Shown here piece by piece: positions 1 through 64,000 of a stretch of DNA of 64,000 bases. Within the stretch, counting starts at the first letter, position 1. The number at the start of each line of letters is the position of its first letter. Position numbers and translations under genes: made by a program. The stretch is from Longimicrobiales bacterium (lineage in GTDB: Bacteria; Gemmatimonadota; Gemmatimonadetes; Longimicrobiales; Gaopeijiaceae), in the NCBI GenBank assembly GCA_963664435.2, contig CAXXKM010000001.1, positions 1,504,001 through 1,568,000 on the forward strand, written 5' to 3'. The notes under the pieces are model-generated. The model saw nothing but the letters and a program-made list of their open reading frames with translations. It was not told the DNA's origin and did not search any database.

Positions 1-879
1 AACGCCTGCGTGGGCAACGGGGTGCCTTGGGTGCGCGCGGGCGTGGGCGCGGTGGCCACCCAGGCGGCGACCCGCACCGAATACGGCTACGAGCTCCTCG
101 GCCTGATGGAGGAGGGCGTCCTGCCGCAGGAAGCCCTGGGCCGGCGCCTGGCGGAGGACGACAACCCGACCCGGCGCCAGATCGGCGTCATCGGCGTGGA
201 CGGCCGCTCCGCCCAGCACACCGGCACCGGCGCCCGCCCGTGGGCCGGGCATCGCGCGGGCCCCAACTACGTCACCCAGGGCAACATCCTGGTGGGGCCG
301 GAAGTGATCGACGCCGTGGGAGACAGCTTCGAGTCCACCCAGGGCGCGGCCCGCCACCTGGCCGACAGACTCATCGAGGCGCTGCAGGCCGGGCAGCAGG
401 TGGGCGGGGACGCTCGCCATGGCGAGGCCCAGTCCGCCGCGGTCATGGTCGCCGACCCACGTCCCGGAATGGCCCGCCGCCAGGACGGCCTCACGGTGCA
501 GATCAACGTGTGCGAGCACGAGGAACCGATCGCGGAGATGCGCCGCATCTACGACAACATCTCCGAGACCCTCGGCTTCCGCACGCTCCAGCAGGAGATC
601 GGCCGCGACGTATACCAGCTCAAACTCATGCTGCACGAGCTCGGCTATTTCCGCGCGGACGCCGACGACGTCTCGCCCGAGGATGAGGACTGGAACGTCT
701 ACACCCAGGAAACCGTGGATGCCGTGGACGCGTATCGGGCCGCGCAGGGATGGCTGACGACGGTTCCGGGGTATGTGGATGGAGCTACCATCGAGCGGCT
801 CTGGAGCCAGCTGGAGGAAGAAGGGAAGGCGGAGGAGGTACGCAGGCGCCTGCTGGAGGTTCAGCGCATCCGGAGATGA
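1..879 (+). CDS. DUF1028-family (Ntn-hydrolase-like) protein with C-terminal peptidoglycan-binding-like domain; 5' truncated
   Basis: Motifs VPW.RAGVGAVATQA, RQ.GV, QGNIL, GGD.R..QSAA; frame is open from the window start. Confidence 0.8.
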   Translation, partial: NACVGNGVPWVRAGVGAVATQAATRTEYGYELLGLMEEGVLPQEALGRRLAEDDNPTRRQIGVIGVDGRSAQHTGTGARPWAGHRAGPNYVTQGNILVGPEVIDAVGDSFESTQGAARHLADRLIEALQAGQQVGGDARHGEAQSAAVMVADPRPGMARRQDGLTVQINVCEHEEPIAEMRRIYDNISETLGFRTLQQEIGRDVYQLKLMLHELGYFRADADDVSPEDEDWNVYTQETVDAVDAYRAAQGWLTTVPGYVDGATIERLWSQLEEEGKAEEVRRRLLEVQRIRR

Positions 880-926
880 GCAGGGTGCCGGACTTCCATG
901 TCGCCGACATGGGATGCCATACATGA
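876..926 (+). other. Bridging mini-ORF MSRVPDFHVADMGCHT
   Basis: ATGA overlap with the upstream stop (877-879) and ATGA overlap with the downstream start (923). Confidence 0.4.
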
Positions 927-1753
927 GCCCACAAACGACGATGACGAGCGAGATGGCGCCGAGTGAACGCCGGCGCGCGCCGCGAGTCCCGCCGGCCATC
1001 CCGGTGCTCGCCCTGGCGGCGCTTCTGCTTCTCCCCGCCCTCGCTCCCGCGCCCGCCACAGCCCAGACCGACCCCACGTTGCTGGCCATCATCGACGAGG
1101 TCGACCGCCTCATGCGCGGCGAATCGAGCACGGGCCGCATGCGCATGGAGATCGACACCGAGAACTGGTCGCGGACGCTCGAGATGCAGGTGTGGTCGCT
1201 CGGGACCGAGTACTCGCTGATTCGCGTCGAGAGCCCGCCGCGCGAGGCCGGCACCGCCACCCTCAAGGTCGAAAACGAGGTCTGGAACTACCTGCCCCGC
1301 GCCGACCGCACCATCAAGATCCCGCCCTCGATGATGCTCGGCTCCTGGATGGGCTCGCATGTCACCAACGACGACCTGGTGAAGGAGAGCCGCATCATCG
1401 AGGACTACGACATCGTCATCTCCTTCGAGGGGGAGCGCGACGGCGACGAGGTCTGGGAGTTCACCATGACGCCCAGGCCCGAGGCCCCGGTGATCTGGGG
1501 CAGCATCGAACAGGCCATCCGCAAGGGCGACCGCATGCCGCTGTGGACGCGCTACTACGACGAGGACGGCACCCTCTCGCGCACCATCACCTTCTCGGAT
1601 TTCGGCCCCATGGGCGGGCGCACCGTGCCCGCGCGCACCGTCATCGAGCCCGCCGACGCCGCGGAACGGACGGTGGTGACCTACCTCGAGCTCGAATTCG
1701 ACGCGGGATTGGAGGAGAGCTTCTTCAGCCTGCGCAACCTGCGGGCGCGCTGA
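923..1753 (+). CDS. Outer membrane lipoprotein-sorting (LolA-like) periplasmic protein
   Basis: Signal peptide ending ATA-Q; P.REAGTATLK, WNYLP, SWMGS..TNDDL, C-terminal FS..NL; precedes FtsX-type permeases. Start uncertain. Confidence 0.8.
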   Translation: MSPQTTMTSEMAPSERRRAPRVPPAIPVLALAALLLLPALAPAPATAQTDPTLLAIIDEVDRLMRGESSTGRMRMEIDTENWSRTLEMQVWSLGTEYSLIRVESPPREAGTATLKVENEVWNYLPRADRTIKIPPSMMLGSWMGSHVTNDDLVKESRIIEDYDIVISFEGERDGDEVWEFTMTPRPEAPVIWGSIEQAIRKGDRMPLWTRYYDEDGTLSRTITFSDFGPMGGRTVPARTVIEPADAAERTVVTYLELEFDAGLEESFFSLRNLRAR

Positions 1754-1845
1754 TGAAGAAACGGGACCGGCGCGAGCGCGAGCGCGATCGACAGTCGTCG
1801 CGCCCGGAGTCCGAGCCCGGTGCAAACGGCCACATCGGAGCATGA
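1753..1845 (+). other. Bridging mini-ORF MKKRDRRERERDRQSSRPESEPGANGHIGA
   Basis: TGATG overlap at the start; ATGA overlap with the ATG at 1842. Confidence 0.4.
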
Positions 1846-3104
1846 GGCTGATGATCCACCGCATCTGGTGGCGCATCGCCTGGCGCAACCTGTGGCGCAG
1901 CCGGCGCCGCACCCTCCTTACCGCCTCCGCCCTCGCCTTCGGCTTCGTGGCCTCCGTGCTCATGATCGGGTACATGGACGGCATCGTGGAGGAGATGGTC
2001 GCCAACGGGACCCGCGTGGTCACCGGCCAGGTCCGGATCCACGCCGAGGGTTACGAGCCTGAACGGAGCATCCACGACACGATGGGCGGCCGGGAGGGCC
2101 TCGACGTGGAGGCGCTGCTCGCGGCCGTCGAGACCCGGAACGGCGTCGTCGGAGCGGCCCCGCGGCTTTACGGGGGCGGGCTCCTCAGCTCCGGGGACGA
2201 GACCGTGGGGGGCGTGCTGGTGGGCGTCGATCCGGCCCGCGAGGCGGCCGTGAGCCGCTTCGGGAGCGCGCTGGTGGAAGGTCGCATGCCGGCGCCCGGC
2301 GAGATCGCGATGGGCGACGGCATGGCGGAAACGGTCGCGGTCGGGGTGGGCGACGAGGTGGTGCTGGTGGCGCCCGCCGCCGACGGCTCCACCGGCAACG
2401 ACCTGTTCACGGTCTCCGGCATCTTCAGCGTCGGCGTCGGGGCTCTCGACGACAGCTACGCCCTCCTCGAGATGGGCTCGCTCGCGGAGTTGATGGCGAT
2501 GGACCCGGGCCGCATCCACGAGGTGGCGATCGCGGTGGAGGATATTCGCGAGCCGGAGCCCGCCGCGGCGGCGATCCGGGAGGCCGTGGCCGGGATCGCA
2601 CCGGGACTCCGCACCGAACCCTGGTCGATCTTCCAGGACCAGCTGTACTTCATGGTCAACTACGTCGGCGCCGTGAACGTCTACGTCGCGGCCTTCATCT
2701 TCGGGATGGCGGCCTTCGGCGTGGCCAACGCAATGCTCCTGGCGACCTTCGAGCGCCGCCGGGAGTTCGCGGTGGTGCGCGCGCTCGGCACGCCGGGCGG
2801 GGCCATCGGCCGGATCGTGGTCTACGAGGGCCTGCTCCTGGGGCTCATCTCACTCGGAGCGGGCGTCCTGCTGGCCGCGCCGCTGATGGTCTACATCCAT
2901 GAGAATCCCATCGACCTGAGCCGCTACGTCGGGACCTATTCCTTCGCGGGCTCCGCGGTCCGCCCCCTGCTCACCGTCGAGTACTCCTGGGCAGGTCCCC
3001 TGGCGAGCGGGATCGCCCTGGTGGCAACCGGGATCGTCTCGGCACTCCTGCCCGCCTGGCGGGCGGTGCGCGTCCCTCCCGCCGACGCGCTGGCCAATCG
3101 CTGA
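1842..3104 (+). CDS. ABC transporter permease, FtsX/LolC-E/MacB type
   Basis: IAWRNLWRSRRRTLLT N-terminus, large periplasmic loop, ERRREF..RALG, PA.RA..V.P..AL C-terminus. Confidence 0.9.
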   Translation: MRLMIHRIWWRIAWRNLWRSRRRTLLTASALAFGFVASVLMIGYMDGIVEEMVANGTRVVTGQVRIHAEGYEPERSIHDTMGGREGLDVEALLAAVETRNGVVGAAPRLYGGGLLSSGDETVGGVLVGVDPAREAAVSRFGSALVEGRMPAPGEIAMGDGMAETVAVGVGDEVVLVAPAADGSTGNDLFTVSGIFSVGVGALDDSYALLEMGSLAELMAMDPGRIHEVAIAVEDIREPEPAAAAIREAVAGIAPGLRTEPWSIFQDQLYFMVNYVGAVNVYVAAFIFGMAAFGVANAMLLATFERRREFAVVRALGTPGGAIGRIVVYEGLLLGLISLGAGVLLAAPLMVYIHENPIDLSRYVGTYSFAGSAVRPLLTVEYSWAGPLASGIALVATGIVSALLPAWRAVRVPPADALANR

Positions 3105-4372
3105 TGGGCCGTCTTCCCACCCTTACCTGGCTGGCGCTGCGCAACCTGGGCCGGGAGTTCCGGCGGAGCGCCCTCACCGCCGCCGCCATGGCGCTGGGGC
3201 TCGCGCTCCTGATCTGGTCCCGCTCCCTGGCCGACGGCGCCCACGAGGACTGGATCGACGCGGGCGTGCGGCTCGGAGAGGGACACGTCACCTTCACCGC
3301 ATCCGGCTACCGCGACAGCAAAAGCCTGGACGACCGCCTGTCGCCCGCCCAGCTGGAGGTGGCGCTGGGGGCGCTCGGTGAGGTCGAACTCCGGGACGCT
3401 TTCGCCGCCGCGCCGCCGCTGGCTTCGGTGCGGGTCGAGACCCGCGGGCTCGCGTCCTCTCCCTACGGCGCGCTCCCGGTGTTCATCGTCGGCGTCCAAC
3501 CCTCGGTCGAACCGGGCTTCTCCAGGCTCGGGGAGGAAGTTGTCGACGGGCGCTACCTGGAAGAAGGCGACCGCCTGCACGCCTTCATCGGTGCGTCGCT
3601 GGCGGAGCGCCTGGGCGTCCGCACCGGATCGCGCATGGTGCTGACGGCGCAGTCGGTCCCGGGGGACATCGAGGGGCAGCTGGTGCGCGTTGTGGGAACC
3701 TACCGCACCGGCGTCCAGGGTCTCGACGAGTCGCTGGTGCACATCCCGCTCGCCACCGCGCGCGCCTGGCTGGGAGTGGAGGGCGCCACCAGCGTCGCCG
3801 TGCTGCTGCCCAACTCGACCTTCACCGATCCGGTACGCGGCGAGCTGGATTCGGCCACGCGTCCCGACGGCATCCAGGTGGTGGGGTGGCCGGAGTCGCT
3901 GCCGGACCTTTACGCGGCGCTCCAGCTCGACGACGGCGGCGACTGGGCCTTCCACGTCATTCTCTTCATCATCGTCGCCCTAGCGATCCTCAACGCCATC
4001 TTCATGTCGGTGCTCAACCGCAAGCGCGAGCTGGGGCTGCTGCGGGCCCTGGGACTGAGCGGCGGCGAGACGGGGCTCGTCGTCTACATCGAGGGCGTGC
4101 TGCTCACGGGCGCGAGCGGGATCGTGGGCGTGGCGCTCGGCATGGTCATCGTGTTCGTGTTCTTCCGCGACGGGATGGACCTTTCGGGGCTGATGCCCGA
4201 CGACATCAACTTCGGGGGCATCGCCTTCGATCCGGTCATGGTCCCGGTGATCCAGGCCAGGCACGTGGTGCAGAGCGTGCTCCTGACGGCGACGATCGGG
4301 CTGGCCGCATCCCTCTTCCCGGCGTGGCACGCGGCCCGCCTGGACCCGGCTGAGTCAGTCAAGGTGGAATAG
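3104..4372 (+). CDS. ABC transporter permease, FtsX/LolC-E/MacB type (paralog)
   Basis: LALRNL.R..RRS.LT, R.RELGLLRALG, PAW.AARLDP; TGATG-coupled to the upstream gene. Confidence 0.9.
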   Translation: MGRLPTLTWLALRNLGREFRRSALTAAAMALGLALLIWSRSLADGAHEDWIDAGVRLGEGHVTFTASGYRDSKSLDDRLSPAQLEVALGALGEVELRDAFAAAPPLASVRVETRGLASSPYGALPVFIVGVQPSVEPGFSRLGEEVVDGRYLEEGDRLHAFIGASLAERLGVRTGSRMVLTAQSVPGDIEGQLVRVVGTYRTGVQGLDESLVHIPLATARAWLGVEGATSVAVLLPNSTFTDPVRGELDSATRPDGIQVVGWPESLPDLYAALQLDDGGDWAFHVILFIIVALAILNAIFMSVLNRKRELGLLRALGLSGGETGLVVYIEGVLLTGASGIVGVALGMVIVFVFFRDGMDLSGLMPDDINFGGIAFDPVMVPVIQARHVVQSVLLTATIGLAASLFPAWHAARLDPAESVKVE

Positions 4373-5146
4373 ATGGAAGGGAAGGCGGGTCGGATGGCGA
4401 CGAGTGCGGCGACGAGATCCGCGGCCGACCGTGCGGGGCCTGACGGGCCCGCGGATCATGCGGTGCGGACCGAGGCGCTCTGGAAGATCTATCCGCAGGA
4501 GCCCCGGCCGGTTGAGGCGGTGCGCGGGGTCGACCTCACGGTGGAACGCGGCGAGTTCGTGGCCATGGCGGGCCCGTCGGGTTCCGGCAAGACCACGGTG
4601 CTGAACCTGCTGGGGGGCCTGACGCGTCCCACGCGCGGGAAGATCTGGATCGACGGCCTGGAGCTTTCGGCGCTGCCGGACCGGAAGCTGGCCGCGGTGC
4701 GGCAGAACCACATCGGCTTCGTCTTCCAGTCCTACAACCTCCTGCCCATGCTGACCGCCCTGGAGAACGCCGAATTCACGCTGATGCTTCAGGGCGTGCC
4801 CGCGCGCGAGCGGCGCGAACGCGTGCTCCGACTGTTCCGCGAGATCGGGCTGGAAGGGATGGAACACCGGCGGCCCTTCAAACTGTCCGGCGGCCAGCAG
4901 CAGCGGGTTGCGGTGGCGCGGGCGGTGCTCGGGGCGCCGGCGCTGGTGCTCGCCGACGAACCCACGGCCAACCTGGATTCGACCACCGCCGAGGCGCTCC
5001 TCGACGTGATGCAGCAGCTCAACCGCGACAAGGGCACCACCTTCGTCTTCTCGACCCACGACCCCCGGGTGATGAAGCGCGCGGGTCGCCTGATCCGGCT
5101 GGTGGACGGACGGATCGCGGAGGATGTGGTGCGGGGTGGGGGGTAG
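4373..5146 (+). CDS. ABC transporter ATP-binding protein (LolD-like)
   Basis: Walker A GPSGSGKT, IGFVFQSYNL, LSGGQQQRVA, ADEPTANLD, STHD. Confidence 0.95.
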   Translation: MEGKAGRMATSAATRSAADRAGPDGPADHAVRTEALWKIYPQEPRPVEAVRGVDLTVERGEFVAMAGPSGSGKTTVLNLLGGLTRPTRGKIWIDGLELSALPDRKLAAVRQNHIGFVFQSYNLLPMLTALENAEFTLMLQGVPARERRERVLRLFREIGLEGMEHRRPFKLSGGQQQRVAVARAVLGAPALVLADEPTANLDSTTAEALLDVMQQLNRDKGTTFVFSTHDPRVMKRAGRLIRLVDGRIAEDVVRGGG

Positions 5147-6410
5147 CCGGCGGCTGAGCCCGACGCGATCGGCCGCGGGGCGGCCAAAGACGGCGTGCGG
5201 GCCTTCACCGGAAGCTCGCTCGCTGCTCGTTTTTCTCCGGCTTTGCGCCGCTCTCTGGCTCTCCCCCAGCACCGTTGCCGCCCAGCAGCCCGGTCTCTCT
5301 GGATACTACCTGAACGTCGCCACGCATGTGCAGGAGAGCGTGCTCGGGCCGGCGGGCGCGTCGGACGTGCAGCGCCTACGCCTCATGTGGAACGCCTCGC
5401 CCGGGCCGGTGCGCCTGGAGGCCGCCTACGAGCAAACCCTGACGTTACGTCAGGCCGGCGCCCCCGGCGCGCAGCTCTTCACCACGGCCGGGACGGTCTC
5501 CGGAGGCGACTGGTTCTCGCTGGGCGGGGAAATCGAGTCCGGCGAGCGCGCCGAGTGGCGGCACCGGTTCGACCGGCTGAACCTGCGCCTCGACCTGGGC
5601 GGCAGCACGGACCTCACCGTTGGCCGGCAGCCGGTGTCGTGGGCCACCACCCTCGTGCTCACCCCCGCCGACCCCTTCTCCCCCTTCGACCCGGCCGATC
5701 CCTTCCGCGAGTACCGCATCGGGGTGGACGCCGCGCGCCTCCGCTACTACCGCGGGGCGTTCACCCAGTTCGAGGTCGTCGCCCGCCCCGCCCGCATCGG
5801 CGAGCGCGAGACCCTTACCCTGCTCGGGCGCGCGCGCACCAACGCCGCGGGCTGGGACGCGGGGGGATGGGCGGGCCTGGTCCACGACACCTTCGGCGCG
5901 GCGGCCTTCCTGAGCGGGGCGGTGGGGCTGTGGGCGCTCAGGGCGGAGGCGGCCGTGCGTGACCTGGACGGCCGGACGTCGGTGCGCGCCGCCATCGGGC
6001 TCGACCGCACCTTCCCGATCGCGGAACGCGACCTGTACATCGTCATCGAGTACCAGCACGACGGCATGGGCGCCACGTCCCCGGACGAGCTGCTCGCCGC
6101 CGCGACCGGCCGCGCCTTCGCCCAGAGCGAGATGCAGGTCCTCGGCCGCGACACGGGCGTGCTGCAGCTCTCCTACCCGCTGCACCCGCTGGTATCGGCG
6201 AGCGCCCTCTGGCTGGGCAGCCTGCGCGACGGCTCGTTTCTGGTGTCCCCCGGGCTGGGCTACTCGGCGACGGAGAGTCTGGGGCTCCGGCTGGGAGCGT
6301 TTTTCGGCGTCGGCGACGAGCCGGCGGCCGGCGGTCCCACGTGGACGCTCACATCCGAGTACGGCGCCCTGCCCCGAGTGCTGTTCGTGTCGGCGAACTG
6401 GTTCTTCTAG
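5124..6410 (+). CDS. Putative outer-membrane beta-barrel protein
   Basis: Signal-like segment ending VAA-Q, alternating amphipathic strands, TVGRQ.VSW motif, aromatic C-terminus NWFF. Start uncertain. Confidence 0.7.
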   Translation: MWCGVGGSRRLSPTRSAAGRPKTACGPSPEARSLLVFLRLCAALWLSPSTVAAQQPGLSGYYLNVATHVQESVLGPAGASDVQRLRLMWNASPGPVRLEAAYEQTLTLRQAGAPGAQLFTTAGTVSGGDWFSLGGEIESGERAEWRHRFDRLNLRLDLGGSTDLTVGRQPVSWATTLVLTPADPFSPFDPADPFREYRIGVDAARLRYYRGAFTQFEVVARPARIGERETLTLLGRARTNAAGWDAGGWAGLVHDTFGAAAFLSGAVGLWALRAEAAVRDLDGRTSVRAAIGLDRTFPIAERDLYIVIEYQHDGMGATSPDELLAAATGRAFAQSEMQVLGRDTGVLQLSYPLHPLVSASALWLGSLRDGSFLVSPGLGYSATESLGLRLGAFFGVGDEPAAGGPTWTLTSEYGALPRVLFVSANWFF

Positions 6411-6670
6411 CGCGATGAATCCCCGGGGGGCACATCGAGGCGACCCCAACACCACACTTCCACCTGACGGTCCATCAGGTTCTGCACCTTCTTCAGAGAT
6501 TCCTCATACCGGGCACCGTAGTGCTCCGACGCGGTGTGAAGACAGCGGGCGCACGTGGCTTCACTCACACTGCTCGTATGGAGATCCGTGCCGTTCCCGG
6601 AACACCAGGTCTTCGTCGCATCATGGGGATCCCGCAAGAGGTGCACCGGGTCCGCTCCCCTGGGGTTCAT
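6407..6670 (-). CDS. Small hypothetical protein (87 aa) with His/Cys and CxxC motif
   Basis: Strong SD GGAGGAGG before ATG 6670; H...TWC...ATCARC. Confidence 0.5.
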   Translation of the reverse strand: MNPRGADPVHLLRDPHDATKTWCSGNGTDLHTSSVSEATCARCLHTASEHYGARYEESLKKVQNLMDRQVEVWCWGRLDVPPGDSSR

Positions 6671-7029
6671 GCTGTCCTCCTCCGGCCCAATCGGAGGCCG
6701 CAATGGGAGCCCCATTCGCATCCATATGCGCCCCAATCCCGGGACGTATATGGGCCCATTCGAATGGAGCCTGTTGCGGTCTCGTGACCCGGGCTGCCGC
6801 ACGGTCGTACAATCGCGGTATGGTCGTTGGCCACATGCGTGGCGCCTCTGTCCTAATGGTGTTGTTGTACCTTAAAGATAGCCATTCTGGTATGGACGTA
6901 GTGTGTACACGGGCAGTATTTTCCATGTTGAAATCATGTATTGGTCGAGATTCCACCATGTGAAAGCCGCGCGCGGAAACCGGGGCGGAGCACGACGGCG
7001 GTTTTGCGCTCGCGGCCCGGAGGCAGCCA

Positions 7030-9351
7030 TTGAACGATCTCAACAGACTCAGAGGGGAGAACACTGCGTTGCGGGACCGGCTCTCCCGGCTGACGGCCGC
7101 CATCCTGCGCATCAGTTCTAGTCTCGACCCGGCCACCGTGCTCCAGGAGTCCGTCGACAGCGCCCGCGCACTGACCGGCACCCGCAAGGGTGTTATTACG
7201 ACGATCGACGAGCGCGGACACCTTCGAGACTTCCACACCTCCGGCTTTTCTCCCGAGCAACTCCGGATGATGATGGGGTGGCCCGACGGAACGTGGCTCT
7301 TCGAGCACCTTCGGGACCGTCCGAATCCTTTCCGGTTGGCGGACTTTCCCGGCTACCTGAGTTCGCTCCGCCTGGCCCCGGCCCCCTGGGCTTCGAGAAC
7401 GCTGCAGGGCGCTCCGATGCACCACCGAGGGGATCATCTCGGCCACTTCTTCCTCGGCGACAAGAAGGACGGCGCGCCATTCACGGCCGAGGACGAGGAG
7501 ATCCTGCTGCTGTTCGCTTCACAAGCGGCGGCCGCGATCGCGAACGCGCGCGCGCACCGCGTCGTCGAGCGGGCGCGGGCCGACCTCGAGGCCCTGGTCG
7601 AGACCTCGCCGGTCGGCGTGGTGGTGTTCGACGCCCGAACCGGTGGTGTGGCGTCGATCAACCGCGAGGCAAAGCGCATCGTTGAGGGGATCCGCGCTCC
7701 AGGTTGCCCGTCGGAGCAACTCCTGGAAGACCTGATGATGCGGCACGGTGACGGGCCGGAGTTCTCGCTCGCGGATCTGCCCCTGGCGCGGCACCTTGAG
7801 GGTGCCACGACCGTGCGCGCCGAGGAAGTCGAGCTTTCGGTGCCTGACGGGCGGACCGTCCGGACGCTCATCAGCGTGACGCCGATCCATTCCGGGTCGG
7901 AAGAACTCGTATCGGTCGTCGTCACCATGCAGAACCTGGGCGCGTTCGAAGAGCTGGAGCGCCAGCGGGCGGAGTTCATCGGCATGGTGAGCCACGAACT
8001 CCGAGCCCCGCTTACCTCCATCAAGGGTTCGACCGCCACCGTGCTCGATACGTCCTCCGCCCCTTCCCGGGCCGAGATGATGCAATTCTTCCGCCTCATC
8101 GACCGGCAGGCCAATCATATGACAGGTCTCATCGCAGACCTGCTGGACGCCGGGGGCATCGAGGCGGGCACACTCACCGTCACGCCCGAACCCTCGCACG
8201 TGGCTTCGCTCGTGGACCGGGCCCGGACCACCTTCCTGAGCGGTGGAGCTCGGCATCCTGTCCTCGTCGACCTCCCGCCCGTCCTGCCGCGGGTGATGGC
8301 CGACCCCGAGCGCATCGTCCAGGTGCTGAAAAACCTCTTCTCCAACGCGGCCATTCGCGCTCCCGAGTCGTCTCCGATCCTGGTCGAAGCGGCGCGCGAT
8401 GGCGTACACGTGGCCATCTCGGTTTCGGACGAGGGAAAGGGATTCCCGCCCGACCGGCTCCCGCACCTGTTCCGGAAGCGCGCGGGCCTCACACGAGGCA
8501 CCGGGCTCGGCCTGGCGATCTGCAAGGGGCTCGTGGAGGCACATGGCGGCCGGATCCAGGTGGAGAGCGGGGGGTCGGGCCTCGGCGCGCGGTTCACTTT
8601 TTCTCTCCCCGCCGCCGGGGAGACGACAGCCGTCTCCTTCCGCAGTCCCGAGCCCCCGATGCGGAACGAGCGCGAGCACACGCGCGTCCTCGTGGTCGAC
8701 GACGATCCGCTTATGCTGCGCTTCGTTCGCGACGCCCTCTCGAAGGCGGGTTATGCCCCGCTCATGACAGACGACCCGCGGGAACTGTCGCGCCTGATCC
8801 GGACCGAGAAGCCCGAGCTCGTCCTTCTCGACCTCATCCTGCCCGGGACCGACGGGATCAAGCTGATGGAGCAGATCCCCATGCTTGCCGACCTTCCCGT
8901 AATCTTCATCTCCGGCTACCGCAGGGACGAAACCATCGCGAAGGCGCTCGAACTCGGGGCGGCGGACTACATGGTCAAGCCGTTTTCGCCGACCGAACTC
9001 GTGGCCAGAGTCCAGGCGACCCTGCGGCGCCTGTCCCAACCGGAGTCAATCGAGCTTGGCGACCTCTGCATCCGCTACGATCGACGGCAGGTGACGCTGG
9101 CCGGTCGCGCTGTCGAGCTGACCGCTATGGAATACGAGGCATTGCGCGTGCTCTCGCGCAACGCCGGACGTGTGACGGCTTACGACGAGTTGCTGCGCCA
9201 GGTGTGGGGCCGGCGCGGCGGGGGCGACCCCGGGCCGGTACGCACCGTTGTGAAAAAGCTCCGTCACAAGCTCGGAGACGACGCGTCCAAACCGGCCTAC
9301 ATTCGCACGCACCGCGGTGTCGGCTACCGTATGGTCGAGCCTGGTTCGTGA
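7030..9351 (+). CDS. Cytoplasmic hybrid sensor-regulator GAF-PAS-HisKA-HATPase-REC-OmpR-type winged helix
   Basis: SD GGAGG + TTG; SHELRAPLTSIKG, NLFSNA, DEGKG, GTGLGLAIC, VVDDD, LLDL.LP, KPF, RGVGYRM. Confidence 0.9.
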   Translation: MNDLNRLRGENTALRDRLSRLTAAILRISSSLDPATVLQESVDSARALTGTRKGVITTIDERGHLRDFHTSGFSPEQLRMMMGWPDGTWLFEHLRDRPNPFRLADFPGYLSSLRLAPAPWASRTLQGAPMHHRGDHLGHFFLGDKKDGAPFTAEDEEILLLFASQAAAAIANARAHRVVERARADLEALVETSPVGVVVFDARTGGVASINREAKRIVEGIRAPGCPSEQLLEDLMMRHGDGPEFSLADLPLARHLEGATTVRAEEVELSVPDGRTVRTLISVTPIHSGSEELVSVVVTMQNLGAFEELERQRAEFIGMVSHELRAPLTSIKGSTATVLDTSSAPSRAEMMQFFRLIDRQANHMTGLIADLLDAGGIEAGTLTVTPEPSHVASLVDRARTTFLSGGARHPVLVDLPPVLPRVMADPERIVQVLKNLFSNAAIRAPESSPILVEAARDGVHVAISVSDEGKGFPPDRLPHLFRKRAGLTRGTGLGLAICKGLVEAHGGRIQVESGGSGLGARFTFSLPAAGETTAVSFRSPEPPMRNEREHTRVLVVDDDPLMLRFVRDALSKAGYAPLMTDDPRELSRLIRTEKPELVLLDLILPGTDGIKLMEQIPMLADLPVIFISGYRRDETIAKALELGAADYMVKPFSPTELVARVQATLRRLSQPESIELGDLCIRYDRRQVTLAGRAVELTAMEYEALRVLSRNAGRVTAYDELLRQVWGRRGGGDPGPVRTVVKKLRHKLGDDASKPAYIRTHRGVGYRMVEPGS

Positions 9352-9381
9352 CGCCCCTCGGCGTTCTTCCCGCCGAGCCCG

Positions 9382-9865
9382 TCAGCGAGGGCTCCCGCGA
9401 CCGGGCAGCGTCAGCCAGCGCCCGACCCGCTCCATGTACGCCACATACTCCTCTCCGAAACTCCCGCGTGAGGCGGGGCTCCTCGTACAGCCGGATGAAC
9501 AGCGAGAAGAAGACGAAGATCGCGGCGCCGTAGGCCCAAAGGACCGGCGCGCCGTAGAGAATGGCCCAGCCGGCGACCGCGCTCAGCACCGCCACGTACA
9601 TGGGATTGCGCGTGTAGCGGTAGAACCCCCGGGTCACCAGCCGCCCCGGCGCGTCGGTGATCGCGGGGGTGCCCCGCCCGAACGACGCAAAGTCCCACGC
9701 GGAGCGCAGGTAGACGAGGGCGCCGAGCGCCAGGAGCGGGAAGGCGAGGACGCGCGTGGCGCCGCCCCCAGCCGCCCCGTCCCCCGCGATGAGCAGCGGG
9801 ATGAGCACCGCGACGCTGCCGGGCACCACCAGCGTAAACAGGGCCGTCTTCAGAAAGGGGCTCAT
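9382..9865 (-). pseudogene. Isoprenylcysteine carboxyl methyltransferase/PEMT-family membrane protein with a +1 frameshift near the 3' end
   Basis: GRGTP, LV..GFYRYTRNPMY, EEP.L; removing one A from AAA 9458-9460 restores FGEEYVAYMERVGRW and a stop at 9382-9384. Confidence 0.75.
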
Positions 9866-9881
9866 GTCGTGCCTCAGAAGC

Positions 9882-10982
9882 TCAATCGAAGAGTATCTCC
9901 AGGTCGTCGGAGTTGTGACCGAACGTGCTGAGCAGCCGGTTACAACGTCGTTCGATCGCCTTGGCAGATAGATGCACATCGATGAAGTAGGGAGACCCCT
10001 CGATCTCGCTGGGGGCGCGTAGCTCTTCCGGATCAGCCGAAACCCAGGGAAGCTTTCTGCCACGTAGCTTCAAGGCCTTCTGGAACTCGCTTTCGTGCTT
10101 CTTGAAAAGGGCATGCGCTACGCCAACGAGCACTGCTCGGTGAGTGGTCACGCCGTGCCGCGTTCCCCAAAGCCGATATCCCTTGGGGCTCTTGCCTGCC
10201 GCCCTCCGTTTCTGTTTAGGTTGCCCAACATCAGCAGGTGGCTTCGCGTCGCCGTTCGACGGGTGTTGGTCGGTCGGACTCCCTGTCGCACTCCCCGGAA
10301 ACACAGTCCCGGCAGGCACGGGTTCGCCACGCAGAACGGAGATGATGAGTTCCGGAGCTGGTTGAAGACGCGTCTCGTCGTGAACCCGCCGCGACACCAA
10401 TTCGATGAGCTCCGGATCAGGACCCTTCCGCATTTCGCGCCAAACCTGGGGCGCCCTCTTCCGCAGCTTTTCAAGGTCACGAAGGGCGCGGAGTGCTTCC
10501 TTGGCCCGCTTTTCCGAGCGATGATCCAAGAGTTCTTCCCGCGACAGATAGCTCTCGAAGCTCGCCGCTACGCGTTCGGTCGAATCCGACTTGATGTCCA
10601 ACACCTCGAACCGCCTGCTGCTGGACGGCCCCTTCTCTCTGGGCAGGTAGAACCACCATTGCAGACCATCCGTAAGTGCGCAGATGTCCACACCCACGTG
10701 AAAGGCGTACTCGAGCACCTGATCCAGATGGTCATCAAGCTTTTTCCCGGGCGCCTTTACCTCGATGAACGCGACCACATGGGGCTTTCCGATGAGGGCG
10801 ATGTCGATTCGACGCTGCTTGTTCTTGCTGCCGGCGTTGAACTCCAGCTGGACGCGATCCGGATCGGCCTGATCCCATCCGAGAGCTGTCAGCGTCGGCA
10901 GGACTGCCTGTACTTTCGTGCTCTCCTCGTTGGGGGGCACGGGTAGTGACCGGATGCGGTCGATCGTCTCTCGCAGTGGCAT
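9882..10982 (-). CDS. HsdR-N-like PD-(D/E)XK nuclease with a SeqA-C-like C-terminal domain (putative restriction endonuclease)
   Basis: NEE.TK, LGWD, V.LEF, IDIAL, FIEVK, Q..EYA, LTDG..W.FY; SD GGAG before ATG 10982; less GC-biased than neighbours. Confidence 0.8.
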   Translation of the reverse strand: MPLRETIDRIRSLPVPPNEESTKVQAVLPTLTALGWDQADPDRVQLEFNAGSKNKQRRIDIALIGKPHVVAFIEVKAPGKKLDDHLDQVLEYAFHVGVDICALTDGLQWWFYLPREKGPSSSRRFEVLDIKSDSTERVAASFESYLSREELLDHRSEKRAKEALRALRDLEKLRKRAPQVWREMRKGPDPELIELVSRRVHDETRLQPAPELIISVLRGEPVPAGTVFPGSATGSPTDQHPSNGDAKPPADVGQPKQKRRAAGKSPKGYRLWGTRHGVTTHRAVLVGVAHALFKKHESEFQKALKLRGRKLPWVSADPEELRAPSEIEGSPYFIDVHLSAKAIERRCNRLLSTFGHNSDDLEILFD

Positions 10983-11175
10983 TCCTGGCTCCAGTGCGCA
11001 CGTTGGGGTCGAGCCCTCGGCACAGATCGAAGGAAACTGGGACGTTATCGTAAGAGCCTGCAAGTTCGCCATGCGACGCTGTCCAACCGGTCTTGCATCG
11101 GGTGACCATGATTCATCGGCCGAAACGAGAAGGCAGTAGCCACCACGCCATCACGCCCACAAACGCGAGTTCTCC

Positions 11176-11694
11176 ATGAACCATCCCGGCAACCCCTCCC
11201 TTCCGGTCGTCACCCGCTCGGTCACCGTCCGCGACTTCGTGGTCTTCCAGGCCAAGCTGGCGCTCGACGGGGTCAAGGATGCGGTCATGATCAGCCTGTC
11301 CATCATCGCGGTCGTGATCGACCTGATCGCCGGGGGCGGCAGGCGTCCGCGCCGATTCTACGCCGTCATCCGCCTGTGCTCGCGCTTCGACCGCTGGCTC
11401 AGGCTGCACAGCGCGAAGGGGTTCGACGAGACGGGAGAGCGGCTCTGGCCGGATCTGCCGGGCGGCGAGGCTCGTGAAGGGCGACGCATCCTGGGATCCG
11501 ACGCCGACACGCTGATCGAGAAGGTCGAGGAGCTGGCGCGGCGCGAGAGCAAGTCCGCGGAGCGCTGGCTGGACGATGCGATCGAGCGGCGGCGGGCCGG
11601 GGGGCGCACGCGCAAGGCCCCGGGCCGGGGAACCCCGGACTACGACCGCGACCTCGAGGACTTCGACCGCGACCTCAGGTCGGGCGGGCGCTGA
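11176..11694 (+). CDS. Hypothetical protein with one hydrophobic segment
   Basis: Host-like codon bias; FQAKLALDGVKDAVMI followed by a hydrophobic stretch. Confidence 0.7.
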   Translation: MNHPGNPSLPVVTRSVTVRDFVVFQAKLALDGVKDAVMISLSIIAVVIDLIAGGGRRPRRFYAVIRLCSRFDRWLRLHSAKGFDETGERLWPDLPGGEAREGRRILGSDADTLIEKVEELARRESKSAERWLDDAIERRRAGGRTRKAPGRGTPDYDRDLEDFDRDLRSGGR

Positions 11695-11752
11695 GGGACC
11701 TGCGTTCCCATCTCCACATCTCTGGCGCACATCCCCTCATCGGGGCAGTTTG

Positions 11753-11800
11753 CGAGGAGAATTCGGACTCGCTTCACGAGGAGCACTCGGACTCACTTCA
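11753..11800 (+). repeat. Imperfect 24-nt direct repeat x2 upstream of the TPR gene
   Basis: cgaggagaattcggactcgcttca / cgaggagcactcggactcacttca. Confidence 0.7.
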
Positions 11801-11812
11801 GGAGACTGCGCC

Positions 11813-13450
11813 ATGACCCGGAACCACCTTCGCTTCGTCCTCGCCTGCGTCTGTAGCACCGCGCCGGTCCTGCTCGCCCTGGCGCCGGCGCCCCTCTCCG
11901 CCCAACACGACGAGCACGGACCAGGTCCGGCTCCCGACGGCGAGGAGGTCCTGCTCATTTCCTCGGCCCTCGGGCCGTACTCGCGCACCATCACCACCGG
12001 CTCCGAGGCAGCGCAGGCCTACTTCGTGCAGGGCATGCAGCTCATGTACGCCTTCACGCCCTCGGACGCGAACCGCTCCTTCAAGGAAGCTCAGCGCCAC
12101 GATCCCGAGTGCGCGATGTGCTACTTCGGCGAAGCGTGGTCGCTGGGCCGCTATCTGAACGGCGCCATGCTGCCCGAGGACGCCCCCACCGCCTACGCCG
12201 CCATCCACAAGGCGAAGGAGCTGGCCGCACGGTCCGGCACCGAGATCGAGCGGGCCCTCATCAACGCGATGATCGTCCGCTACGCGCCCGAACACGAGGG
12301 CGACGAGCAGCGCCTCGAGCTGGACAAGGCGTACGCCGCCGCCATGGAGAAGGTGTGGGAGGCGCATCCCGGGGACCAGGAGGTGGGGACCTTCTACGGC
12401 GAGTCGCTCATGCTGCTCCAGCCCCGGCGCGGCTACTGGGACATCGAGAACCCCGAGGTGCAGAAGATCCACGCGGTGCTCGAACAGACGCTCGCGCTGA
12501 ACATCGCCCACCCGGGCGCGTGCCATCTCTACGTCCACGCGACCGAACCCACCGCCCGTCCCGGCAAGGCGGAGGCGTGCGCGGACCATCTCGGCCAGTC
12601 GATTCCCGGCGCGAGCCACATCCAGCACATGCCGTCCCATACCTACAACCGGATCGGGCGCTGGCACGACGCGGTGATCGCCAACACGCACGCCTGGCAC
12701 TCCGACCAGAAGGCCAACCACGACCTGGGCTTCGCCATCTACCCGTCGCACAACCTGCACATGCTGCTCTTCGCCGCCTCCATGGCGGGCGAGGGCGCGG
12801 TCGCCATGCAGGCCTCGCGCAACTACGGCAGGCTCGTGTCGGGCGGCAGCTTCTACGAGTCGCTCACCGGCGTCCGCTTCGGTCTCTGGGAGGACGTGCT
12901 TGCCATCGAGGAGCAGCCCGAGCAGCCCCTCTTCGCGGGCTTCTGGGACTTCGGGCGCGGCTTCGCCCATCTGCGCATGGAACGGCCCGACAGCGCCGCG
13001 TTCTACATGGAGCGGCTGAGGGAGGCGCGCGGCGAGCTCGAGGACGAGGCGCCCTTCCGCGGGCACTCGGCCGTCGATCTCATCACCGTCGTGGGCGGGA
13101 TTCTCGAGGGCGAGATCCTTGCCGCCGAAGGCGATGTCGACGGGGCCGTGCGCGTGCTCGAGGAGGCCATCGAGGTCGAGGACGGCCTCCGCTACGACGA
13201 GCCCGAGCCCCTGAACTTCGCGGCGCGCCACTGGCTGGGCGCCATCCTGAACGACGCCGGACGCCACGCGGAGGCCGAAGACGTGTTCCGCGCCGCGCTC
13301 GTGGACCATCCGCACAACGGCTGGTCGCTCTTCGGGCTGGAGCGGGCGCTGCGGGCCCAGGGCCGCGACGCGGACGCCGACGAGGTGCTGGCCGAGCGCA
13401 TGGAGTACTGGGCCAACGCCGATGTCTGGCTGATGTCGGCGCGCTTCTAG
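11813..13450 (+). CDS. Exported TPR-containing protein
   Basis: SD GGAG; signal peptide ending LSA-Q; AQ.YF.QG, DP.CAMCY.GEA, HPGA.HLY.H, HMPSH.Y.R.G, P.NGWSL.GL. Confidence 0.8.
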   Translation: MTRNHLRFVLACVCSTAPVLLALAPAPLSAQHDEHGPGPAPDGEEVLLISSALGPYSRTITTGSEAAQAYFVQGMQLMYAFTPSDANRSFKEAQRHDPECAMCYFGEAWSLGRYLNGAMLPEDAPTAYAAIHKAKELAARSGTEIERALINAMIVRYAPEHEGDEQRLELDKAYAAAMEKVWEAHPGDQEVGTFYGESLMLLQPRRGYWDIENPEVQKIHAVLEQTLALNIAHPGACHLYVHATEPTARPGKAEACADHLGQSIPGASHIQHMPSHTYNRIGRWHDAVIANTHAWHSDQKANHDLGFAIYPSHNLHMLLFAASMAGEGAVAMQASRNYGRLVSGGSFYESLTGVRFGLWEDVLAIEEQPEQPLFAGFWDFGRGFAHLRMERPDSAAFYMERLREARGELEDEAPFRGHSAVDLITVVGGILEGEILAAEGDVDGAVRVLEEAIEVEDGLRYDEPEPLNFAARHWLGAILNDAGRHAEAEDVFRAALVDHPHNGWSLFGLERALRAQGRDADADEVLAERMEYWANADVWLMSARF

Positions 13451-13540
13451 ATGCCGACGCGTTTCCAGATGCCGACGCGCTTCCAGATGCGGGGGCGCTT
13501 CCAGATGCGGGGGCGCTTCCAGATGCCGGCGCGCTTCCGG
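13433..13540 (+). repeat. 18-nt tandem repeat x6 whose first unit is the last six codons of the TPR gene
   Basis: atgtcggcgcgcttctag, atgccgacgcgtttccag, atgccgacgcgcttccag, atgcgggggcgcttccag x2, atgccggcgcgcttccgg. Confidence 0.9.
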
Positions 13541-13557
13541 ATGCTAGGGTGCCGCTG

Positions 13558-14439
13558 ATGACGGCGCGGGGCGCGCTTCGGGCCGCCAGGACGCTCATCC
13601 CGTCGGGCAGGACGCGCATGTGGGCGCTCGTCCTGGCCACGATATGGACGGGCGCCTCGGCGGTCCTCGCGAGCCCGGCAAGCGCGCAGCGGTGGGGACG
13701 CGGCTGGGGCCGGCGCGCGCCCATGGCCAACCCGGGCGAGGCCGCCGAGTTCGGCTTCACCTTCTGCCGCATCGCCTACCGAAGCGTGCGCAACGAGGCT
13801 CTGGGCCAGGGCTGGCGCACCGACTACCCCAACTCGGACGCCAACTTCTCCCTGCGCTTTTCGCAGCTCACCACCAGCGCGGTCAGCCGCTCCGAGGACG
13901 GGGAGCCCTTCTACGCGGTCGTATCCCTGGAGGACGATCAGATCTTCGAGTGTCCCTTCGTCTTCATGTCGGACGTGGGGACGGTCGGCTTCGACGCCGA
14001 AGAGATCGAGCGCCTGCGCACCTATCTCCTGAAGGGCGGCTTTCTCTACGTGGACGACTTCTGGGGCGAGCGCGCCTGGCAGCACTGGGAGCAGGTCATG
14101 CTGGAGGTGCTCCCCGATCACTTCATCCAGGACGTTCCGAGCGATCACCTGCTCCTGAACGGGCTCTACCAGGTCCGGAACGTGCCGCAGGTGCCCTCGA
14201 TCCAGTACTGGTACCGGACGGGGCGCCAGGCGACCTCGGAGCGGGGGTTCGAGAGCGCCGAAGTACACTTCCGCGCGATCTTCGACGAGGACGGGCGGGC
14301 GATGGTGGTCATGACCCACAACACCGACATCGCGGACGGCTGGGAGCGCGAGGGCGAGGACGAGTCGTTCTTCTTCCGGTTCTCCCCGGAGTCGTACGCG
14401 CTCGGCATCAACATCGTGCTGTATGCGCTGACGCACTGA
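13558..14439 (+). CDS. DUF4159-family protein
   Basis: FTFCRI.Y, W.TDYP, LR.YL.KGGF..VDDFWG, NTDI.DGWE, G.NIV.YALTH. Alternative start 13618. Confidence 0.85.
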   Translation: MTARGALRAARTLIPSGRTRMWALVLATIWTGASAVLASPASAQRWGRGWGRRAPMANPGEAAEFGFTFCRIAYRSVRNEALGQGWRTDYPNSDANFSLRFSQLTTSAVSRSEDGEPFYAVVSLEDDQIFECPFVFMSDVGTVGFDAEEIERLRTYLLKGGFLYVDDFWGERAWQHWEQVMLEVLPDHFIQDVPSDHLLLNGLYQVRNVPQVPSIQYWYRTGRQATSERGFESAEVHFRAIFDEDGRAMVVMTHNTDIADGWEREGEDESFFFRFSPESYALGINIVLYALTH

Positions 14440-14482
14440 TGATTACTGGTGATATCACTAGCATCTACTGATGATATGGTAG
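14439..14482 (+). other. Chained mini-ORFs [10 protein letters not shown] (14439-14471) and MIW (14471-14482), containing the palindrome GTGATATCAC
   Basis: TGATG at 14437-14441 and 14469-14473; the last TAG overlaps ATG 14476. Confidence 0.4.
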
Positions 14483-16776
14483 AGGCCCGGCAACCCCAAG
14501 GTATTACGCTGCGAACGACGTGTCCCGCGGTGACGCCGGCACCGGCCGCCTCACTGCTCGTGGCGCTCGCCCTGGCCGCACCGCTCGCCATCGCCGCATC
14601 GCTCGCCCTGGCCGCATCGCTCGCCCTGGCCGCACCGCTCGCCGGGCAGGAGACGGTGCGCCTGGTTGCCGAGCAGGTGGAAGCCGGGCGCGGGGTGTAC
14701 GACCGCGCGTGCGCGGAATGCCACCGAGCCGACCTGAGCGGCGACTTCGAGGCGCCCGAGCTGGCGGGCAGGAACTTCCGAACCGCCTGGCGCGGCGCCG
14801 CGCTCGGCGAGCTGCTGGCCGTGGTGCGCGACATGCCCCCGGAGGAGCCCGGAACCCTGAGCGAGGCGCAGTACCTGGCGGTGACCGCCTTCCTGCTCTC
14901 GGCCAACGGGGCGGCCGCCGACCTGGGCGCGCTCGCCGACGAGCAGGCGATCGACGACGTGCTGGCAGGGGCGGGTGCGGCAGGCGCCGGAGCCGGGGGC
15001 GCGGGACGCGCCGGTCAGGCCGCCACCGGCCCGGAGGCACCACCTGCGACCGGCGACCCCGCAGGCGAGGGCGTTCCCACCTCCCCGGCCGCCGGCCCGG
15101 AGGAGTTGGTGCGCGCCACCGGCCTCACCACCGTGGAGGGCAGCATCGGCCCTCTTCCGCCGGTGACCGACGCGATGTTGCGCGACCCGGATCCCGCCGA
15201 CTGGCTCATGTACCGCCGCACCTACGACGCGTGGGGGTACAGCCCGCTCGACCAGATCCGGCGCGATAACGTCACCGACCTGGAGCTGGCGTGGGTGTGG
15301 GCCATGGCCGACGGGACCAGCCAGCCCACGCCGCTGGTGCTCGACGGGATCATGTTCCTCGCCAACCCGGGCAACGTCATCCAGGCGCTCGACGCCGCCA
15401 CCGGCGACCTGCTGTGGGAGTACCGGCGCCAGTTCCCCGACCACATCCGTCCGGGCGGCTTCGACCAGCTGCGCAATCTGGCCCTCTACCAGGACAAGGT
15501 GTTCCTCGCCACGAAGGACGCGAGCGTGGTCGCCCTCGACGCGCGCACCGGCAGGACCGTGTGGGACACCCAGGTCGCCGATCCCCGCAAGGGCTACACC
15601 AACGTCGCCGGCCCCCTCGTGGTGGAGGGGCTGGTGGTCAACGGCATCAACGGGTGCGGGCGCTTCCACGAGGACAGCTGCTTCATCACCGCGCACGACG
15701 CCGACACCGGGGAGGAGGTGTGGCGGACCTACACCATCGCGCGTCCGGGCGAGCCCGGCGGCGACACCTGGGGCGACCTGCCCCTCCACCTGCGGGGCGG
15801 CGGGGATGCGTGGACCACCGGCAGCTACGACCCGGCGCTCGGGCTCATCTACTGGGGGACGGCCCAGGCCAAGCCCTGGGTGCCCGCCAGCCGCGGGCTC
15901 AGCGCAGCCGACCCGGCGCTCTATACCAGTTCCACCCTCGCCATGAGGGTTGCCGACGGCTCGCTGGCCTGGTATCGCCAGCACGTCCCCGGCGAGGCCC
16001 TCGACCTCGACGAGGCCTTCGAGCAGCTGCTGGTCGACGTCGATGGCCGCAGGCTCCTCTTCGCCATCGGCAAGCACGGCATCTTCTGGAAGCTCGACCG
16101 CGAAACGGGCGAGTTCCTCGAGCACCGCGAGACCGTCTACCAGAACGTCTTCGACCACATCGACCCGAAGACCGGAGAGGTCACCTACCGCGCCGACATC
16201 ATGAAGGCCGGGGTGGGCGAGTGGATCTCCGTTTGCCCCAGCACAGCGGGCGGTCACAACTGGCACGCGATGGCGTACAGCCCGGAGAACGGCCTGCTCG
16301 TCACCCCGCTCTCACAGAGCTGCCTCGAGATCTCCGGCCGCGAGATCGCCATGGAGGTGGGTTCGGGCGGCACCGGCGCCGACCGCGACTGGGCCGAAAT
16401 GCCCGGCACCGACGGCCGGCTGGGCAAGTTGGCCGCCTACGACGTGCGCACCCTCGAGGAGGTCTGGAGCGTCGAGCAGCGCGCCTCCTTCCTCACCGCG
16501 GCCCTCACCACCGGCGGCGGCCTCGCCTTCGCGGGCGACGTCGACCGCTACTTCCGCGCCTACGACGTCGAAAGCGGCGAGGCGCTATGGGAAACCCGGC
16601 TGGGCACCTCCGTCCAGGGCTTCCCCGTGACCTTCTCGGTCAGGGGCGAACAGTACCTGGCCGTCAGCACCGGCCTCGGCGGCGGCAGCCCCCGCATCGT
16701 GCCCCGGCTGCTGGCCCCGGAGATCCGCCATCCGGCCTCCGGGAACGCGCTGTACGTCTTCAGGTTGCGGGATTGA
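14476..16776 (+). CDS. PQQ-type beta-propeller dehydrogenase with N-terminal cytochrome c domain
   Basis: CAECH heme motif; DWLMYRR.Y..WGYSPL.QI...NV..L.LAW; repeated ALDA.TG..W blades; NALYVFRL C-terminus. Start uncertain. Confidence 0.9.
14564..14643 (+). repeat. 18-nt in-frame tandem repeat (about 4.4 copies) in the signal peptide
   Basis: cgctcgccctggccgca(c/t) units encoding [24 protein letters not shown]. Confidence 0.85.
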
Positions 16777-16827
16777 GTCCGGGAATCGTGCCTCCAGCGA
16801 TTCCTGCTCGCCTTGTCGCTCACCAGC

Positions 16828-16970
16828 TCAACCCCGAGTCTCCAGCGACTCCTCCATGGCTTCCCGGGCAGCCGCCTCGATCGACCAGGGACCCTCGTGA
16901 ACCGCACGGTGATGCCGCCGGCAAAGCAGCAGCGTGTTCCGGAGGCTCGTCTCGCCCCCGTCGGCCCAGT
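16828..16970 (-). pseudogene. HNH endonuclease C-terminal remnant (DUF222/HNH-type)
   Basis: WADGGETSLRNTLLLCRRHHRAVHEG with no recognisable N-terminal part. Confidence 0.75.
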
Positions 16971-17165
16971 ACAATCTGCCATTCTCGCCGGGTGGGCCAT
17001 ACCTTGTGCTGCCGTACCAGACTAGCGAGAAGAATCGGACCACGTGGCAGGAAGTCGTGTTGAGCGGCGTGGCTCTGCCGGTGAGCCGACTACACTGCGT
17101 CAACCGACCGAGCTGGGTGAGAGTGTGCGCAGGGTCTCGCTGTGCGAGGCGGGAGAGGAAAGAAC

Positions 17166-17817
17166 ATGGACAACGTCATCGCCGGCATCGTGCTGGCGCT
17201 GATCGGCTTGGCGGTACAACCTCCCGTGAACGGGATCGCCGTCAGCGCCGGCCCGCACTTCTCGCACTACGGCGAGGAACGGACTCTCGGCATGGCGGCG
17301 ACCGTCGCGGCCACCACGTCTTGGGGCCTAGAGCTGGGTGTCGCGTACGCACGCAGGGGCTACGACGACACGAACTGCGTGCGCGGGACGATTTCCCCCC
17401 CCCGACTCCGCAATGGGCATGGACTTCGGGGGAGTGCCGCCCTGCTTCGGTGATGTCCAGCACTTCCACAGGCGGGTCGACTACATCGACGCGAAGCTCC
17501 TCTGGAGACACGACCTCCTGGCGGCTGATCGGCTTACCCTGAATCTCTTGTTCGGCGGACTCGCTGGATTCGCGAGCAGCTGCCTCAACGAGCCCCTCGA
17601 CTCCCATCCAGTCGGCGACTGCCTCACGGACGGTGACGACGTGATTGCCGGACTCGTCGCGGGTGGGGGCACACAGGTTCACATCGCACGCCGACTCGAT
17701 GCCACGCTGGATTTCCAGTTCGCGCACGAGCTCGCTTTCACGCAAAAGGAGTACGCGCATGGCAGGGAGGGGTATCGCACCTTTTCTCTGCTCGGGGGCA
17801 TCACCTACCGGCCGTAG
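17166..17817 (+). pseudogene. Small outer-membrane beta-barrel protein split by a frameshift in a C9 tract
   Basis: SD-preceded ATG 17166, signal-like N-terminus, LELGVAYARRG; the +1 frame continues VDYID..LL to GGITYRP; junction at poly-C 17395-17403. Confidence 0.7.
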
Positions 17818-17972
17818 GTTGGGATCAGGCTGTAGTCTCGACACAGCCCATCAGTCCGAAAACACGCTCCCGGGCTGGGAGTGCCGGTGGCGTGAAGTGC
17901 GGCAGGAAGTCACATAAGTTAATACAGGACTGCACGATCTGCGTTTCTTTGCCGTTGCCGCGGCGGAATCCA

Positions 17973-18028
17973 TGTTACCGGCCATGTAAAACTTCACAGA
18001 AGTAGCCGTCCAAATCTGCACACTTCCG
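17973..18028. mobile_element. Orphan IS21-family-like terminal sequence
   Basis: Starts TGT; two related internal motifs at 24-nt period (gccatgtaaaacttcaca / gccgtccaaatctgcaca); no istA/istB nearby. Confidence 0.5.
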
Positions 18029-18146
18029 GGTCCGGCGGGCGGTGGCGGTAGGGGGTTGGACCCGAGGTTGGCGGGTATTCCGGGGCTGGCTGGGCACTCT
18101 TGCGTCTCCATTGAACGGAGGAGACGCGGTGATCGGAGGAGGTCCC

Positions 18147-18563
18147 ATGTCCCGTACCGTATTGCTCGCACTCTTGCTCGCAGTTCCCCTCAACGCGCAG
18201 AACCAAGAGGCTCCAGAAGACTCCGGGTTGTACTGGTACGAGAAGGCCGCCGTCGAAGGGTTCCTCACCGGCGCTGTACTAGGGGGGCTCGTCGGCGTGA
18301 TCTACTGTAACTTGGAACCCGACTACATGGATGTCGCGCCACCTCCTGGTAACTGCGAGAACGACCAACGAGAGAGAGAGAGCGTCAAGGCCAGCGCCAC
18401 GATGGCGTTGATTGGATCCCTGGTAGGGATTCCTGTCGGTCTGTGGCTCGGCTCCATCAGGCGAGACGGTGGCAAGGATACCGGAACCAAGCTGCGCGTC
18501 GGACCGGATCCGTATCGGCCGGGAAGGGTCAGCGTCGAGATCCGTCTGCCACTCCAACCCTAA
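18147..18563 (+). CDS. Hypothetical exported/membrane protein with two Gly-rich hydrophobic helices
   Basis: SD GGAGGAGG; signal peptide ending LNA-Q; GFLTGAVLGGLVG and IGSLVGIPVGLWLG flank a Cys pair. Confidence 0.7.
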   Translation: MSRTVLLALLLAVPLNAQNQEAPEDSGLYWYEKAAVEGFLTGAVLGGLVGVIYCNLEPDYMDVAPPPGNCENDQRERESVKASATMALIGSLVGIPVGLWLGSIRRDGGKDTGTKLRVGPDPYRPGRVSVEIRLPLQP

Positions 18564-18641
18564 CGGGCCTACACAACAACACGCAGCACCGGGCGGAGGA
18601 GGCCCGCGTCCTGGCCAACACGCTGGATGACGACGGGGAAC

Positions 18642-19253
18642 ATGAGAACGTTATCCTTGCTTGCCCTGCTTTCTCTAGCGGCGTGCCGCGATGCGGTCGT
18701 CCCGGTTCCGCCCCCACCGCCCCCGACCCTCACTGTGACGGCCAGGCTTGGCAGGGCCCCGTTTGAGTGGGAATGGCCCTTTGGCTCGGACAACACCGTG
18801 TTGGTCAACAGCTCGCTCGACGACGAGGCCGGCCTCGCCGGCATCGAAGTAGAGATCACCGATGTCGCTGCTGATGGTTTCGTGCGAACGCATCGCTTCG
18901 ACGCTAGCAAGATCAAGGAGGGCGTGACGCCCTACGATGTACCGGAGAGCGGCACCGCGTACGCACTACTGCGGCTGACCCAGCACGATAGCGTCGTCGC
19001 GATGGGTGTTGCCGAATGGCCCCTCCGGCCGGAGATCCGGTGGGAGGTAGAGGTTCAACGATCTCCCTATCCGGCGACGACGGGCATATCGCCTGCGGAT
19101 CTCGGCAAGGCGCAACATGATTGCAGCTGGCGGTGGTGCGACCATATCTGGCGCTTCGACATCAGTGAGGATGCCTTGAACTATCCCGACGAGACGCTCT
19201 GGCTGGTGCTGTGGGGCTTCTGGGACTGCCCGCCGGGTGTCATCTGTTTCTGA
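18642..19253 (+). CDS. Hypothetical lipoprotein (paralog 1)
   Basis: Lipobox LAAC, poly-Pro linker, C-terminal NYPDETLW...CPPGVICF. Confidence 0.75.
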   Translation: MRTLSLLALLSLAACRDAVVPVPPPPPPTLTVTARLGRAPFEWEWPFGSDNTVLVNSSLDDEAGLAGIEVEITDVAADGFVRTHRFDASKIKEGVTPYDVPESGTAYALLRLTQHDSVVAMGVAEWPLRPEIRWEVEVQRSPYPATTGISPADLGKAQHDCSWRWCDHIWRFDISEDALNYPDETLWLVLWGFWDCPPGVICF

Positions 19254-19360
19254 GCGGCTGGCCGTGCCGGGAAACTCTCACGCGACCGGATCCCACGCGG
19301 ACAACCGACAGGCTGGAACGCGGGCGGCATTCGCGCGACGCGGAGGAACAACGCAGGAAC

Positions 19361-19933
19361 ATGAGCAAACGCGTGACTCTCTTGCTGGCTCTGGCGCTGC
19401 AAACCTGCTCCGTCCTCGATCCCGAAGACCGGTCCACCTTCAGGATCGAATTGGGGGGAGACGGGACCCGTAGAGGCCCGGACGACGGCGAGGTTATCCA
19501 TATCAATAACTCGCCGGACGACCTGCGCGGGATGGCAGGCCTCGAAATCGAACTCGTCGGCATCGACGGCCTTCCCTCCACGATGACAGGTACTGACTTC
19601 CGAGAGGGGCGCGAATGGGAGACCGATGTCCCGTCGTCCGGCACTGTCGGCTTCACGGCGAGGCTCCTAGATGGCGAGGGTCGCCTCGTCGCCGAGATTG
19701 CCGGTTCGTGGAACCTTGAGGCGGAGAGCAGTTGGAGGCTCCGAATAGAGCGCATGACGGAGCGTAGCGGGGACCAGGAGAATCGGTGCCCGGACCCATG
19801 GGACAGGTGTCACCGTCTATGGGAGGCCCCGATCCGAGAAGACGTGCGAAACTACCCATCGGAAACTCTGTGGGCCACGCTCTTCCGCGTCTCAACGGAA
19901 TACTCCTGCCCGAAGGGTGTCCTCTGCATGTGA
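19361..19933 (+). CDS. Hypothetical lipoprotein (paralog 2)
   Basis: Lipobox-like LQTC; shares AG(I/L)E(V/I)E, DVP.SGT, NYP.ETLW and CP.GV.C with the upstream gene. Confidence 0.75.
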   Translation: MSKRVTLLLALALQTCSVLDPEDRSTFRIELGGDGTRRGPDDGEVIHINNSPDDLRGMAGLEIELVGIDGLPSTMTGTDFREGREWETDVPSSGTVGFTARLLDGEGRLVAEIAGSWNLEAESSWRLRIERMTERSGDQENRCPDPWDRCHRLWEAPIREDVRNYPSETLWATLFRVSTEYSCPKGVLCM

Positions 19934-20682
19934 CCAAGCACAGTCCCCCGCCGGCCCTTGGCCCCGGCCGTGCCGGACGGACTTGTGGGTCGGCAGCCCG
20001 ACGTAGCCGTAGGCGAGCACCGACGGGGGCGTTCGACAAGCCGTTGGCCGCGGCCTTCCTCGGCTCCCGTACGCCCCCGGACAACCTCGAACGAGCGATT
20101 GGCACCGGGCGGTCCGCAAAGCACGCCTTGAGATGTCACTGGCATCTTCATCTGCGGCACCGGGATCATCCACTTCCCGCCGCCCATGTCGAAGTCCTCT
20201 CAGCGTCCGGGCCTCGGACTCGCATGCGCGGCCAGCCAAGATGAACCCCTTTGCGGAGCAGATCCGGAGAGTATTGCCCTTTGGGTCACCGAAGCGTGAA
20301 AGGCAGCACGATCGAACGAGCCGAAACACCGGAGGAGACGCACGTAGTCAGGTTCATCCACCCCACTGCGTAACTGATGCCCGTGCCTACCCCTGGCCCA
20401 TCGATGGCGCAAGCGATCTCCTCCTCCAGTACGTCGGTGGCACAAGCGACCGCCCGGCCCTCGACTGCGGAAGCGGAGATGAAGTGGCTGGCAGAATGGG
20501 GGGTCGGAAACGCGAATCCGCGCAGCCGTTCAGCTGACGCCGGGCCCCGGGCCCGGGATGACCCTCGCGTCAGAACGGCCACGCCGCCAGGTCGGCGCCA
20601 ACGCGGACGAACGACTGCCTCGGCATGGTTCCCGACGGGCTGACGAACCCGGCCTCCGGCCGTGCTCCCGCCGCTCGAGTTT

Positions 20683-20748
20683 CCGCGGGAACGTCGGCCG
20701 TGGGAACGTCGGCCGCGAGAACGTCGGCCGCGGAAACGTCGGCCGCGG
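20683..20748. repeat. 15-nt tandem repeat x4 just past the TonB receptor stop
   Basis: ccgcgggaacgtcgg, ccgtgggaacgtcgg, ccgcgagaacgtcgg, ccgcggaaacgtcgg. Confidence 0.85.
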
Positions 20749-20752
20749 GCCG

Positions 20753-23700
20753 CTAGAACACCCTGTACGTCGCCGACAGCTTGACGCGGCGGCCCTTGGC
20801 GCTGTGGGTGAAGCCGTCGAAGGACTGTTCCCACTTCACGTAGGGCGGAGCGACATCGAGCAGATTCAGCAGCGAGAGCGAGATCCCCAGCCCCCTCGAG
20901 GGACGCCAGAGCCCGGTCGCGTCCAGCGTCACGAAGCTGCCGATGTCCTCGTACTCGCTTCCCTCTTCGTCGTGGTCCTTGTAGGACGAGATGTAGTTGA
21001 TGTACCCGACCACACTGTAGTCCGACCAGCCGTAGCTTCCGAACAGTCTCGCCTTCAGGCTCGGGAGGGGTGGAGCGATGGGGTTGTACTTGTTCAGGCG
21101 CCCGGCGCCTTCCGAATCAGGCGCGATGTCGACACCGCCGACGTTTACCGCCTCGATCGAGTACTTGTTGGTGTACGTCGCCTCGAGTCCGGCGTTGAAG
21201 ATGCCCTCTCCGGCCTGGGAACGAGCGTTCAGCTGAAAGTCGAAGCCGGAGGTCTTTACGCCGGGCCAGTTGATGAGGTCGACGTGGATGCGTTCGATGC
21301 CCGTGACGTCGCAGGTGCCGGTGCCGCGCCCGTCCGAACAGGTGACGTACTGCTTGATCGCGTCCCTGGCGCCGCCGCCCTCGTGGTATAGCCGGGTGAT
21401 GGCGTTGTAGGGCACCACCGCGATCACGTCCTTGAAGTCGTAGCTCCAGTAGTCGGCGGTGAACTGAACCGGGACGAAGCCCGATTCGTCGGCGATCGAC
21501 AGGACGAAGCCGGCGTTGTAGGTGAACGCCTGCTCGGGCGCGAGGTCCTCGCTCCCGTAGGTGTCGACCGCCTTGTAGACGCCCGCCTCGTTCACGTACG
21601 CGAGCGCGGTCGTGCGGTCCTCGTTCAGGTCGTCGACCGAGGGCGTGCGGAAGGTGGTCTGCAGCGAACCGCGCAGCGCGAACTGGTCGGTTATGTCGTA
21701 GCGAATCGCCACCTTCGGGTTGAAGCTGCTGGCCACGCTGTAGAACTCGTAGTTGGCGGCCAGCTGCACGTGCAGGCGCTCGTCCGCCAGGTGCAGGGGG
21801 AGCTCGCCGAAGAACCGGTGCACCGTCTGGCTGGCCTCGTAGGGGTAGACCCCGGTGGTGAATGTGAACGGGCCGGCCTTCTCCAGGCAGGCGCGGCTGC
21901 CGAGCACCGAGCACGGGTTCTGGTTCAGGTTGCCGGCTGCGTTCGGGTTCGCCGAGACGTCGAACCAGCGGAACTGGTATCCCAAAGCGTAGTTCTCGGC
22001 CGCGCCGCTGCTTCCCGTGAAGGTCGCGTCGGCGACCAGCATGTCGGCGGCACTCTCGACATCGACCTCTTCGTTGATCCAGGCGAGCAGCTCGGGGTCG
22101 TTCGCCAGCCCCGGTGAGAAGTCGGGGTTGGCCTCGGTGAGGAAACGCGCGCCCGGTTGCTGCGAGTACTGGAGGGCGTTGCTGAACGGATTGTAGAACT
22201 GGCAGTTGCCCTGGCCCGCCATGCTTCCCCCGGTGGGCCCCAGCGCCATGCCCGAGGGCGAGCCGGGATCCGCGACCACATCCACCCCGCAATCGGGTCC
22301 GCCGTAGCCGCGGAAGGCGAGGAACTTGCGGTAGGCGTATTCGGCGGGCTGGTTCACGTTGCCCGAGGAGCGGGAGTAGCTGACGGCGACGTTCAGCCGG
22401 TTGTCGTGCCCCTCGAGGGCATCGAGTCCCCGATCCCAGGAGGCGGACACCCGCTGGGTCCGCGAATTCCGCTCGAGCGTCCGGCCGGGCCCGGAGTGCC
22501 CCACCAGCCGTCCGAAGAAGTACCAGTCGTTCTGCAGGCACTCGGCGCTGGACATGAACCCCGCGCTGGCTGCGTGCTGCCCGCAGAAGGCCTGCCGCCC
22601 CGGGTTCTCCGAGGGGACGACCTGCAGCCCGTCGTAGGGGCTGATGGGCGGGAACGAAGGCGTCGTCACCCAGGCCGGCGTCGATGCCTCGGCCCAGAGG
22701 CCCTCGATGTGGTAGCTGGAGTTGTCACCGACCTCCCCGTTGATTTCGGCGAAGGCGCGGAAGTGGTTGTTCTGCTCCAGCAGGTTGTCCCAGGGCTGGT
22801 AGCGGAACCGGCAGGTGTAGGTTTCGAGGTAGCCGCCGAAGTCGAGGCAGCGCGGATCGATGAAGATGTCGTCGTCCGAGAAGTGCGCGCCCGACAGGGT
22901 TGCAACCAGGTCTTCGGCGCTCTCCATGCCGGTCGTGTGTGGCGTGAGGAACGCGCCCGGGTTGCCGGTCCAGGACCATGCGCCGGCGCCCGCCTCGTAG
23001 TCGTGCAGCGCCCAGTCCCGCTCCTCCGGAGTCAGCTGCTGGCGGGTCAGCCATTCGGCGGAGAGAACCGCGTGCGCGCGCTCGCCCAGCCGCCGTCCCA
23101 CGATCCCTCCCACGTTGGTGTCGCCCGCGCCGGCGAAGTACTCGTGCGAGGCGGTCACCTCCGTCCCCTCGAAGTCGCCGCGGGTGAGAAAGTTGGCGAC
23201 CCCGGCCACGGCGTCCGATCCGTAGATGGCGGACGCACCCTCCTTCAGGACCTCGATGCGGTCGATGGCGATGGACGGAAAGGAGTTGATGTCGACATAC
23301 CGTCCGCCGATGAGGCGGGCCGGGAGATAGACCTGGCGCCGGCCGTTCAGCAGCACGAGAGTCCGCGACGCCCCCAGCCCGCGCAGGTTCACGTTGGCCA
23401 CGGTCTCCGGGACGGCGGCGACTTCGTTGGCGTTGTACCAGCTCTGCCGCTCGCCGACCACTCCGTGGCTGACGCCGAGCGCCTTGAAGAACTCGGTCAC
23501 GAGCGGAAAGCCTTGTTCCTCCAGCTTGCGGCGGGCCGCCACCGCCACCGAGTAGGGCAGCTCCGTGGCCGCGGTCTCCGCGCTGGTGCCGGTCACCACC
23601 ACCTCGTCGAGCTCGAGGGCGGTGAAGCTCAGCCGCAGGTCGACGGTGGTGGCCTCCCCGGGAGCCACGGTGACCCCTTCGGTCGCCGCCAGGTAGCCGA

Positions 23701-23956
23701 GGATGTTGGTGGAGAGCTGGTGCGCTCCGGCCGGCACGTCCTGGATCGAGTACCGCCCCTCCTCGTCCGTTACCCCCCCGATGCCCAGCGCCTCGATAAA
23801 GACCTGTACGCCCGCGATGGGCTCGTCGTCGGCGTCGTCGACAACGGTTCCCTCGATGGTGCCGGGGGCTTGCCCCAGGGCCGGACTTGCGGATAGAGCG
23901 GCCAACAGCGCCGGTACGCACCACACACGCGAAAATCGTGAGAACCACCTGTCCAT
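20753..23956 (-). CDS. TonB-dependent receptor with N-terminal carboxypeptidase-regulatory-like domain
   Basis: SD GGAGGAGG; LDEVVVTG, NLRGLG..RTLVLLNGRR, RIEVLKEGASAIYGSDAVAGV.NF; terminal F. Confidence 0.95.
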   Translation of the reverse strand: MDRWFSRFSRVWCVPALLAALSASPALGQAPGTIEGTVVDDADDEPIAGVQVFIEALGIGGVTDEEGRYSIQDVPAGAHQLSTNILGYLAATEGVTVAPGEATTVDLRLSFTALELDEVVVTGTSAETAATELPYSVAVAARRKLEEQGFPLVTEFFKALGVSHGVVGERQSWYNANEVAAVPETVANVNLRGLGASRTLVLLNGRRQVYLPARLIGGRYVDINSFPSIAIDRIEVLKEGASAIYGSDAVAGVANFLTRGDFEGTEVTASHEYFAGAGDTNVGGIVGRRLGERAHAVLSAEWLTRQQLTPEERDWALHDYEAGAGAWSWTGNPGAFLTPHTTGMESAEDLVATLSGAHFSDDDIFIDPRCLDFGGYLETYTCRFRYQPWDNLLEQNNHFRAFAEINGEVGDNSSYHIEGLWAEASTPAWVTTPSFPPISPYDGLQVVPSENPGRQAFCGQHAASAGFMSSAECLQNDWYFFGRLVGHSGPGRTLERNSRTQRVSASWDRGLDALEGHDNRLNVAVSYSRSSGNVNQPAEYAYRKFLAFRGYGGPDCGVDVVADPGSPSGMALGPTGGSMAGQGNCQFYNPFSNALQYSQQPGARFLTEANPDFSPGLANDPELLAWINEEVDVESAADMLVADATFTGSSGAAENYALGYQFRWFDVSANPNAAGNLNQNPCSVLGSRACLEKAGPFTFTTGVYPYEASQTVHRFFGELPLHLADERLHVQLAANYEFYSVASSFNPKVAIRYDITDQFALRGSLQTTFRTPSVDDLNEDRTTALAYVNEAGVYKAVDTYGSEDLAPEQAFTYNAGFVLSIADESGFVPVQFTADYWSYDFKDVIAVVPYNAITRLYHEGGGARDAIKQYVTCSDGRGTGTCDVTGIERIHVDLINWPGVKTSGFDFQLNARSQAGEGIFNAGLEATYTNKYSIEAVNVGGVDIAPDSEGAGRLNKYNPIAPPLPSLKARLFGSYGWSDYSVVGYINYISSYKDHDEEGSEYEDIGSFVTLDATGLWRPSRGLGISLSLLNLLDVAPPYVKWEQSFDGFTHSAKGRRVKLSATYRVF

Positions 23957-24095
23957 TCCCGGCCTCCTCCGTCTCGGAGCGATGTCACATCTCGCCTTGG
24001 AGCGACGTTCGCTGCCCCGCAGCGATGTCCTGGCCTGGACTGGCGAGCTTACGCTCGGCTACGGGAATGTCGCAAACAAACGTCGTTTTCGTCGC

Positions 24096-24105
24096 TGTTT
24101 AAACA
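24096..24105. promoter_or_regulatory. Possible operator palindrome upstream of the TonB receptor
   Basis: Perfect palindrome TGTTTAAACA in an AT-rich patch. Confidence 0.35.
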
Positions 24106-24171
24106 CAAGATAGTGCCCGGCGCCGTGGAGGGCACTAGGGCGCCGGTAAGCTCCTCGAGCAGCTGGTACCG

Positions 24172-24579
24172 CTACCGGTTGGCTTCGATCACCACCCGTT
24201 CCAGGGACTCGCGGGCGACGCCGAGCTCGACTTCGCCGGGGGGCAGGCCGTTCAGCTGCAGGATGTAGGCGATGACGTCGGCGTACTGCTGAGGAGGGAG
24301 CGAACCCGGCTGGTCTTCCGGCATGAGCGAGTAGATGTCGTCGTAGAGCGCCGCCACGCTGGCGCCGGCCCAGGAGCGGATGAAGGCGCCGACGAACTCC
24401 TCGTCGTCGTGGCACTCGCGGCAGACATCCTCGATGACCTCGGCGCCGCGCAACGCCTGCTCTTCGGTGTAGACGCCGTCGAGGGTGGTGAGCCTCTCTT
24501 CGGTCTGGCCGACGGCGGGCCGGGCCGCCGCCAGGCAAAGCAGCACTGTGGTTGCAAAGAGTGCTCCGGTCCGTTTCAT
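24172..24579 (-). CDS. Periplasmic monoheme cytochrome c
   Basis: Signal peptide; GVYT.EQA.RG, CRECH, MP.DQPGSL, AYIL..NG. Confidence 0.9.
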   Translation of the reverse strand: MKRTGALFATTVLLCLAAARPAVGQTEERLTTLDGVYTEEQALRGAEVIEDVCRECHDDEEFVGAFIRSWAGASVAALYDDIYSLMPEDQPGSLPPQQYADVIAYILQLNGLPPGEVELGVARESLERVVIEANR

Positions 24580-24832
24580 ATCTCGCCCCCGCGATGCTCG
24601 ATGTTGATTCAGCACAGAACTTTAACGTCGTATCGCGGGCTCCTGCCGGTCAAGGCTCGCCGGCCGGGTCTCCCGCTCCGTTCAACCCGGCCGGCCACTC
24701 CGGTTCATGCGCCCGGTCGAAACGACCATCAAGGCGGCCCGTAAACGGAAACTGATTAGTATTGTCGTCACGGTGAACGCCGGCTCGGATTCCGGGGACC
24801 GGCACGCCATCCATGACCGGAGAGGGGCTCCC

Positions 24833-25294
24833 TTGGAAATCGCGGTCCTGTCCTCGGCGTTCGCGGCCTCCGTGGCCAGCGGGCTGGTGCCGTTCGTGAA
24901 CGCGGAAGTGGTAGTGGCGGCGGCGGCTGTCGCGGTACCCGGGCCCCAGGTGTGGCTGGTGGTCACGGTGTGTTCGCTGGGCCAGATGATCGCCAAGGCC
25001 GCGCTCTACGCGTTGGCCCGCTGGCTGCCCCAGAAGCTGCCGGCCCGGGCGACGCGCCACCTCGAGCGGGCTTCCGAAAAGACCAGGCGACTCGAGCAGG
25101 CCGGATGGACACTGATTCTGGTCAGCGCATTCGTGGGGCTGCCGCCCTTCTACGTGATCTCGCTGGCGGCGGGTATCGTGCGCACCAACTTCGCCGCATT
25201 CCTGGCGCTGGGCTTCGCGGGCCGCTGGGCACGATTCGCCATCCTGGCGTACGGGGCGGCCGCCGCGGGCGGGGCGATCCAGGGGGGAATGTGA
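24833..25294 (+). CDS. VTT/DedA-family membrane protein
   Basis: P..NAE, GQM.AK..LY, SA.VGLPPFY, F...GR..RF; TTG start inferred from a purine-rich SD. Confidence 0.75.
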   Translation: MEIAVLSSAFAASVASGLVPFVNAEVVVAAAAVAVPGPQVWLVVTVCSLGQMIAKAALYALARWLPQKLPARATRHLERASEKTRRLEQAGWTLILVSAFVGLPPFYVISLAAGIVRTNFAAFLALGFAGRWARFAILAYGAAAAGGAIQGGM

Positions 25295-26094
25295 GCGCCT
25301 CGGCGGACATGGAGCGGGCGCGACGGCTCGTGCGGGGGGCGGGGCGGGTGGTCGCGCTCACCGGCGCGGGCATCTCGGCCGAGTCGGGCGTGCCCACCTT
25401 CCGCGACGCGGGCGGGCTGTGGCGCAACTTCCGGCCGGAGGAACTCGCCACCCCGCAGGCGTTCGCGCGCGACCCGCGCACCGCGTGGGAGTGGTACGAC
25501 TGGCGACGGTCGGTGCTGGCCGGGTGCGCTCCCAACCCGGGGCACCGCGCGCTGGCGCGCTTCTTCCTCGGGCGCGGCGCGGCCGGGCTGGTGACCCAGA
25601 ACGTGGACGGGCTGCACACCCGCGCGGCGCTGGAGGCGGCGGCGGGGCGGTCGGGGCCGGAGCCGGGGCAGGCGGAGGCGGCGGCGGGCCCGGCGGAGGC
25701 GGCAAGAGCGGCGCTTCCGGTCGAGCTGCACGGGGCGGTCGGGCGGGACCGCTGCAACCGCTGCGAGGCGCGCTTCCCCGCCGAGCCCCTGGGCGACGCA
25801 CTGCCCCGGTGCGACTCATGCGGTGGCCTGCGCCGCCCGGACGTGGTGCTCTTCGGCGAGTCGCTGGAGGGGGACGTGCTGGCCCGCGCCTATTCGTTGG
25901 CCGAGCGCGCCGACCTCTGCCTGGTGGTGGGCACCAGCGCGGTGGTGTACCCGGCGGCGGCGATCCCGCTGGCGACTCTGGAGGCCGGTGGCAGCCTCAT
26001 CGAAGTGAACCTGGAGGACACCCCGCTCACGCGATCCGCCACGGTGGCGCTGCGGGGGGCGGTGGGGGAGGTGCTCCCGGCCCTGCTGGGCTGA
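25291..26094 (+). CDS. cobB: NAD-dependent protein deacylase (sirtuin, class III-like)
   Basis: GAGISAESGVPTFR, WY..RR, TQNVDGLH, ELHG, two CxxC, RPDVVLFGE, VGTSA.VYPAA. Confidence 0.93.
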   Translation: MSASADMERARRLVRGAGRVVALTGAGISAESGVPTFRDAGGLWRNFRPEELATPQAFARDPRTAWEWYDWRRSVLAGCAPNPGHRALARFFLGRGAAGLVTQNVDGLHTRAALEAAAGRSGPEPGQAEAAAGPAEAARAALPVELHGAVGRDRCNRCEARFPAEPLGDALPRCDSCGGLRRPDVVLFGESLEGDVLARAYSLAERADLCLVVGTSAVVYPAAAIPLATLEAGGSLIEVNLEDTPLTRSATVALRGAVGEVLPALLG

Positions 26095-26127
26095 GAGCAC
26101 CTCCGGCGCGCCGGGCCGGGATGGCGT

Positions 26128-28200
26128 CTACCGGCGACCCGGGGTCACGGAGAGCAGCGGTGACTCGCCCACGACCCGGGGCGAGGCCTCCCGCAACACG
26201 CCGACATCCCTTGTGACGTCAATTGGGACCACCGCGCGCGATCTGTAATCACCGGTGGTGGAACTGCCTTCGACCGGGACGCCGTTGACTTCGATCCAGT
26301 CAAACAGGCCGGTGTTGACATTGCTCGTCTCGTCCTCGCTTTCTGCCAGAACGTCCCGGAGATTGATCATCCAGAGACCCACTCCCGCGAGATCGGTCGG
26401 GAACCAGTCCGGTAGGTTATTGAATTCGAGAATCGCTTCATCCCCGGCGAGTACCCGCAATCGGATTCCAGTCAGGTCAACCGTGATTCGGGTCAACTCC
26501 GCGCTGGCTGTGTTGATGAGCTCCGAGACGCCGTAGGCGCCGTCGATATAGTACCAGCCTGCACCTTGGCTCCCCTCTGTATCGTAGATTGCGAAGCGAT
26601 AGTTTGTCGGCACGGGGCCATCGTTGAAATTCAGAGTCCAGTCGCCGATGCCTACCCGGAAGGCCTGGATTCTTGCATCACCCGTCGAGAAGACCAGCGC
26701 CGTGGATGCGCTATCGCTCGCTTGACCCATGCTGACACCTACCTCCCAACTTGTGATCGATGCACTGATTATGTGCTCGGCTGCTGCCAACAGCGTCGAG
26801 TCGGTATCCGACAAGCGCAAAGTCCCGTCCGACACTTCGGCCTGAGAGCCCTCGGTGTCCCAGTCGGAAAGGCTGCTGTCGTCCTCGAAGTCGTCGCGGA
26901 AGATGGCTTGCGCGGTGTCGATCACCGTGAGATCGAAACTGGTTGACGCCGAAAGCCCACCCGGATCGGTCGCCGTGACCGTGCCGGTGGTCGCCCCGAT
27001 CGTGAGGGCCGAAACTCGTACGACACTCCCGGTTACGGTGGCGCTCGCCACGCTCGAATCGGCCATCTCGGCAGAGTAGGTCAACGCGTCGCCGTCCGGG
27101 TCGGTGAAGAGCGGAGAGTCGCCCTCCAAGTCCAATGTCCCCGAAGTCCCCACGGTCAGCCTCGAGGGTCGAATCGTCCCTTCCACCTCAGGGGCCTGGT
27201 TTACCCGCTCGATCACCGTGACGGTACCGCTCAGCGAAGCCGTCAGGCCGTACGGATCCGTCGCCGTGACCGTCACCGTGGCCGTCCCGATGGCCACCGC
27301 GGTTACCGTCAGCGTCCCGCCTGATACGGAGACGGTCGCCACTCCGGCATCGTCCGATTCCGCCTCGTAGGTCAGTGCCTGTCCGTTCGGGTCGGTGAAG
27401 TACTGGGCGATATTCACCGTCTCGGAATTGCGCTCCTGAATGCTCTGAGAGGAAAGCGAGTCCCGGGTGGCTTCGGGCGGCAGGTTGGGCTCGACCGTCA
27501 CGGGTACGCTGAGGGAGCCGGACAGGCCGTCCGGGTCGGTCGCCGTGACCGTGAGCGTCGTCGATCCGGCACCCACCGCCGCGGCAGACACCACGGCGCC
27601 TGCCACGGTCACCGTGGCCACGGACGCGTTGGCGCTGGTCGCGGCGTAGGTCAGCGCGTCGCCGTCCGGGTCGGTGAAGAACGGCGACATGTCGACGTTG
27701 AGGGTGTCGCCCACGATGGCAGTCTGCGCGGGCGCGACCGGCACGGCCGGCACCGGCGCCCGGTTGGGCTCCATCACCGTCACGTTGGCGCCGGCCGCGA
27801 CGGAGAGCCCCGCGGGGTCGCGGGCGGTCACGGTGACCGTGGCGCTGCCGGCGGCCACGGCCGTGATGGTCAGGTCGGTGCCCGACAGCGCGACGCTCGC
27901 CACGCCCGCGTTGGAGGAGATCGCGGTAAAGGTCAGGGGATCGCCGTCGGGGTCGCTGAAGAGACCGCCCACGCTCACCGTAACCGACTCGCCCGCCGTC
28001 ATGTTCTGGGCCGGAATCGAGCCCGACGCCGCCGGCGGGCGGTTGGGCTGGGGCGCCGGCTCGGGGTCGGTTGTGCCTCCGTCTCCGCCGCAAGCGGCGG
28101 CCCAGATCACGGCCAGCAGAGCCAGCGGACGGACGAAGCGTCCCCGGAGAACTCCGGACGGCTGAACACCCGAATGAGTTGGGACACGTGAGCCTGTCAT
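26128..28200 (-). CDS. Surface lipoprotein with four cadherin/Ig-like repeats and a C-terminal beta-sandwich domain
   Basis: Lipobox AAAC; four N..P...F.DP(D/N)G..LT...TVTA.DP.GL units. Confidence 0.85.
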   Translation of the reverse strand: MTGSRVPTHSGVQPSGVLRGRFVRPLALLAVIWAAACGGDGGTTDPEPAPQPNRPPAASGSIPAQNMTAGESVTVSVGGLFSDPDGDPLTFTAISSNAGVASVALSGTDLTITAVAAGSATVTVTARDPAGLSVAAGANVTVMEPNRAPVPAVPVAPAQTAIVGDTLNVDMSPFFTDPDGDALTYAATSANASVATVTVAGAVVSAAAVGAGSTTLTVTATDPDGLSGSLSVPVTVEPNLPPEATRDSLSSQSIQERNSETVNIAQYFTDPNGQALTYEAESDDAGVATVSVSGGTLTVTAVAIGTATVTVTATDPYGLTASLSGTVTVIERVNQAPEVEGTIRPSRLTVGTSGTLDLEGDSPLFTDPDGDALTYSAEMADSSVASATVTGSVVRVSALTIGATTGTVTATDPGGLSASTSFDLTVIDTAQAIFRDDFEDDSSLSDWDTEGSQAEVSDGTLRLSDTDSTLLAAAEHIISASITSWEVGVSMGQASDSASTALVFSTGDARIQAFRVGIGDWTLNFNDGPVPTNYRFAIYDTEGSQGAGWYYIDGAYGVSELINTASAELTRITVDLTGIRLRVLAGDEAILEFNNLPDWFPTDLAGVGLWMINLRDVLAESEDETSNVNTGLFDWIEVNGVPVEGSSTTGDYRSRAVVPIDVTRDVGVLREASPRVVGESPLLSVTPGRR

Positions 28201-28402
28201 CACCGCATGCCTTGTTGGAGTGGCTGGAAGTTCTCGTTCATGCCGGCAAAGCCGGCGGTCCGGGTGCAACATCGTGGCAGCGTCCCTGAAAAGGGAAGCG
28301 GTTGTCGTCCAGCGCGATCGCACGCCCGAGCGACGTCATCCGCATATCCGGCCAGCGTCATCGCAACCCGGCCAGCGTTGCCGCGCACCCCGCCGGCGTC
28401 AC
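28200..28402 (-). other. Two chained bridging mini-ORFs (28402-28358, 14 aa; 28361-28200, 53 aa)
   Basis: GTGA overlap with stop 28399, ATGA overlap at 28358-28361, TGATG overlap with ATG 28200; degenerate ~21-nt repeats at 28348-28409. Confidence 0.4.
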
Positions 28403-29730
28403 CGCGCACCCGGGCGGTCACCCGCCAAACGGGGCATCCCCGCCGGCGCAGCCGTTGCGGCGCTTGCGGTTGCGGCCCCCGCCGTGTGCGTCCCGCTTAC
28501 CTCCACCCAGTCGAAGAGGGCGGTTCTCGCCTCGGCCCCGTCCAGGGGGAAGACCCACAGGCCGATCGCGGTCAGGCGAGTGGGATGGTCGCTGCCCAGG
28601 GTGACCGCGAAGAGCTCCGTCTCGCCGGCCCACGCACGCAGTTCGCCGTCATCCAGCGAAGCGGCGATCTCGGTAAACTCGCCGGCACCGTCCTGAATGG
28701 CATCCGAGACGCCGTAGGCGCCCTCGATGACCACCCAGCGGTTCTCCGGGGGCCAACGTGACCGGTCCAGGGTGTAGAAACGGTAGTTGGTATCGCCTCC
28801 GCCGACCGAGACGCCGGATCCGACATCGAGCGCGTACCACGCGTAACGCTCGTGCCCGGTAGCGAAGATCACCGACGCGACCACGCTGTCCGTCTGCGTG
28901 CGCCCCAGGCGGGCGCGCACCTCCCAGAAGTTGATCGGGGCCTCAAGGTTGCGATTCGCGCGGCCGGCGATGCCGCGTTCGAGATTGGTGAGCGCCAGGA
29001 CACCCTCGGACAGCACCGTGTCCGCCTGTTCGACGCCCCATGCCTCCAGGCCCGAATCGAAGTCCTCCCGGAAGCCGAGGGTCGGACCGGGGACGACCGT
29101 TACGGCAACTTCGTGCGCCGCCGTCAGGCCGCCGGGATCGGTGGCCGTCAACATCAGCGTCGTCGTGCCCGCCGCCACGCCCGCGATCGACATCGTCAGG
29201 CCGGACACCGAAGCCAGGACTACGCGCGGGTTTGAAGACGAGGCCTGGTAGCTGAGCGCGCCCCCGTCCGGGTCGTCGAAGTACGAGGAAACCTCCAGCG
29301 GGACCGTCTCGCCGGAGGCCAGGTTCACCGCCTGAATCGAGCCCGTCGCCACCGGCGGCCGGTTCGTCCGCACCGTGACGCCGGTGCTCTGGGTGGCCGC
29401 GAGCCCGCCCGGATCGCGGGCCGTCAGAGTCAGAATCGCCCTCCCCGAAGACACCGCCGTGACCGCCACCAGGGTCCCGGAAACCGCGACCCGCGCGGTC
29501 GCCGCGTCCGTCCTCGCCTCGTAGCTCAGGCTGTCTCCGTCGGGGTCGGTGAAGTAGGGGGACACCTCCACCAGCACCACCTGCCCCTCGACCAGGGTCA
29601 GGGAGGGGATGGACGCCGCGGCCACCGGCGCCCGGTTCCGGTCCGCGAGGGTGGGCCCGGTCGTGCCCGGACGACAGCCGGCGGTTCCCAGGGCCAGCAA
29701 CAGGAGCACGGGGGCGCGGGCCTTCGTCAC
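28399..29730 (-). CDS. Surface lipoprotein with two cadherin/Ig-like repeats and the same C-terminal domain
   Basis: Lipobox TAGC; two DPDG repeats; FR.DF...TNYRF...GAYGVS...LFDW.EV.G shared with the neighbour. In-frame coupled GTG at 29871 is an alternative start. Confidence 0.85.
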   Translation of the reverse strand: MTKARAPVLLLLALGTAGCRPGTTGPTLADRNRAPVAAASIPSLTLVEGQVVLVEVSPYFTDPDGDSLSYEARTDAATARVAVSGTLVAVTAVSSGRAILTLTARDPGGLAATQSTGVTVRTNRPPVATGSIQAVNLASGETVPLEVSSYFDDPDGGALSYQASSSNPRVVLASVSGLTMSIAGVAAGTTTLMLTATDPGGLTAAHEVAVTVVPGPTLGFREDFDSGLEAWGVEQADTVLSEGVLALTNLERGIAGRANRNLEAPINFWEVRARLGRTQTDSVVASVIFATGHERYAWYALDVGSGVSVGGGDTNYRFYTLDRSRWPPENRWVVIEGAYGVSDAIQDGAGEFTEIAASLDDGELRAWAGETELFAVTLGSDHPTRLTAIGLWVFPLDGAEARTALFDWVEVSGTHTAGAATASAATAAPAGMPRLAGDRPGAR

Positions 29731-29867
29731 GACCCGTCGAAGCAGATCCCGACGAGGGCCGGGGACGCCACGGACGCCGGACGGCGCCGGCGTCAGGATC
29801 GGGCTCGTCAAGTCACGGTTCCGGGTTCCGATCTCACCCGGGAAGCGCTCGGCCTCAGGGATCTCCC

Positions 29868-30845
29868 TCACCCTCCCTGCACGTACTCCGCCACCGCCCG
29901 GTGGGTCGCGTACCAGACGTCGCCACGGGCGTTGATGTGCTCGATGAGGCCTTCCAGGATGAGGATGCGGGAGCGGTGGCCGATGTAGTGCGGGTGCATG
30001 GTGAGCACAAGCATGGTGCCCTCCTCCCAGGCGCGGTCGAACTCGTCGATGTAGACCTGGAGGACGTCGCGGGGGGCGCTGTAGCTGTTGCCCCGCGGAT
30101 TCAGGAGGGGCGCGTCGTCCAGGATCCACTCCACGGGCAGCTCGATCAGGCCGGTCGGCTCCCCGTTCGCGACGATCTCGTAGGGCCGGTCGTCGGCCAT
30201 CAACGAACTGTCGTAGAGGAAGTCCATGTCGAGGATGATGTCGAGGGTGTTGGGGCTGAAGTTCCACGACGGGGCCCGGTAGCCGACCGGACGCTCGCCG
30301 GTGACCTCGGTGTAATACGCGACCGCGCGCTCCAGCAGGGCCCGCTCCTCGTCGGCCTCAAGCAGCGAGTTGGTCTCGTGGATCCAGCCGTGAATGGCGA
30401 TTTCGTGGTGGCCGGCAGCCTGAATCGCGTCCAGCATCTCCGGGTTGAACTGCATGCTCATCGCGGGGATGAAGAAGGATGCGGGGATGTCGTGCTCGTC
30501 GAGGACCTCGAGCACCCGCGGGAGGGCGCGGCGTGCGCCGTACTCGCCCTGGGACAGGCCGCCGACGGTGGGTTGCCCGTTGCGGATGGGGATGGTTTCG
30601 TTGTCCACGTCGAAGGAGAGCAGCACCGCGGCGCGGGCACCGCCCGGCCAGCTGGCGGGCGTCAGGTCGCGTCCGGCCCTTACCGCGTTGACGGTCGCGA
30701 AGACGCGTTCGTCGCTCCATCGCCAGCCCGGCTCGTCGTCGGCCTGGGGCGACTGGGCGGCGTCCGCGGTGCCGGCGCCGGGCGCGCAGGAGGAGAGGAT
30801 GACGGCGAAGGCCGCGACGGCGAGGAGGGTCGGACGCGGGTTCAT
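29868..30845 (-). CDS. Polysaccharide deacetylase (CE4, PuuE/PgdA-like) lipoprotein
   Basis: Lipobox LSSC; SFDVD, HEIAIHGWIHE, GYRAPSW, YDSSLM.DD.PY, LTMHP..IG. Confidence 0.88.
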   Translation of the reverse strand: MNPRPTLLAVAAFAVILSSCAPGAGTADAAQSPQADDEPGWRWSDERVFATVNAVRAGRDLTPASWPGGARAAVLLSFDVDNETIPIRNGQPTVGGLSQGEYGARRALPRVLEVLDEHDIPASFFIPAMSMQFNPEMLDAIQAAGHHEIAIHGWIHETNSLLEADEERALLERAVAYYTEVTGERPVGYRAPSWNFSPNTLDIILDMDFLYDSSLMADDRPYEIVANGEPTGLIELPVEWILDDAPLLNPRGNSYSAPRDVLQVYIDEFDRAWEEGTMLVLTMHPHYIGHRSRILILEGLIEHINARGDVWYATHRAVAEYVQGG

Positions 30846-31086
30846 GAATGCTCCCGGGTTCGGGTTCCGGTCGGGGGGCGGAATCGCAACAATACGGATT
30901 CGGTATGGAGCGTAACAGTATGCGAGTGAGGCGTGAGCACATGAGGCGGAGGATGGCAGCCATGGAGTCCCTGCCCGAGCCACGGGCGGTGAGCACCGCG
31001 GCCGGGCGCTGCGGCCCAAGCTTCGGGATCCCGGTGGCAGGGGGAACCGCACCCGCGGACGCCGGACCCGGCATGGAAGCGGCCTC

Positions 31087-32499
31087 ATGAGCGCCGCCCG
31101 CGACCTGGCCTTTCTCCCGGCCGGCGAACTCGCCGCGCTGGTGGCGGCGCGGGAGGTGTCGGCGGAGGAGGTGACTTCGGCGGCGCTCGACCGCATTGGC
31201 CGGCACAACCCGGTGGTGAACGCGGTGGTGACCCTTTCCCCGCGCGCACTGGACGATGCGCGCGCGATCGACCGGCGGCTGGCGCGGGGAGAGGATCCCG
31301 GGCCGCTCGCCGGGGTGCCGGTCGGGATCAAGGACATGACGGCGGTGGCGGGGCTGCGCACCACGTACGGCTCTCCACTGTACGCGGACCATGTGCCCGC
31401 GGAGGACGCGCTCGTGGTGCGCCGCCTGCGGGCTGCCGGCGCGGTGGTGGTCGGCAAGACCAATACGCCGGAGTTCGCCGCGGGGGCCAACACCTTCAAC
31501 GACGTGTTCGGCGCCACCCGCAACCCGTGGGATCCGGCGCTCTCGGCCGGAGGGTCGACCGGCGGGGGGGCGGCGGGGCTCGCGACCGGCATGTTCGCGC
31601 TCGCGGAGGGGACCGACCTGGGCGGCTCGCTGCGCATCCCGGCGGCCTTCTGCGGGGTGACCGGGCTACGCCCCTCCCCCGGGCTGGTCCCCACCGAGCC
31701 CACCGACTGGGCGTGGGACACCATCATGGTCACCGGGCTGATGGCGCGCTCGGCCCACGACCTGGCGCTCGGACTGCAGGCGGTGGCCGGTCCGTCGACG
31801 GGGTCGCCCCTTCGCCAGCCGGTCGCGGGGCGGGATTTCCCGGCCGCCGCCCGGGCGGGCATGGCACAAGGCGCCCGCGTCGCATTCTGCGCGGACCTGG
31901 CGGGGATGGGGGTGGATGCGGGGGTGGAGGGGGTGTGCCGGGAGGCGGCGTTCGCACTGAGTCGAGCGGGCGCCGCGGTGGAGGAGATCGACCTGGACCT
32001 CTCGCATGCCCGGCGCGCCTTCCTCGACCTGCGCGGGCAGTGGATGGTCGCGCACCACCAGGACCGCCTGGACCGCATCGACGAGCTGGGCCCCAACCTG
32101 GCCGGAAACATCCGCGCGGGACTCGCGACCACGCCCGCGCAACTCGGCCGCGCCGACCAGGTGCGCAGCGACCTCTGGCGTCGCTTCGCCGCATTGCGGC
32201 GCGACTTCGACTACCTGATCACGCCGTGCACCGCCGTGCCCCCCTTCCCGGTCGAACAGAGCCATCCCACGGAGATCGCGGGCCGGGCGCTCGAGACCTA
32301 CGTGGACTGGTTCGCCCCGACCTTCGTCCTCTCGCTCACCGGCCTTCCGGTCGCAGCGGTGCCCGCCGGACTGGACCCACGCGGGCTCCCGGCGGGGCTC
32401 CAGGTGGTGGGCCCTCCCGCAGGCGAGGAGGCCGTGCTGGCCCTGGCCGCCACCCTCGCGCGCCTGCGCCCGCCGGAGCGGCCACCGCTGGTGGAGTGA
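31087..32499 (+). CDS. Amidase signature family protein
   Basis: GPLAGVPVGIKD, GKTNTPEF, GGSTGG, GTDLGGSLRIPA. Confidence 0.93.
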   Translation: MSAARDLAFLPAGELAALVAAREVSAEEVTSAALDRIGRHNPVVNAVVTLSPRALDDARAIDRRLARGEDPGPLAGVPVGIKDMTAVAGLRTTYGSPLYADHVPAEDALVVRRLRAAGAVVVGKTNTPEFAAGANTFNDVFGATRNPWDPALSAGGSTGGGAAGLATGMFALAEGTDLGGSLRIPAAFCGVTGLRPSPGLVPTEPTDWAWDTIMVTGLMARSAHDLALGLQAVAGPSTGSPLRQPVAGRDFPAAARAGMAQGARVAFCADLAGMGVDAGVEGVCREAAFALSRAGAAVEEIDLDLSHARRAFLDLRGQWMVAHHQDRLDRIDELGPNLAGNIRAGLATTPAQLGRADQVRSDLWRRFAALRRDFDYLITPCTAVPPFPVEQSHPTEIAGRALETYVDWFAPTFVLSLTGLPVAAVPAGLDPRGLPAGLQVVGPPAGEEAVLALAATLARLRPPERPPLVE

Positions 32500-32511
32500 C
32501 GTCGTCGCGCC

Positions 32512-32567
32512 CCGGACCCCGCCGACCCGGTGGACGCGGCGCCGGACCCCCTCGACCCGGTGGACGC
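32512..32567. repeat. 26-nt direct repeat x2 (30-nt period) after the amidase stop
   Basis: ccggaccccgccgacccggtggacgc / ccggaccccctcgacccggtggacgc. Confidence 0.8.
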
Positions 32568-32722
32568 CTGGCATCGCACTTCGGCGCCGCTTCCCCGCCT
32601 TGCCCGCCCTCCGCGCGGCATCTACGATTTTCACGAACTTTCCCGTTCTCGAAAATCCCGCTCATGCGGGCATAGCAGACTTCGTGCGACATCGCATCCC
32701 CATCGACTGAAAGGAGCAAGTC

Positions 32723-33811
32723 ATGGCCAGAGCAGCTTCCGGTACTTCCCGCCGGCGATTCTTCAAGCAGGGCTTCGGCGTCGGCGCGGGAGCGTTGACC
32801 CTCGGCCGCTGGCCCCGAGGGCTGCTTCGCCGGCAACAGGCGGGCGCTCCCCTCATCATCACCAGCCACACCAACGAGACCGGGCGCAACGCCATGGCGC
32901 AGGCGTGGGACATTCTCGCCGAGGGCGGGAGCGCGCTGGACGCCGTGGAGCGCGGGGCCAACGTCATCGAAGTGGACCCGGACGATGCCGGGGTCGGCTA
33001 CGGCGGACTTCCCAACGAGGACGGTGTCGTACAGCTCGACGCCTCCTGCATGGACGGCAAGACCTACAGCGCCGGATGCGTCGCGTCGATCGAGGACATC
33101 AAGACCCCGTCGTCGGTCGCGCGGCTTGTGATGGAGCGCACCGACCACGTCATGCTGGTGGGGCCGGGCGCGCGCGAGTTCGCCCTCTCCTTCGGCTTCA
33201 AGGCGGAGAATCTGCTGACCGAGAACGCGCGCATGGCTTGGGTGCGCTGGCGCGAGACCCACAGCGAGCGGCGGGACGACTGGGGTCCGCCCGACCACAT
33301 CCGCGACAGGCCCGACAGGCAGACCGGCGGGCTCCCGGGCGAGGACGACTTCAACTACGGCACCACCAACGTGCTGGCCGTGGACGCCAACGGGGACGTG
33401 GCGGGCATTACCACCACCAGCGGCCTCTCCTGGAAGATCCCCGGCCGCATCGGCGACTCGCCCATCATCGGCGCGGGGCTCTACGTCGACAACGACGTGG
33501 GCGCGGCGGCGGTCACCGGACGCGGCGAGGACGTCATCAAGTCGTGCGCGTCCTATTTCATCGTCGGACGCATGCGCGAGGGACGGTCTCCGCAGGAAGC
33601 CTGCGAAGACGCGGTCGAGATGATCGTGGGCAGATACCGGGCCGTCGGCCTCGACTTCGTGCCCAGCGAGAAGTTCGTCGCGATCAACAAGGACGGCGAG
33701 ATCGGCTGCGCGCGCATGTCGGGCGGCGCCGGCCGCATCGGCACGCTGACGTACCGCAACTCCTCGGGGCTCGACACCTTCGAGGGCACCCAGCTCTACC
33801 CGACGAGCTGA
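32723..33811 (+). CDS. N(4)-(beta-N-acetylglucosaminyl)-L-asparaginase / asparaginase-2 family, Tat-exported
   Basis: SD AAGGAG; SRRRFF; VGYGGLPN..G.VQLDA, GT autoproteolysis site, TTSGL.WK.PGR.GDSPIIGAG. Confidence 0.9.
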   Translation: MARAASGTSRRRFFKQGFGVGAGALTLGRWPRGLLRRQQAGAPLIITSHTNETGRNAMAQAWDILAEGGSALDAVERGANVIEVDPDDAGVGYGGLPNEDGVVQLDASCMDGKTYSAGCVASIEDIKTPSSVARLVMERTDHVMLVGPGAREFALSFGFKAENLLTENARMAWVRWRETHSERRDDWGPPDHIRDRPDRQTGGLPGEDDFNYGTTNVLAVDANGDVAGITTTSGLSWKIPGRIGDSPIIGAGLYVDNDVGAAAVTGRGEDVIKSCASYFIVGRMREGRSPQEACEDAVEMIVGRYRAVGLDFVPSEKFVAINKDGEIGCARMSGGAGRIGTLTYRNSSGLDTFEGTQLYPTS

Positions 33812-33832
33812 TCCCGCAGAGACAATGGTTCG

Positions 33833-34552
33833 GTGTCTCGCGCGCGGGCGGGATCCGTAGACGCATCCGCGTCCGGCCCGCCCGCCGCGAACGCCTCCGC
33901 CGCCGCGGCCCGGTCACGCGCCACGCACCAGGTCGACCATTGGTGGGCCCGCGGGCTGCTGTTCGAGAGCTGCAACTGCCAGGTGGTCTGTCCGGGCCAC
34001 GTCCACTTCAGCCAGAGCTGCACCCACGAGCGCTGCATCGGCTACTGGGCGCTTCGTTTCGACGAGGGCCGGTACGGCGACACGAGCCTCGACGGCGTTC
34101 GCGCGGTGGTAGCCTTCGAGTGCCCGCAACTGATGATCGCGGGAGATTGGACGGAGGTGCTGCTGATCGACCAGGAAGCTTCGCCGGATCAGCGGGAGGC
34201 CGTGGAAGCCATCCTGCGCGGCGATGCGGGTGGGCCATGGGAGGTGCTGGCGCGGTTCGTCTCCGACTGGCTGCCCACGCGCTTCGTCCCGATCGAGATG
34301 GAGGATGAGGGCAAGGTGAAGCGGGTACGGGTCGGTTCGCTCCTGGAAGCGTCCGTCGAGGACATCCGCGGGTGGGACCGGGACCTTCCGGTCACCTTCC
34401 GGAACATGTTCAACCAGATCCACGACTCCACGCAGACCATCGCCCGGGGCGAGACCCGCGGCGACATCGGCGGCATTCGCCTCCGCAACGAGGGCACGCA
34501 CGGGCTGCACTCACGTTTCGACTGGCGGGTCGGGGATCCCGAACGCAGCTGA
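33833..34552 (+). CDS. DUF1326-family protein
   Basis: ESCNC.V.CP.H, G.YG...LDG, ID..A...QR.A...I..G..GG.W. Start uncertain. Confidence 0.85.
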   Translation: MSRARAGSVDASASGPPAANASAAAARSRATHQVDHWWARGLLFESCNCQVVCPGHVHFSQSCTHERCIGYWALRFDEGRYGDTSLDGVRAVVAFECPQLMIAGDWTEVLLIDQEASPDQREAVEAILRGDAGGPWEVLARFVSDWLPTRFVPIEMEDEGKVKRVRVGSLLEASVEDIRGWDRDLPVTFRNMFNQIHDSTQTIARGETRGDIGGIRLRNEGTHGLHSRFDWRVGDPERS

Positions 34553-34618
34553 GGGTGTGCCGGGGAGACAGGGCTGTAACCCAATGACGCAAGAGAAGTT
34601 GTCGAAGGAGGAGAACCG

Positions 34619-35662
34619 ATGCTGAAACACGAGAACGGAGCCCGCCGGACGTCACTTGCCGCCGCGCTTCTCCTGGCGGTACCGGGCGCGGCGTTCCCGG
34701 CCTCTGCCCAGGACGAGCCGCCGGCCAGCCCGCCACCCGAGTGGGAGGCCACGGCCATCGACTATTCCAACATCCGCTACCCGCACCCGGTGAAGTACCT
34801 GAACCTCCGGCTGATGGGCGAGGACTATCGGATGGCGTACATGGACGTGGCGCCGGCGGGCGAGCCCAACGGGCAGACCGTCGTCCTCTTCCACGGCATG
34901 AACTTCTTCGCCGCGGCCTTCGGGCCCACCATCGCCGCGCTCACCGAAGCCGGGTTCCGCGCGATCGCGGTGGACCGGCTCGGATACGGGCGCTCATCCA
35001 AGCCCGTCATCCACTACAACCTGCACATGCCCGCGCGCCACACGAAGGCGCTGCTGGACGAGCTGGGCATCGAGCAGGTGGCCGTCCTGGGACACTCGAT
35101 GGGCGGCATGGTCGCGACCCGCTTCACCTCGACGTACCCGGACGTGGTCACCCATGTGATCATGTCCAACCAGATCGGCCTGACCGACACCCGCCACGGA
35201 CGCGCGTGGAGCGACCCGGAGGCGGTGTACGAGTCGACGCTGAGCGGCACGACCTATGAGTCGACCCTGGCCGGGCACAGACGCTACTACCCGAACGGCT
35301 GGAAGAACGAGTACCTGCCCTGGGTGAAGGTCCAGTACGGGCTCACGCTGAGCGGCCACTGGCCCCGGATGGCCCGGGTGCGCGCGGCGCAGCGGCAGAT
35401 CCTGTTCGAGGATCCGGTCGTGCACGAGTGGCAGTACATCCGGACCAAGGCGCTGGTGATCGGCGGAGCGGACGACAGGTTGAGCCGCGACTTTCCCGCG
35501 GCGGCGCGCAACGTGGCGGAGACGCTGCCCAACGCGGAACTGGTGCTGTTTCCGGGGATCGGCCATGTGCCGGCGTTCGAGTACCCGGAGCCGTATCATG
35601 CGGAGGTGATCCGGTTCCTGCTGTCGGATCCGGAGTCGCCTGCGGATCAGGGGTGGAGGTAG
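34619..35662 (+). CDS. Exported alpha/beta hydrolase
   Basis: SD AAGGAGG; signal peptide; HG.NF, D..GYGRS, GHSMGG nucleophile elbow, C-terminal GH. Confidence 0.9.
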   Translation: MLKHENGARRTSLAAALLLAVPGAAFPASAQDEPPASPPPEWEATAIDYSNIRYPHPVKYLNLRLMGEDYRMAYMDVAPAGEPNGQTVVLFHGMNFFAAAFGPTIAALTEAGFRAIAVDRLGYGRSSKPVIHYNLHMPARHTKALLDELGIEQVAVLGHSMGGMVATRFTSTYPDVVTHVIMSNQIGLTDTRHGRAWSDPEAVYESTLSGTTYESTLAGHRRYYPNGWKNEYLPWVKVQYGLTLSGHWPRMARVRAAQRQILFEDPVVHEWQYIRTKALVIGGADDRLSRDFPAAARNVAETLPNAELVLFPGIGHVPAFEYPEPYHAEVIRFLLSDPESPADQGWR

Positions 35663-35682
35663 GGGGGGCGGGAGAGATCCGG

Positions 35683-36018
35683 CTACCGCAGCAGCACTCC
35701 GCCGATCGTGCGGGCGATCCACTGGTTGAGGCTCTTCCCCTCGGCGGCGGCCGCGGCTGCCGCGCTCGCGTGCAGATCCGGCGACATGCGCAAATGGAAC
35801 TTCCCCGAGTACGACCTCCGGGGTTCGACGCCGTCCTCCTCGCACATCTCCAGAAACACCTTGAGCGAAGTGGCTCCCTCCTGCCTGAGGCCCGCGACAT
35901 CGGGGGCGTAGAAATCCGCTCCGCCGTTCAGGCCGATGAACTCGCCCCGGAACATGTCGATGTCCGGATCGAAATGAATGACCGCCTGGTAGCCGTCGAT
36001 CTCCATGGTGTTTTTCAC
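35683..36018 (-). CDS. hicB: HicB-family antitoxin
   Basis: F.GE..GLNGGADFY, YSGKF.LR..P.LH, SLNQW ribbon-helix-helix; GTGA-coupled to hicA. Confidence 0.9.
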   Translation of the reverse strand: MKNTMEIDGYQAVIHFDPDIDMFRGEFIGLNGGADFYAPDVAGLRQEGATSLKVFLEMCEEDGVEPRRSYSGKFHLRMSPDLHASAAAAAAAEGKSLNQWIARTIGGVLLR

Positions 36019-36269
36019 GGCTCCACTCCATTCCTCCGTAGCCAATTCCGGATGCTGGCGACCGCGCCGGCGTCAGTATTCGGCGATGGGTGCGGCCGGT
36101 GGAACACCCGGCGGTCGCCGAACAGCCTTATGCCGATGCGGGAGCCTTCCCGCTCGCTGACCTCCGCTCCCAGATCTACCAGCAACGCCTCGATTCTCCG
36201 CCACGGTATGTTGCCGCTGACCGGGTGGCTGAAGATCGACTCAAGGGTTTTGCGGTGCCTGCGCTTCAT
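36015..36269 (-). CDS. hicA: HicA-family toxin
   Basis: H.KTL..IF..P, W..IE.L, EGSR, FHRPHP. Confidence 0.9.
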   Translation of the reverse strand: MKRRHRKTLESIFSHPVSGNIPWRRIEALLVDLGAEVSEREGSRIGIRLFGDRRVFHRPHPSPNTDAGAVASIRNWLRRNGVEP

Positions 36270-36303
36270 GAGTTATGATATCGTAATATGATACCGTGCA
36301 CAA
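36270..36303 (-). promoter_or_regulatory. Sigma70-like promoter and probable operator for a leaderless hicAB transcript
   Basis: Minus strand TTGTGC-17 nt-TATCAT-aactc-ATG; TATCATA occurs twice; no SD. Confidence 0.6.
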
Positions 36304-36383
36304 GTCATCTGGCGCTCCCGGAAGTGCCGGTTGTGCCACCGTCCCGGTCAGCCCCGTGACATGAGACCAACACCTGCAGATCC

Positions 36384-37028
36384 GTGCCGGCCCTGAATAC
36401 GTCCCTCCCCCTCGCCGCGCTCATGTGGTTTGGGATGATGGCGGCCATGATGCTGCCGGTGTCGGTGCCGTGGGTGCGGGTGCTGGTTTCGTTGAGCGAC
36501 GGAGACGGGCGGGTCCGGTCGGGGGCGCCGCCGGCACTGGTGCCCGGGAGGTGGTTGTGGGCCCGCGTCCGGTCGGGTGCGCTGTTCCTGGCCGGCTACC
36601 TGTCGGTGTGGCTGCTCTTCAGCGTGGCCGCGGCAGCGGTGCAGCTGGGGGTGGCGGGGATGGTACCGCTCGGTCGCGACACACCGGTCGCGGGGTTCTT
36701 TCTGGTGGGCGCCGGCCTCTACCAGCTGTCACCGGTCAAGGCGGCCTGCCTGCGCCACTGCCGCAACCCGCTCACCTGGTTCCTGACCCGCTGGCGGGAC
36801 GGGCCGCGGGGAGCACTGGGGATGGGGTGGGGGCACGGCCTCTACTGCCTAGGGTGCTGCTGGGCACTGATGGCTTTGGCGCTCGTGCTGGGCGTCATGG
36901 ACCTGCTCTGGATGGCCGTGCTGGCGGCGGTCGTGTGTATCGAGAACCTCGCGCCGGGCGGACCGATCGCCGGGCGGGTCGCGGGGGTGGGGCTGGTGGT
37001 GTGGGGGGTGGTGGTGTGGGTGGGGTGA
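36384..37028 (+). CDS. DUF2182-family metal-binding integral membrane protein
   Basis: W..MM.AMMLP, AGLYQL.P.K..CL..CR.P, G.YCLGCCWALM. Confidence 0.9.
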   Translation: MPALNTSLPLAALMWFGMMAAMMLPVSVPWVRVLVSLSDGDGRVRSGAPPALVPGRWLWARVRSGALFLAGYLSVWLLFSVAAAAVQLGVAGMVPLGRDTPVAGFFLVGAGLYQLSPVKAACLRHCRNPLTWFLTRWRDGPRGALGMGWGHGLYCLGCCWALMALALVLGVMDLLWMAVLAAVVCIENLAPGGPIAGRVAGVGLVVWGVVVWVG

Positions 37029-37034
37029 GAGCTG

Positions 37035-37328
37035 TCAGGCGGCCGACTTCCTGCTCGCGGCGGCTTCGCGGATTGATTCCCGGAGCCCTTCCAGCAAGCC
37101 CTCGACTCGCGCCACGCGCTCGCCGAGGTCGGCGAAATCGCGGCGCATTGAGGCCAGCTCCGCGCGGAAACCGTTCAGCTCCTCCCGGAAACCGTCCAAC
37201 TGCCGCTGAAAGCCGTCGACCTGGTTGCGCAAGCCGTTGATGTCCGAACGAAGCCCGTTCAGAACCACAAGGATCAGCCCAGCGACCATGAGGCCGACCG
37301 TCAGAACCCCGATCAATTCTGCTGACAT
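37035..37328 (-). CDS. Small membrane-anchored coiled-coil protein
   Basis: N-terminal TM segment, then heptads LRSDING/LRNQVDG/FQRQLDG/FREELNG/FRAELAS and ERVARVEG. Confidence 0.75.
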   Translation of the reverse strand: MSAELIGVLTVGLMVAGLILVVLNGLRSDINGLRNQVDGFQRQLDGFREELNGFRAELASMRRDFADLGERVARVEGLLEGLRESIREAAASRKSAA

Positions 37329-37507
37329 CGGTTTCCCCTGCATCCACGGACGACGGGGACGATACGCGAACACCCTGAACGTATCGCTCCAACTCGGGCA
37401 GTGGAATGACGGGATGGGTCATCCGCATTGCGAAGTGGGAGTCTCACGCGGCATCCCGTGGCGTTGCGAGTAAGTGACCGGGCCCGGGTGCACCGGTCCG
37501 TTCACCC

Positions 37508-39559
37508 CTATGCCAGCGCCGACACTACCCTGTACACCACGAAGGCCGCCGTCCACGCCAGCACGGTCATGTAGCCGAACTGGAGGGCGGGCCACTTCCA
37601 GCTGCCGGTCTCGCGCCGGGTGACGACGTTGGTGGGCAGGCACTGCATCGCCAGCACGAAGAAGACCAGGAGGGCCAGCGCGGTTGCGGTGGTGAATACC
37701 GGACTGCCGTCCGCGTGGCGCTGGGCGCTCAGGGTCGCGCTGAGCGTTTCCTCATCCTCGGCAGCGTCTTCGCCTATCCCGTAGACGATGGCCAGGGTGG
37801 CGACGATCACCTCGCGGGCGGCGAACGACGAGATCACCCCGACGTTGATCTTCCAGTCGAAGCCCAGAGGGGAAAACACGGGCTCAACCGCCTTGCCCAC
37901 GCGGCCCGCGACCGAGTACTCGAGCTCGTACGGCGAAATCAGCGCGCCCACCTCCGCCTCAAGCGCCTCGGCTTCCGCTTCACCTCCGACCCCGACCGCA
38001 GCGGCGCGCAGACCCTCCACCTCGGCGATCGTCGCGGCAGGAACCACCGCGCTCCACTCCGACTCGTCCAGCTTGGGATAGGTCGCGAGCACCCAGAGCA
38101 CCATCGAGATCCCGAGAATGACGGTGCCGGCGCGCGTGACGAACGCCCGTCCACGCTCGTATGCCGTCAGCAAGGCATTGCGCAGCGAGGGCAGCCGGTA
38201 GCGCGGCAGCTCGATCACCAGCGGGCTGGACGCGCCGGGAAGGATGGTGCTCTTGAACACGAAGGCCATCCCGATGGCCGCGGTCATCCCGAGCAGGTAG
38301 GCGCCCGTGAACACCAGGCCGCCCACCACGGGGCGATCGGCGAAGAGGAGCGCGGTGATCATCACGTAAACCGGCATGCGCGCGGTGCAGGTCAGAAGCG
38401 GGATCACCAGGATCGACACCAACCGGTCGCGCCGGTTCTCGATGACCCTCGAGGACATGATGGCCGGGATCGCGCAGGCGTGCGCGGAGAGCATGGGCAC
38501 GAACGCCCGTCCCGGCAGCCCGACGCGGCTCATCGGGCGGTCGGCCACGAACGCCGCGCGGGCCAGATAACCGCTGTCCTCCAAAAGCGTAATCAGGAAA
38601 AAGAGGAAGCAGATCTGCGGCAGAAACACGAGGACGCCGCCGATCCCGCCGATCAGCCCGTTGACGACGAAGCTGTTGAGGTCGCCGGGCGGGAGGATGC
38701 TGGCGAATACATCGCCGGCGAAGCCGAAGCCCGCCTCGATCCAGGTCATCGGATACTGGGCGATCGAGAAGATCGAGATGAAGAGCGCGGCCATGATGAG
38801 CACGAAGCCGGCCACGCCAAAGACCGGATGGGTCAGCCATCCGTCGATGGCTTCGGTGAGGCGCAGCGACATGAGACGCGTGCCGCCCGCCGCCCGCACC
38901 GCGCGCGTGCCGACCTCCTCCGCCCAGTCATAGCGCGCCTCGTGAGGACAGGTCGTGCACGAACCGCACGCCGCGATGCCTTCCGGGAGCGCGGGGATCG
39001 CTCCCGGGCCCGCCTCCAGCACGTAGGCGAGCTCTCGCTTGAGAAGATCGAAGCCTCGTCCCGAGCGCGAACTCACGGCCACGACCGGGGCGCCGAGTTC
39101 GACCGCCAGCGACTCGGTGTCGATCTCGAGCCCGTCCGCCTCGGCCAGGTCGATCATGTTGAGCGCGACGACCATGGGCACGCCCAGCTCGCGGACCTGG
39201 CCGGCCAGGTAGAGGTTGCGGGCGAGATTGGTGGCGTCCACCACGACGATGGCCGCCTGCGGCCGCGGGCGTCCGGGCAGCTTGCCCAGCAGCGCGTCCC
39301 GGGCCCTGCGCTCTTCGACCTTGTGCTCCGACATGGCGTAGAGCCCCGGCAGGTCGAGCAGCTGGATCGATCTGCCGTCCATGTCGAAGCTGCCGAGCCG
39401 TACCGAGGTGGTCGTGCCGGCAAAGTTGGCGGTCTTGCCACGCATCCCGGTGAGCTGGTTGAAGAGCGTGGTCTTCCCGGCATTGGGATTGCCGGCCAGC
39501 GCCACCGTGATCGGAACCGTGGCCCGGGCGGGAACAACGGGCAGGGAAACGGGGCTCAT
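37508..39559 (-). CDS. feoB: Ferrous iron transporter B
   Basis: GNPNAGKT, DLPG, NMID, EDSGYL.RAAF, CTARMPVY, AREV; multiple TM segments. Confidence 0.95.
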   Translation of the reverse strand: MSPVSLPVVPARATVPITVALAGNPNAGKTTLFNQLTGMRGKTANFAGTTTSVRLGSFDMDGRSIQLLDLPGLYAMSEHKVEERRARDALLGKLPGRPRPQAAIVVVDATNLARNLYLAGQVRELGVPMVVALNMIDLAEADGLEIDTESLAVELGAPVVAVSSRSGRGFDLLKRELAYVLEAGPGAIPALPEGIAACGSCTTCPHEARYDWAEEVGTRAVRAAGGTRLMSLRLTEAIDGWLTHPVFGVAGFVLIMAALFISIFSIAQYPMTWIEAGFGFAGDVFASILPPGDLNSFVVNGLIGGIGGVLVFLPQICFLFFLITLLEDSGYLARAAFVADRPMSRVGLPGRAFVPMLSAHACAIPAIMSSRVIENRRDRLVSILVIPLLTCTARMPVYVMITALLFADRPVVGGLVFTGAYLLGMTAAIGMAFVFKSTILPGASSPLVIELPRYRLPSLRNALLTAYERGRAFVTRAGTVILGISMVLWVLATYPKLDESEWSAVVPAATIAEVEGLRAAAVGVGGEAEAEALEAEVGALISPYELEYSVAGRVGKAVEPVFSPLGFDWKINVGVISSFAAREVIVATLAIVYGIGEDAAEDEETLSATLSAQRHADGSPVFTTATALALLVFFVLAMQCLPTNVVTRRETGSWKWPALQFGYMTVLAWTAAFVVYRVVSALA

Positions 39560-39572
39560 GACGTCCCGGCGG

Positions 39573-39845
39573 TCAGTCGGCCCGGTGCCGCTCGTAGCAG
39601 CGGAAGCCTTCGTCGGGCTGGAGAAAGACGTGGCGGGCGAGCCGCCCCGCGATCCCCAGGCGCGTCCCCATGACGCTTACGATCATCGGATCGCCCGACT
39701 TCACCACGTGCAGCCGGCGTCCCAGGCACACGCCCATCGTCTTGAGGCGCTCAATGTCCTCATGATCCCCCTCGATGTCGCAGATCATTCCGCACTCCCC
39801 GGCCGAAAGCCGGTTTGCGCGAAGCCCTCGATCGGATTCCGACAT
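39573..39845 (-). CDS. feoA: Ferrous iron transport protein A
   Basis: L..GE.G.I, RL..MG...G, GDP, R..I...LA; directly upstream of feoB. Confidence 0.88.
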   Translation of the reverse strand: MSESDRGLRANRLSAGECGMICDIEGDHEDIERLKTMGVCLGRRLHVVKSGDPMIVSVMGTRLGIAGRLARHVFLQPDEGFRCYERHRAD

Positions 39846-39926
39846 CTCGTCCGGCTCCACTGGCCGGAGCGAAACATGGGCTGGCGGCACGTGTCCTCGT
39901 GGTCCGGATGGTTGGCAGAGAATCGT

Positions 39927-39943
39927 ATGAGAATCATTCTCAT
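39927..39943. promoter_or_regulatory. Fur-box-like inverted repeat upstream of feoAB
   Basis: Perfect 8-1-8 ATGAGAAT-C-ATTCTCAT, close to the TGATAATnATTATCA 7-1-7 model. Confidence 0.8.
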
Positions 39944-40192
39944 TCGCAGACCGCGAAGAAGCAAGGGGTGGTTGTTCGCCGCAAGCGCCGGGCGCACGAA
40001 TGATGGTTCGGGACTGTGGGCGGTCGAGTGCTCCCTACCGGCCACGGGCGCGGCGATGCGAGTTCGCAATCGCACCGGGAGAACGCGTGTCGCCTGCCGC
40101 ACCGGAGCGCCGTATGTTGCCCCGTTGGAGGTGGAGGCGCACGAAGAACCAGGTTCGGGCGCCATCTTTGGACCTTGAGAGAGGGAATCGAG

Positions 40193-41827
40193 ATGTCAGA
40201 GAATCCAAAGGGCGGGATCGAGCGACGGCGTTTTCTGGGGATGGCCGCGGCCGGGGCTGCCGCCGGGAGCCTTCACCCGGAGATCGTCCTCGGGAATGAG
40301 CGGCATCGGCTGCCGACCGGCGTGCCGCGGACGCTTCAGGAGGCACAGGAGGAGGAGCTGCCCCCCCTCGGGAACGGCGAGCCGCCCGCGGTCCAGTTCC
40401 AGGCGTATCCCGGAGGCACGGGATCGCTGCTCGAGAATCTGTGGAAGGAGTCGGGAGGATCCCCCTTCGAGCGCCACGAGATCGAGATCGGGGCGTGGCC
40501 CGGACCGGCCCCGACGGATCCGCAGGAGATCGCGTTCCTCCCCGCGCATCGGCTGGGCGCGCTCATTCGCGAGCGCAAGATCACGTCCGAGGAGCTCACC
40601 GAGATCTACCTGGACCGGATGAGGCGCCACGATCCGACGCTGCTGTGTGCGGTGAGCATCCTGGAGGACCGGGCCCGCGAGGAGGCGAAGCGCGCCGACG
40701 CCGATCTGCGCGCCGGACGCTGGCGGGGGCCGCTACACGGGGTGCCGTGGGGCGTGAAGGACCTCTTTGCCGTGCGCGGAACCCGCACCACCTGGGGGTC
40801 GGCCGATTTCCAGGATCAGGTGATCGACGAGGACTCGGAGCTGGTTGTGCGTCTGCGCGAGGCGGGCGCCGTCCTGATCGCCAAGCTCGCGACCGGGCAG
40901 TTCGCGTCGGGCGACAACTGGTACCGGGGCGAGACGAAGAACCCCTGGAATCCGGAGCAGGGATCGAGCGGGTCGTCGGCGGGCCCGGGTTCGGCCACGG
41001 CGGCGGGGCTGGTCGGCTTCTCCATCGGCACCGAGACCCAGGGCTCGATCGTGAGCCCGTCGCGGCGCAACGGCCTGAGCGGCCTGCGGCCGACCTTCGG
41101 ACGCATCTCGCGGCACGGCGGCATGGTGCTCTCGTGGACCATGGACAAGCCCGGGCCCATGTGCCGCAGCGTCGAGGACTGCGCGCTGGTGTTCAACGCC
41201 ATCCACGGGGCGGACCCCAAGGATCCCGCGACGCTGACCGCGCCCTTCCGCTTCGAGCGCAACCCCGACCTGTCCCAAATGCGCATCGGCTTTACCGAGG
41301 ATGCGCCTGAAGCCTTCGTCGCGAAGCTGGCGGAACTCGGCGCCGACCCTCAGCCCATGGCGGAACTGCCCGAGGGCGGCTCCAACTCGCTCGGCGTCGA
41401 GTCGTCGGCCGCCTTCGACTTCCATGTGGCGCCCGGAGGCGTGCTGGAGGAGGTCCCCGAGCCGCAGGAGGGAGAGGAAGCCCGCCCGCCCCGGTTCCAT
41501 CGCGGACGTGACATCCTGGCGCTCGACTACGTCCAGTCGCTGAGGCGCCGCCACATCCTGATGAAGGAGATGGTGCAGGCGATGGAGGGCTTCGACATGT
41601 TCGTGACCGGATCCGGGGAGACGCGGCTCACGAACCAGACCGGACATCCGGCGGTAGTGCTGCCCTACGACTTCGGCGACGGCAACACCGAGGACGACTT
41701 CGACCACGAGCAGCCCATCTGCACGACGATCATCGGCGACCTGTTCGCGGACGACAGGATTCTGAGCGTGGCGCACGCCTACCAGTCGGTTACCGACTGG
41801 CACAGGATGCATCCGGATCTGGCGTAG
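40193..41827 (+). CDS. Tat-exported amidase signature family protein
   Basis: ERRRFLG; GPLHGVPWGVKD, SSGSSAG, GTET.GSI.SP. Confidence 0.9.
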   Translation: MSENPKGGIERRRFLGMAAAGAAAGSLHPEIVLGNERHRLPTGVPRTLQEAQEEELPPLGNGEPPAVQFQAYPGGTGSLLENLWKESGGSPFERHEIEIGAWPGPAPTDPQEIAFLPAHRLGALIRERKITSEELTEIYLDRMRRHDPTLLCAVSILEDRAREEAKRADADLRAGRWRGPLHGVPWGVKDLFAVRGTRTTWGSADFQDQVIDEDSELVVRLREAGAVLIAKLATGQFASGDNWYRGETKNPWNPEQGSSGSSAGPGSATAAGLVGFSIGTETQGSIVSPSRRNGLSGLRPTFGRISRHGGMVLSWTMDKPGPMCRSVEDCALVFNAIHGADPKDPATLTAPFRFERNPDLSQMRIGFTEDAPEAFVAKLAELGADPQPMAELPEGGSNSLGVESSAAFDFHVAPGGVLEEVPEPQEGEEARPPRFHRGRDILALDYVQSLRRRHILMKEMVQAMEGFDMFVTGSGETRLTNQTGHPAVVLPYDFGDGNTEDDFDHEQPICTTIIGDLFADDRILSVAHAYQSVTDWHRMHPDLA

Positions 41828-41830
41828 GGA

Positions 41831-42682
41831 TTACCAGCGGCGTCCGAGGGTTCGGGCGCGAGTCCCCCAAACGGACCGGCTGGCGAGCCCGAGCAGCTTG
41901 CGGGTAATGAGTTCGCCGTCGAGGCGGATGCCGTTCAGGATCGCGGCCGCCTCGGCGAGGGAGAGCGCTTCTTCGCCTTCCGGGCCGACGACGGTCTCCT
42001 CCTCGCCGAGCATGCCGGGAGGCGCCATGATCTCGCCGGACTCGCCTTCCGCCCGGGTGTCGTCCCCCGTCAACTCGGCGTCCGAGAAGGCCTCGCCCGC
42101 CTGTACGCCGCGGCGGCCGCCGGTGTCGAGCGAATCGAGCATGCGGCGGGCGAAGGCGAGGTTCCAGGCCGCCTCCTCGCGGCCGGGGCTCAGGCGCAGG
42201 GCGTTGCGATTCTCCTCCATGGCGGCCACGACGTGGACCAGGGCGGAGTCGGACCCTGGCGCGGCGATGGCGGCGCGCAGGCTGGCCACGCCCAGGTTGT
42301 ACCAGGCGAGCGAGCGAAGTTCGTCGTCGGGACCCGCTGCGCCGCGGGAGAGGCGAACGCGGGCGTCGGATCCCTCCGCCAGTTCGAGCAGGGTGGTGCC
42401 CAGGTTGTAGTGGAGATGCGGGGCAGGAGGGGTCACCGCTGGTGCCGGCCGGGCGTCGGGAGCCGGGTCCTCCGGCACGGCGGGCGACTCGGCGTCCCGC
42501 TCGCCCGTAGCCAGCGGGACTTCTGCCTGAAGGCGCGCGCGATAGATGCGGGCGGCCGAACTCCAGTCGCCGCGGCGGTGCAGGCGGTTGGCGCGCTCCT
42601 CGCTTGCGCGCTCGGCGAAGACGACCGTGGCGAGGGCTGCGGCCAGGACGGCCGCGAGCGCCAGGCGGGTGCGGGTGGTCAT
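41831..42682 (-). CDS. TPR protein (BatC-like)
   Basis: HYNLG, AWYNLG, ALRL.P..EEA.WNL; ATGA-coupled; C-terminal W. Confidence 0.75.
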   Translation of the reverse strand: MTTRTRLALAAVLAAALATVVFAERASEERANRLHRRGDWSSAARIYRARLQAEVPLATGERDAESPAVPEDPAPDARPAPAVTPPAPHLHYNLGTTLLELAEGSDARVRLSRGAAGPDDELRSLAWYNLGVASLRAAIAAPGSDSALVHVVAAMEENRNALRLSPGREEAAWNLAFARRMLDSLDTGGRRGVQAGEAFSDAELTGDDTRAEGESGEIMAPPGMLGEEETVVGPEGEEALSLAEAAAILNGIRLDGELITRKLLGLASRSVWGTRARTLGRRW

Positions 42683-43881
42683 GGGCCGGCCTCGGGGGAC
42701 TGCACGCGGGAACCCGAAGGCCGTGATGATCGGTCCGGGGCGGCAAGCCTGCGTAGCAGGTGCCACCACGACCCGATCACCGATCCGCCGAGCACCCGTC
42801 CAGCTTCAAGGTCATTGAGAACCGGCCGCCAAGGCGGGCGCCACCAGCGCGAGGATGGCTTCGCATCGGACGACGGTCGCAGACGGGCCGTGCCCGGGCG
42901 GTCCATCAGGCCGTCGGCGGCCACGAGCAGGAGCGCCAGGAGGATCAGCCAGGTCGCCGGGTCGCCTGGGCCGCCGCCTTCCTCCCCGTCCTCGGGGACC
43001 CTGCGGAAGCGGGCGGCGAGTTGGGCCAGGCCGCGGTCGTCGGATGCGTCCAGGTAGCCGCCCCCGCCAGCGCGGGCGACACCCCGCAGCAGCCGTTCAT
43101 TGAGCCGCGAGACCACTGGTGCGCCGCCTGCGTCCGTGACCTGAGCGCCCGCGCCGTCCCCCCCCAGCCCCGCCCCCTCCGCCGTGCCGATCCCCGCAAC
43201 CCAGATGCCAACGTCCCCGGCGGCCGCGATGGCCGCGCTGTCCGCCACGGCGAACTCGTCCTCGTGCGCCTCGCCATCGGTCACCAGAAGGATGACGCGC
43301 TCCCTCCCCTCCTCCCGGCGCGCGTCGAGCTGCCGGCGCGCCTCGCCGATGGCAGCGCTCACGCGGGTGCCCTGGTCGCGCTCGCCCAGGAAGTTCTCCG
43401 ACAGCGAGTCGGCGAAGAAGCGCACCACCTGCTGGTCGTCGGTAATCGGGGCGAGCGTGTGGGGCCAGTCGGCGAACACCACCAGGCCGACACGCTCGCC
43501 CGGCAGCGCCTCCAGGAGCGCCCCGATCGCTTCCCTGGCACGCGCCATCCGCCCGCCCGGCACGTCTTGCGCCGCCATCGAGGCGGAAATGTCCAGCGCA
43601 ACCACCACGTCGACCGGACGCGAGGCGTTCAGGCCGATCCCCGGCCCGAAGCGCACCCCGGCGGCCGCGAGGACCATCACGGTCACCGCCAGGCCGAGGA
43701 TCCGGAGCCGCCGCCGGGGGAAGTCCATCAGTTCGCGGGTGGTCAGGCGCCCGGCCGCCTCCTCGCCCCCGAACCCTTCCGCGAGCCGGCGCAGCCGCCG
43801 GGTACTGCGGGCCAGCGCAAACGCGATCAGGCCGAGCGCGACCGGAAGAAGGAGCAGGAGGATGGGACGCGCAAACGTCAT
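42679..43881 (-). CDS. VWA-domain membrane protein (BatB-like)
   Basis: MTFARP..L; MIDAS DISAS; RVGLVVFA, QGT, LVTDGE.H, GIGT..G. Confidence 0.9.
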   Translation of the reverse strand: MTFARPILLLLLPVALGLIAFALARSTRRLRRLAEGFGGEEAAGRLTTRELMDFPRRRLRILGLAVTVMVLAAAGVRFGPGIGLNASRPVDVVVALDISASMAAQDVPGGRMARAREAIGALLEALPGERVGLVVFADWPHTLAPITDDQQVVRFFADSLSENFLGERDQGTRVSAAIGEARRQLDARREEGRERVILLVTDGEAHEDEFAVADSAAIAAAGDVGIWVAGIGTAEGAGLGGDGAGAQVTDAGGAPVVSRLNERLLRGVARAGGGGYLDASDDRGLAQLAARFRRVPEDGEEGGGPGDPATWLILLALLLVAADGLMDRPGTARLRPSSDAKPSSRWWRPPWRPVLNDLEAGRVLGGSVIGSWWHLLRRLAAPDRSSRPSGSRVQSPEAGP

Positions 43882-43997
43882 GGCGCCCTCCCCGCCCCGC
43901 CGGGCACTTCCGCCCGCCCGTGCCCGGCGCCCGCGACCGGCCCGGGCGACGCAGCGCGCACCCTCGCCAGGGCCCCGAACCGCTCCGCGCCCCTCAC
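43878..43997 (-). other. Bridging mini-ORF (39 aa) between the two VWA genes
   Basis: GTGA overlap with stop 43994 and ATGA overlap with start 43881; no internal stop. Confidence 0.4.
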
Positions 43998-44971
43998 GGC
44001 AGCACCGCCCAGCGTGATGCGCGCACCCCGACCGCCCCCATCAGCATCGCCAGCGCCCCGGCGACCAGCCAGAAACGGAGGGGCACCAGGGCGGTGGTGA
44101 GCCGCGTCTCCCGCGACGTCGTCTCGAGGCGGTCGATCTCCGCGTAGATCGAGTCGAGGGCAGCCACGTCCGCTGCCGAGAAGTAGCGCCCGCCCGTGAT
44201 GCGCGCGGCCTGGGTGAGCACGGTCTCCATGCGCTGGAGCCGGGTCGGCGCGCTGGCGCCCCCAGCTCCGTCAGCCGGGTCGGGCGGGTCGGGCCGGCCG
44301 ATCGCGACCGGGTAGACGCGCACGCCCACGGCCGCGGCCGCGCGCGCGGCCGTGGCAGGCACCAGCCCGTCGCGGTTGTGCGCGCCGTCGGTGACCAGGA
44401 CCAGCACCTTCGAGTCGTGGGGGGCCGCCTCCAGCAGCGCCGCGCCGGCCCCGATCGCGCCCGCGATGTCGGTGCCGTCGATGAGCAGCCCCACCTCCAT
44501 CCCGTCGATGGCGTGGTCCACCAGGTAGTGGTCGCGGGTGAGGGGCAGCCGGGTGAGCGCCTCGCCTGCGAAGGTGACCAGGCCGACCGCGTCGTGGCGG
44601 CCCGCCACGAAGCGCCTGGCCGCGGCCTTGGCGGCCTCCAGGCGGGTGGGTGATCCCTCCATGTCGTCGGCCCACATCGACGTGGACAGGTCCACCGCCA
44701 CCACGATCCCCGTCCCGCCCTCCACCGGCTCCTCGTGGGCGCGCATCAGACGCGGGTGCGCGAGCGCGACGATCAGGCAAGCCAGCGCGGCGGCGCGCAG
44801 TGCGCGCGGGAGCGCATCCACCACTGCCCAGAGCCAGCTCCCCCGCAGCCGCACCGACCCCGCCGATGCCAGAAGCAGGCCGGAGGCGCGCCGCGGCCGG
44901 ATCCACCACAGCCAGAGGGGCACCACCGCGAGGAGAACCAACCACTCCGGGTGGGCCAGCTGGACGCTCAC
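43994..44971 (-). CDS. VWA-domain membrane protein (BatA-like)
   Basis: LA.P.L, MIDAS DLSTS, PLT.DH, GTDI, LVTDG..N, TGGRYF.A, IY.EID.LE. Confidence 0.9.
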   Translation of the reverse strand: MSVQLAHPEWLVLLAVVPLWLWWIRPRRASGLLLASAGSVRLRGSWLWAVVDALPRALRAAALACLIVALAHPRLMRAHEEPVEGGTGIVVAVDLSTSMWADDMEGSPTRLEAAKAAARRFVAGRHDAVGLVTFAGEALTRLPLTRDHYLVDHAIDGMEVGLLIDGTDIAGAIGAGAALLEAAPHDSKVLVLVTDGAHNRDGLVPATAARAAAAVGVRVYPVAIGRPDPPDPADGAGGASAPTRLQRMETVLTQAARITGGRYFSAADVAALDSIYAEIDRLETTSRETRLTTALVPLRFWLVAGALAMLMGAVGVRASRWAVLP

Positions 44972-46293
44972 CGGGAGCCTCCGGAAGAGCCGGCGTCGCC
45001 GGGCATGTCGTCGCCGGACTCTTCAGTCGGGCCGTCGCGGTCCCGGTCGATCTCAGCCGCCGTCGAGACGAACGCCGGCGCCTGCCCCGAGGCGTTCACC
45101 CATGCCCGCATCGCCTCCCAGTCACGCTCGGCCGCGGCACCTCCCTGCTCGCGGGCTGCGGCTGCGGACGGGCCGGCGAGTGGGGCGAACTTCGCCACCT
45201 CCCCCCGCCCCATCGCGCGGGCCAGATCGCCCGGGTCGGGCCAGCCGGGCGCTACGGACAGGTCGCGCATCAGCTCCGTGCTCGTCCGGCTGCAGCTCCA
45301 TGCGGGGTCGAAGCGCGCCAGGTACCCGCGTATTACATCCCCCGCGTCCTCATAGAAGTCGCGCAGCCGTCCCGCCCGGTGGTGGCCGCCCGCGAGCACG
45401 CGGTCGAGTTCGGCGAGCGCCCGTTCTCTCCACTCTGCCGGCGTCTCCGGCGGGGCCTCAACCTGAACCGCTGCCGGCGCGCGCGCCGCCAGCCACTCCC
45501 GCGCCTGCACCGTCACCACGCCGAGCAGCAGCAGGGACAGGAGCGAGGCGCCCAACACGGCCGGGACGTTCCAGCTGAAACCCACCACGTCGGCCGGCGG
45601 GCTCGGCTGCAGGCCGCGCGCGATGTCGTCGAGCAGGATGGGCGAGGTCACGAAGACCCGCCGCCCGGCGATCACCAGCCGGTCCCGGGGACGCGCGTCC
45701 GGGCCCGGCCGCAGCCCGGCATCAGCACCGATCCGTTCTCCGGTCCGACTCCCGTTCCGCGTATTTTGTGTATTTTGTGTATTTTGTGTAATTGCGGCCC
45801 CGACCGGGTCCGTGGTCGCCCCTGGAACGTCCTCCACGCGAACCCGACCTTCTCCCTCCTCCGCCTCCCCGCTGCTCATCTCCAGCTGAGGAGTCGCCGC
45901 GAGCCCGATCTCGAAGGGAATCAGATCGTATTCGAGCGAGACCTGAAGGGACCCGTCTCCCACTTCGACCACATCGGTCCGCACGCGCCGCAGGCTTTCC
46001 ACGCCCCACTCCGGAAGAAGCGTCGCGGGCACGCGCAGCTCCCGTCCGGGACCCACGTAGACGGTCGCATGGAGGGTGAAGGGATCTCCCAGCTCCACGG
46101 TGTCGGGGGACACGCGCACCGCCTGAACCGCCGCCCGCTCCTGCAGGCCGAGTGCATCCGTCGCGAACATTCCCATGGACGCGATCACGGTCAGCCCACC
46201 GACCCAAACCTTCATCCCAGCGCCGGCGCCCGCCGATCGACACCCTGACAACGCGGCCCCTCCGTGCCGTGCCCGTTTGTCCCAGGCCTTCAT
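44968..46293 (-). CDS. Bat-operon accessory membrane protein (BatD/DUF4381-like)
   Basis: V.LGDPF.L N-domain, single TM, FY.....IR.YL, TSTEL, VAKFA. Alternative start MKVW about 78 nt inside. Confidence 0.7.
   Translation of the reverse strand: MKAWDKRARHGGAALSGCRSAGAGAGMKVWVGGLTVIASMGMFATDALGLQERAAVQAVRVSPDTVELGDPFTLHATVYVGPGRELRVPATLLPEWGVESLRRVRTDVVEVGDGSLQVSLEYDLIPFEIGLAATPQLEMSSGEAEEGEGRVRVEDVPGATTDPVGAAITQNTQNTQNTRNGSRTGERIGADAGLRPGPDARPRDRLVIAGRRVFVTSPILLDDIARGLQPSPPADVVGFSWNVPAVLGASLLSLLLLGVVTVQAREWLAARAPAAVQVEAPPETPAEWRERALAELDRVLAGGHHRAGRLRDFYEDAGDVIRGYLARFDPAWSCSRTSTELMRDLSVAPGWPDPGDLARAMGRGEVAKFAPLAGPSAAAAREQGGAAAERDWEAMRAWVNASGQAPAFVSTAAEIDRDRDGPTEESGDDMPGDAGSSGGSR
45761..45787. 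repeat. AT-rich 9-nt perfect tandem repeat x3 inside a CDS
   Basis: gtattttgt x3, encoding TQN-TQN-TQN on the minus strand. Confidence 0.9.
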
Positions 46294-47234
46294 CGAAACG
46301 CCCGCCCCCGTCGCCGCCCGGGCGTCCGCTCGCGCGCCCGGAAGAACTCCGCCAGCACGGGCACGTAATCCTCATCGGACCCTACCTCCACGACCTCCAG
46401 TCCCAGCTCGCGAAAGAGCCGGGTCAGTCGTTCCCGCGCCTCGCCGGCCTGCCGCGCATAGGCGCCGCGCACCCCTGCCCGCCCGGTATCGACGATGCGG
46501 CGCTCCCCCGACTCCGGGTCCACCACCCGCACCAGACCCACATCCGGGAGCCCCATCTGCCCGGGATCGTTCAGACGGATCGGCACCAGGTCGTGCTGGA
46601 AGCTGAAGCGGCTCGCGATGCGCGCCAGGCGAAGATCGGCCTCGAAATCGACCAGGAAGTCGCTGATGAGGAAGACCGCCGCCCGTCGCCGCAGCACCTT
46701 CGCCAGGAACTCCAGCCCGGACGAGAGCTTCGTGCGCCGGCCCGCGGGCTTGAGCGAGAGCAACTCGAAGATCAGCCGCAGGGCGTGGCGGCGGCCCGTG
46801 TCGGGAGGGATGAAGAGCTCCGTGTGGTCGCTGACCACCAGCAGCCCGACGTGGTCGTTGTTGCGCGCGGCCGAGAGGGCCAGGATGCAGGCGATCTCGC
46901 TCGCGATGCGGGCGTTGGACGCGACCCCGGTGCCGAAATCCTGCGATCCCGACAGATCCACCATGAGGATGGCGGTGAGCTCGCGCTCCTCCTCGTGCTG
47001 CTTGATGAAGAAGCGGCCCCGGCGCGCGGTCACGTTCCAGTCGATGGAGCGGATGTCGTCGCCCGGCTGGTACTCGCGCACCTCCGAGAACTCGAGGCCG
47101 CGGCCCTTGAACACCGAGCGGTACTCGCCGCTGAAGAGCGACTCCACCAGCCCGCGGGTACGCAGTTCGATCTGCTTCACACGGGCGGCGAAAACCCGGG
47201 GATGCTCGCGCGCGATGGATTGTCTTGCGGGCAC
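46290..47234 (-). CDS. DUF58-family protein
   Basis: GEYRSVFKGRGLEFSEVREYQPGDDIR.IDWNVTAR, EEREL, ISDF; SD GGAGG + GTG. Confidence 0.93.
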   Translation of the reverse strand: MPARQSIAREHPRVFAARVKQIELRTRGLVESLFSGEYRSVFKGRGLEFSEVREYQPGDDIRSIDWNVTARRGRFFIKQHEEERELTAILMVDLSGSQDFGTGVASNARIASEIACILALSAARNNDHVGLLVVSDHTELFIPPDTGRRHALRLIFELLSLKPAGRRTKLSSGLEFLAKVLRRRAAVFLISDFLVDFEADLRLARIASRFSFQHDLVPIRLNDPGQMGLPDVGLVRVVDPESGERRIVDTGRAGVRGAYARQAGEARERLTRLFRELGLEVVEVGSDEDYVPVLAEFFRARERTPGRRRGRAFR

Positions 47235-47359
47235 GGCGGCCTCCGACGGCTACCCGGAGCGGAGAGGCCCGGTCGCGCGGATGGAGCCTGTCGCACCGCG
47301 GAACGCCCTCGGCCGCGAGGACCCCGCCAGCCGCGAGCCGGGACCCGGTGCGCCTCTCC

Positions 47360-48361
47360 TCATGGCGCAGGCACCGCCTCCAGCACCCGGCGGACGACCT
47401 CGTCCGTGCCGATGCCGCGCGCGTCGGCCTCGTAGGTGGTGCGCAGTCGGTGCGGCAGCACCATGGGCGCCATCGCCTTGACGTCGTCGGGCATCACGAA
47501 ACCGCGGCCGCCAAGCCAGGCGCGGGCCCGGGAAGTGCGCGCGAGGAAGATGGATGCCCGCGGCGAAGTCCCGAAATCGATCAGGCTCTCCAGCTCATCG
47601 AGCCCGTACCTGGCCGGCTCGCGGGTGGCGAAGGCCAGCTCCACGATGTAGTCGAGCACGGCTTCCTCCACGTGCACCGCAGCGACCCGCCTGCGGGCGC
47701 GAAACACCTCGTCCACGGTCGCGACGGCATCGAGCGGGGTCCCGGCCCGGTCTCCCGCCCAGCGCACGATCTCCTTTTCCTCGTCGCGAGAGGGGTATCC
47801 GATGTCCAGCTTCATGGCGAAGCGATCCAGCTGCGCCTCGGCCAGCGGATAGGTTCCGTGCAGCTCCACCGGGTTCTGCGTCGCCAGGACCATGAAGGGA
47901 TCGGCCAGCGGAAAGGTGTCGCCGGCGATCGACACCTGGCGCTCCTCCATCGCCTCGAGCAGCGCCGCCTGCACCTTGGGCGGAGCGCGGTTGATCTCGT
48001 CCGCGAGCACGATGTTGGAGAAGACCGGCCCCTTGTGCACGCGGAATTCGCCCGTGCGCGGGTCCAGGATGGGGGTGCCGGCTATGTCGCTCGGGAGCAG
48101 GTCGGGCGTGAACTGGATGCGGCTGAAGCCGGTGTCGATGGCGCTGGCCAGCGTGCGCACCATGAGCGTCTTGGCGAGCCCCGGAAGGCCCTCGAGCAGC
48201 ACGTGGCCTCCCGTCAGAAGCGCGATGAGCAGGGCCTCGACCGCCGGGTCCTGGCCCACCACTCGCTCGCGCACCGCGGCTGTGACCCGGCGCGAGAGCC
48301 CAACCCCCGCCGCCCCGGCGCCGGCTTCCCGCTCCAGCACTCCCGCGGCTTCTCCCGGCAT
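47360..48361 (-). CDS. moxR: MoxR-family AAA+ ATPase
   Basis: GHVLLEGLPGLAKT, RIQFTPDLLPSD, DEINRAPPKVQ.ALLEAM, ATQNP, LDRF. Confidence 0.95.
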   Translation of the reverse strand: MPGEAAGVLEREAGAGAAGVGLSRRVTAAVRERVVGQDPAVEALLIALLTGGHVLLEGLPGLAKTLMVRTLASAIDTGFSRIQFTPDLLPSDIAGTPILDPRTGEFRVHKGPVFSNIVLADEINRAPPKVQAALLEAMEERQVSIAGDTFPLADPFMVLATQNPVELHGTYPLAEAQLDRFAMKLDIGYPSRDEEKEIVRWAGDRAGTPLDAVATVDEVFRARRRVAAVHVEEAVLDYIVELAFATREPARYGLDELESLIDFGTSPRASIFLARTSRARAWLGGRGFVMPDDVKAMAPMVLPHRLRTTYEADARGIGTDEVVRRVLEAVPAP

Positions 48362-48433
48362 CAGGCCAGCACCCCCGCTGCGTCGCCGGGCATCAGGCCA
48401 GCACCCCCGCTGCGTCGCCGGGCATCAGGCCAG
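48359..48433 (-). repeat. 32-nt perfect tandem repeat forming two identical mini-ORFs MPGDAAGVLA
   Basis: catcaggccagcacccccgctgcgtcgccggg x2; TGATG junctions at 48425, 48393 and 48361. Confidence 0.9.
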
Positions 48434-50149
48434 GTGCATCGTGCGCCCGCCGACCACGGTGCGGACGATGCCGATCTCCTGAAAGGCCTCGGGGTCGGTC
48501 TCGTGGGGGTCTTCGGCGAGGATCACGAAGTCCGCCAGCTTGCCCGGGGTGATGGATCCCTTGAGGTGCTCCTCGTGGGAGGCGCGCGCCCCGTTAATGG
48601 TGGCGATGCGCAGGGCCTCGCTCACGGTCACGCGCTGGTTGGGCCCCCAGACCCGGCCCTCGGAGTCGGTGCGGGTCACCATCGACTGCAGCGCCATCAT
48701 CGGCTCGTAGGGCCCCGGCACGTAGTCGGAGGCGCCGGCCACCGGGATGTCGTAGTCGAGGAAGGAGCGGTGGGCGAACATGAAGCGCATCTTCTCCTCG
48801 CCGTACTCGACCCACTTGTTGCCGTGGTAGTAGACGTAGGTCCAGAACGGGGTCGGCACCGAGCCGGTGTCGCGAATGCGGGCGAGCAGCGAGGGGTTCA
48901 CGAGCGTGCAGTGCTCGAGGCGATGGCGCGGATCGGGACGCGGCCACATGCGCTGCACGCGCTCGTAGGCGTTCAGCACCATGTCGATGGCGACGTCGCC
49001 GTTGCAGTGGATGCCGATCTGGAGGTCGTGGCGGTGCGCGTCCTCCACGACCTCGTGGATCTCCTCCTGGGTCATGGTGAGGATGCCGTAGTCGTCCGGG
49101 CGGCCGATGAAGGGGGTGCTCATGGCCATGGTGCGCCCTGAGGCGGAGCCGTCGGCGGTGTACTTGACGCCCCCCACGCGCACCCACTCGTCGCCCAGGC
49201 CGCTGTGGATGCCGGCCGCCTTCAGCCCGGCGGTCATGTCGCTCAGCGAGTACATGGCGATGCGGCAGCGCAGCTCGCCCGCCTTGTAGGCGTCCTGGTA
49301 GGCGATGGCGTAGTCGGTGCTGCAGCCGGTGTCGTGCAGGGAGGTGAGGCCGGCCGCGGTGACCAGTTCGGAGATGAGCTTCACCCCCGCCTGGCGCTCC
49401 TCGCGGGTGGAACCGGAGGGGAGGAGCCCCTGGAAGAGGTCGTTGGCGTTCTCGGCGAGCAGCCCGTTCAGCTCGCCGTCGTCGAGATAGATGTGGCCGC
49501 CGGGGGGCGATTCGGTCTCGGCGGTGATGCCCGCGAGCTCGAAGGCGCGGCTGTTGTACCAGTAGAGGTGGCCGCCCCGGTGGGAGACCCGCACCGGGTG
49601 GTCGGGCACCCATTCGTCCAGGTCGCGGCGGGTGATGCGGCGGCCCTCGCGCACCTTGGTGTCGTCGTACTTGAAGGCCAGGATCCATTCGCCCGGGGGC
49701 CTGGCGGCCGCGCCCTCGCGCAGGCGCTCCCCGATCTCGGCCATGGAACGCACGTCCAGGTTGACCTCGGTGAGCTCGCGCACGCCGCCCGACGCGGGAT
49801 GGAGGTGGGCGTCGATGAACCCCGGCGTGACGGTCATGCCCCCGGCGTCGATGACCTCGGTGCCGGGCCCGGCCAGGTTGCGGATGTCGTCGCTCGACCC
49901 GACCGCGATGAAGCGCGAGTTCTTGACCGCGAAGGCCTCGGCCTGCGGGAGGTCGTCGTCCACGGTGTAGACGCGCCCGCCGACCAGGATCAGGTCGGGA
50001 GTGACGTCGCCCGCTTCCTGAAGGGGCGCTTTGGAGCGCGCGCGGGCGAGCCTGGCGTCCGATCCGCGCAACTCGAAGTCGCCCACGCCGAAGCCGGTGG
50101 CGAGTGCGGCGCCGATGCCGAGAAACTCTCCTCTCGTATAGCGGTTCAT
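48425..50149 (-). CDS. Amidohydrolase 3 (YtcJ-like) family protein
   Basis: SD GGAGGAG; PGFIDAHLH, K..ADGS, HCNGD.A, RLEH, SD, GSI.PGKLADF. Confidence 0.92.
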   Translation of the reverse strand: MNRYTRGEFLGIGAALATGFGVGDFELRGSDARLARARSKAPLQEAGDVTPDLILVGGRVYTVDDDLPQAEAFAVKNSRFIAVGSSDDIRNLAGPGTEVIDAGGMTVTPGFIDAHLHPASGGVRELTEVNLDVRSMAEIGERLREGAAARPPGEWILAFKYDDTKVREGRRITRRDLDEWVPDHPVRVSHRGGHLYWYNSRAFELAGITAETESPPGGHIYLDDGELNGLLAENANDLFQGLLPSGSTREERQAGVKLISELVTAAGLTSLHDTGCSTDYAIAYQDAYKAGELRCRIAMYSLSDMTAGLKAAGIHSGLGDEWVRVGGVKYTADGSASGRTMAMSTPFIGRPDDYGILTMTQEEIHEVVEDAHRHDLQIGIHCNGDVAIDMVLNAYERVQRMWPRPDPRHRLEHCTLVNPSLLARIRDTGSVPTPFWTYVYYHGNKWVEYGEEKMRFMFAHRSFLDYDIPVAGASDYVPGPYEPMMALQSMVTRTDSEGRVWGPNQRVTVSEALRIATINGARASHEEHLKGSITPGKLADFVILAEDPHETDPEAFQEIGIVRTVVGGRTMHLA

Positions 50150-50447
50150 GGGCTCCTCCGGGCCAAGTCGCTGGTAATCTGCTAATTTCCACCCGACGCA
50201 CGCCCGTGCAAGTACGGGAACGCGGCACATGCCGGCGGGCGCGGAGGGTGCGACCGCGCCGGCAGGGGTCGCGCGTAATGCGCGCCGCGCCAGGGACGCC
50301 GGAGCCATGCGGCCGAATACGGAGCGCGGCACGAACAGCAACGGAGGACAGATGGTTCTCGATTCTCAATCCGGGGTCCAACGGGGCCTGAGAAGGGCGG
50401 GTGGAGGCCGGGCTGGCCTCACCGGCGGCGCCCGAGGTGGACCGAGC

Positions 50448-52214
50448 GTGAAGCGGGTCGTCCCGGGTCTTCTCGCCCTGCTCGCGGCGGGCGCGGCCAC
50501 GCTCAACGCCCAGTCCGCGACCTCCTGTCCGGCTCCCCAAACGCTCACGGAAGGGCTGGATCCCCCGCTGGCGCACGTGCGCTACCTCGCAGACGACGCA
50601 CTCGAAGGGCGGGCTTCCGGGAGCACGGGCGAGCGCTGCGCGGCGGAGTACATCGCTTCGGTGTTCGCCGGGGCCGGGCTCGAGGGCGGCGGAGACGGCG
50701 GCTCCTTCTTCCAGAGCTTTTCGATCCGCGGGGGCGCGGCGTTGGGCACGCACAACCTGCTGCGTGCGGTGGAGGGCGACGTGGCCGAGCTGGATGTCCA
50801 GTGGCGGCCCTACGGCTTCTCGGCGACCGGACACGCGGCAGCCGCGGCCGTCTACGGGGGGCACGGCATCGACCGGGCGGGGAACGCCGGCGAGGGGTAC
50901 GGCGAGTTGGAGCTGGAGGGTCGCCTGGTGGTGGTGGAGGACGGGGACCCCCTTTCGCCCGAGAGCACGTCGCTCGAGAGCCAGGCGCACTACAAGGCCT
51001 CGGTAGCCGCGCGCCGGGGGGCGGCCGGCCTGGTCGTGCTGCTGGCGGACGGCGGCGACCTGCCGGAGCTGGCCAGCGAGACCCGGCCGCGGGCGGCCAT
51101 TCCGGTCGCGGCGGTGCGGGGGGCGGCCGCCGAGGCCCTGCGCGCCACCGCCCGCGCGGGCGGGGACATCGAGCTGATGGCCGAACTGACGGCCCTTACG
51201 CTGGAGGCGAGGAACGTGGTGGCCCGGCTCCCCGGGACGGACGGGGAGGACGGGGAAGTGGTGGTGGTGGGTGCCCACTACGACCACCTGGGCCTCGGCG
51301 GGGCGGGGTCGCTCGCGCCGGGCGGCTCCGCGATCCACAACGGGGCGGACGACAACGCCAGCGGCACGGCGGCGCTCATGGACATCGCCGGCCGCCTGGC
51401 CCGCGGCTCCGCGAGGCCCGCGCGCAGCGTCGTCTTCGTGGCCTTCTCCGGGGAGGAGATGGGGCTGTTGGGCTCACAGGCCTTCGTGGAAAGCGAGCTC
51501 TTTTCGGCGTCCAGCACGGTCGCCATGATCAACATGGACATGGTGGGACGCCTGCAGGACAACCGCCTGGCCGTCTTCGGGACGGGCACCGCCGAGGAGT
51601 GGCCCCAGCTTCTCGCTGAAGTCAACAACCTCCTCGCGCGGCCCTTCGACCTGGCGCTGAACCCGGACGGCTTCGGCCCCTCCGACCACAGTTCCTTCTA
51701 CGGCAGGGGCGTGCCGGTCCTCCACTTCTTCACCAACACCCACGAGGACTATCACCGTCCATCCGACGACTGGGAGAAGGTGGAGGCGGAGGGGTTGGAG
51801 CGAATCGCCGAGCTGGTGGCGTACACGACCATCGGGATCGCCGGGATCGCCGATCAGGTCGTTGCGCTGACCCCGGTCGCCGATGTGGGCGCCCGACCCG
51901 CCCCGCCGCCCGCGGCCGGGGACACTCCGGCCGAGGCCGCGTCCTCGGGCTACGGTCCCTACCTGGGCACCATCCCCGACATGAGCATGGCCGAGGGAGG
52001 GGTTCGGCTGACCGGTGTGCGCGAGGCCAGCCCCGCCGCGATCGCGGGTCTTCAGGCCGGGGACGTCATCGTAGGGTTTGCGGGCCGGGAGATCGCCGAC
52101 CTGTACGAGTACACCTACGCGCTGCGCGCCCACGCCCCGGGGGACCGGGTCGAGATCGTGGTGCTGCGGGAGGGGGAGCGGGTGACGCTCTCGGCGGTGC
52201 TTGGCCAGCGCTGA
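50448..52214 (+). CDS. M28 metallopeptidase with PA and C-terminal PDZ domains
   Basis: Signal peptide; LEGR..GS.G, GAHYDHLG, NGADDNASG, GEE.GL.GS, SDH, YH...D, YLGTIPD. Confidence 0.92.
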   Translation: MKRVVPGLLALLAAGAATLNAQSATSCPAPQTLTEGLDPPLAHVRYLADDALEGRASGSTGERCAAEYIASVFAGAGLEGGGDGGSFFQSFSIRGGAALGTHNLLRAVEGDVAELDVQWRPYGFSATGHAAAAAVYGGHGIDRAGNAGEGYGELELEGRLVVVEDGDPLSPESTSLESQAHYKASVAARRGAAGLVVLLADGGDLPELASETRPRAAIPVAAVRGAAAEALRATARAGGDIELMAELTALTLEARNVVARLPGTDGEDGEVVVVGAHYDHLGLGGAGSLAPGGSAIHNGADDNASGTAALMDIAGRLARGSARPARSVVFVAFSGEEMGLLGSQAFVESELFSASSTVAMINMDMVGRLQDNRLAVFGTGTAEEWPQLLAEVNNLLARPFDLALNPDGFGPSDHSSFYGRGVPVLHFFTNTHEDYHRPSDDWEKVEAEGLERIAELVAYTTIGIAGIADQVVALTPVADVGARPAPPPAAGDTPAEAASSGYGPYLGTIPDMSMAEGGVRLTGVREASPAAIAGLQAGDVIVGFAGREIADLYEYTYALRAHAPGDRVEIVVLREGERVTLSAVLGQR

Positions 52215-53595
52215 GCCGGGCGCGGGGAGCGCGGCCACGACCCTGGCCCACTCGCTGGCGGAGCACGAGGAGCGGCTGATGAGCTGCGTGCACTGCGGCT
52301 TCTGCCTCCCTGCCTGCCCCACCTACGTCCGCCTGGGCGACGAGGCCGACTCGCCGCGCGGCCGCCTCTACCTGATGCGCGCGGTGGTCGAGGGACGGCT
52401 CGATCCCGCGTCGGACGCCTTTCAGACCCACATCGACCGCTGCCTGGGATGCCGCGCCTGCGAACCCGTATGCCCGGCGGGGGTGGAGTACGGCTCACTC
52501 CTCGAGCACGCCCGCGAGGCCGCGGTTGAGGCCAGGCCCGCGGGCGGCGCGGCGCGGGCCATCCTCTGGCTCTTCGCCCGGCGCAAGTTGCTCTTCGCGC
52601 TGATGGCGCTCGGGCGCCTCCTGCGGGCCACGGGCATCCCCGCGCTGGGGGCGCGCTTCCTGCCCGCACGGCTGGGTCGGGTGCGCCTCGGGCTCGGGAT
52701 GCTGGCTTCGACCCGCCGGGGACGCTCGGCCCGCAAGGCCGCGTCATCCGCTTCCTCCGCGGAGGCGGGCCCGGGTCCCGCGCCGAGCCCGCCAAAACGC
52801 CATTCCCTCGCCGGCACCCGCGTCGCGGTGCTGAACGGGTGTGTGCAGGCCGGCCTGCTGGGGCACGTCAACGACGCCACCCGCCGGGTCATCCGGGCCA
52901 ACGGAATGAACGTCGTGGACGCCTCCGGGCAACGGTGCTGCGGCGCGCTCCACGCCCATGGCGGAGACCTCGAGGGCGCCCGCCGCCTCGCGCGCATCAA
53001 TGTCGACGCCATGCTGGGGGCCGGGGCCGAGATCATCGCGGTCAACGCCGCCGGATGCGGCGCGCAGCTCAAGGACTACGGAGAGCTGCTCGCGGACGAC
53101 GAACGCTACGCGCGACGGGCGGCCCGCGTGGCCGGGAAGGCGCGCGACATCTCCGAAATCCTGGCCGAGGCCGGACCCCGCCGGGGGGCGCCGCTCCCGC
53201 TGTCGGTGACCTGGGATGCGCCCTGCCATCTCCTCCACGCCCAACGGGTTTCGGAGCCCCCGCTCCAGGTTCTGCGCGCGATTCCCGAACTCGAACTCGT
53301 CCCCCTGCCCCGCGCCGACGAATGCTGCGGGGGCGCGGGTACCTACGGCATCACCCATTCGCGGCTCGGGGGCGAGATCGGAGCGGACAAGGTCGACGCG
53401 GTGGTGGGCACGGGCGCGAGCGTGGTCGCGACCTCCAACCCCGGGTGCATGATGCAGATCGGCGGAGGACTGCGCATGAGAGGGGCGAACGTCGAGGCCT
53501 GCCATCCGGTTGCGCTCCTCGACGAGAGCTACCGGGCGGCCGGACTCTACGACGCGCCCGCGCACGGCTCGTCCGGCTCGCGGGGTGGCGGCTGA
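52201..53595 (+). CDS. glcF: Fe-S protein, glycolate oxidase GlcF-like
   Basis: CVHCGFCLPACP, SPRGR, CLGCRACEPVCP, two CCG domains. Confidence 0.85.
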   Translation: MASAEPGAGSAATTLAHSLAEHEERLMSCVHCGFCLPACPTYVRLGDEADSPRGRLYLMRAVVEGRLDPASDAFQTHIDRCLGCRACEPVCPAGVEYGSLLEHAREAAVEARPAGGAARAILWLFARRKLLFALMALGRLLRATGIPALGARFLPARLGRVRLGLGMLASTRRGRSARKAASSASSAEAGPGPAPSPPKRHSLAGTRVAVLNGCVQAGLLGHVNDATRRVIRANGMNVVDASGQRCCGALHAHGGDLEGARRLARINVDAMLGAGAEIIAVNAAGCGAQLKDYGELLADDERYARRAARVAGKARDISEILAEAGPRRGAPLPLSVTWDAPCHLLHAQRVSEPPLQVLRAIPELELVPLPRADECCGGAGTYGITHSRLGGEIGADKVDAVVGTGASVVATSNPGCMMQIGGGLRMRGANVEACHPVALLDESYRAAGLYDAPAHGSSGSRGGG

Positions 53596-53599
53596 TCCG

Positions 53600-54439
53600 A
53601 TGTCCCGGTGGTCGATCCGTCCCTTTCGGACCCATCGGGACTACCGGGCCTGTATCGCGCTCCAGGAGGCGACCTGGGGCGCCGGCTTCTCCGAGCGGGT
53701 GCCCATGGCGCTCATGATCGTGAGCCAGCGCCTGGGCGGCGTCGCGGCGGGCGCCTTCGACGACGACGGGTCCCTCGCCGGGTTCATCTTCGGCCTCTCC
53801 GGGATCGAGAACGGAACCCCGGTACACTGGTCCGACATGCTGGCGGTGCGGTCCGACTGCCAGGGACGGGGCCTTGGAATCCGCCTCAAGAGCTATCAGC
53901 GCGACGCCGTTCTGGAGAAGGGGATCCGGCGCATGTACTGGACCTTCGATCCGCTGGAGTCCCGGAACGCCTACATCAACCTGGCCAGGCTGGGCATCGT
54001 CGCGCGCGAGTACGTCGAGAACATGTACGGCCGGACCGACTCTCCGCTGCATCGCGGGATCGGCACCGACAGGTTCGTGGCCCTCTGGCAACTGGACGCA
54101 CGCCGGGTCGAGCGACGGTTGGCGGAAGAGGAGTCGCCCCCCGCCCTCGACGACCTCGCGGAGGTGCCGCGGGTGCTCGCCGGCGCGCCCGGGCCATCTT
54201 CGGGCTGGCCCGAACCGGAGACCCGGGACACGCCACGGGCGGACGAAGTCATGGCGGCCATCCCCTCCGACATCCAGACGCTGAAGTCGGCTTCTCCGGA
54301 ACTTGCGGCGCGCTGGCGGGCGGCCACGCGTTCGGTCCTGCGGAGCTATCTTTCGGACGGGTACGAAGTTTGCGAGCTCATTCGGGGAGCGGGCGTCTCA
54401 CACTATCTCCTGAGGAGAATCGAGAAGACGCGCGCCTGA
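53600..54439 (+). CDS. GNAT acyltransferase, probably D-amino-acid N-succinyltransferase type
   Basis: SDMLAV, G.G..LK..QR, WTFDPL..RNA..N...LG, YG......GI.TDRF...W. Confidence 0.85.
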   Translation: MSRWSIRPFRTHRDYRACIALQEATWGAGFSERVPMALMIVSQRLGGVAAGAFDDDGSLAGFIFGLSGIENGTPVHWSDMLAVRSDCQGRGLGIRLKSYQRDAVLEKGIRRMYWTFDPLESRNAYINLARLGIVAREYVENMYGRTDSPLHRGIGTDRFVALWQLDARRVERRLAEEESPPALDDLAEVPRVLAGAPGPSSGWPEPETRDTPRADEVMAAIPSDIQTLKSASPELAARWRAATRSVLRSYLSDGYEVCELIRGAGVSHYLLRRIEKTRA

Positions 54440-54516
54440 ACCTGGATTCGTCGAGACCGGACCGGCGCGCCCGAACCGGAGACGCCGCCCCGGCTCGCAT
54501 TTGACAGGACTGATCG

Positions 54517-55752
54517 ATGAATGAAAGGAAACTCGACTCGCTCCACGTGGCCATCGTCGGTGCCGGTCCCGTGGGGATCGAGGCGGCGCTGGCCGCGGCC
54601 GAAGCCGGGGTGTCGTTCACCCTGTACGAAGCCGGCGCGCATGTGGGCACCAACGTGCTCTCGTGGGGACACGTCGCCCTGTTCACGGGCTGGGATCTGA
54701 ACGTTTCGCGACGGATGCGGCGATGGCTGGGGCGCGCGGGGCACGAGATCCCCTCCGGAGACGAGCCTCCGACCGGACAGGAGCTGGTCGCGAGGGTGCT
54801 TCAGCCGATCGCGGCCCTGCCCGTCATCGCCGACCGCCTGCGCCTCGGCACGCGGGTGCTGTCGGTGGCCCGGGAAGGACTCCTGAAGCACGAGGAGATC
54901 GCCAGCGCCCAGCGCGCCAACCTGCCGTTCCGCCTGCTGGTGCGCACCTCCGGCGGGGAGCGGATCGACCGCGCGGACATGGTGGTCGACTGCACGGGCA
55001 CCTGGGACGTCCCCAACGCGCTTGGCGAAGGCGGCATTCCCGCTCCGGGAGAGGCGGCCGCGGAAGACAGGATCGTCCGGCACATCCCGGATGTCGAAGC
55101 CAATCCGGGCGAATGGGCCGGGAAGCGCATCCTGCTGGTCGGGGGAGGCCATTCCGGACAGACGGTCGCGCGGTCGCTCGCCGCCCTCGCCCAGCGAACC
55201 CCCGCTACCCGGGTGACCTGGGCGCTGAGACATCCCGAGCTGCGCCTTCAGCCCATTGCCGGCGACCGCCTGCCCGCACGCAGCCGTCTCACCCTTGCCG
55301 CCCGGCAGCTGGCCACGAGCGAAGCGTCCGGTCTTGAAGTCCTCCCGGGCTTCACGGTCAACGGAATGGAGCGCAACGGCGATGGCCTCAACGTGGTCCT
55401 GAGCCAGCGGGGCGGCTCCACCATGGTGCGCCGGGTCGACCGGATCGTCTCCATGTGCGGCTACGTCGGCGACCACGGCCTCTACCGGCAGCTCCAGGTG
55501 CACGAATGCTACGCGACGGCGGCGCCGATGAAGCTCTCCGCGGCGCTGCTCGCCGGCTCGGCGAGCGACGACTGCATGGACCAGACGAGCTTCGGCGCCA
55601 GCACGCTCGACAACCCCGAACCCGGCTTTCTGATTCTGGGATCCAAGTCGTACGGCCGGAACAGCACCTTCCTCATGCGCGTGGGATGGGAGCAGGTCGA
55701 CGAGGTATTCGGGCCGCTGGGAGCACATGTGACGCCGAACGCCCTCTCGTGA
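54517..55752 (+). CDS. FAD/NAD(P)-dependent oxidoreductase (flavoprotein monooxygenase-like)
   Basis: GAGPVG, WGHV.LF, DCTGTW..PN.LG.GG.PA.GE, GGGHS, LG.KSYGR...FLM. Confidence 0.85.
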   Translation: MNERKLDSLHVAIVGAGPVGIEAALAAAEAGVSFTLYEAGAHVGTNVLSWGHVALFTGWDLNVSRRMRRWLGRAGHEIPSGDEPPTGQELVARVLQPIAALPVIADRLRLGTRVLSVAREGLLKHEEIASAQRANLPFRLLVRTSGGERIDRADMVVDCTGTWDVPNALGEGGIPAPGEAAAEDRIVRHIPDVEANPGEWAGKRILLVGGGHSGQTVARSLAALAQRTPATRVTWALRHPELRLQPIAGDRLPARSRLTLAARQLATSEASGLEVLPGFTVNGMERNGDGLNVVLSQRGGSTMVRRVDRIVSMCGYVGDHGLYRQLQVHECYATAAPMKLSAALLAGSASDDCMDQTSFGASTLDNPEPGFLILGSKSYGRNSTFLMRVGWEQVDEVFGPLGAHVTPNALS

Positions 55753-56823
55753 AGATCGACGCCGTCGAAGTCCGGGAAATCCGGCTCCCGCTACGCGAGC
55801 GCTTCGAGATCTCAAGCGGATACTCCGAGGAACGGCGCATCCTGCTGGTCAGGCTGACCGCCGACGGCGAAACCGGTTGGGCGGAGTGCGTGGCCGGCGA
55901 GGACCCCGGGTATTCGTACGAGACCACGGAAACCGCGTGGCACGTTCTCTCGCAGTTTCTCATTCCCGTGCTCTTGGGAGCAGAGGTGGAGGGACCCGCG
56001 GACGTGGAGCGGCGACTCTCGCACGTTCGTGGCCACCCCATGGCGAGGGCGTGTCTCGAAATGGCGTGCTGGGACCTCGAGGCCAGGCGTCGCGGCCTCT
56101 CCCTCGCGGAGGCCGTGGGGGGCTCCGGCGACCCCGTGCCCGTGGGAGTGAGCGTCGGGCTGCAGAAGAGCGACGGCCTCCTGGTCGACAAGGTCGGCGG
56201 GTTCCTCGCGGAGGGCTATCGCAAGATCAAGCTCAAGATCAAGCCGGGGCGGGACGTGGAGATGGTGCGGGCCGTGCGCGAGGCCTTCCCCGGCGCGCCG
56301 CTCATGGTGGACGCCAACTCCGCCTACACGCTGGCCGACCGGGATCGCCTCGCGCAAATGGACGATCTCGATCTGCTGATGATCGAGCAGCCCCTCGCCT
56401 GGGACGACCTGCACGAGCACGCACGCCTCCAGCAGAGTCTCGAGACTCCGGTGTGCCTGGACGAGTCCATCCGCTCGGCCGGCGACGCGGAGCTGGCGCT
56501 GGAACTGGGCAGCTGCCGCATCATCAACATCAAGCCGGGCCGGGTGGGCGGCCTGGGCTCGTCGCGTCGCATTCACGACCTTTGCCGTGCGCGCGGCGTG
56601 CCGGTCTGGTGCGGCGGGATGCTCGAGTCGGGCGTCGGGAGGGCCTTCAACATCGCGCTCGCCACGCTGCCGGGCTTCACCATACCGGGCGACATCTCGG
56701 CCAGCCGGCGATACTGGGAGCGCGATATCGTGGACCCCGAGTTCGAGGTCGTCGACGGGATGATGACGCCCCCCTCCGGTCCGGGGATCGGGGTTGCACC
56801 CGACGAACGGCGCATTGACAAGC

Positions 56824-58632
<1,809 letters not shown>

Positions 58633-58737
58633 GCACGAAAGCTCGCGGCCCGGCGCGGGCGCTGGAATGGAAGAATGCGACCCACCGGCGATCCGGTCGG
58701 TTCGGCACGTCGGCTCTGTACGCCCGCCGGCCCGGCA

Positions 58738-58777
58738 AAGGCTACTCGGCCGGCGCGGCGAAGGCTACTCGGCCGGC
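58738..58777. repeat. 17-nt direct repeat duplicating the stop-codon region of the adjacent gene
   Basis: aaggctactcggccggc at 58738 and 58761; the second copy contains the TAG at 58765. Confidence 0.8.
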
Positions 58778-59319
58778 CTCACGTCGATGGTGATCTGCAC
58801 CGCCAGGTGACCCAGATCCGCACGCGAGCGCACGGCTTCCCGAATCCTCGGCTCCAGCTTGCCGTAGGCCGCCATCACCCCGTTGCGCAGGTGGGTTCGC
58901 AGCAGGTTGAGCGCGTTCGCGTCAGGTCTGGTCGTCCGCGTCTGCTTGCGCATTTCCACGAGATCGGCGGGCAGGATCTCGAAGGGCACGATGCCGATGT
59001 CGTCGTAGCGCTCCGAATCCAGGTACTGGATGGAGACCGAGACATCCCCGCGCGCGTGGCAGTGGCTGATGTCGCCGATCGCGCGGAATCGCGACGCCAG
59101 CCGCTTGATGTCCATGCTCTGCGCCGCCGACATGTAGCCGCGGTTGGTCAGACTGAAGATCCGCCGCAGCCGCTCGGTCGGAGTGGCGTCGGCTTCCGGG
59201 GTTTCACTGTCGAGTTCGCGTCCGGTGGCCGCGCGCGCATAATGTTCCAGATTGAGATCGCGGTTCCTCTGGCGATCGATGTTTTCCAGGATGCGGTCCG
59301 GATTGGTTCTGAAGCTCAT
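58765..59319 (-). CDS. Hypothetical protein
   Basis: SD GAGGGGAG; 184 aa with plausible composition and host-like codon bias. Confidence 0.75.
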   Translation of the reverse strand: MSFRTNPDRILENIDRQRNRDLNLEHYARAATGRELDSETPEADATPTERLRRIFSLTNRGYMSAAQSMDIKRLASRFRAIGDISHCHARGDVSVSIQYLDSERYDDIGIVPFEILPADLVEMRKQTRTTRPDANALNLLRTHLRNGVMAAYGKLEPRIREAVRSRADLGHLAVQITIDVRPAE

Positions 59320-59381
59320 GCTTCTCCCTCATGGGTTTTCTTGTTGGGCACCTGACGATAACCAGCCCGGCACCTACAGGC

Positions 59382-59387
59382 TATAAT
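59382..59387 (+). promoter_or_regulatory. Candidate -10 element
   Basis: Perfect TATAAT in a divergent intergenic region upstream of the Yip1 gene; no clear -35. Confidence 0.4.
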
Positions 59388-59443
59388 GGTTCGAGCCGAC
59401 GGACCCCATCACACGCTCACCCATCGCACCGCAGGAGGATGCC

Positions 59444-60127
59444 ATGTCCGATTCATCGTCCCCGTCCCTGCCCTCGCTGCCCGGAAGAATCGTCGCGGTA
59501 TTCGTCTCCCCGGGCAGGCTGTTCGAGCAATTGCGCGACAAGCCCGTGTGGGGGGCTACCATGCTCCTTCTGGTGATACTGAACGTCATCATGATGTTTC
59601 TCATCCCCGCGGAGCTCTTCGAGGAGCAGATCCGGCGGAGCGTTGGGGATGCCGGAATGGGGGAGGACGAGATCGCCGTGGCGGTCACGGTCGGCCGTTA
59701 CGCCGGCATCGCAATGGCCGGCGTGATGGGCGCGGTCGGCAGCTTCATCATCGGCGCGGCCCTGTTCTTCGTCTTCTCCACGCTGCTCGGCGACAACGGT
59801 CGCTTCCGCCAGTATCTCTCCGTCGTCGTGCACGCGCTGTTGGTCTCTTCGGTGGGCGCCCTCATCCAGGTGCCCCTCAAGCGGAGCGCCGGCGACATGG
59901 AGCTGGTGCTCAGCCTGGGGACCTTCGCTCCGTTTCTGCAGGATGGTTTTCTCCTGAGCTTTCTGAGCGCCATCGGACTCTTCGGCATCTGGTGCGCGAT
60001 GCTGATGGCGATCGGCGTCACAAGGATCCAGCCCACGCGCGGCTGGGGCGGGGCGTTCACGGTCGTGATGGTGCTCTACTGCGTGTTCGCGCTGGGGACG
60101 GCGGCGATCACGTCGATGGTGTCATGA
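59444..60127 (+). CDS. Yip1-domain membrane protein
   Basis: SD GGAGGA; VF.SP..LFE.L..KP.W; about five TM segments. Confidence 0.8.
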   Translation: MSDSSSPSLPSLPGRIVAVFVSPGRLFEQLRDKPVWGATMLLLVILNVIMMFLIPAELFEEQIRRSVGDAGMGEDEIAVAVTVGRYAGIAMAGVMGAVGSFIIGAALFFVFSTLLGDNGRFRQYLSVVVHALLVSSVGALIQVPLKRSAGDMELVLSLGTFAPFLQDGFLLSFLSAIGLFGIWCAMLMAIGVTRIQPTRGWGGAFTVVMVLYCVFALGTAAITSMVS

Positions 60128-60205
60128 CGGAGGCGCTACTGGCGGCGCTGGCCTGAGACACCATCTTATACCGGCTTCACCGCATTCACCCGGGATCCCT
60201 CCGCG

Positions 60206-62086
60206 ATGATCCGATCCATCGTCCTCGCCATCGCCGTCATTGCGGCCTGCTACCACCTCTACGTGGCGGGAGTAGCGCCCTTCACCGCGCTCATCCAGCG
60301 TCCGGTCCACCTCGCGCTCATGGCGTCGCTCGGCTTCCTGGGCCTCGGGGTGCGCGGCGCGCGCGGCTTGTATCGGAAGCCCGGCACCGTGGAAGATCCC
60401 GAGCGCGGCTTCCCCGTGCGGCACGTGATTTCCCTGACGCTGCTGGTGGGGACGGTCCTCAGCTGCGCCTACCTCGTGTCGGAGAACGAGGCGCTGGTGA
60501 GCCGCTCTGCATCGCCCACCACGCTCGATCTGATCGCGGCCGCGATCACCCTGCTGGCGGTGCTGGAACTCGCGCGCCGGGCCACGGGGTGGGGCATCGT
60601 GGCGGTGGCGATCCTCTCCATCACCTACGCGCTCGCAGGACCCTGGCTGCCCGGCATTCTGGCCCACCGGGGGTACGGCCCGCAGCGGCTGCTGGAGCAG
60701 CTCTACCTCTCCACCGAGGGCATCTGGGGCATTCCGCTGGGGGTGTCCGCGGACTTCGTCTACCTGTTCGTGTTCTTCGGGGCGGTGCTGGACATGGCGG
60801 GCGGAGGGGCGCTCCTGATCGCGCTCGCCGACCGGGTCGCGGGGCGAACAAGGGGAGGGCCGGCGAAGACGGCGGCGGTCGCCAGCGCGTTCATGGGCTC
60901 TCTGTCGGGGAGCGCCGTGGCGAACGTGGTGACCACCGGCACCTTCACCATCCCGCTCATGCGCCGGGCCGGGTTCCGGCCCTTCTTCGCGGGCGCCATC
61001 GAGGCGGCGGCGAGCACGGGCGGGCAGCTCATGCCACCGGTAATGGGGGCGGGCGCGTTCATCCTCGCGACCTGGACCAACATCCCGTACCGCACGGTCG
61101 CGCTGGCGGCGGCCATCCCGGCCGTGCTCTACTACGTGGCCCTCTTCGCCGCCATCCACTTCCGGGCAGAGCAGCAGGGGCTCGACCCGGTGGTCGACAA
61201 GGACCGACCGTCGGTCATCAGCAAGCTGCACCTCCTTGTCCCGCTGCTGATCATCGTCGTGCTGCTGGCGCAGGGCCGTTCACCGATGCGCGCGGCCTTC
61301 TGGGGCGTGAGCACGGCGCTCCTGCTCTCGCTGGCGGTGCCTTCGACCCGCATGAAACGCAGCGACTACCTGAAGGCGACGCTCGCCGGAGCCTCGGGGG
61401 CCGTTCAGGTGGCGGCGGCGTGCGCGGCGGCGGGGATCGTCGTGGGGGTGGCGTCTCTGACCGGGATCGGGCTGCGCATGTCGGAGTTCATCGTCGTCAT
61501 CTCGCAGGGCCAGCTCTTCCCCGCGCTGCTGCTCACGGCGGCGGGCTCGATCATCCTGGGGATGGGGTTGCCGACGACTGCCGCGTACGTGGTCCTGGCC
61601 GCGCTCGGAGCTCCGGCGCTGGTCGAGCTGGGCGTGCCGCTGCTGGCCGCGCACCTGTTCATCTTCTACTTCGGCTGCATCTCCAACGTGACCCCACCGG
61701 TGTCGCTGGCGGCGTATGCAGCGGCCGGCGTGGCGTCCTCTCCACCCATGCGAACGGCGCTTACGGCGATGTTGCTGGCGATGGCCGGGTTCCTGGTGCC
61801 GTTCCTGTTCGTGTACGCGCCACCTCTCCTGCTGGAGGGATCCATCGTGGCGATCGTGCTCACCTCGGGAACGGGCGCCCTGGGCATCAGCGCCATGGCC
61901 GGAGCCGCGATCGGCTACATCCGAAGGCCGTTGGCGGTGTGGGAGCGCGCGGCGGTGGTGGTCGCCGGCGCGGCGCTCTTCGGGCCATCAGCGGTGCTCG
62001 ATGCCGTGGGGGCCGTCTTGGGAATCGGGCTCTGGATGTGGCTGGGACTCAAGCCGGAGGCCTCGGAGCCGACTCCTTCGGGCTGA
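60206..62086 (+). CDS. TRAP transporter fused permease (4TM/12TM, TAXI-associated)
   Basis: EGIWGIPL.VS, GGPAK.A..AS..MGS.SGSAVANV.TTG.FTIPLM, QLMPPVMGA.AF, TPPV.LA. Confidence 0.95.
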   Translation: MIRSIVLAIAVIAACYHLYVAGVAPFTALIQRPVHLALMASLGFLGLGVRGARGLYRKPGTVEDPERGFPVRHVISLTLLVGTVLSCAYLVSENEALVSRSASPTTLDLIAAAITLLAVLELARRATGWGIVAVAILSITYALAGPWLPGILAHRGYGPQRLLEQLYLSTEGIWGIPLGVSADFVYLFVFFGAVLDMAGGGALLIALADRVAGRTRGGPAKTAAVASAFMGSLSGSAVANVVTTGTFTIPLMRRAGFRPFFAGAIEAAASTGGQLMPPVMGAGAFILATWTNIPYRTVALAAAIPAVLYYVALFAAIHFRAEQQGLDPVVDKDRPSVISKLHLLVPLLIIVVLLAQGRSPMRAAFWGVSTALLLSLAVPSTRMKRSDYLKATLAGASGAVQVAAACAAAGIVVGVASLTGIGLRMSEFIVVISQGQLFPALLLTAAGSIILGMGLPTTAAYVVLAALGAPALVELGVPLLAAHLFIFYFGCISNVTPPVSLAAYAAAGVASSPPMRTALTAMLLAMAGFLVPFLFVYAPPLLLEGSIVAIVLTSGTGALGISAMAGAAIGYIRRPLAVWERAAVVVAGAALFGPSAVLDAVGAVLGIGLWMWLGLKPEASEPTPSG

Positions 62087-62171
62087 CGCAATCGCGAGTC
62101 GCGCGGCAGGGTTATACTTTGTCGCGAGTTTGTACGTTTGCGGCGGGCCACCCAGCTTCGCAGGAGACCCA

Positions 62172-63128
62172 GTGACCAGAAGAACCCTCATCGCGTGCGC
62201 TCTGATCGCGGCCCTGGCTGCCGCCGGATGTGGAGACGGATCCGGGGGAGGCAGGCAGTTCCGGAGCCTCGGCACCGCGGGCACCGGCGGCATCTACTAT
62301 CCGCTGGGCGGGACCATCGCGAGCCGCCTCTCGGTGCTCGACAGCACCAGCCAGTACACGGCCGAAGTGACGGGTGGATCGGTCGAGAACATCGCCCGCC
62401 TGAACGCGCGTCAGATGGACCTCGGCATCGCCCTTTCGGTCACCATGTACGAGGCCTACCGCGGCATCGGAGACTACGACGCGCCGATCGAGGGGCTGCG
62501 CGTGGTCGCGCCCCTGTATCCGAACATCACCCACGTGATGGTGCCCGAGGGATCCACGGTAACCGACATCTCCGAGCTGCGCGGAGGACGGGTGAGCGTG
62601 GGCTCGGCGGGAAGCGGCACGGAGCAGTCCTCGCGCCAGCTGCTGCTCGCCCACGGGATCAGCTACGACGACATCAACGTCCAGTATCTCACCTTCACCG
62701 AGTCGGCCAACGCGCTGCGGGACGGCGCCATCGACGGGTCCATCATCTCGGTCGGATACCCGGCCGCCGCCGTGCTCGAGGCCACCACCACCGGCGGGGC
62801 GCGCCTGCTCGCCCTCTCCGACGAAGCCATCGAGGCGATGACCTCCACCTATCCGTACTACTCGCGCGGATACCTCCCCGGGGGAATCTATCCGGGCGCG
62901 GACGAGCCGCTCCAGACCATCGCGATGATGAACTGGATTATCTCCATGGATCATCTGGAGGCACCGGTGGTGGACCATGTGCTCGGGATTCTGGAGAACG
63001 AGAGGGAGATCCTGGTCCGGGTCAGCCGCATGGTCGAGCAGGTGGACTTCGCCTTTCTGGATGACGCTCCCGTTCCGCTGCACTCGGCTACGGAGGCGTG
63101 GCTTGCCGGTCGGGGAGCAGACCGTTGA
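62172..63128 (+). CDS. TAXI-family TRAP solute-binding lipoprotein
   Basis: SD AGGAG + GTG; lipobox AAGC; GT...GG.YYPLG, T.GSVEN, G..GSGTE, PLH. Confidence 0.93.
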   Translation: MTRRTLIACALIAALAAAGCGDGSGGGRQFRSLGTAGTGGIYYPLGGTIASRLSVLDSTSQYTAEVTGGSVENIARLNARQMDLGIALSVTMYEAYRGIGDYDAPIEGLRVVAPLYPNITHVMVPEGSTVTDISELRGGRVSVGSAGSGTEQSSRQLLLAHGISYDDINVQYLTFTESANALRDGAIDGSIISVGYPAAAVLEATTTGGARLLALSDEAIEAMTSTYPYYSRGYLPGGIYPGADEPLQTIAMMNWIISMDHLEAPVVDHVLGILENEREILVRVSRMVEQVDFAFLDDAPVPLHSATEAWLAGRGADR

Positions 63129-63263
63129 GACGCGCGCGCTCCGCGACAGCGTCGGGATCGAACAGCTTCACATCAGCGGCCGGGCGTGCGCCTGCGGACC
63201 ACCGCGCGGCCGTCCGGGGGCGCTGATCGCGCTGGCGGAAGCTGCGGGCCGAGGGGAGGCTGC

Positions 63264-64000
63264 ATGATTCACTCACCCTCTGGATGCCGTGTCTCTCTGA
63301 CGCGGGCAATTGCACGGGGAACCACAGGGCTGATGGCCCTCGCCGCAGTCGCGTGTGGTCGAGGCGCCGAGGCGCCCGCGGACTTGATCCTTCTGGGCGG
63401 GGATGTCGTTACCATGGGATCCCCCGGGGTGGTAGAGGCGCTCGCGGTCAGGGGCGACCGGGTGGTGGCCGCCGGGACCTCGGAGGAGGTGCTCAGGCGG
63501 GCTGGCCCGACGACGCGGATGGTCGAACTGGCCGGGCGCACCGTCCTGCCCGGGCTGACCGACAATCACTACCACGGCATCGGGGGCGGTCCCGGCGTCG
63601 ACCTGTCCGGGGCGCGGTCGCTTCGGGACATCATCGACCGGATCGCGGCCGCCGCGCGCGCGACGCCGCCGGGCGAGGTGATCGTCACCAACTCGAACTG
63701 GCATGAAGGCCAGCTGAGCGAGCAGCGGCTCCCGTACCGCGACGATCTCGACCTGGCCGCGGCCCGGCACCCGGTGGTGGTGGTGCGCGGCGGCCACCAG
63801 TACGTGCTGAACAGCGCCGCGCTGGCGCACTGGGGGATCGACGAATCGACCCCGGAGGTCCCCGGTGGCCGCATCGGCCGCGACCCGGACGGCCGCCTGA
63901 ACGGCGAGCTGGTGGACCGCGCCAAGGACCTGGTCACCCTGCCGCCCATCCCCGCCCCCGACCCCACCGCCCTCCTCGACGACCTGGCCGCCGAGCACGC
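63264..64000 (+). CDS. Amidohydrolase 3 family lipoprotein; 3' truncated
   Basis: Frame from ATG 63264 (SD GGGGAGG) is missing from the ORF track because it runs off the window: AVAC lipobox, ADL.L.GG.V.T, EALAV.G.R, PGLTDNHYH. Confidence 0.88.
   Translation, partial: MIHSPSGCRVSLTRAIARGTTGLMALAAVACGRGAEAPADLILLGGDVVTMGSPGVVEALAVRGDRVVAAGTSEEVLRRAGPTTRMVELAGRTVLPGLTDNHYHGIGGGPGVDLSGARSLRDIIDRIAAAARATPPGEVIVTNSNWHEGQLSEQRLPYRDDLDLAAARHPVVVVRGGHQYVLNSAALAHWGIDESTPEVPGGRIGRDPDGRLNGELVDRAKDLVTLPPIPAPDPTALLDDLAAEH

What the first reader, a model, noticed from the sequence alone, without database searches (positions are those of the whole stretch)
876..48425. Recurrent 'bridge' mini-ORFs that keep operon genes translationally coupled across spacers
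Seen: at seven co-directional junctions the spacer is exactly spanned by tiny ORFs joined to both neighbours. These are 876-926 (ATGA...ATGA), 1753-1845 (TGATG...ATGA), 13451-13558 (abutting TAG|ATG...TGATG), 14439-14482 (two chained), 28402-28200 (minus, two chained), 43997-43878 (minus, GTGA...ATGA) and 48425-48361 (minus, two chained). Partial cases: 47363-47250, 60124-60156, 63103-63267. The peptides are unrelated to each other, and most downstream starts lack a well-spaced SD. Known: ATGA/TGATG overlaps support termination-reinitiation coupling. Inference: a ribosome relay in which spacer insertions persist only if they preserve the stop-start chain, with peptide sequence irrelevant and link number possibly tuning downstream expression.
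Basis: partly seen in the sequence, partly recalled or inferred. Interest (0 to 1): 0.8.

Follow-up and report, generated by a model that had tools for sequence, protein, structure and literature searches.

The report
Relay mini-ORFs across expanded gene junctions
In this sponge-associated bacterium, gaps that opened between once-overlapping neighbouring genes are spanned, more often than chance predicts, by tiny throw-away reading frames that probably pass ribosomes from one gene to the next; the idea has precedents, and translation itself was not shown.

Summary
All ten mini-ORFs exist. The organism is a 68% GC member of Longimicrobiales. Genome-wide, 110 of 1296 non-overlapping co-directional junctions are bridged, against 63±7 under a swap null, so over half are chance.

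The sharper test compares stops overlapped by a start codon with CTGA stops. The frame they open ends on the next start in 68/214 versus 44/277 cases, and runs out of frame into the next gene in 22/214 versus 106/277.

Among relatives, 13451, 43997 and 48425 stay coupled in every genome compared while spacer length varies; so does the partial case 47363. The BatA/BatB-like junction is a direct overlap in 36/36 outgroup loci, and direct or an exact bridge (five lengths) in 17/17 genomes of the genus. Junction 1753 is mixed; 876, 14439 and 28402 are not conserved.

The peptides show no codon-position constraint. The claimed SD deficit is absent, and tuning by link number is untested. Best reading (0.6): expansions of ancestral overlaps persist when reinitiation still reaches the next gene. 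Mycobacterial MIRUs are a precedent, and the scan noted this pattern in four other genomes.

The parts
876..926 (+). 16-aa bridge, DUF1028 gene to LolA-like gene (ATGA...ATGA); probably chance
   Evidence: strict chain in 1 of 8 genomes, the 7 relatives end in TAG
1753..1845 (+). 30-aa bridge, LolA-like gene to MacB/FtsX permease (TGATG...ATGA); labile
   Evidence: coupled in 4 of 8 genomes (1 direct, 2 one-link, 1 two-link)
13451..13558 (+). 35-aa bridge built of an 18-nt tandem array, TPR gene to DUF4159 gene
   Evidence: array 13432-13544, 6.3 copies; 18 of 18 genomes coupled when gaps of 0-1 nt are allowed: 7 direct or abutting, 11 one-link
14439..14482 (+). two links (14439-14471, 14471-14482) in an AT-rich block before a PQQ dehydrogenase; chain not conserved
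   Evidence: chain in 2 of 17 genomes even with relaxed joins
28200..28402 (-). two links (28402-28358, 28361-28200) between Ig-domain genes; partly a 21-nt tandem array; chain not conserved
   Evidence: array 28334-28413; coupled in 4 of 19 genomes
43878..43997 (-). 39-aa bridge between BatA-like and BatB-like VWA genes; best-supported case
   Evidence: 17 of 17 genus genomes coupled, stop-to-start distance -1 (4), 10 (8), 67, 76, 115 (2), 229; 36 of 36 outgroup loci direct NTGA; gene names, below the family cut-offs
47250..47363 (-). 37-aa link from the MoxR stop to a conserved TAG 15 nt before the DUF58 start, with an SD-like site in between
   Evidence: 17 of 17 genomes reach that TAG over 11, 56, 110 or 135 nt, one through three links
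48361..48425 (-). two 10-aa links (48425-48393, 48393-48361): tandem copies of the amidohydrolase-stop/MoxR-start junction
   Evidence: 32-nt unit x3.1; direct TGATG in 14 of 17 genomes, two links in 3; an in-frame 3-nt deletion at 48412 in 2 of 4 laid runs
60124..60156 (+). 10-aa ORF opened at the Yip1 stop, ends 49 nt before the TRAP permease start; not a bridge here
   Evidence: full one-link bridge in 5 of 18 genomes compared, not in this one
63103..63267 (+). TTG-started ORF not coupled to the upstream stop; rejected
   Evidence: no chain in 16 of 16 genomes compared

Best explanation
Many junctions began as 4-nt or 1-nt stop/start overlaps (shown for 13451, 43997, 48425). Local duplications and other indels pushed the genes apart and left the old start codon on the upstream stop (duplication shown for a minority). 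Ribosomes that terminate there probably restart on that codon (inferred). The outcome is tolerated if the frame ends on or just before the next start, where they restart again or open up that start, and is removed if the frame runs out of frame into the next gene (inferred from counts). The peptides are by-products. The result is a scattered, sequence-independent set of relay ORFs: about 47 of the 110 in this genome exceed chance, the rest are incidental.
For: 110/1296 versus 63.2±6.6. Start-overlapped versus CTGA stops: ends on next start 68/214 versus 44/277 (length-stratified OR 2.66, p 2e-5); runs into next gene 22/214 versus 106/277 (OR 0.17, p 4e-13). Holds at three gene-score thresholds and within each phase (wrong phase 9/72 versus 49/114; weaker, p 0.07, at the strictest threshold) and with GC and length as covariates (OR 0.17, z -6.2, n 535). 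Same direction in 6 of 6 relatives' blocks, summed 18/128 versus 138/338, not independent. Families with a direct-overlap member: 28/66 frame-changed spacers chained versus 18.0±2.5 with phase randomised; one spacer per family 17.7 of 27 versus 11.9±1.9. BatA/BatB-like junction. Substitutions by codon position 31/38/29 of 129 in 8 bridge families versus 19/23/64 of 320 in upstream genes. Coupling is lost by about +38 nt in tested pairs (PMC10666635, abstract and first part of the Discussion read), so a long spacer needs a relay or its own initiation.
Against: No translation data. Given both ends, bridge frames are no more often free of internal stops than control frames (65/83 versus 43/57 and 54/78, OR 1.16, p 0.69). 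The stop-overlapping start is kept in 36/46 orthologue pairs of bridged genes, between unchained (47/68) and direct (193/202). Duplications containing a stop plus start keep phase in 13/30, no more than the 42-48% that microhomologies supply. CTGA genes also show a phase excess, 163:114. Bridged starts have as much SD as others, so they may initiate on their own. Starts come from my own gene caller. In E. coli, recycling-factor depletion data were read as favouring de novo initiation (Saito et al. 2020; seen as a search listing, and as discussed in PMC10666635).
Confidence: 0.6

Rival explanations
1. Neutral relics. Duplication of an overlap copies both NTGA ends, codon periodicity biases duplications to the bridging phase, and frameshifts in gene tails leave the old tail as an apparent bridge. 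No ribosome needs to use them.
For: 16 of 117 bridges show a junction-duplication signature versus 2.5±1.6; microhomologies give the bridging phase in 42-48%; CTGA phase excess and no extra openness; short bridges flip between GTGA and CTGA among relatives.
Against: A tail-relic origin predicts that CTGA stops behave like ATGA/GTGA stops, but they differ 2.7-fold in coupling and about 4-fold in run-in. Wrong-phase junctions still lack run-in frames. Five spacer lengths at 43997 and four at 47363 all keep frame.
Confidence: 0.2
2. Damage control, not relay. Ribosomes do restart at stop-overlapping starts, but selection only removes frames that run over the next gene's start. The downstream gene initiates from its own SD, and ending exactly on its start reflects how common ATGA starts are.
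For: Run-in depletion is the strongest signal; no SD deficit; 280 of 736 divergent gene heads start NTGA anyway; fourth-site A enrichment is general in bacteria (PMC5850271, abstract start and passages).
Against: Starts with NTGA are commoner behind start-overlapped stops (83/142 versus 135/335); the BatA/BatB-like junction is never uncoupled in 17 genus genomes and 36 outgroup loci.
Confidence: 0.15
3. The mini-ORFs are small-protein genes missed by annotation.
For: A few links score as coding, for example one of 39 aa with score 28.9; some lengths are kept across genomes.
Against: No third-position bias in 8 equal-length families; lengths of 3 to 76 codons at one junction; most coding scores are at or below zero.
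Confidence: 0.05

Closest known systems
Translational coupling by termination-reinitiation at ATGA/TGATG overlaps (PMC6728339, passages; PMC10666635, abstract and first part of Discussion)
   Same: Same joins and proposed mechanism; the junctions derive from such overlaps.
   Different: Two or more hand-overs in series through a non-conserved ORF across 10-230 nt; not measured here.
Mycobacterial interspersed repetitive units, MIRUs (passage in review PMC12548453, citing Supply et al. 1997, which I did not see)
   Same: An intergenic short ORF coupled to the downstream gene at -4 spacing keeps expression after an insertion.
   Different: MIRUs are a repeat family thought to be mobile; here 93 of 98 bridged spacers of 20 nt or more are single-copy and some arise by local duplication.
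Class 1 integron ORF-11 and short ORFs inside attC sites (review PMC8876359, passages)
   Same: Short ORFs whose peptide matters little deliver ribosomes; attC ORFs are described as started by termination-reinitiation.
   Different: Those belong to a recombination platform, ORF-11 has its own SD, and attC is a hairpin; bridged spacers here are not more structured than shuffles or than unbridged spacers.
Leader-gene reinitiation and bicistronic design (PMC4833913, abstract only; PMC12548453, passage)
   Same: A short ORF ending shortly before a start raises its translation; matches the 47363-47250 case (13-15 nt gap).
   Different: Leader ORFs start de novo at the 5' end; these start on an upstream gene's stop inside an operon.

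Membership tests
Termination-reinitiation coupling | Stop/start overlap of 4 or 1 nt at each hand-over | tested here: met
   876, 1753, 28402, 43997, 48425 strict; 13451 abutting at one end; 14439 needs a 7-nt overlap
Termination-reinitiation coupling | Downstream translation depends on upstream termination nearby | not testable with these tools
Termination-reinitiation coupling | Join conserved in evolution | tested here: inconclusive
   met at 13451, 43997, 48425, 47363; partly at 1753; not at 876, 14439, 28402
MIRU | Dispersed homologous repeat family | tested here: not met
   5 of 98 spacers have two or more genomic copies
MIRU | Internal ORF coupled to the downstream gene by a 4-nt overlap | tested here: met
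MIRU | Mobility with insertion at start codons | tested here: inconclusive
   local duplication explains 16 of 117; the source of the longer inserts at 43997 was not traced
Integron ORF-11/attC ORFs | attI/attC sites and integrase | not tested
   no integron search was run; flanking genes are chromosomal operon genes
Small-protein genes | Purifying selection on the peptide | tested here: not met
   substitutions 0.24/0.29/0.22 by codon position, 8 families

The most novel reading that the evidence does not exclude
Reinitiation at any start codon overlapping a stop is strong enough in this lineage to act as a genome-wide rule of spacer evolution: junctions grow and shrink by up to about 230 nt only along paths that keep a chain of disposable ORFs, and serial links serve as an evolvable dial on downstream output. 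The contrast between start-overlapped and CTGA stops would then measure reinitiation strength in any uncultured genome.
Probability: 0.3. Interest if true: 0.7.

Novelty: new variant of a known kind. Interest (0 to 1): 0.45.

Why it matters
Whether bacterial ribosomes restart after termination or start afresh at coupled genes is disputed (PMC12548453 passages, PMC10666635 Discussion). The contrast between start-overlapped and CTGA stops is a sequence-only test with a built-in control that can be run on any genome. The BatA/BatB-like junction gives a natural series (direct, and bridges of 3, 22, 25, 38-39 and 76 codons) for a reporter test. If true, some 'intergenic' DNA is translated for relay only, and synthetic operons should avoid accidental NTGA starts that run out of frame.

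Tried and rejected
First swap and insertion nulls produced false direct joins and were replaced by a conditioned null. The s+1 control frame is not independent of two-link chains and was not used. The per-family same-phase test (0.65 versus 0.23) has a biased control, and the length-change test (19/33 versus 90/286 multiples of three) depends on called starts; neither is relied on. The 14439 comparison used an out-of-frame query and was redone. One search was cut in the middle and stopped before 60127; both parts were redone. A 400-kb block of a seventh relative could not be obtained, so the block comparison covers six. SD deficit rejected. Hairpin origin rejected: folding z 0.04 for 61 bridged versus -0.01 for 150 sampled unbridged spacers. 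Repeat-family origin rejected for 93 of 98. A plasmid search with MoxR gave only distant ATPases. Laid contigs cannot show expression. Paper searches found no genome-wide count of doubly coupled spacer ORFs; the library lacks most subscription journals, so this does not show absence from print. One search was for background only. No supplements were read.
Full report
Setting. The window is G000:C1:1504001-1568000 in a 4.5-Mb genome of 68% GC with an intact anti-SD tail. The closest named records are labelled Longimicrobiales or Gemmatimonadetes; four carry a Gammaproteobacteria label. Runs that hold the stretch include sponge metagenomes. Eighteen other genomes of the genus were available. No gene caller was installed, so I wrote a self-trained hexamer caller whose start choice ignores overlaps: 3418 genes, 84% coding. 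Its starts are imperfect, so I favoured tests that depend on frame only.

Observation. All ten ORFs are present as described. The flanking genes are ordinary operon members: a LolA-like protein and MacB/FtsX permeases, TPR and DUF4159 proteins, a PQQ dehydrogenase, Ig-domain proteins, a MoxR-DUF58-VWA-VWA (Bat-like) operon and a TRAP transporter. Three bridged spacers are tandem arrays: 18 nt x6.3, 21 nt x3.8 and 32 nt x3.1.

More than chance? Of 2151 co-directional junctions, 1296 are non-overlapping, within 600 nt and have a usable spacer. Of these, 110 are spanned by a chain of ATG/GTG-started ORFs joined by 4-nt or 1-nt overlaps. Swapping spacer halves between junctions of similar length, and rejecting draws that create a direct join, gives 63.2±6.6 with a maximum of 81 in 200. 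The excess is 1.7-fold, and about 60% of bridges are incidental.

A test with a built-in control. The base before a TGA stop decides whether a start codon overlaps it. I took junctions 8-300 nt apart whose phase excludes a direct join. The frame opened by an ATG/GTG on the stop ends on the next start in 68 of 214; the same frame behind CTGA does so in 44 of 277 (length-stratified OR 2.66). It runs more than 12 nt out of frame into the next gene in 22 of 214 versus 106 of 277 (OR 0.17, p 4e-13). The result survives ignoring weak gene calls, three score thresholds and ATG-only starts; within the wrong phase it is 9/72 versus 49/114, and p 0.07 at the strictest threshold. It also survives logistic adjustment for length, phase and GC. 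All six relatives' blocks point the same way.

Orthologous junctions in the window. At 43997 all 17 genomes are coupled: 4 directly, 8 by a 3-codon bridge, and 5 by bridges over 67, 76, 115, 115 and 229 nt. Outside the genus, 36 of 36 loci with both genes have the direct 4-nt overlap, 5 of them with TTG; one locus lacked the second gene. At 48425, 14 of 17 are direct and 3 carry two extra junction copies in phase, one shortened by 3 nt; contigs from 2 of 4 laid runs have a 3-nt deletion inside link 1. At 13451, 18 of 18 are coupled if gaps of 0-1 nt are allowed, and the five genomes on the far side of a midpoint-rooted tree are direct. The partial case 47363 is conserved too: 17 of 17 reach the same TAG 13-15 nt before the DUF58 start over four spacer lengths. 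Against this, 876 is chained in 1 of 8 genomes, 1753 in 4 of 8, 14439 in 2 of 17, 28402 in 4 of 19 and 63103 in 0 of 16; 60124 is a full bridge in 5 of 18, but not here.

Orthologous junctions at scale. Blocks of 400 kb from six relatives gave 423 junction families. In families with a directly overlapping member, 28 of 66 frame-changed spacers are chained (phase-randomised null 18.0±2.5, maximum 24 in 300); in other families 41 of 429 (null 30.2±3.6). With one spacer per family: 17.7 of 27 versus 11.9±1.9. Kin are not independent, so these figures overstate certainty.

Origin and constraint. Sixteen of 117 bridged spacers show similarity around both overlaps, versus 2.5 expected, so junction duplication is one source; only 5 of 98 have other genomic copies. 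Equal-length orthologous bridges change equally at all codon positions, unlike the genes beside them. Results against a purely selected relay: microhomologies around direct overlaps already favour the bridging phase (42-48%), and observed duplications keep it in only 13 of 30; CTGA genes show a phase excess as well; bridge frames are not more open than controls once both ends are fixed; bridged starts have normal SD content; the stop-overlapping start is kept in 36 of 46 orthologue pairs, less than at direct overlaps, 193 of 202.

Mechanism. Shown: descent from direct overlaps at three junctions, phase kept through repeated length changes, and a genome-wide contrast that depends on whether the codon on the stop can start translation. 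Inferred: ribosomes restart there, run-in frames are purged, and frames that end on the next start hand the ribosome on or clear that start. From the literature: coupling falls off steeply with distance (PMC10666635). Not shown: translation, any effect on expression, tuning by link number. Odds: relay under selection 0.6, neutral relics 0.2, damage control only 0.15, small proteins 0.05.

Comparison. It works like MIRU ORFs, integron short ORFs and bicistronic designs. It is not a MIRU family, since the repeat criterion fails. Six searches found no genome-wide count of such bridges in the held library. Four earlier notes of this scan describe the same pattern in other genomes, one also at about twofold; they are unchecked leads, and they pointed me to MIRUs. 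None was on record for this genome. Verdict: a real class-level signal, about half of the listed cases meaningful, a new variant of a known kind, interest 0.45.

Noticed in passing
window 48361-48425 and loci L002, L004-L011: The extra junction copies match MoxR 5' ends of other species better than the working copy beside them (both copies here equal the start in six other genomes; one copy in G005 equals the start in G012). This hints at recombination between species adding copies.
   Followed up: no
window 14437-14482, loci L126-L143: An AT-rich block rich in TGAT repeats before the PQQ dehydrogenase is kept in many relatives although the chain is not; it may be a regulatory site or promoter.
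   Followed up: partly
G000 C1(+) near 728776; C3(+) near 574619; C3(-), 634427 counted on the minus strand: A 101-codon bridged spacer occurs in 5 genomic copies, probably part of a repeated or mobile cluster.
   Followed up: no
G000 C1(-), 1162354 counted on the minus strand: A 39-aa link has a clear coding score and a hydrophobic stretch; likely a real small membrane protein (the likeness to CcmD is recalled, not tested).
   Followed up: no
window 58726-58778: A 23-nt tandem repeat containing the upstream TAG in an unbridged spacer; one copy is missing in a contig of run X18.
   Followed up: partly
genome-wide: TTGA-ended genes behave in between (run-in 9/49), as expected if TTG is a weak restart codon; CTGA-ended genes show an unexplained phase excess at 8-30 nt, 48 of 59.
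   Followed up: partly
window 26128-30267 and genus genomes: Ig-domain proteins are expanded: 28 matches here, 6-63 per genome across the genus.
   Followed up: no
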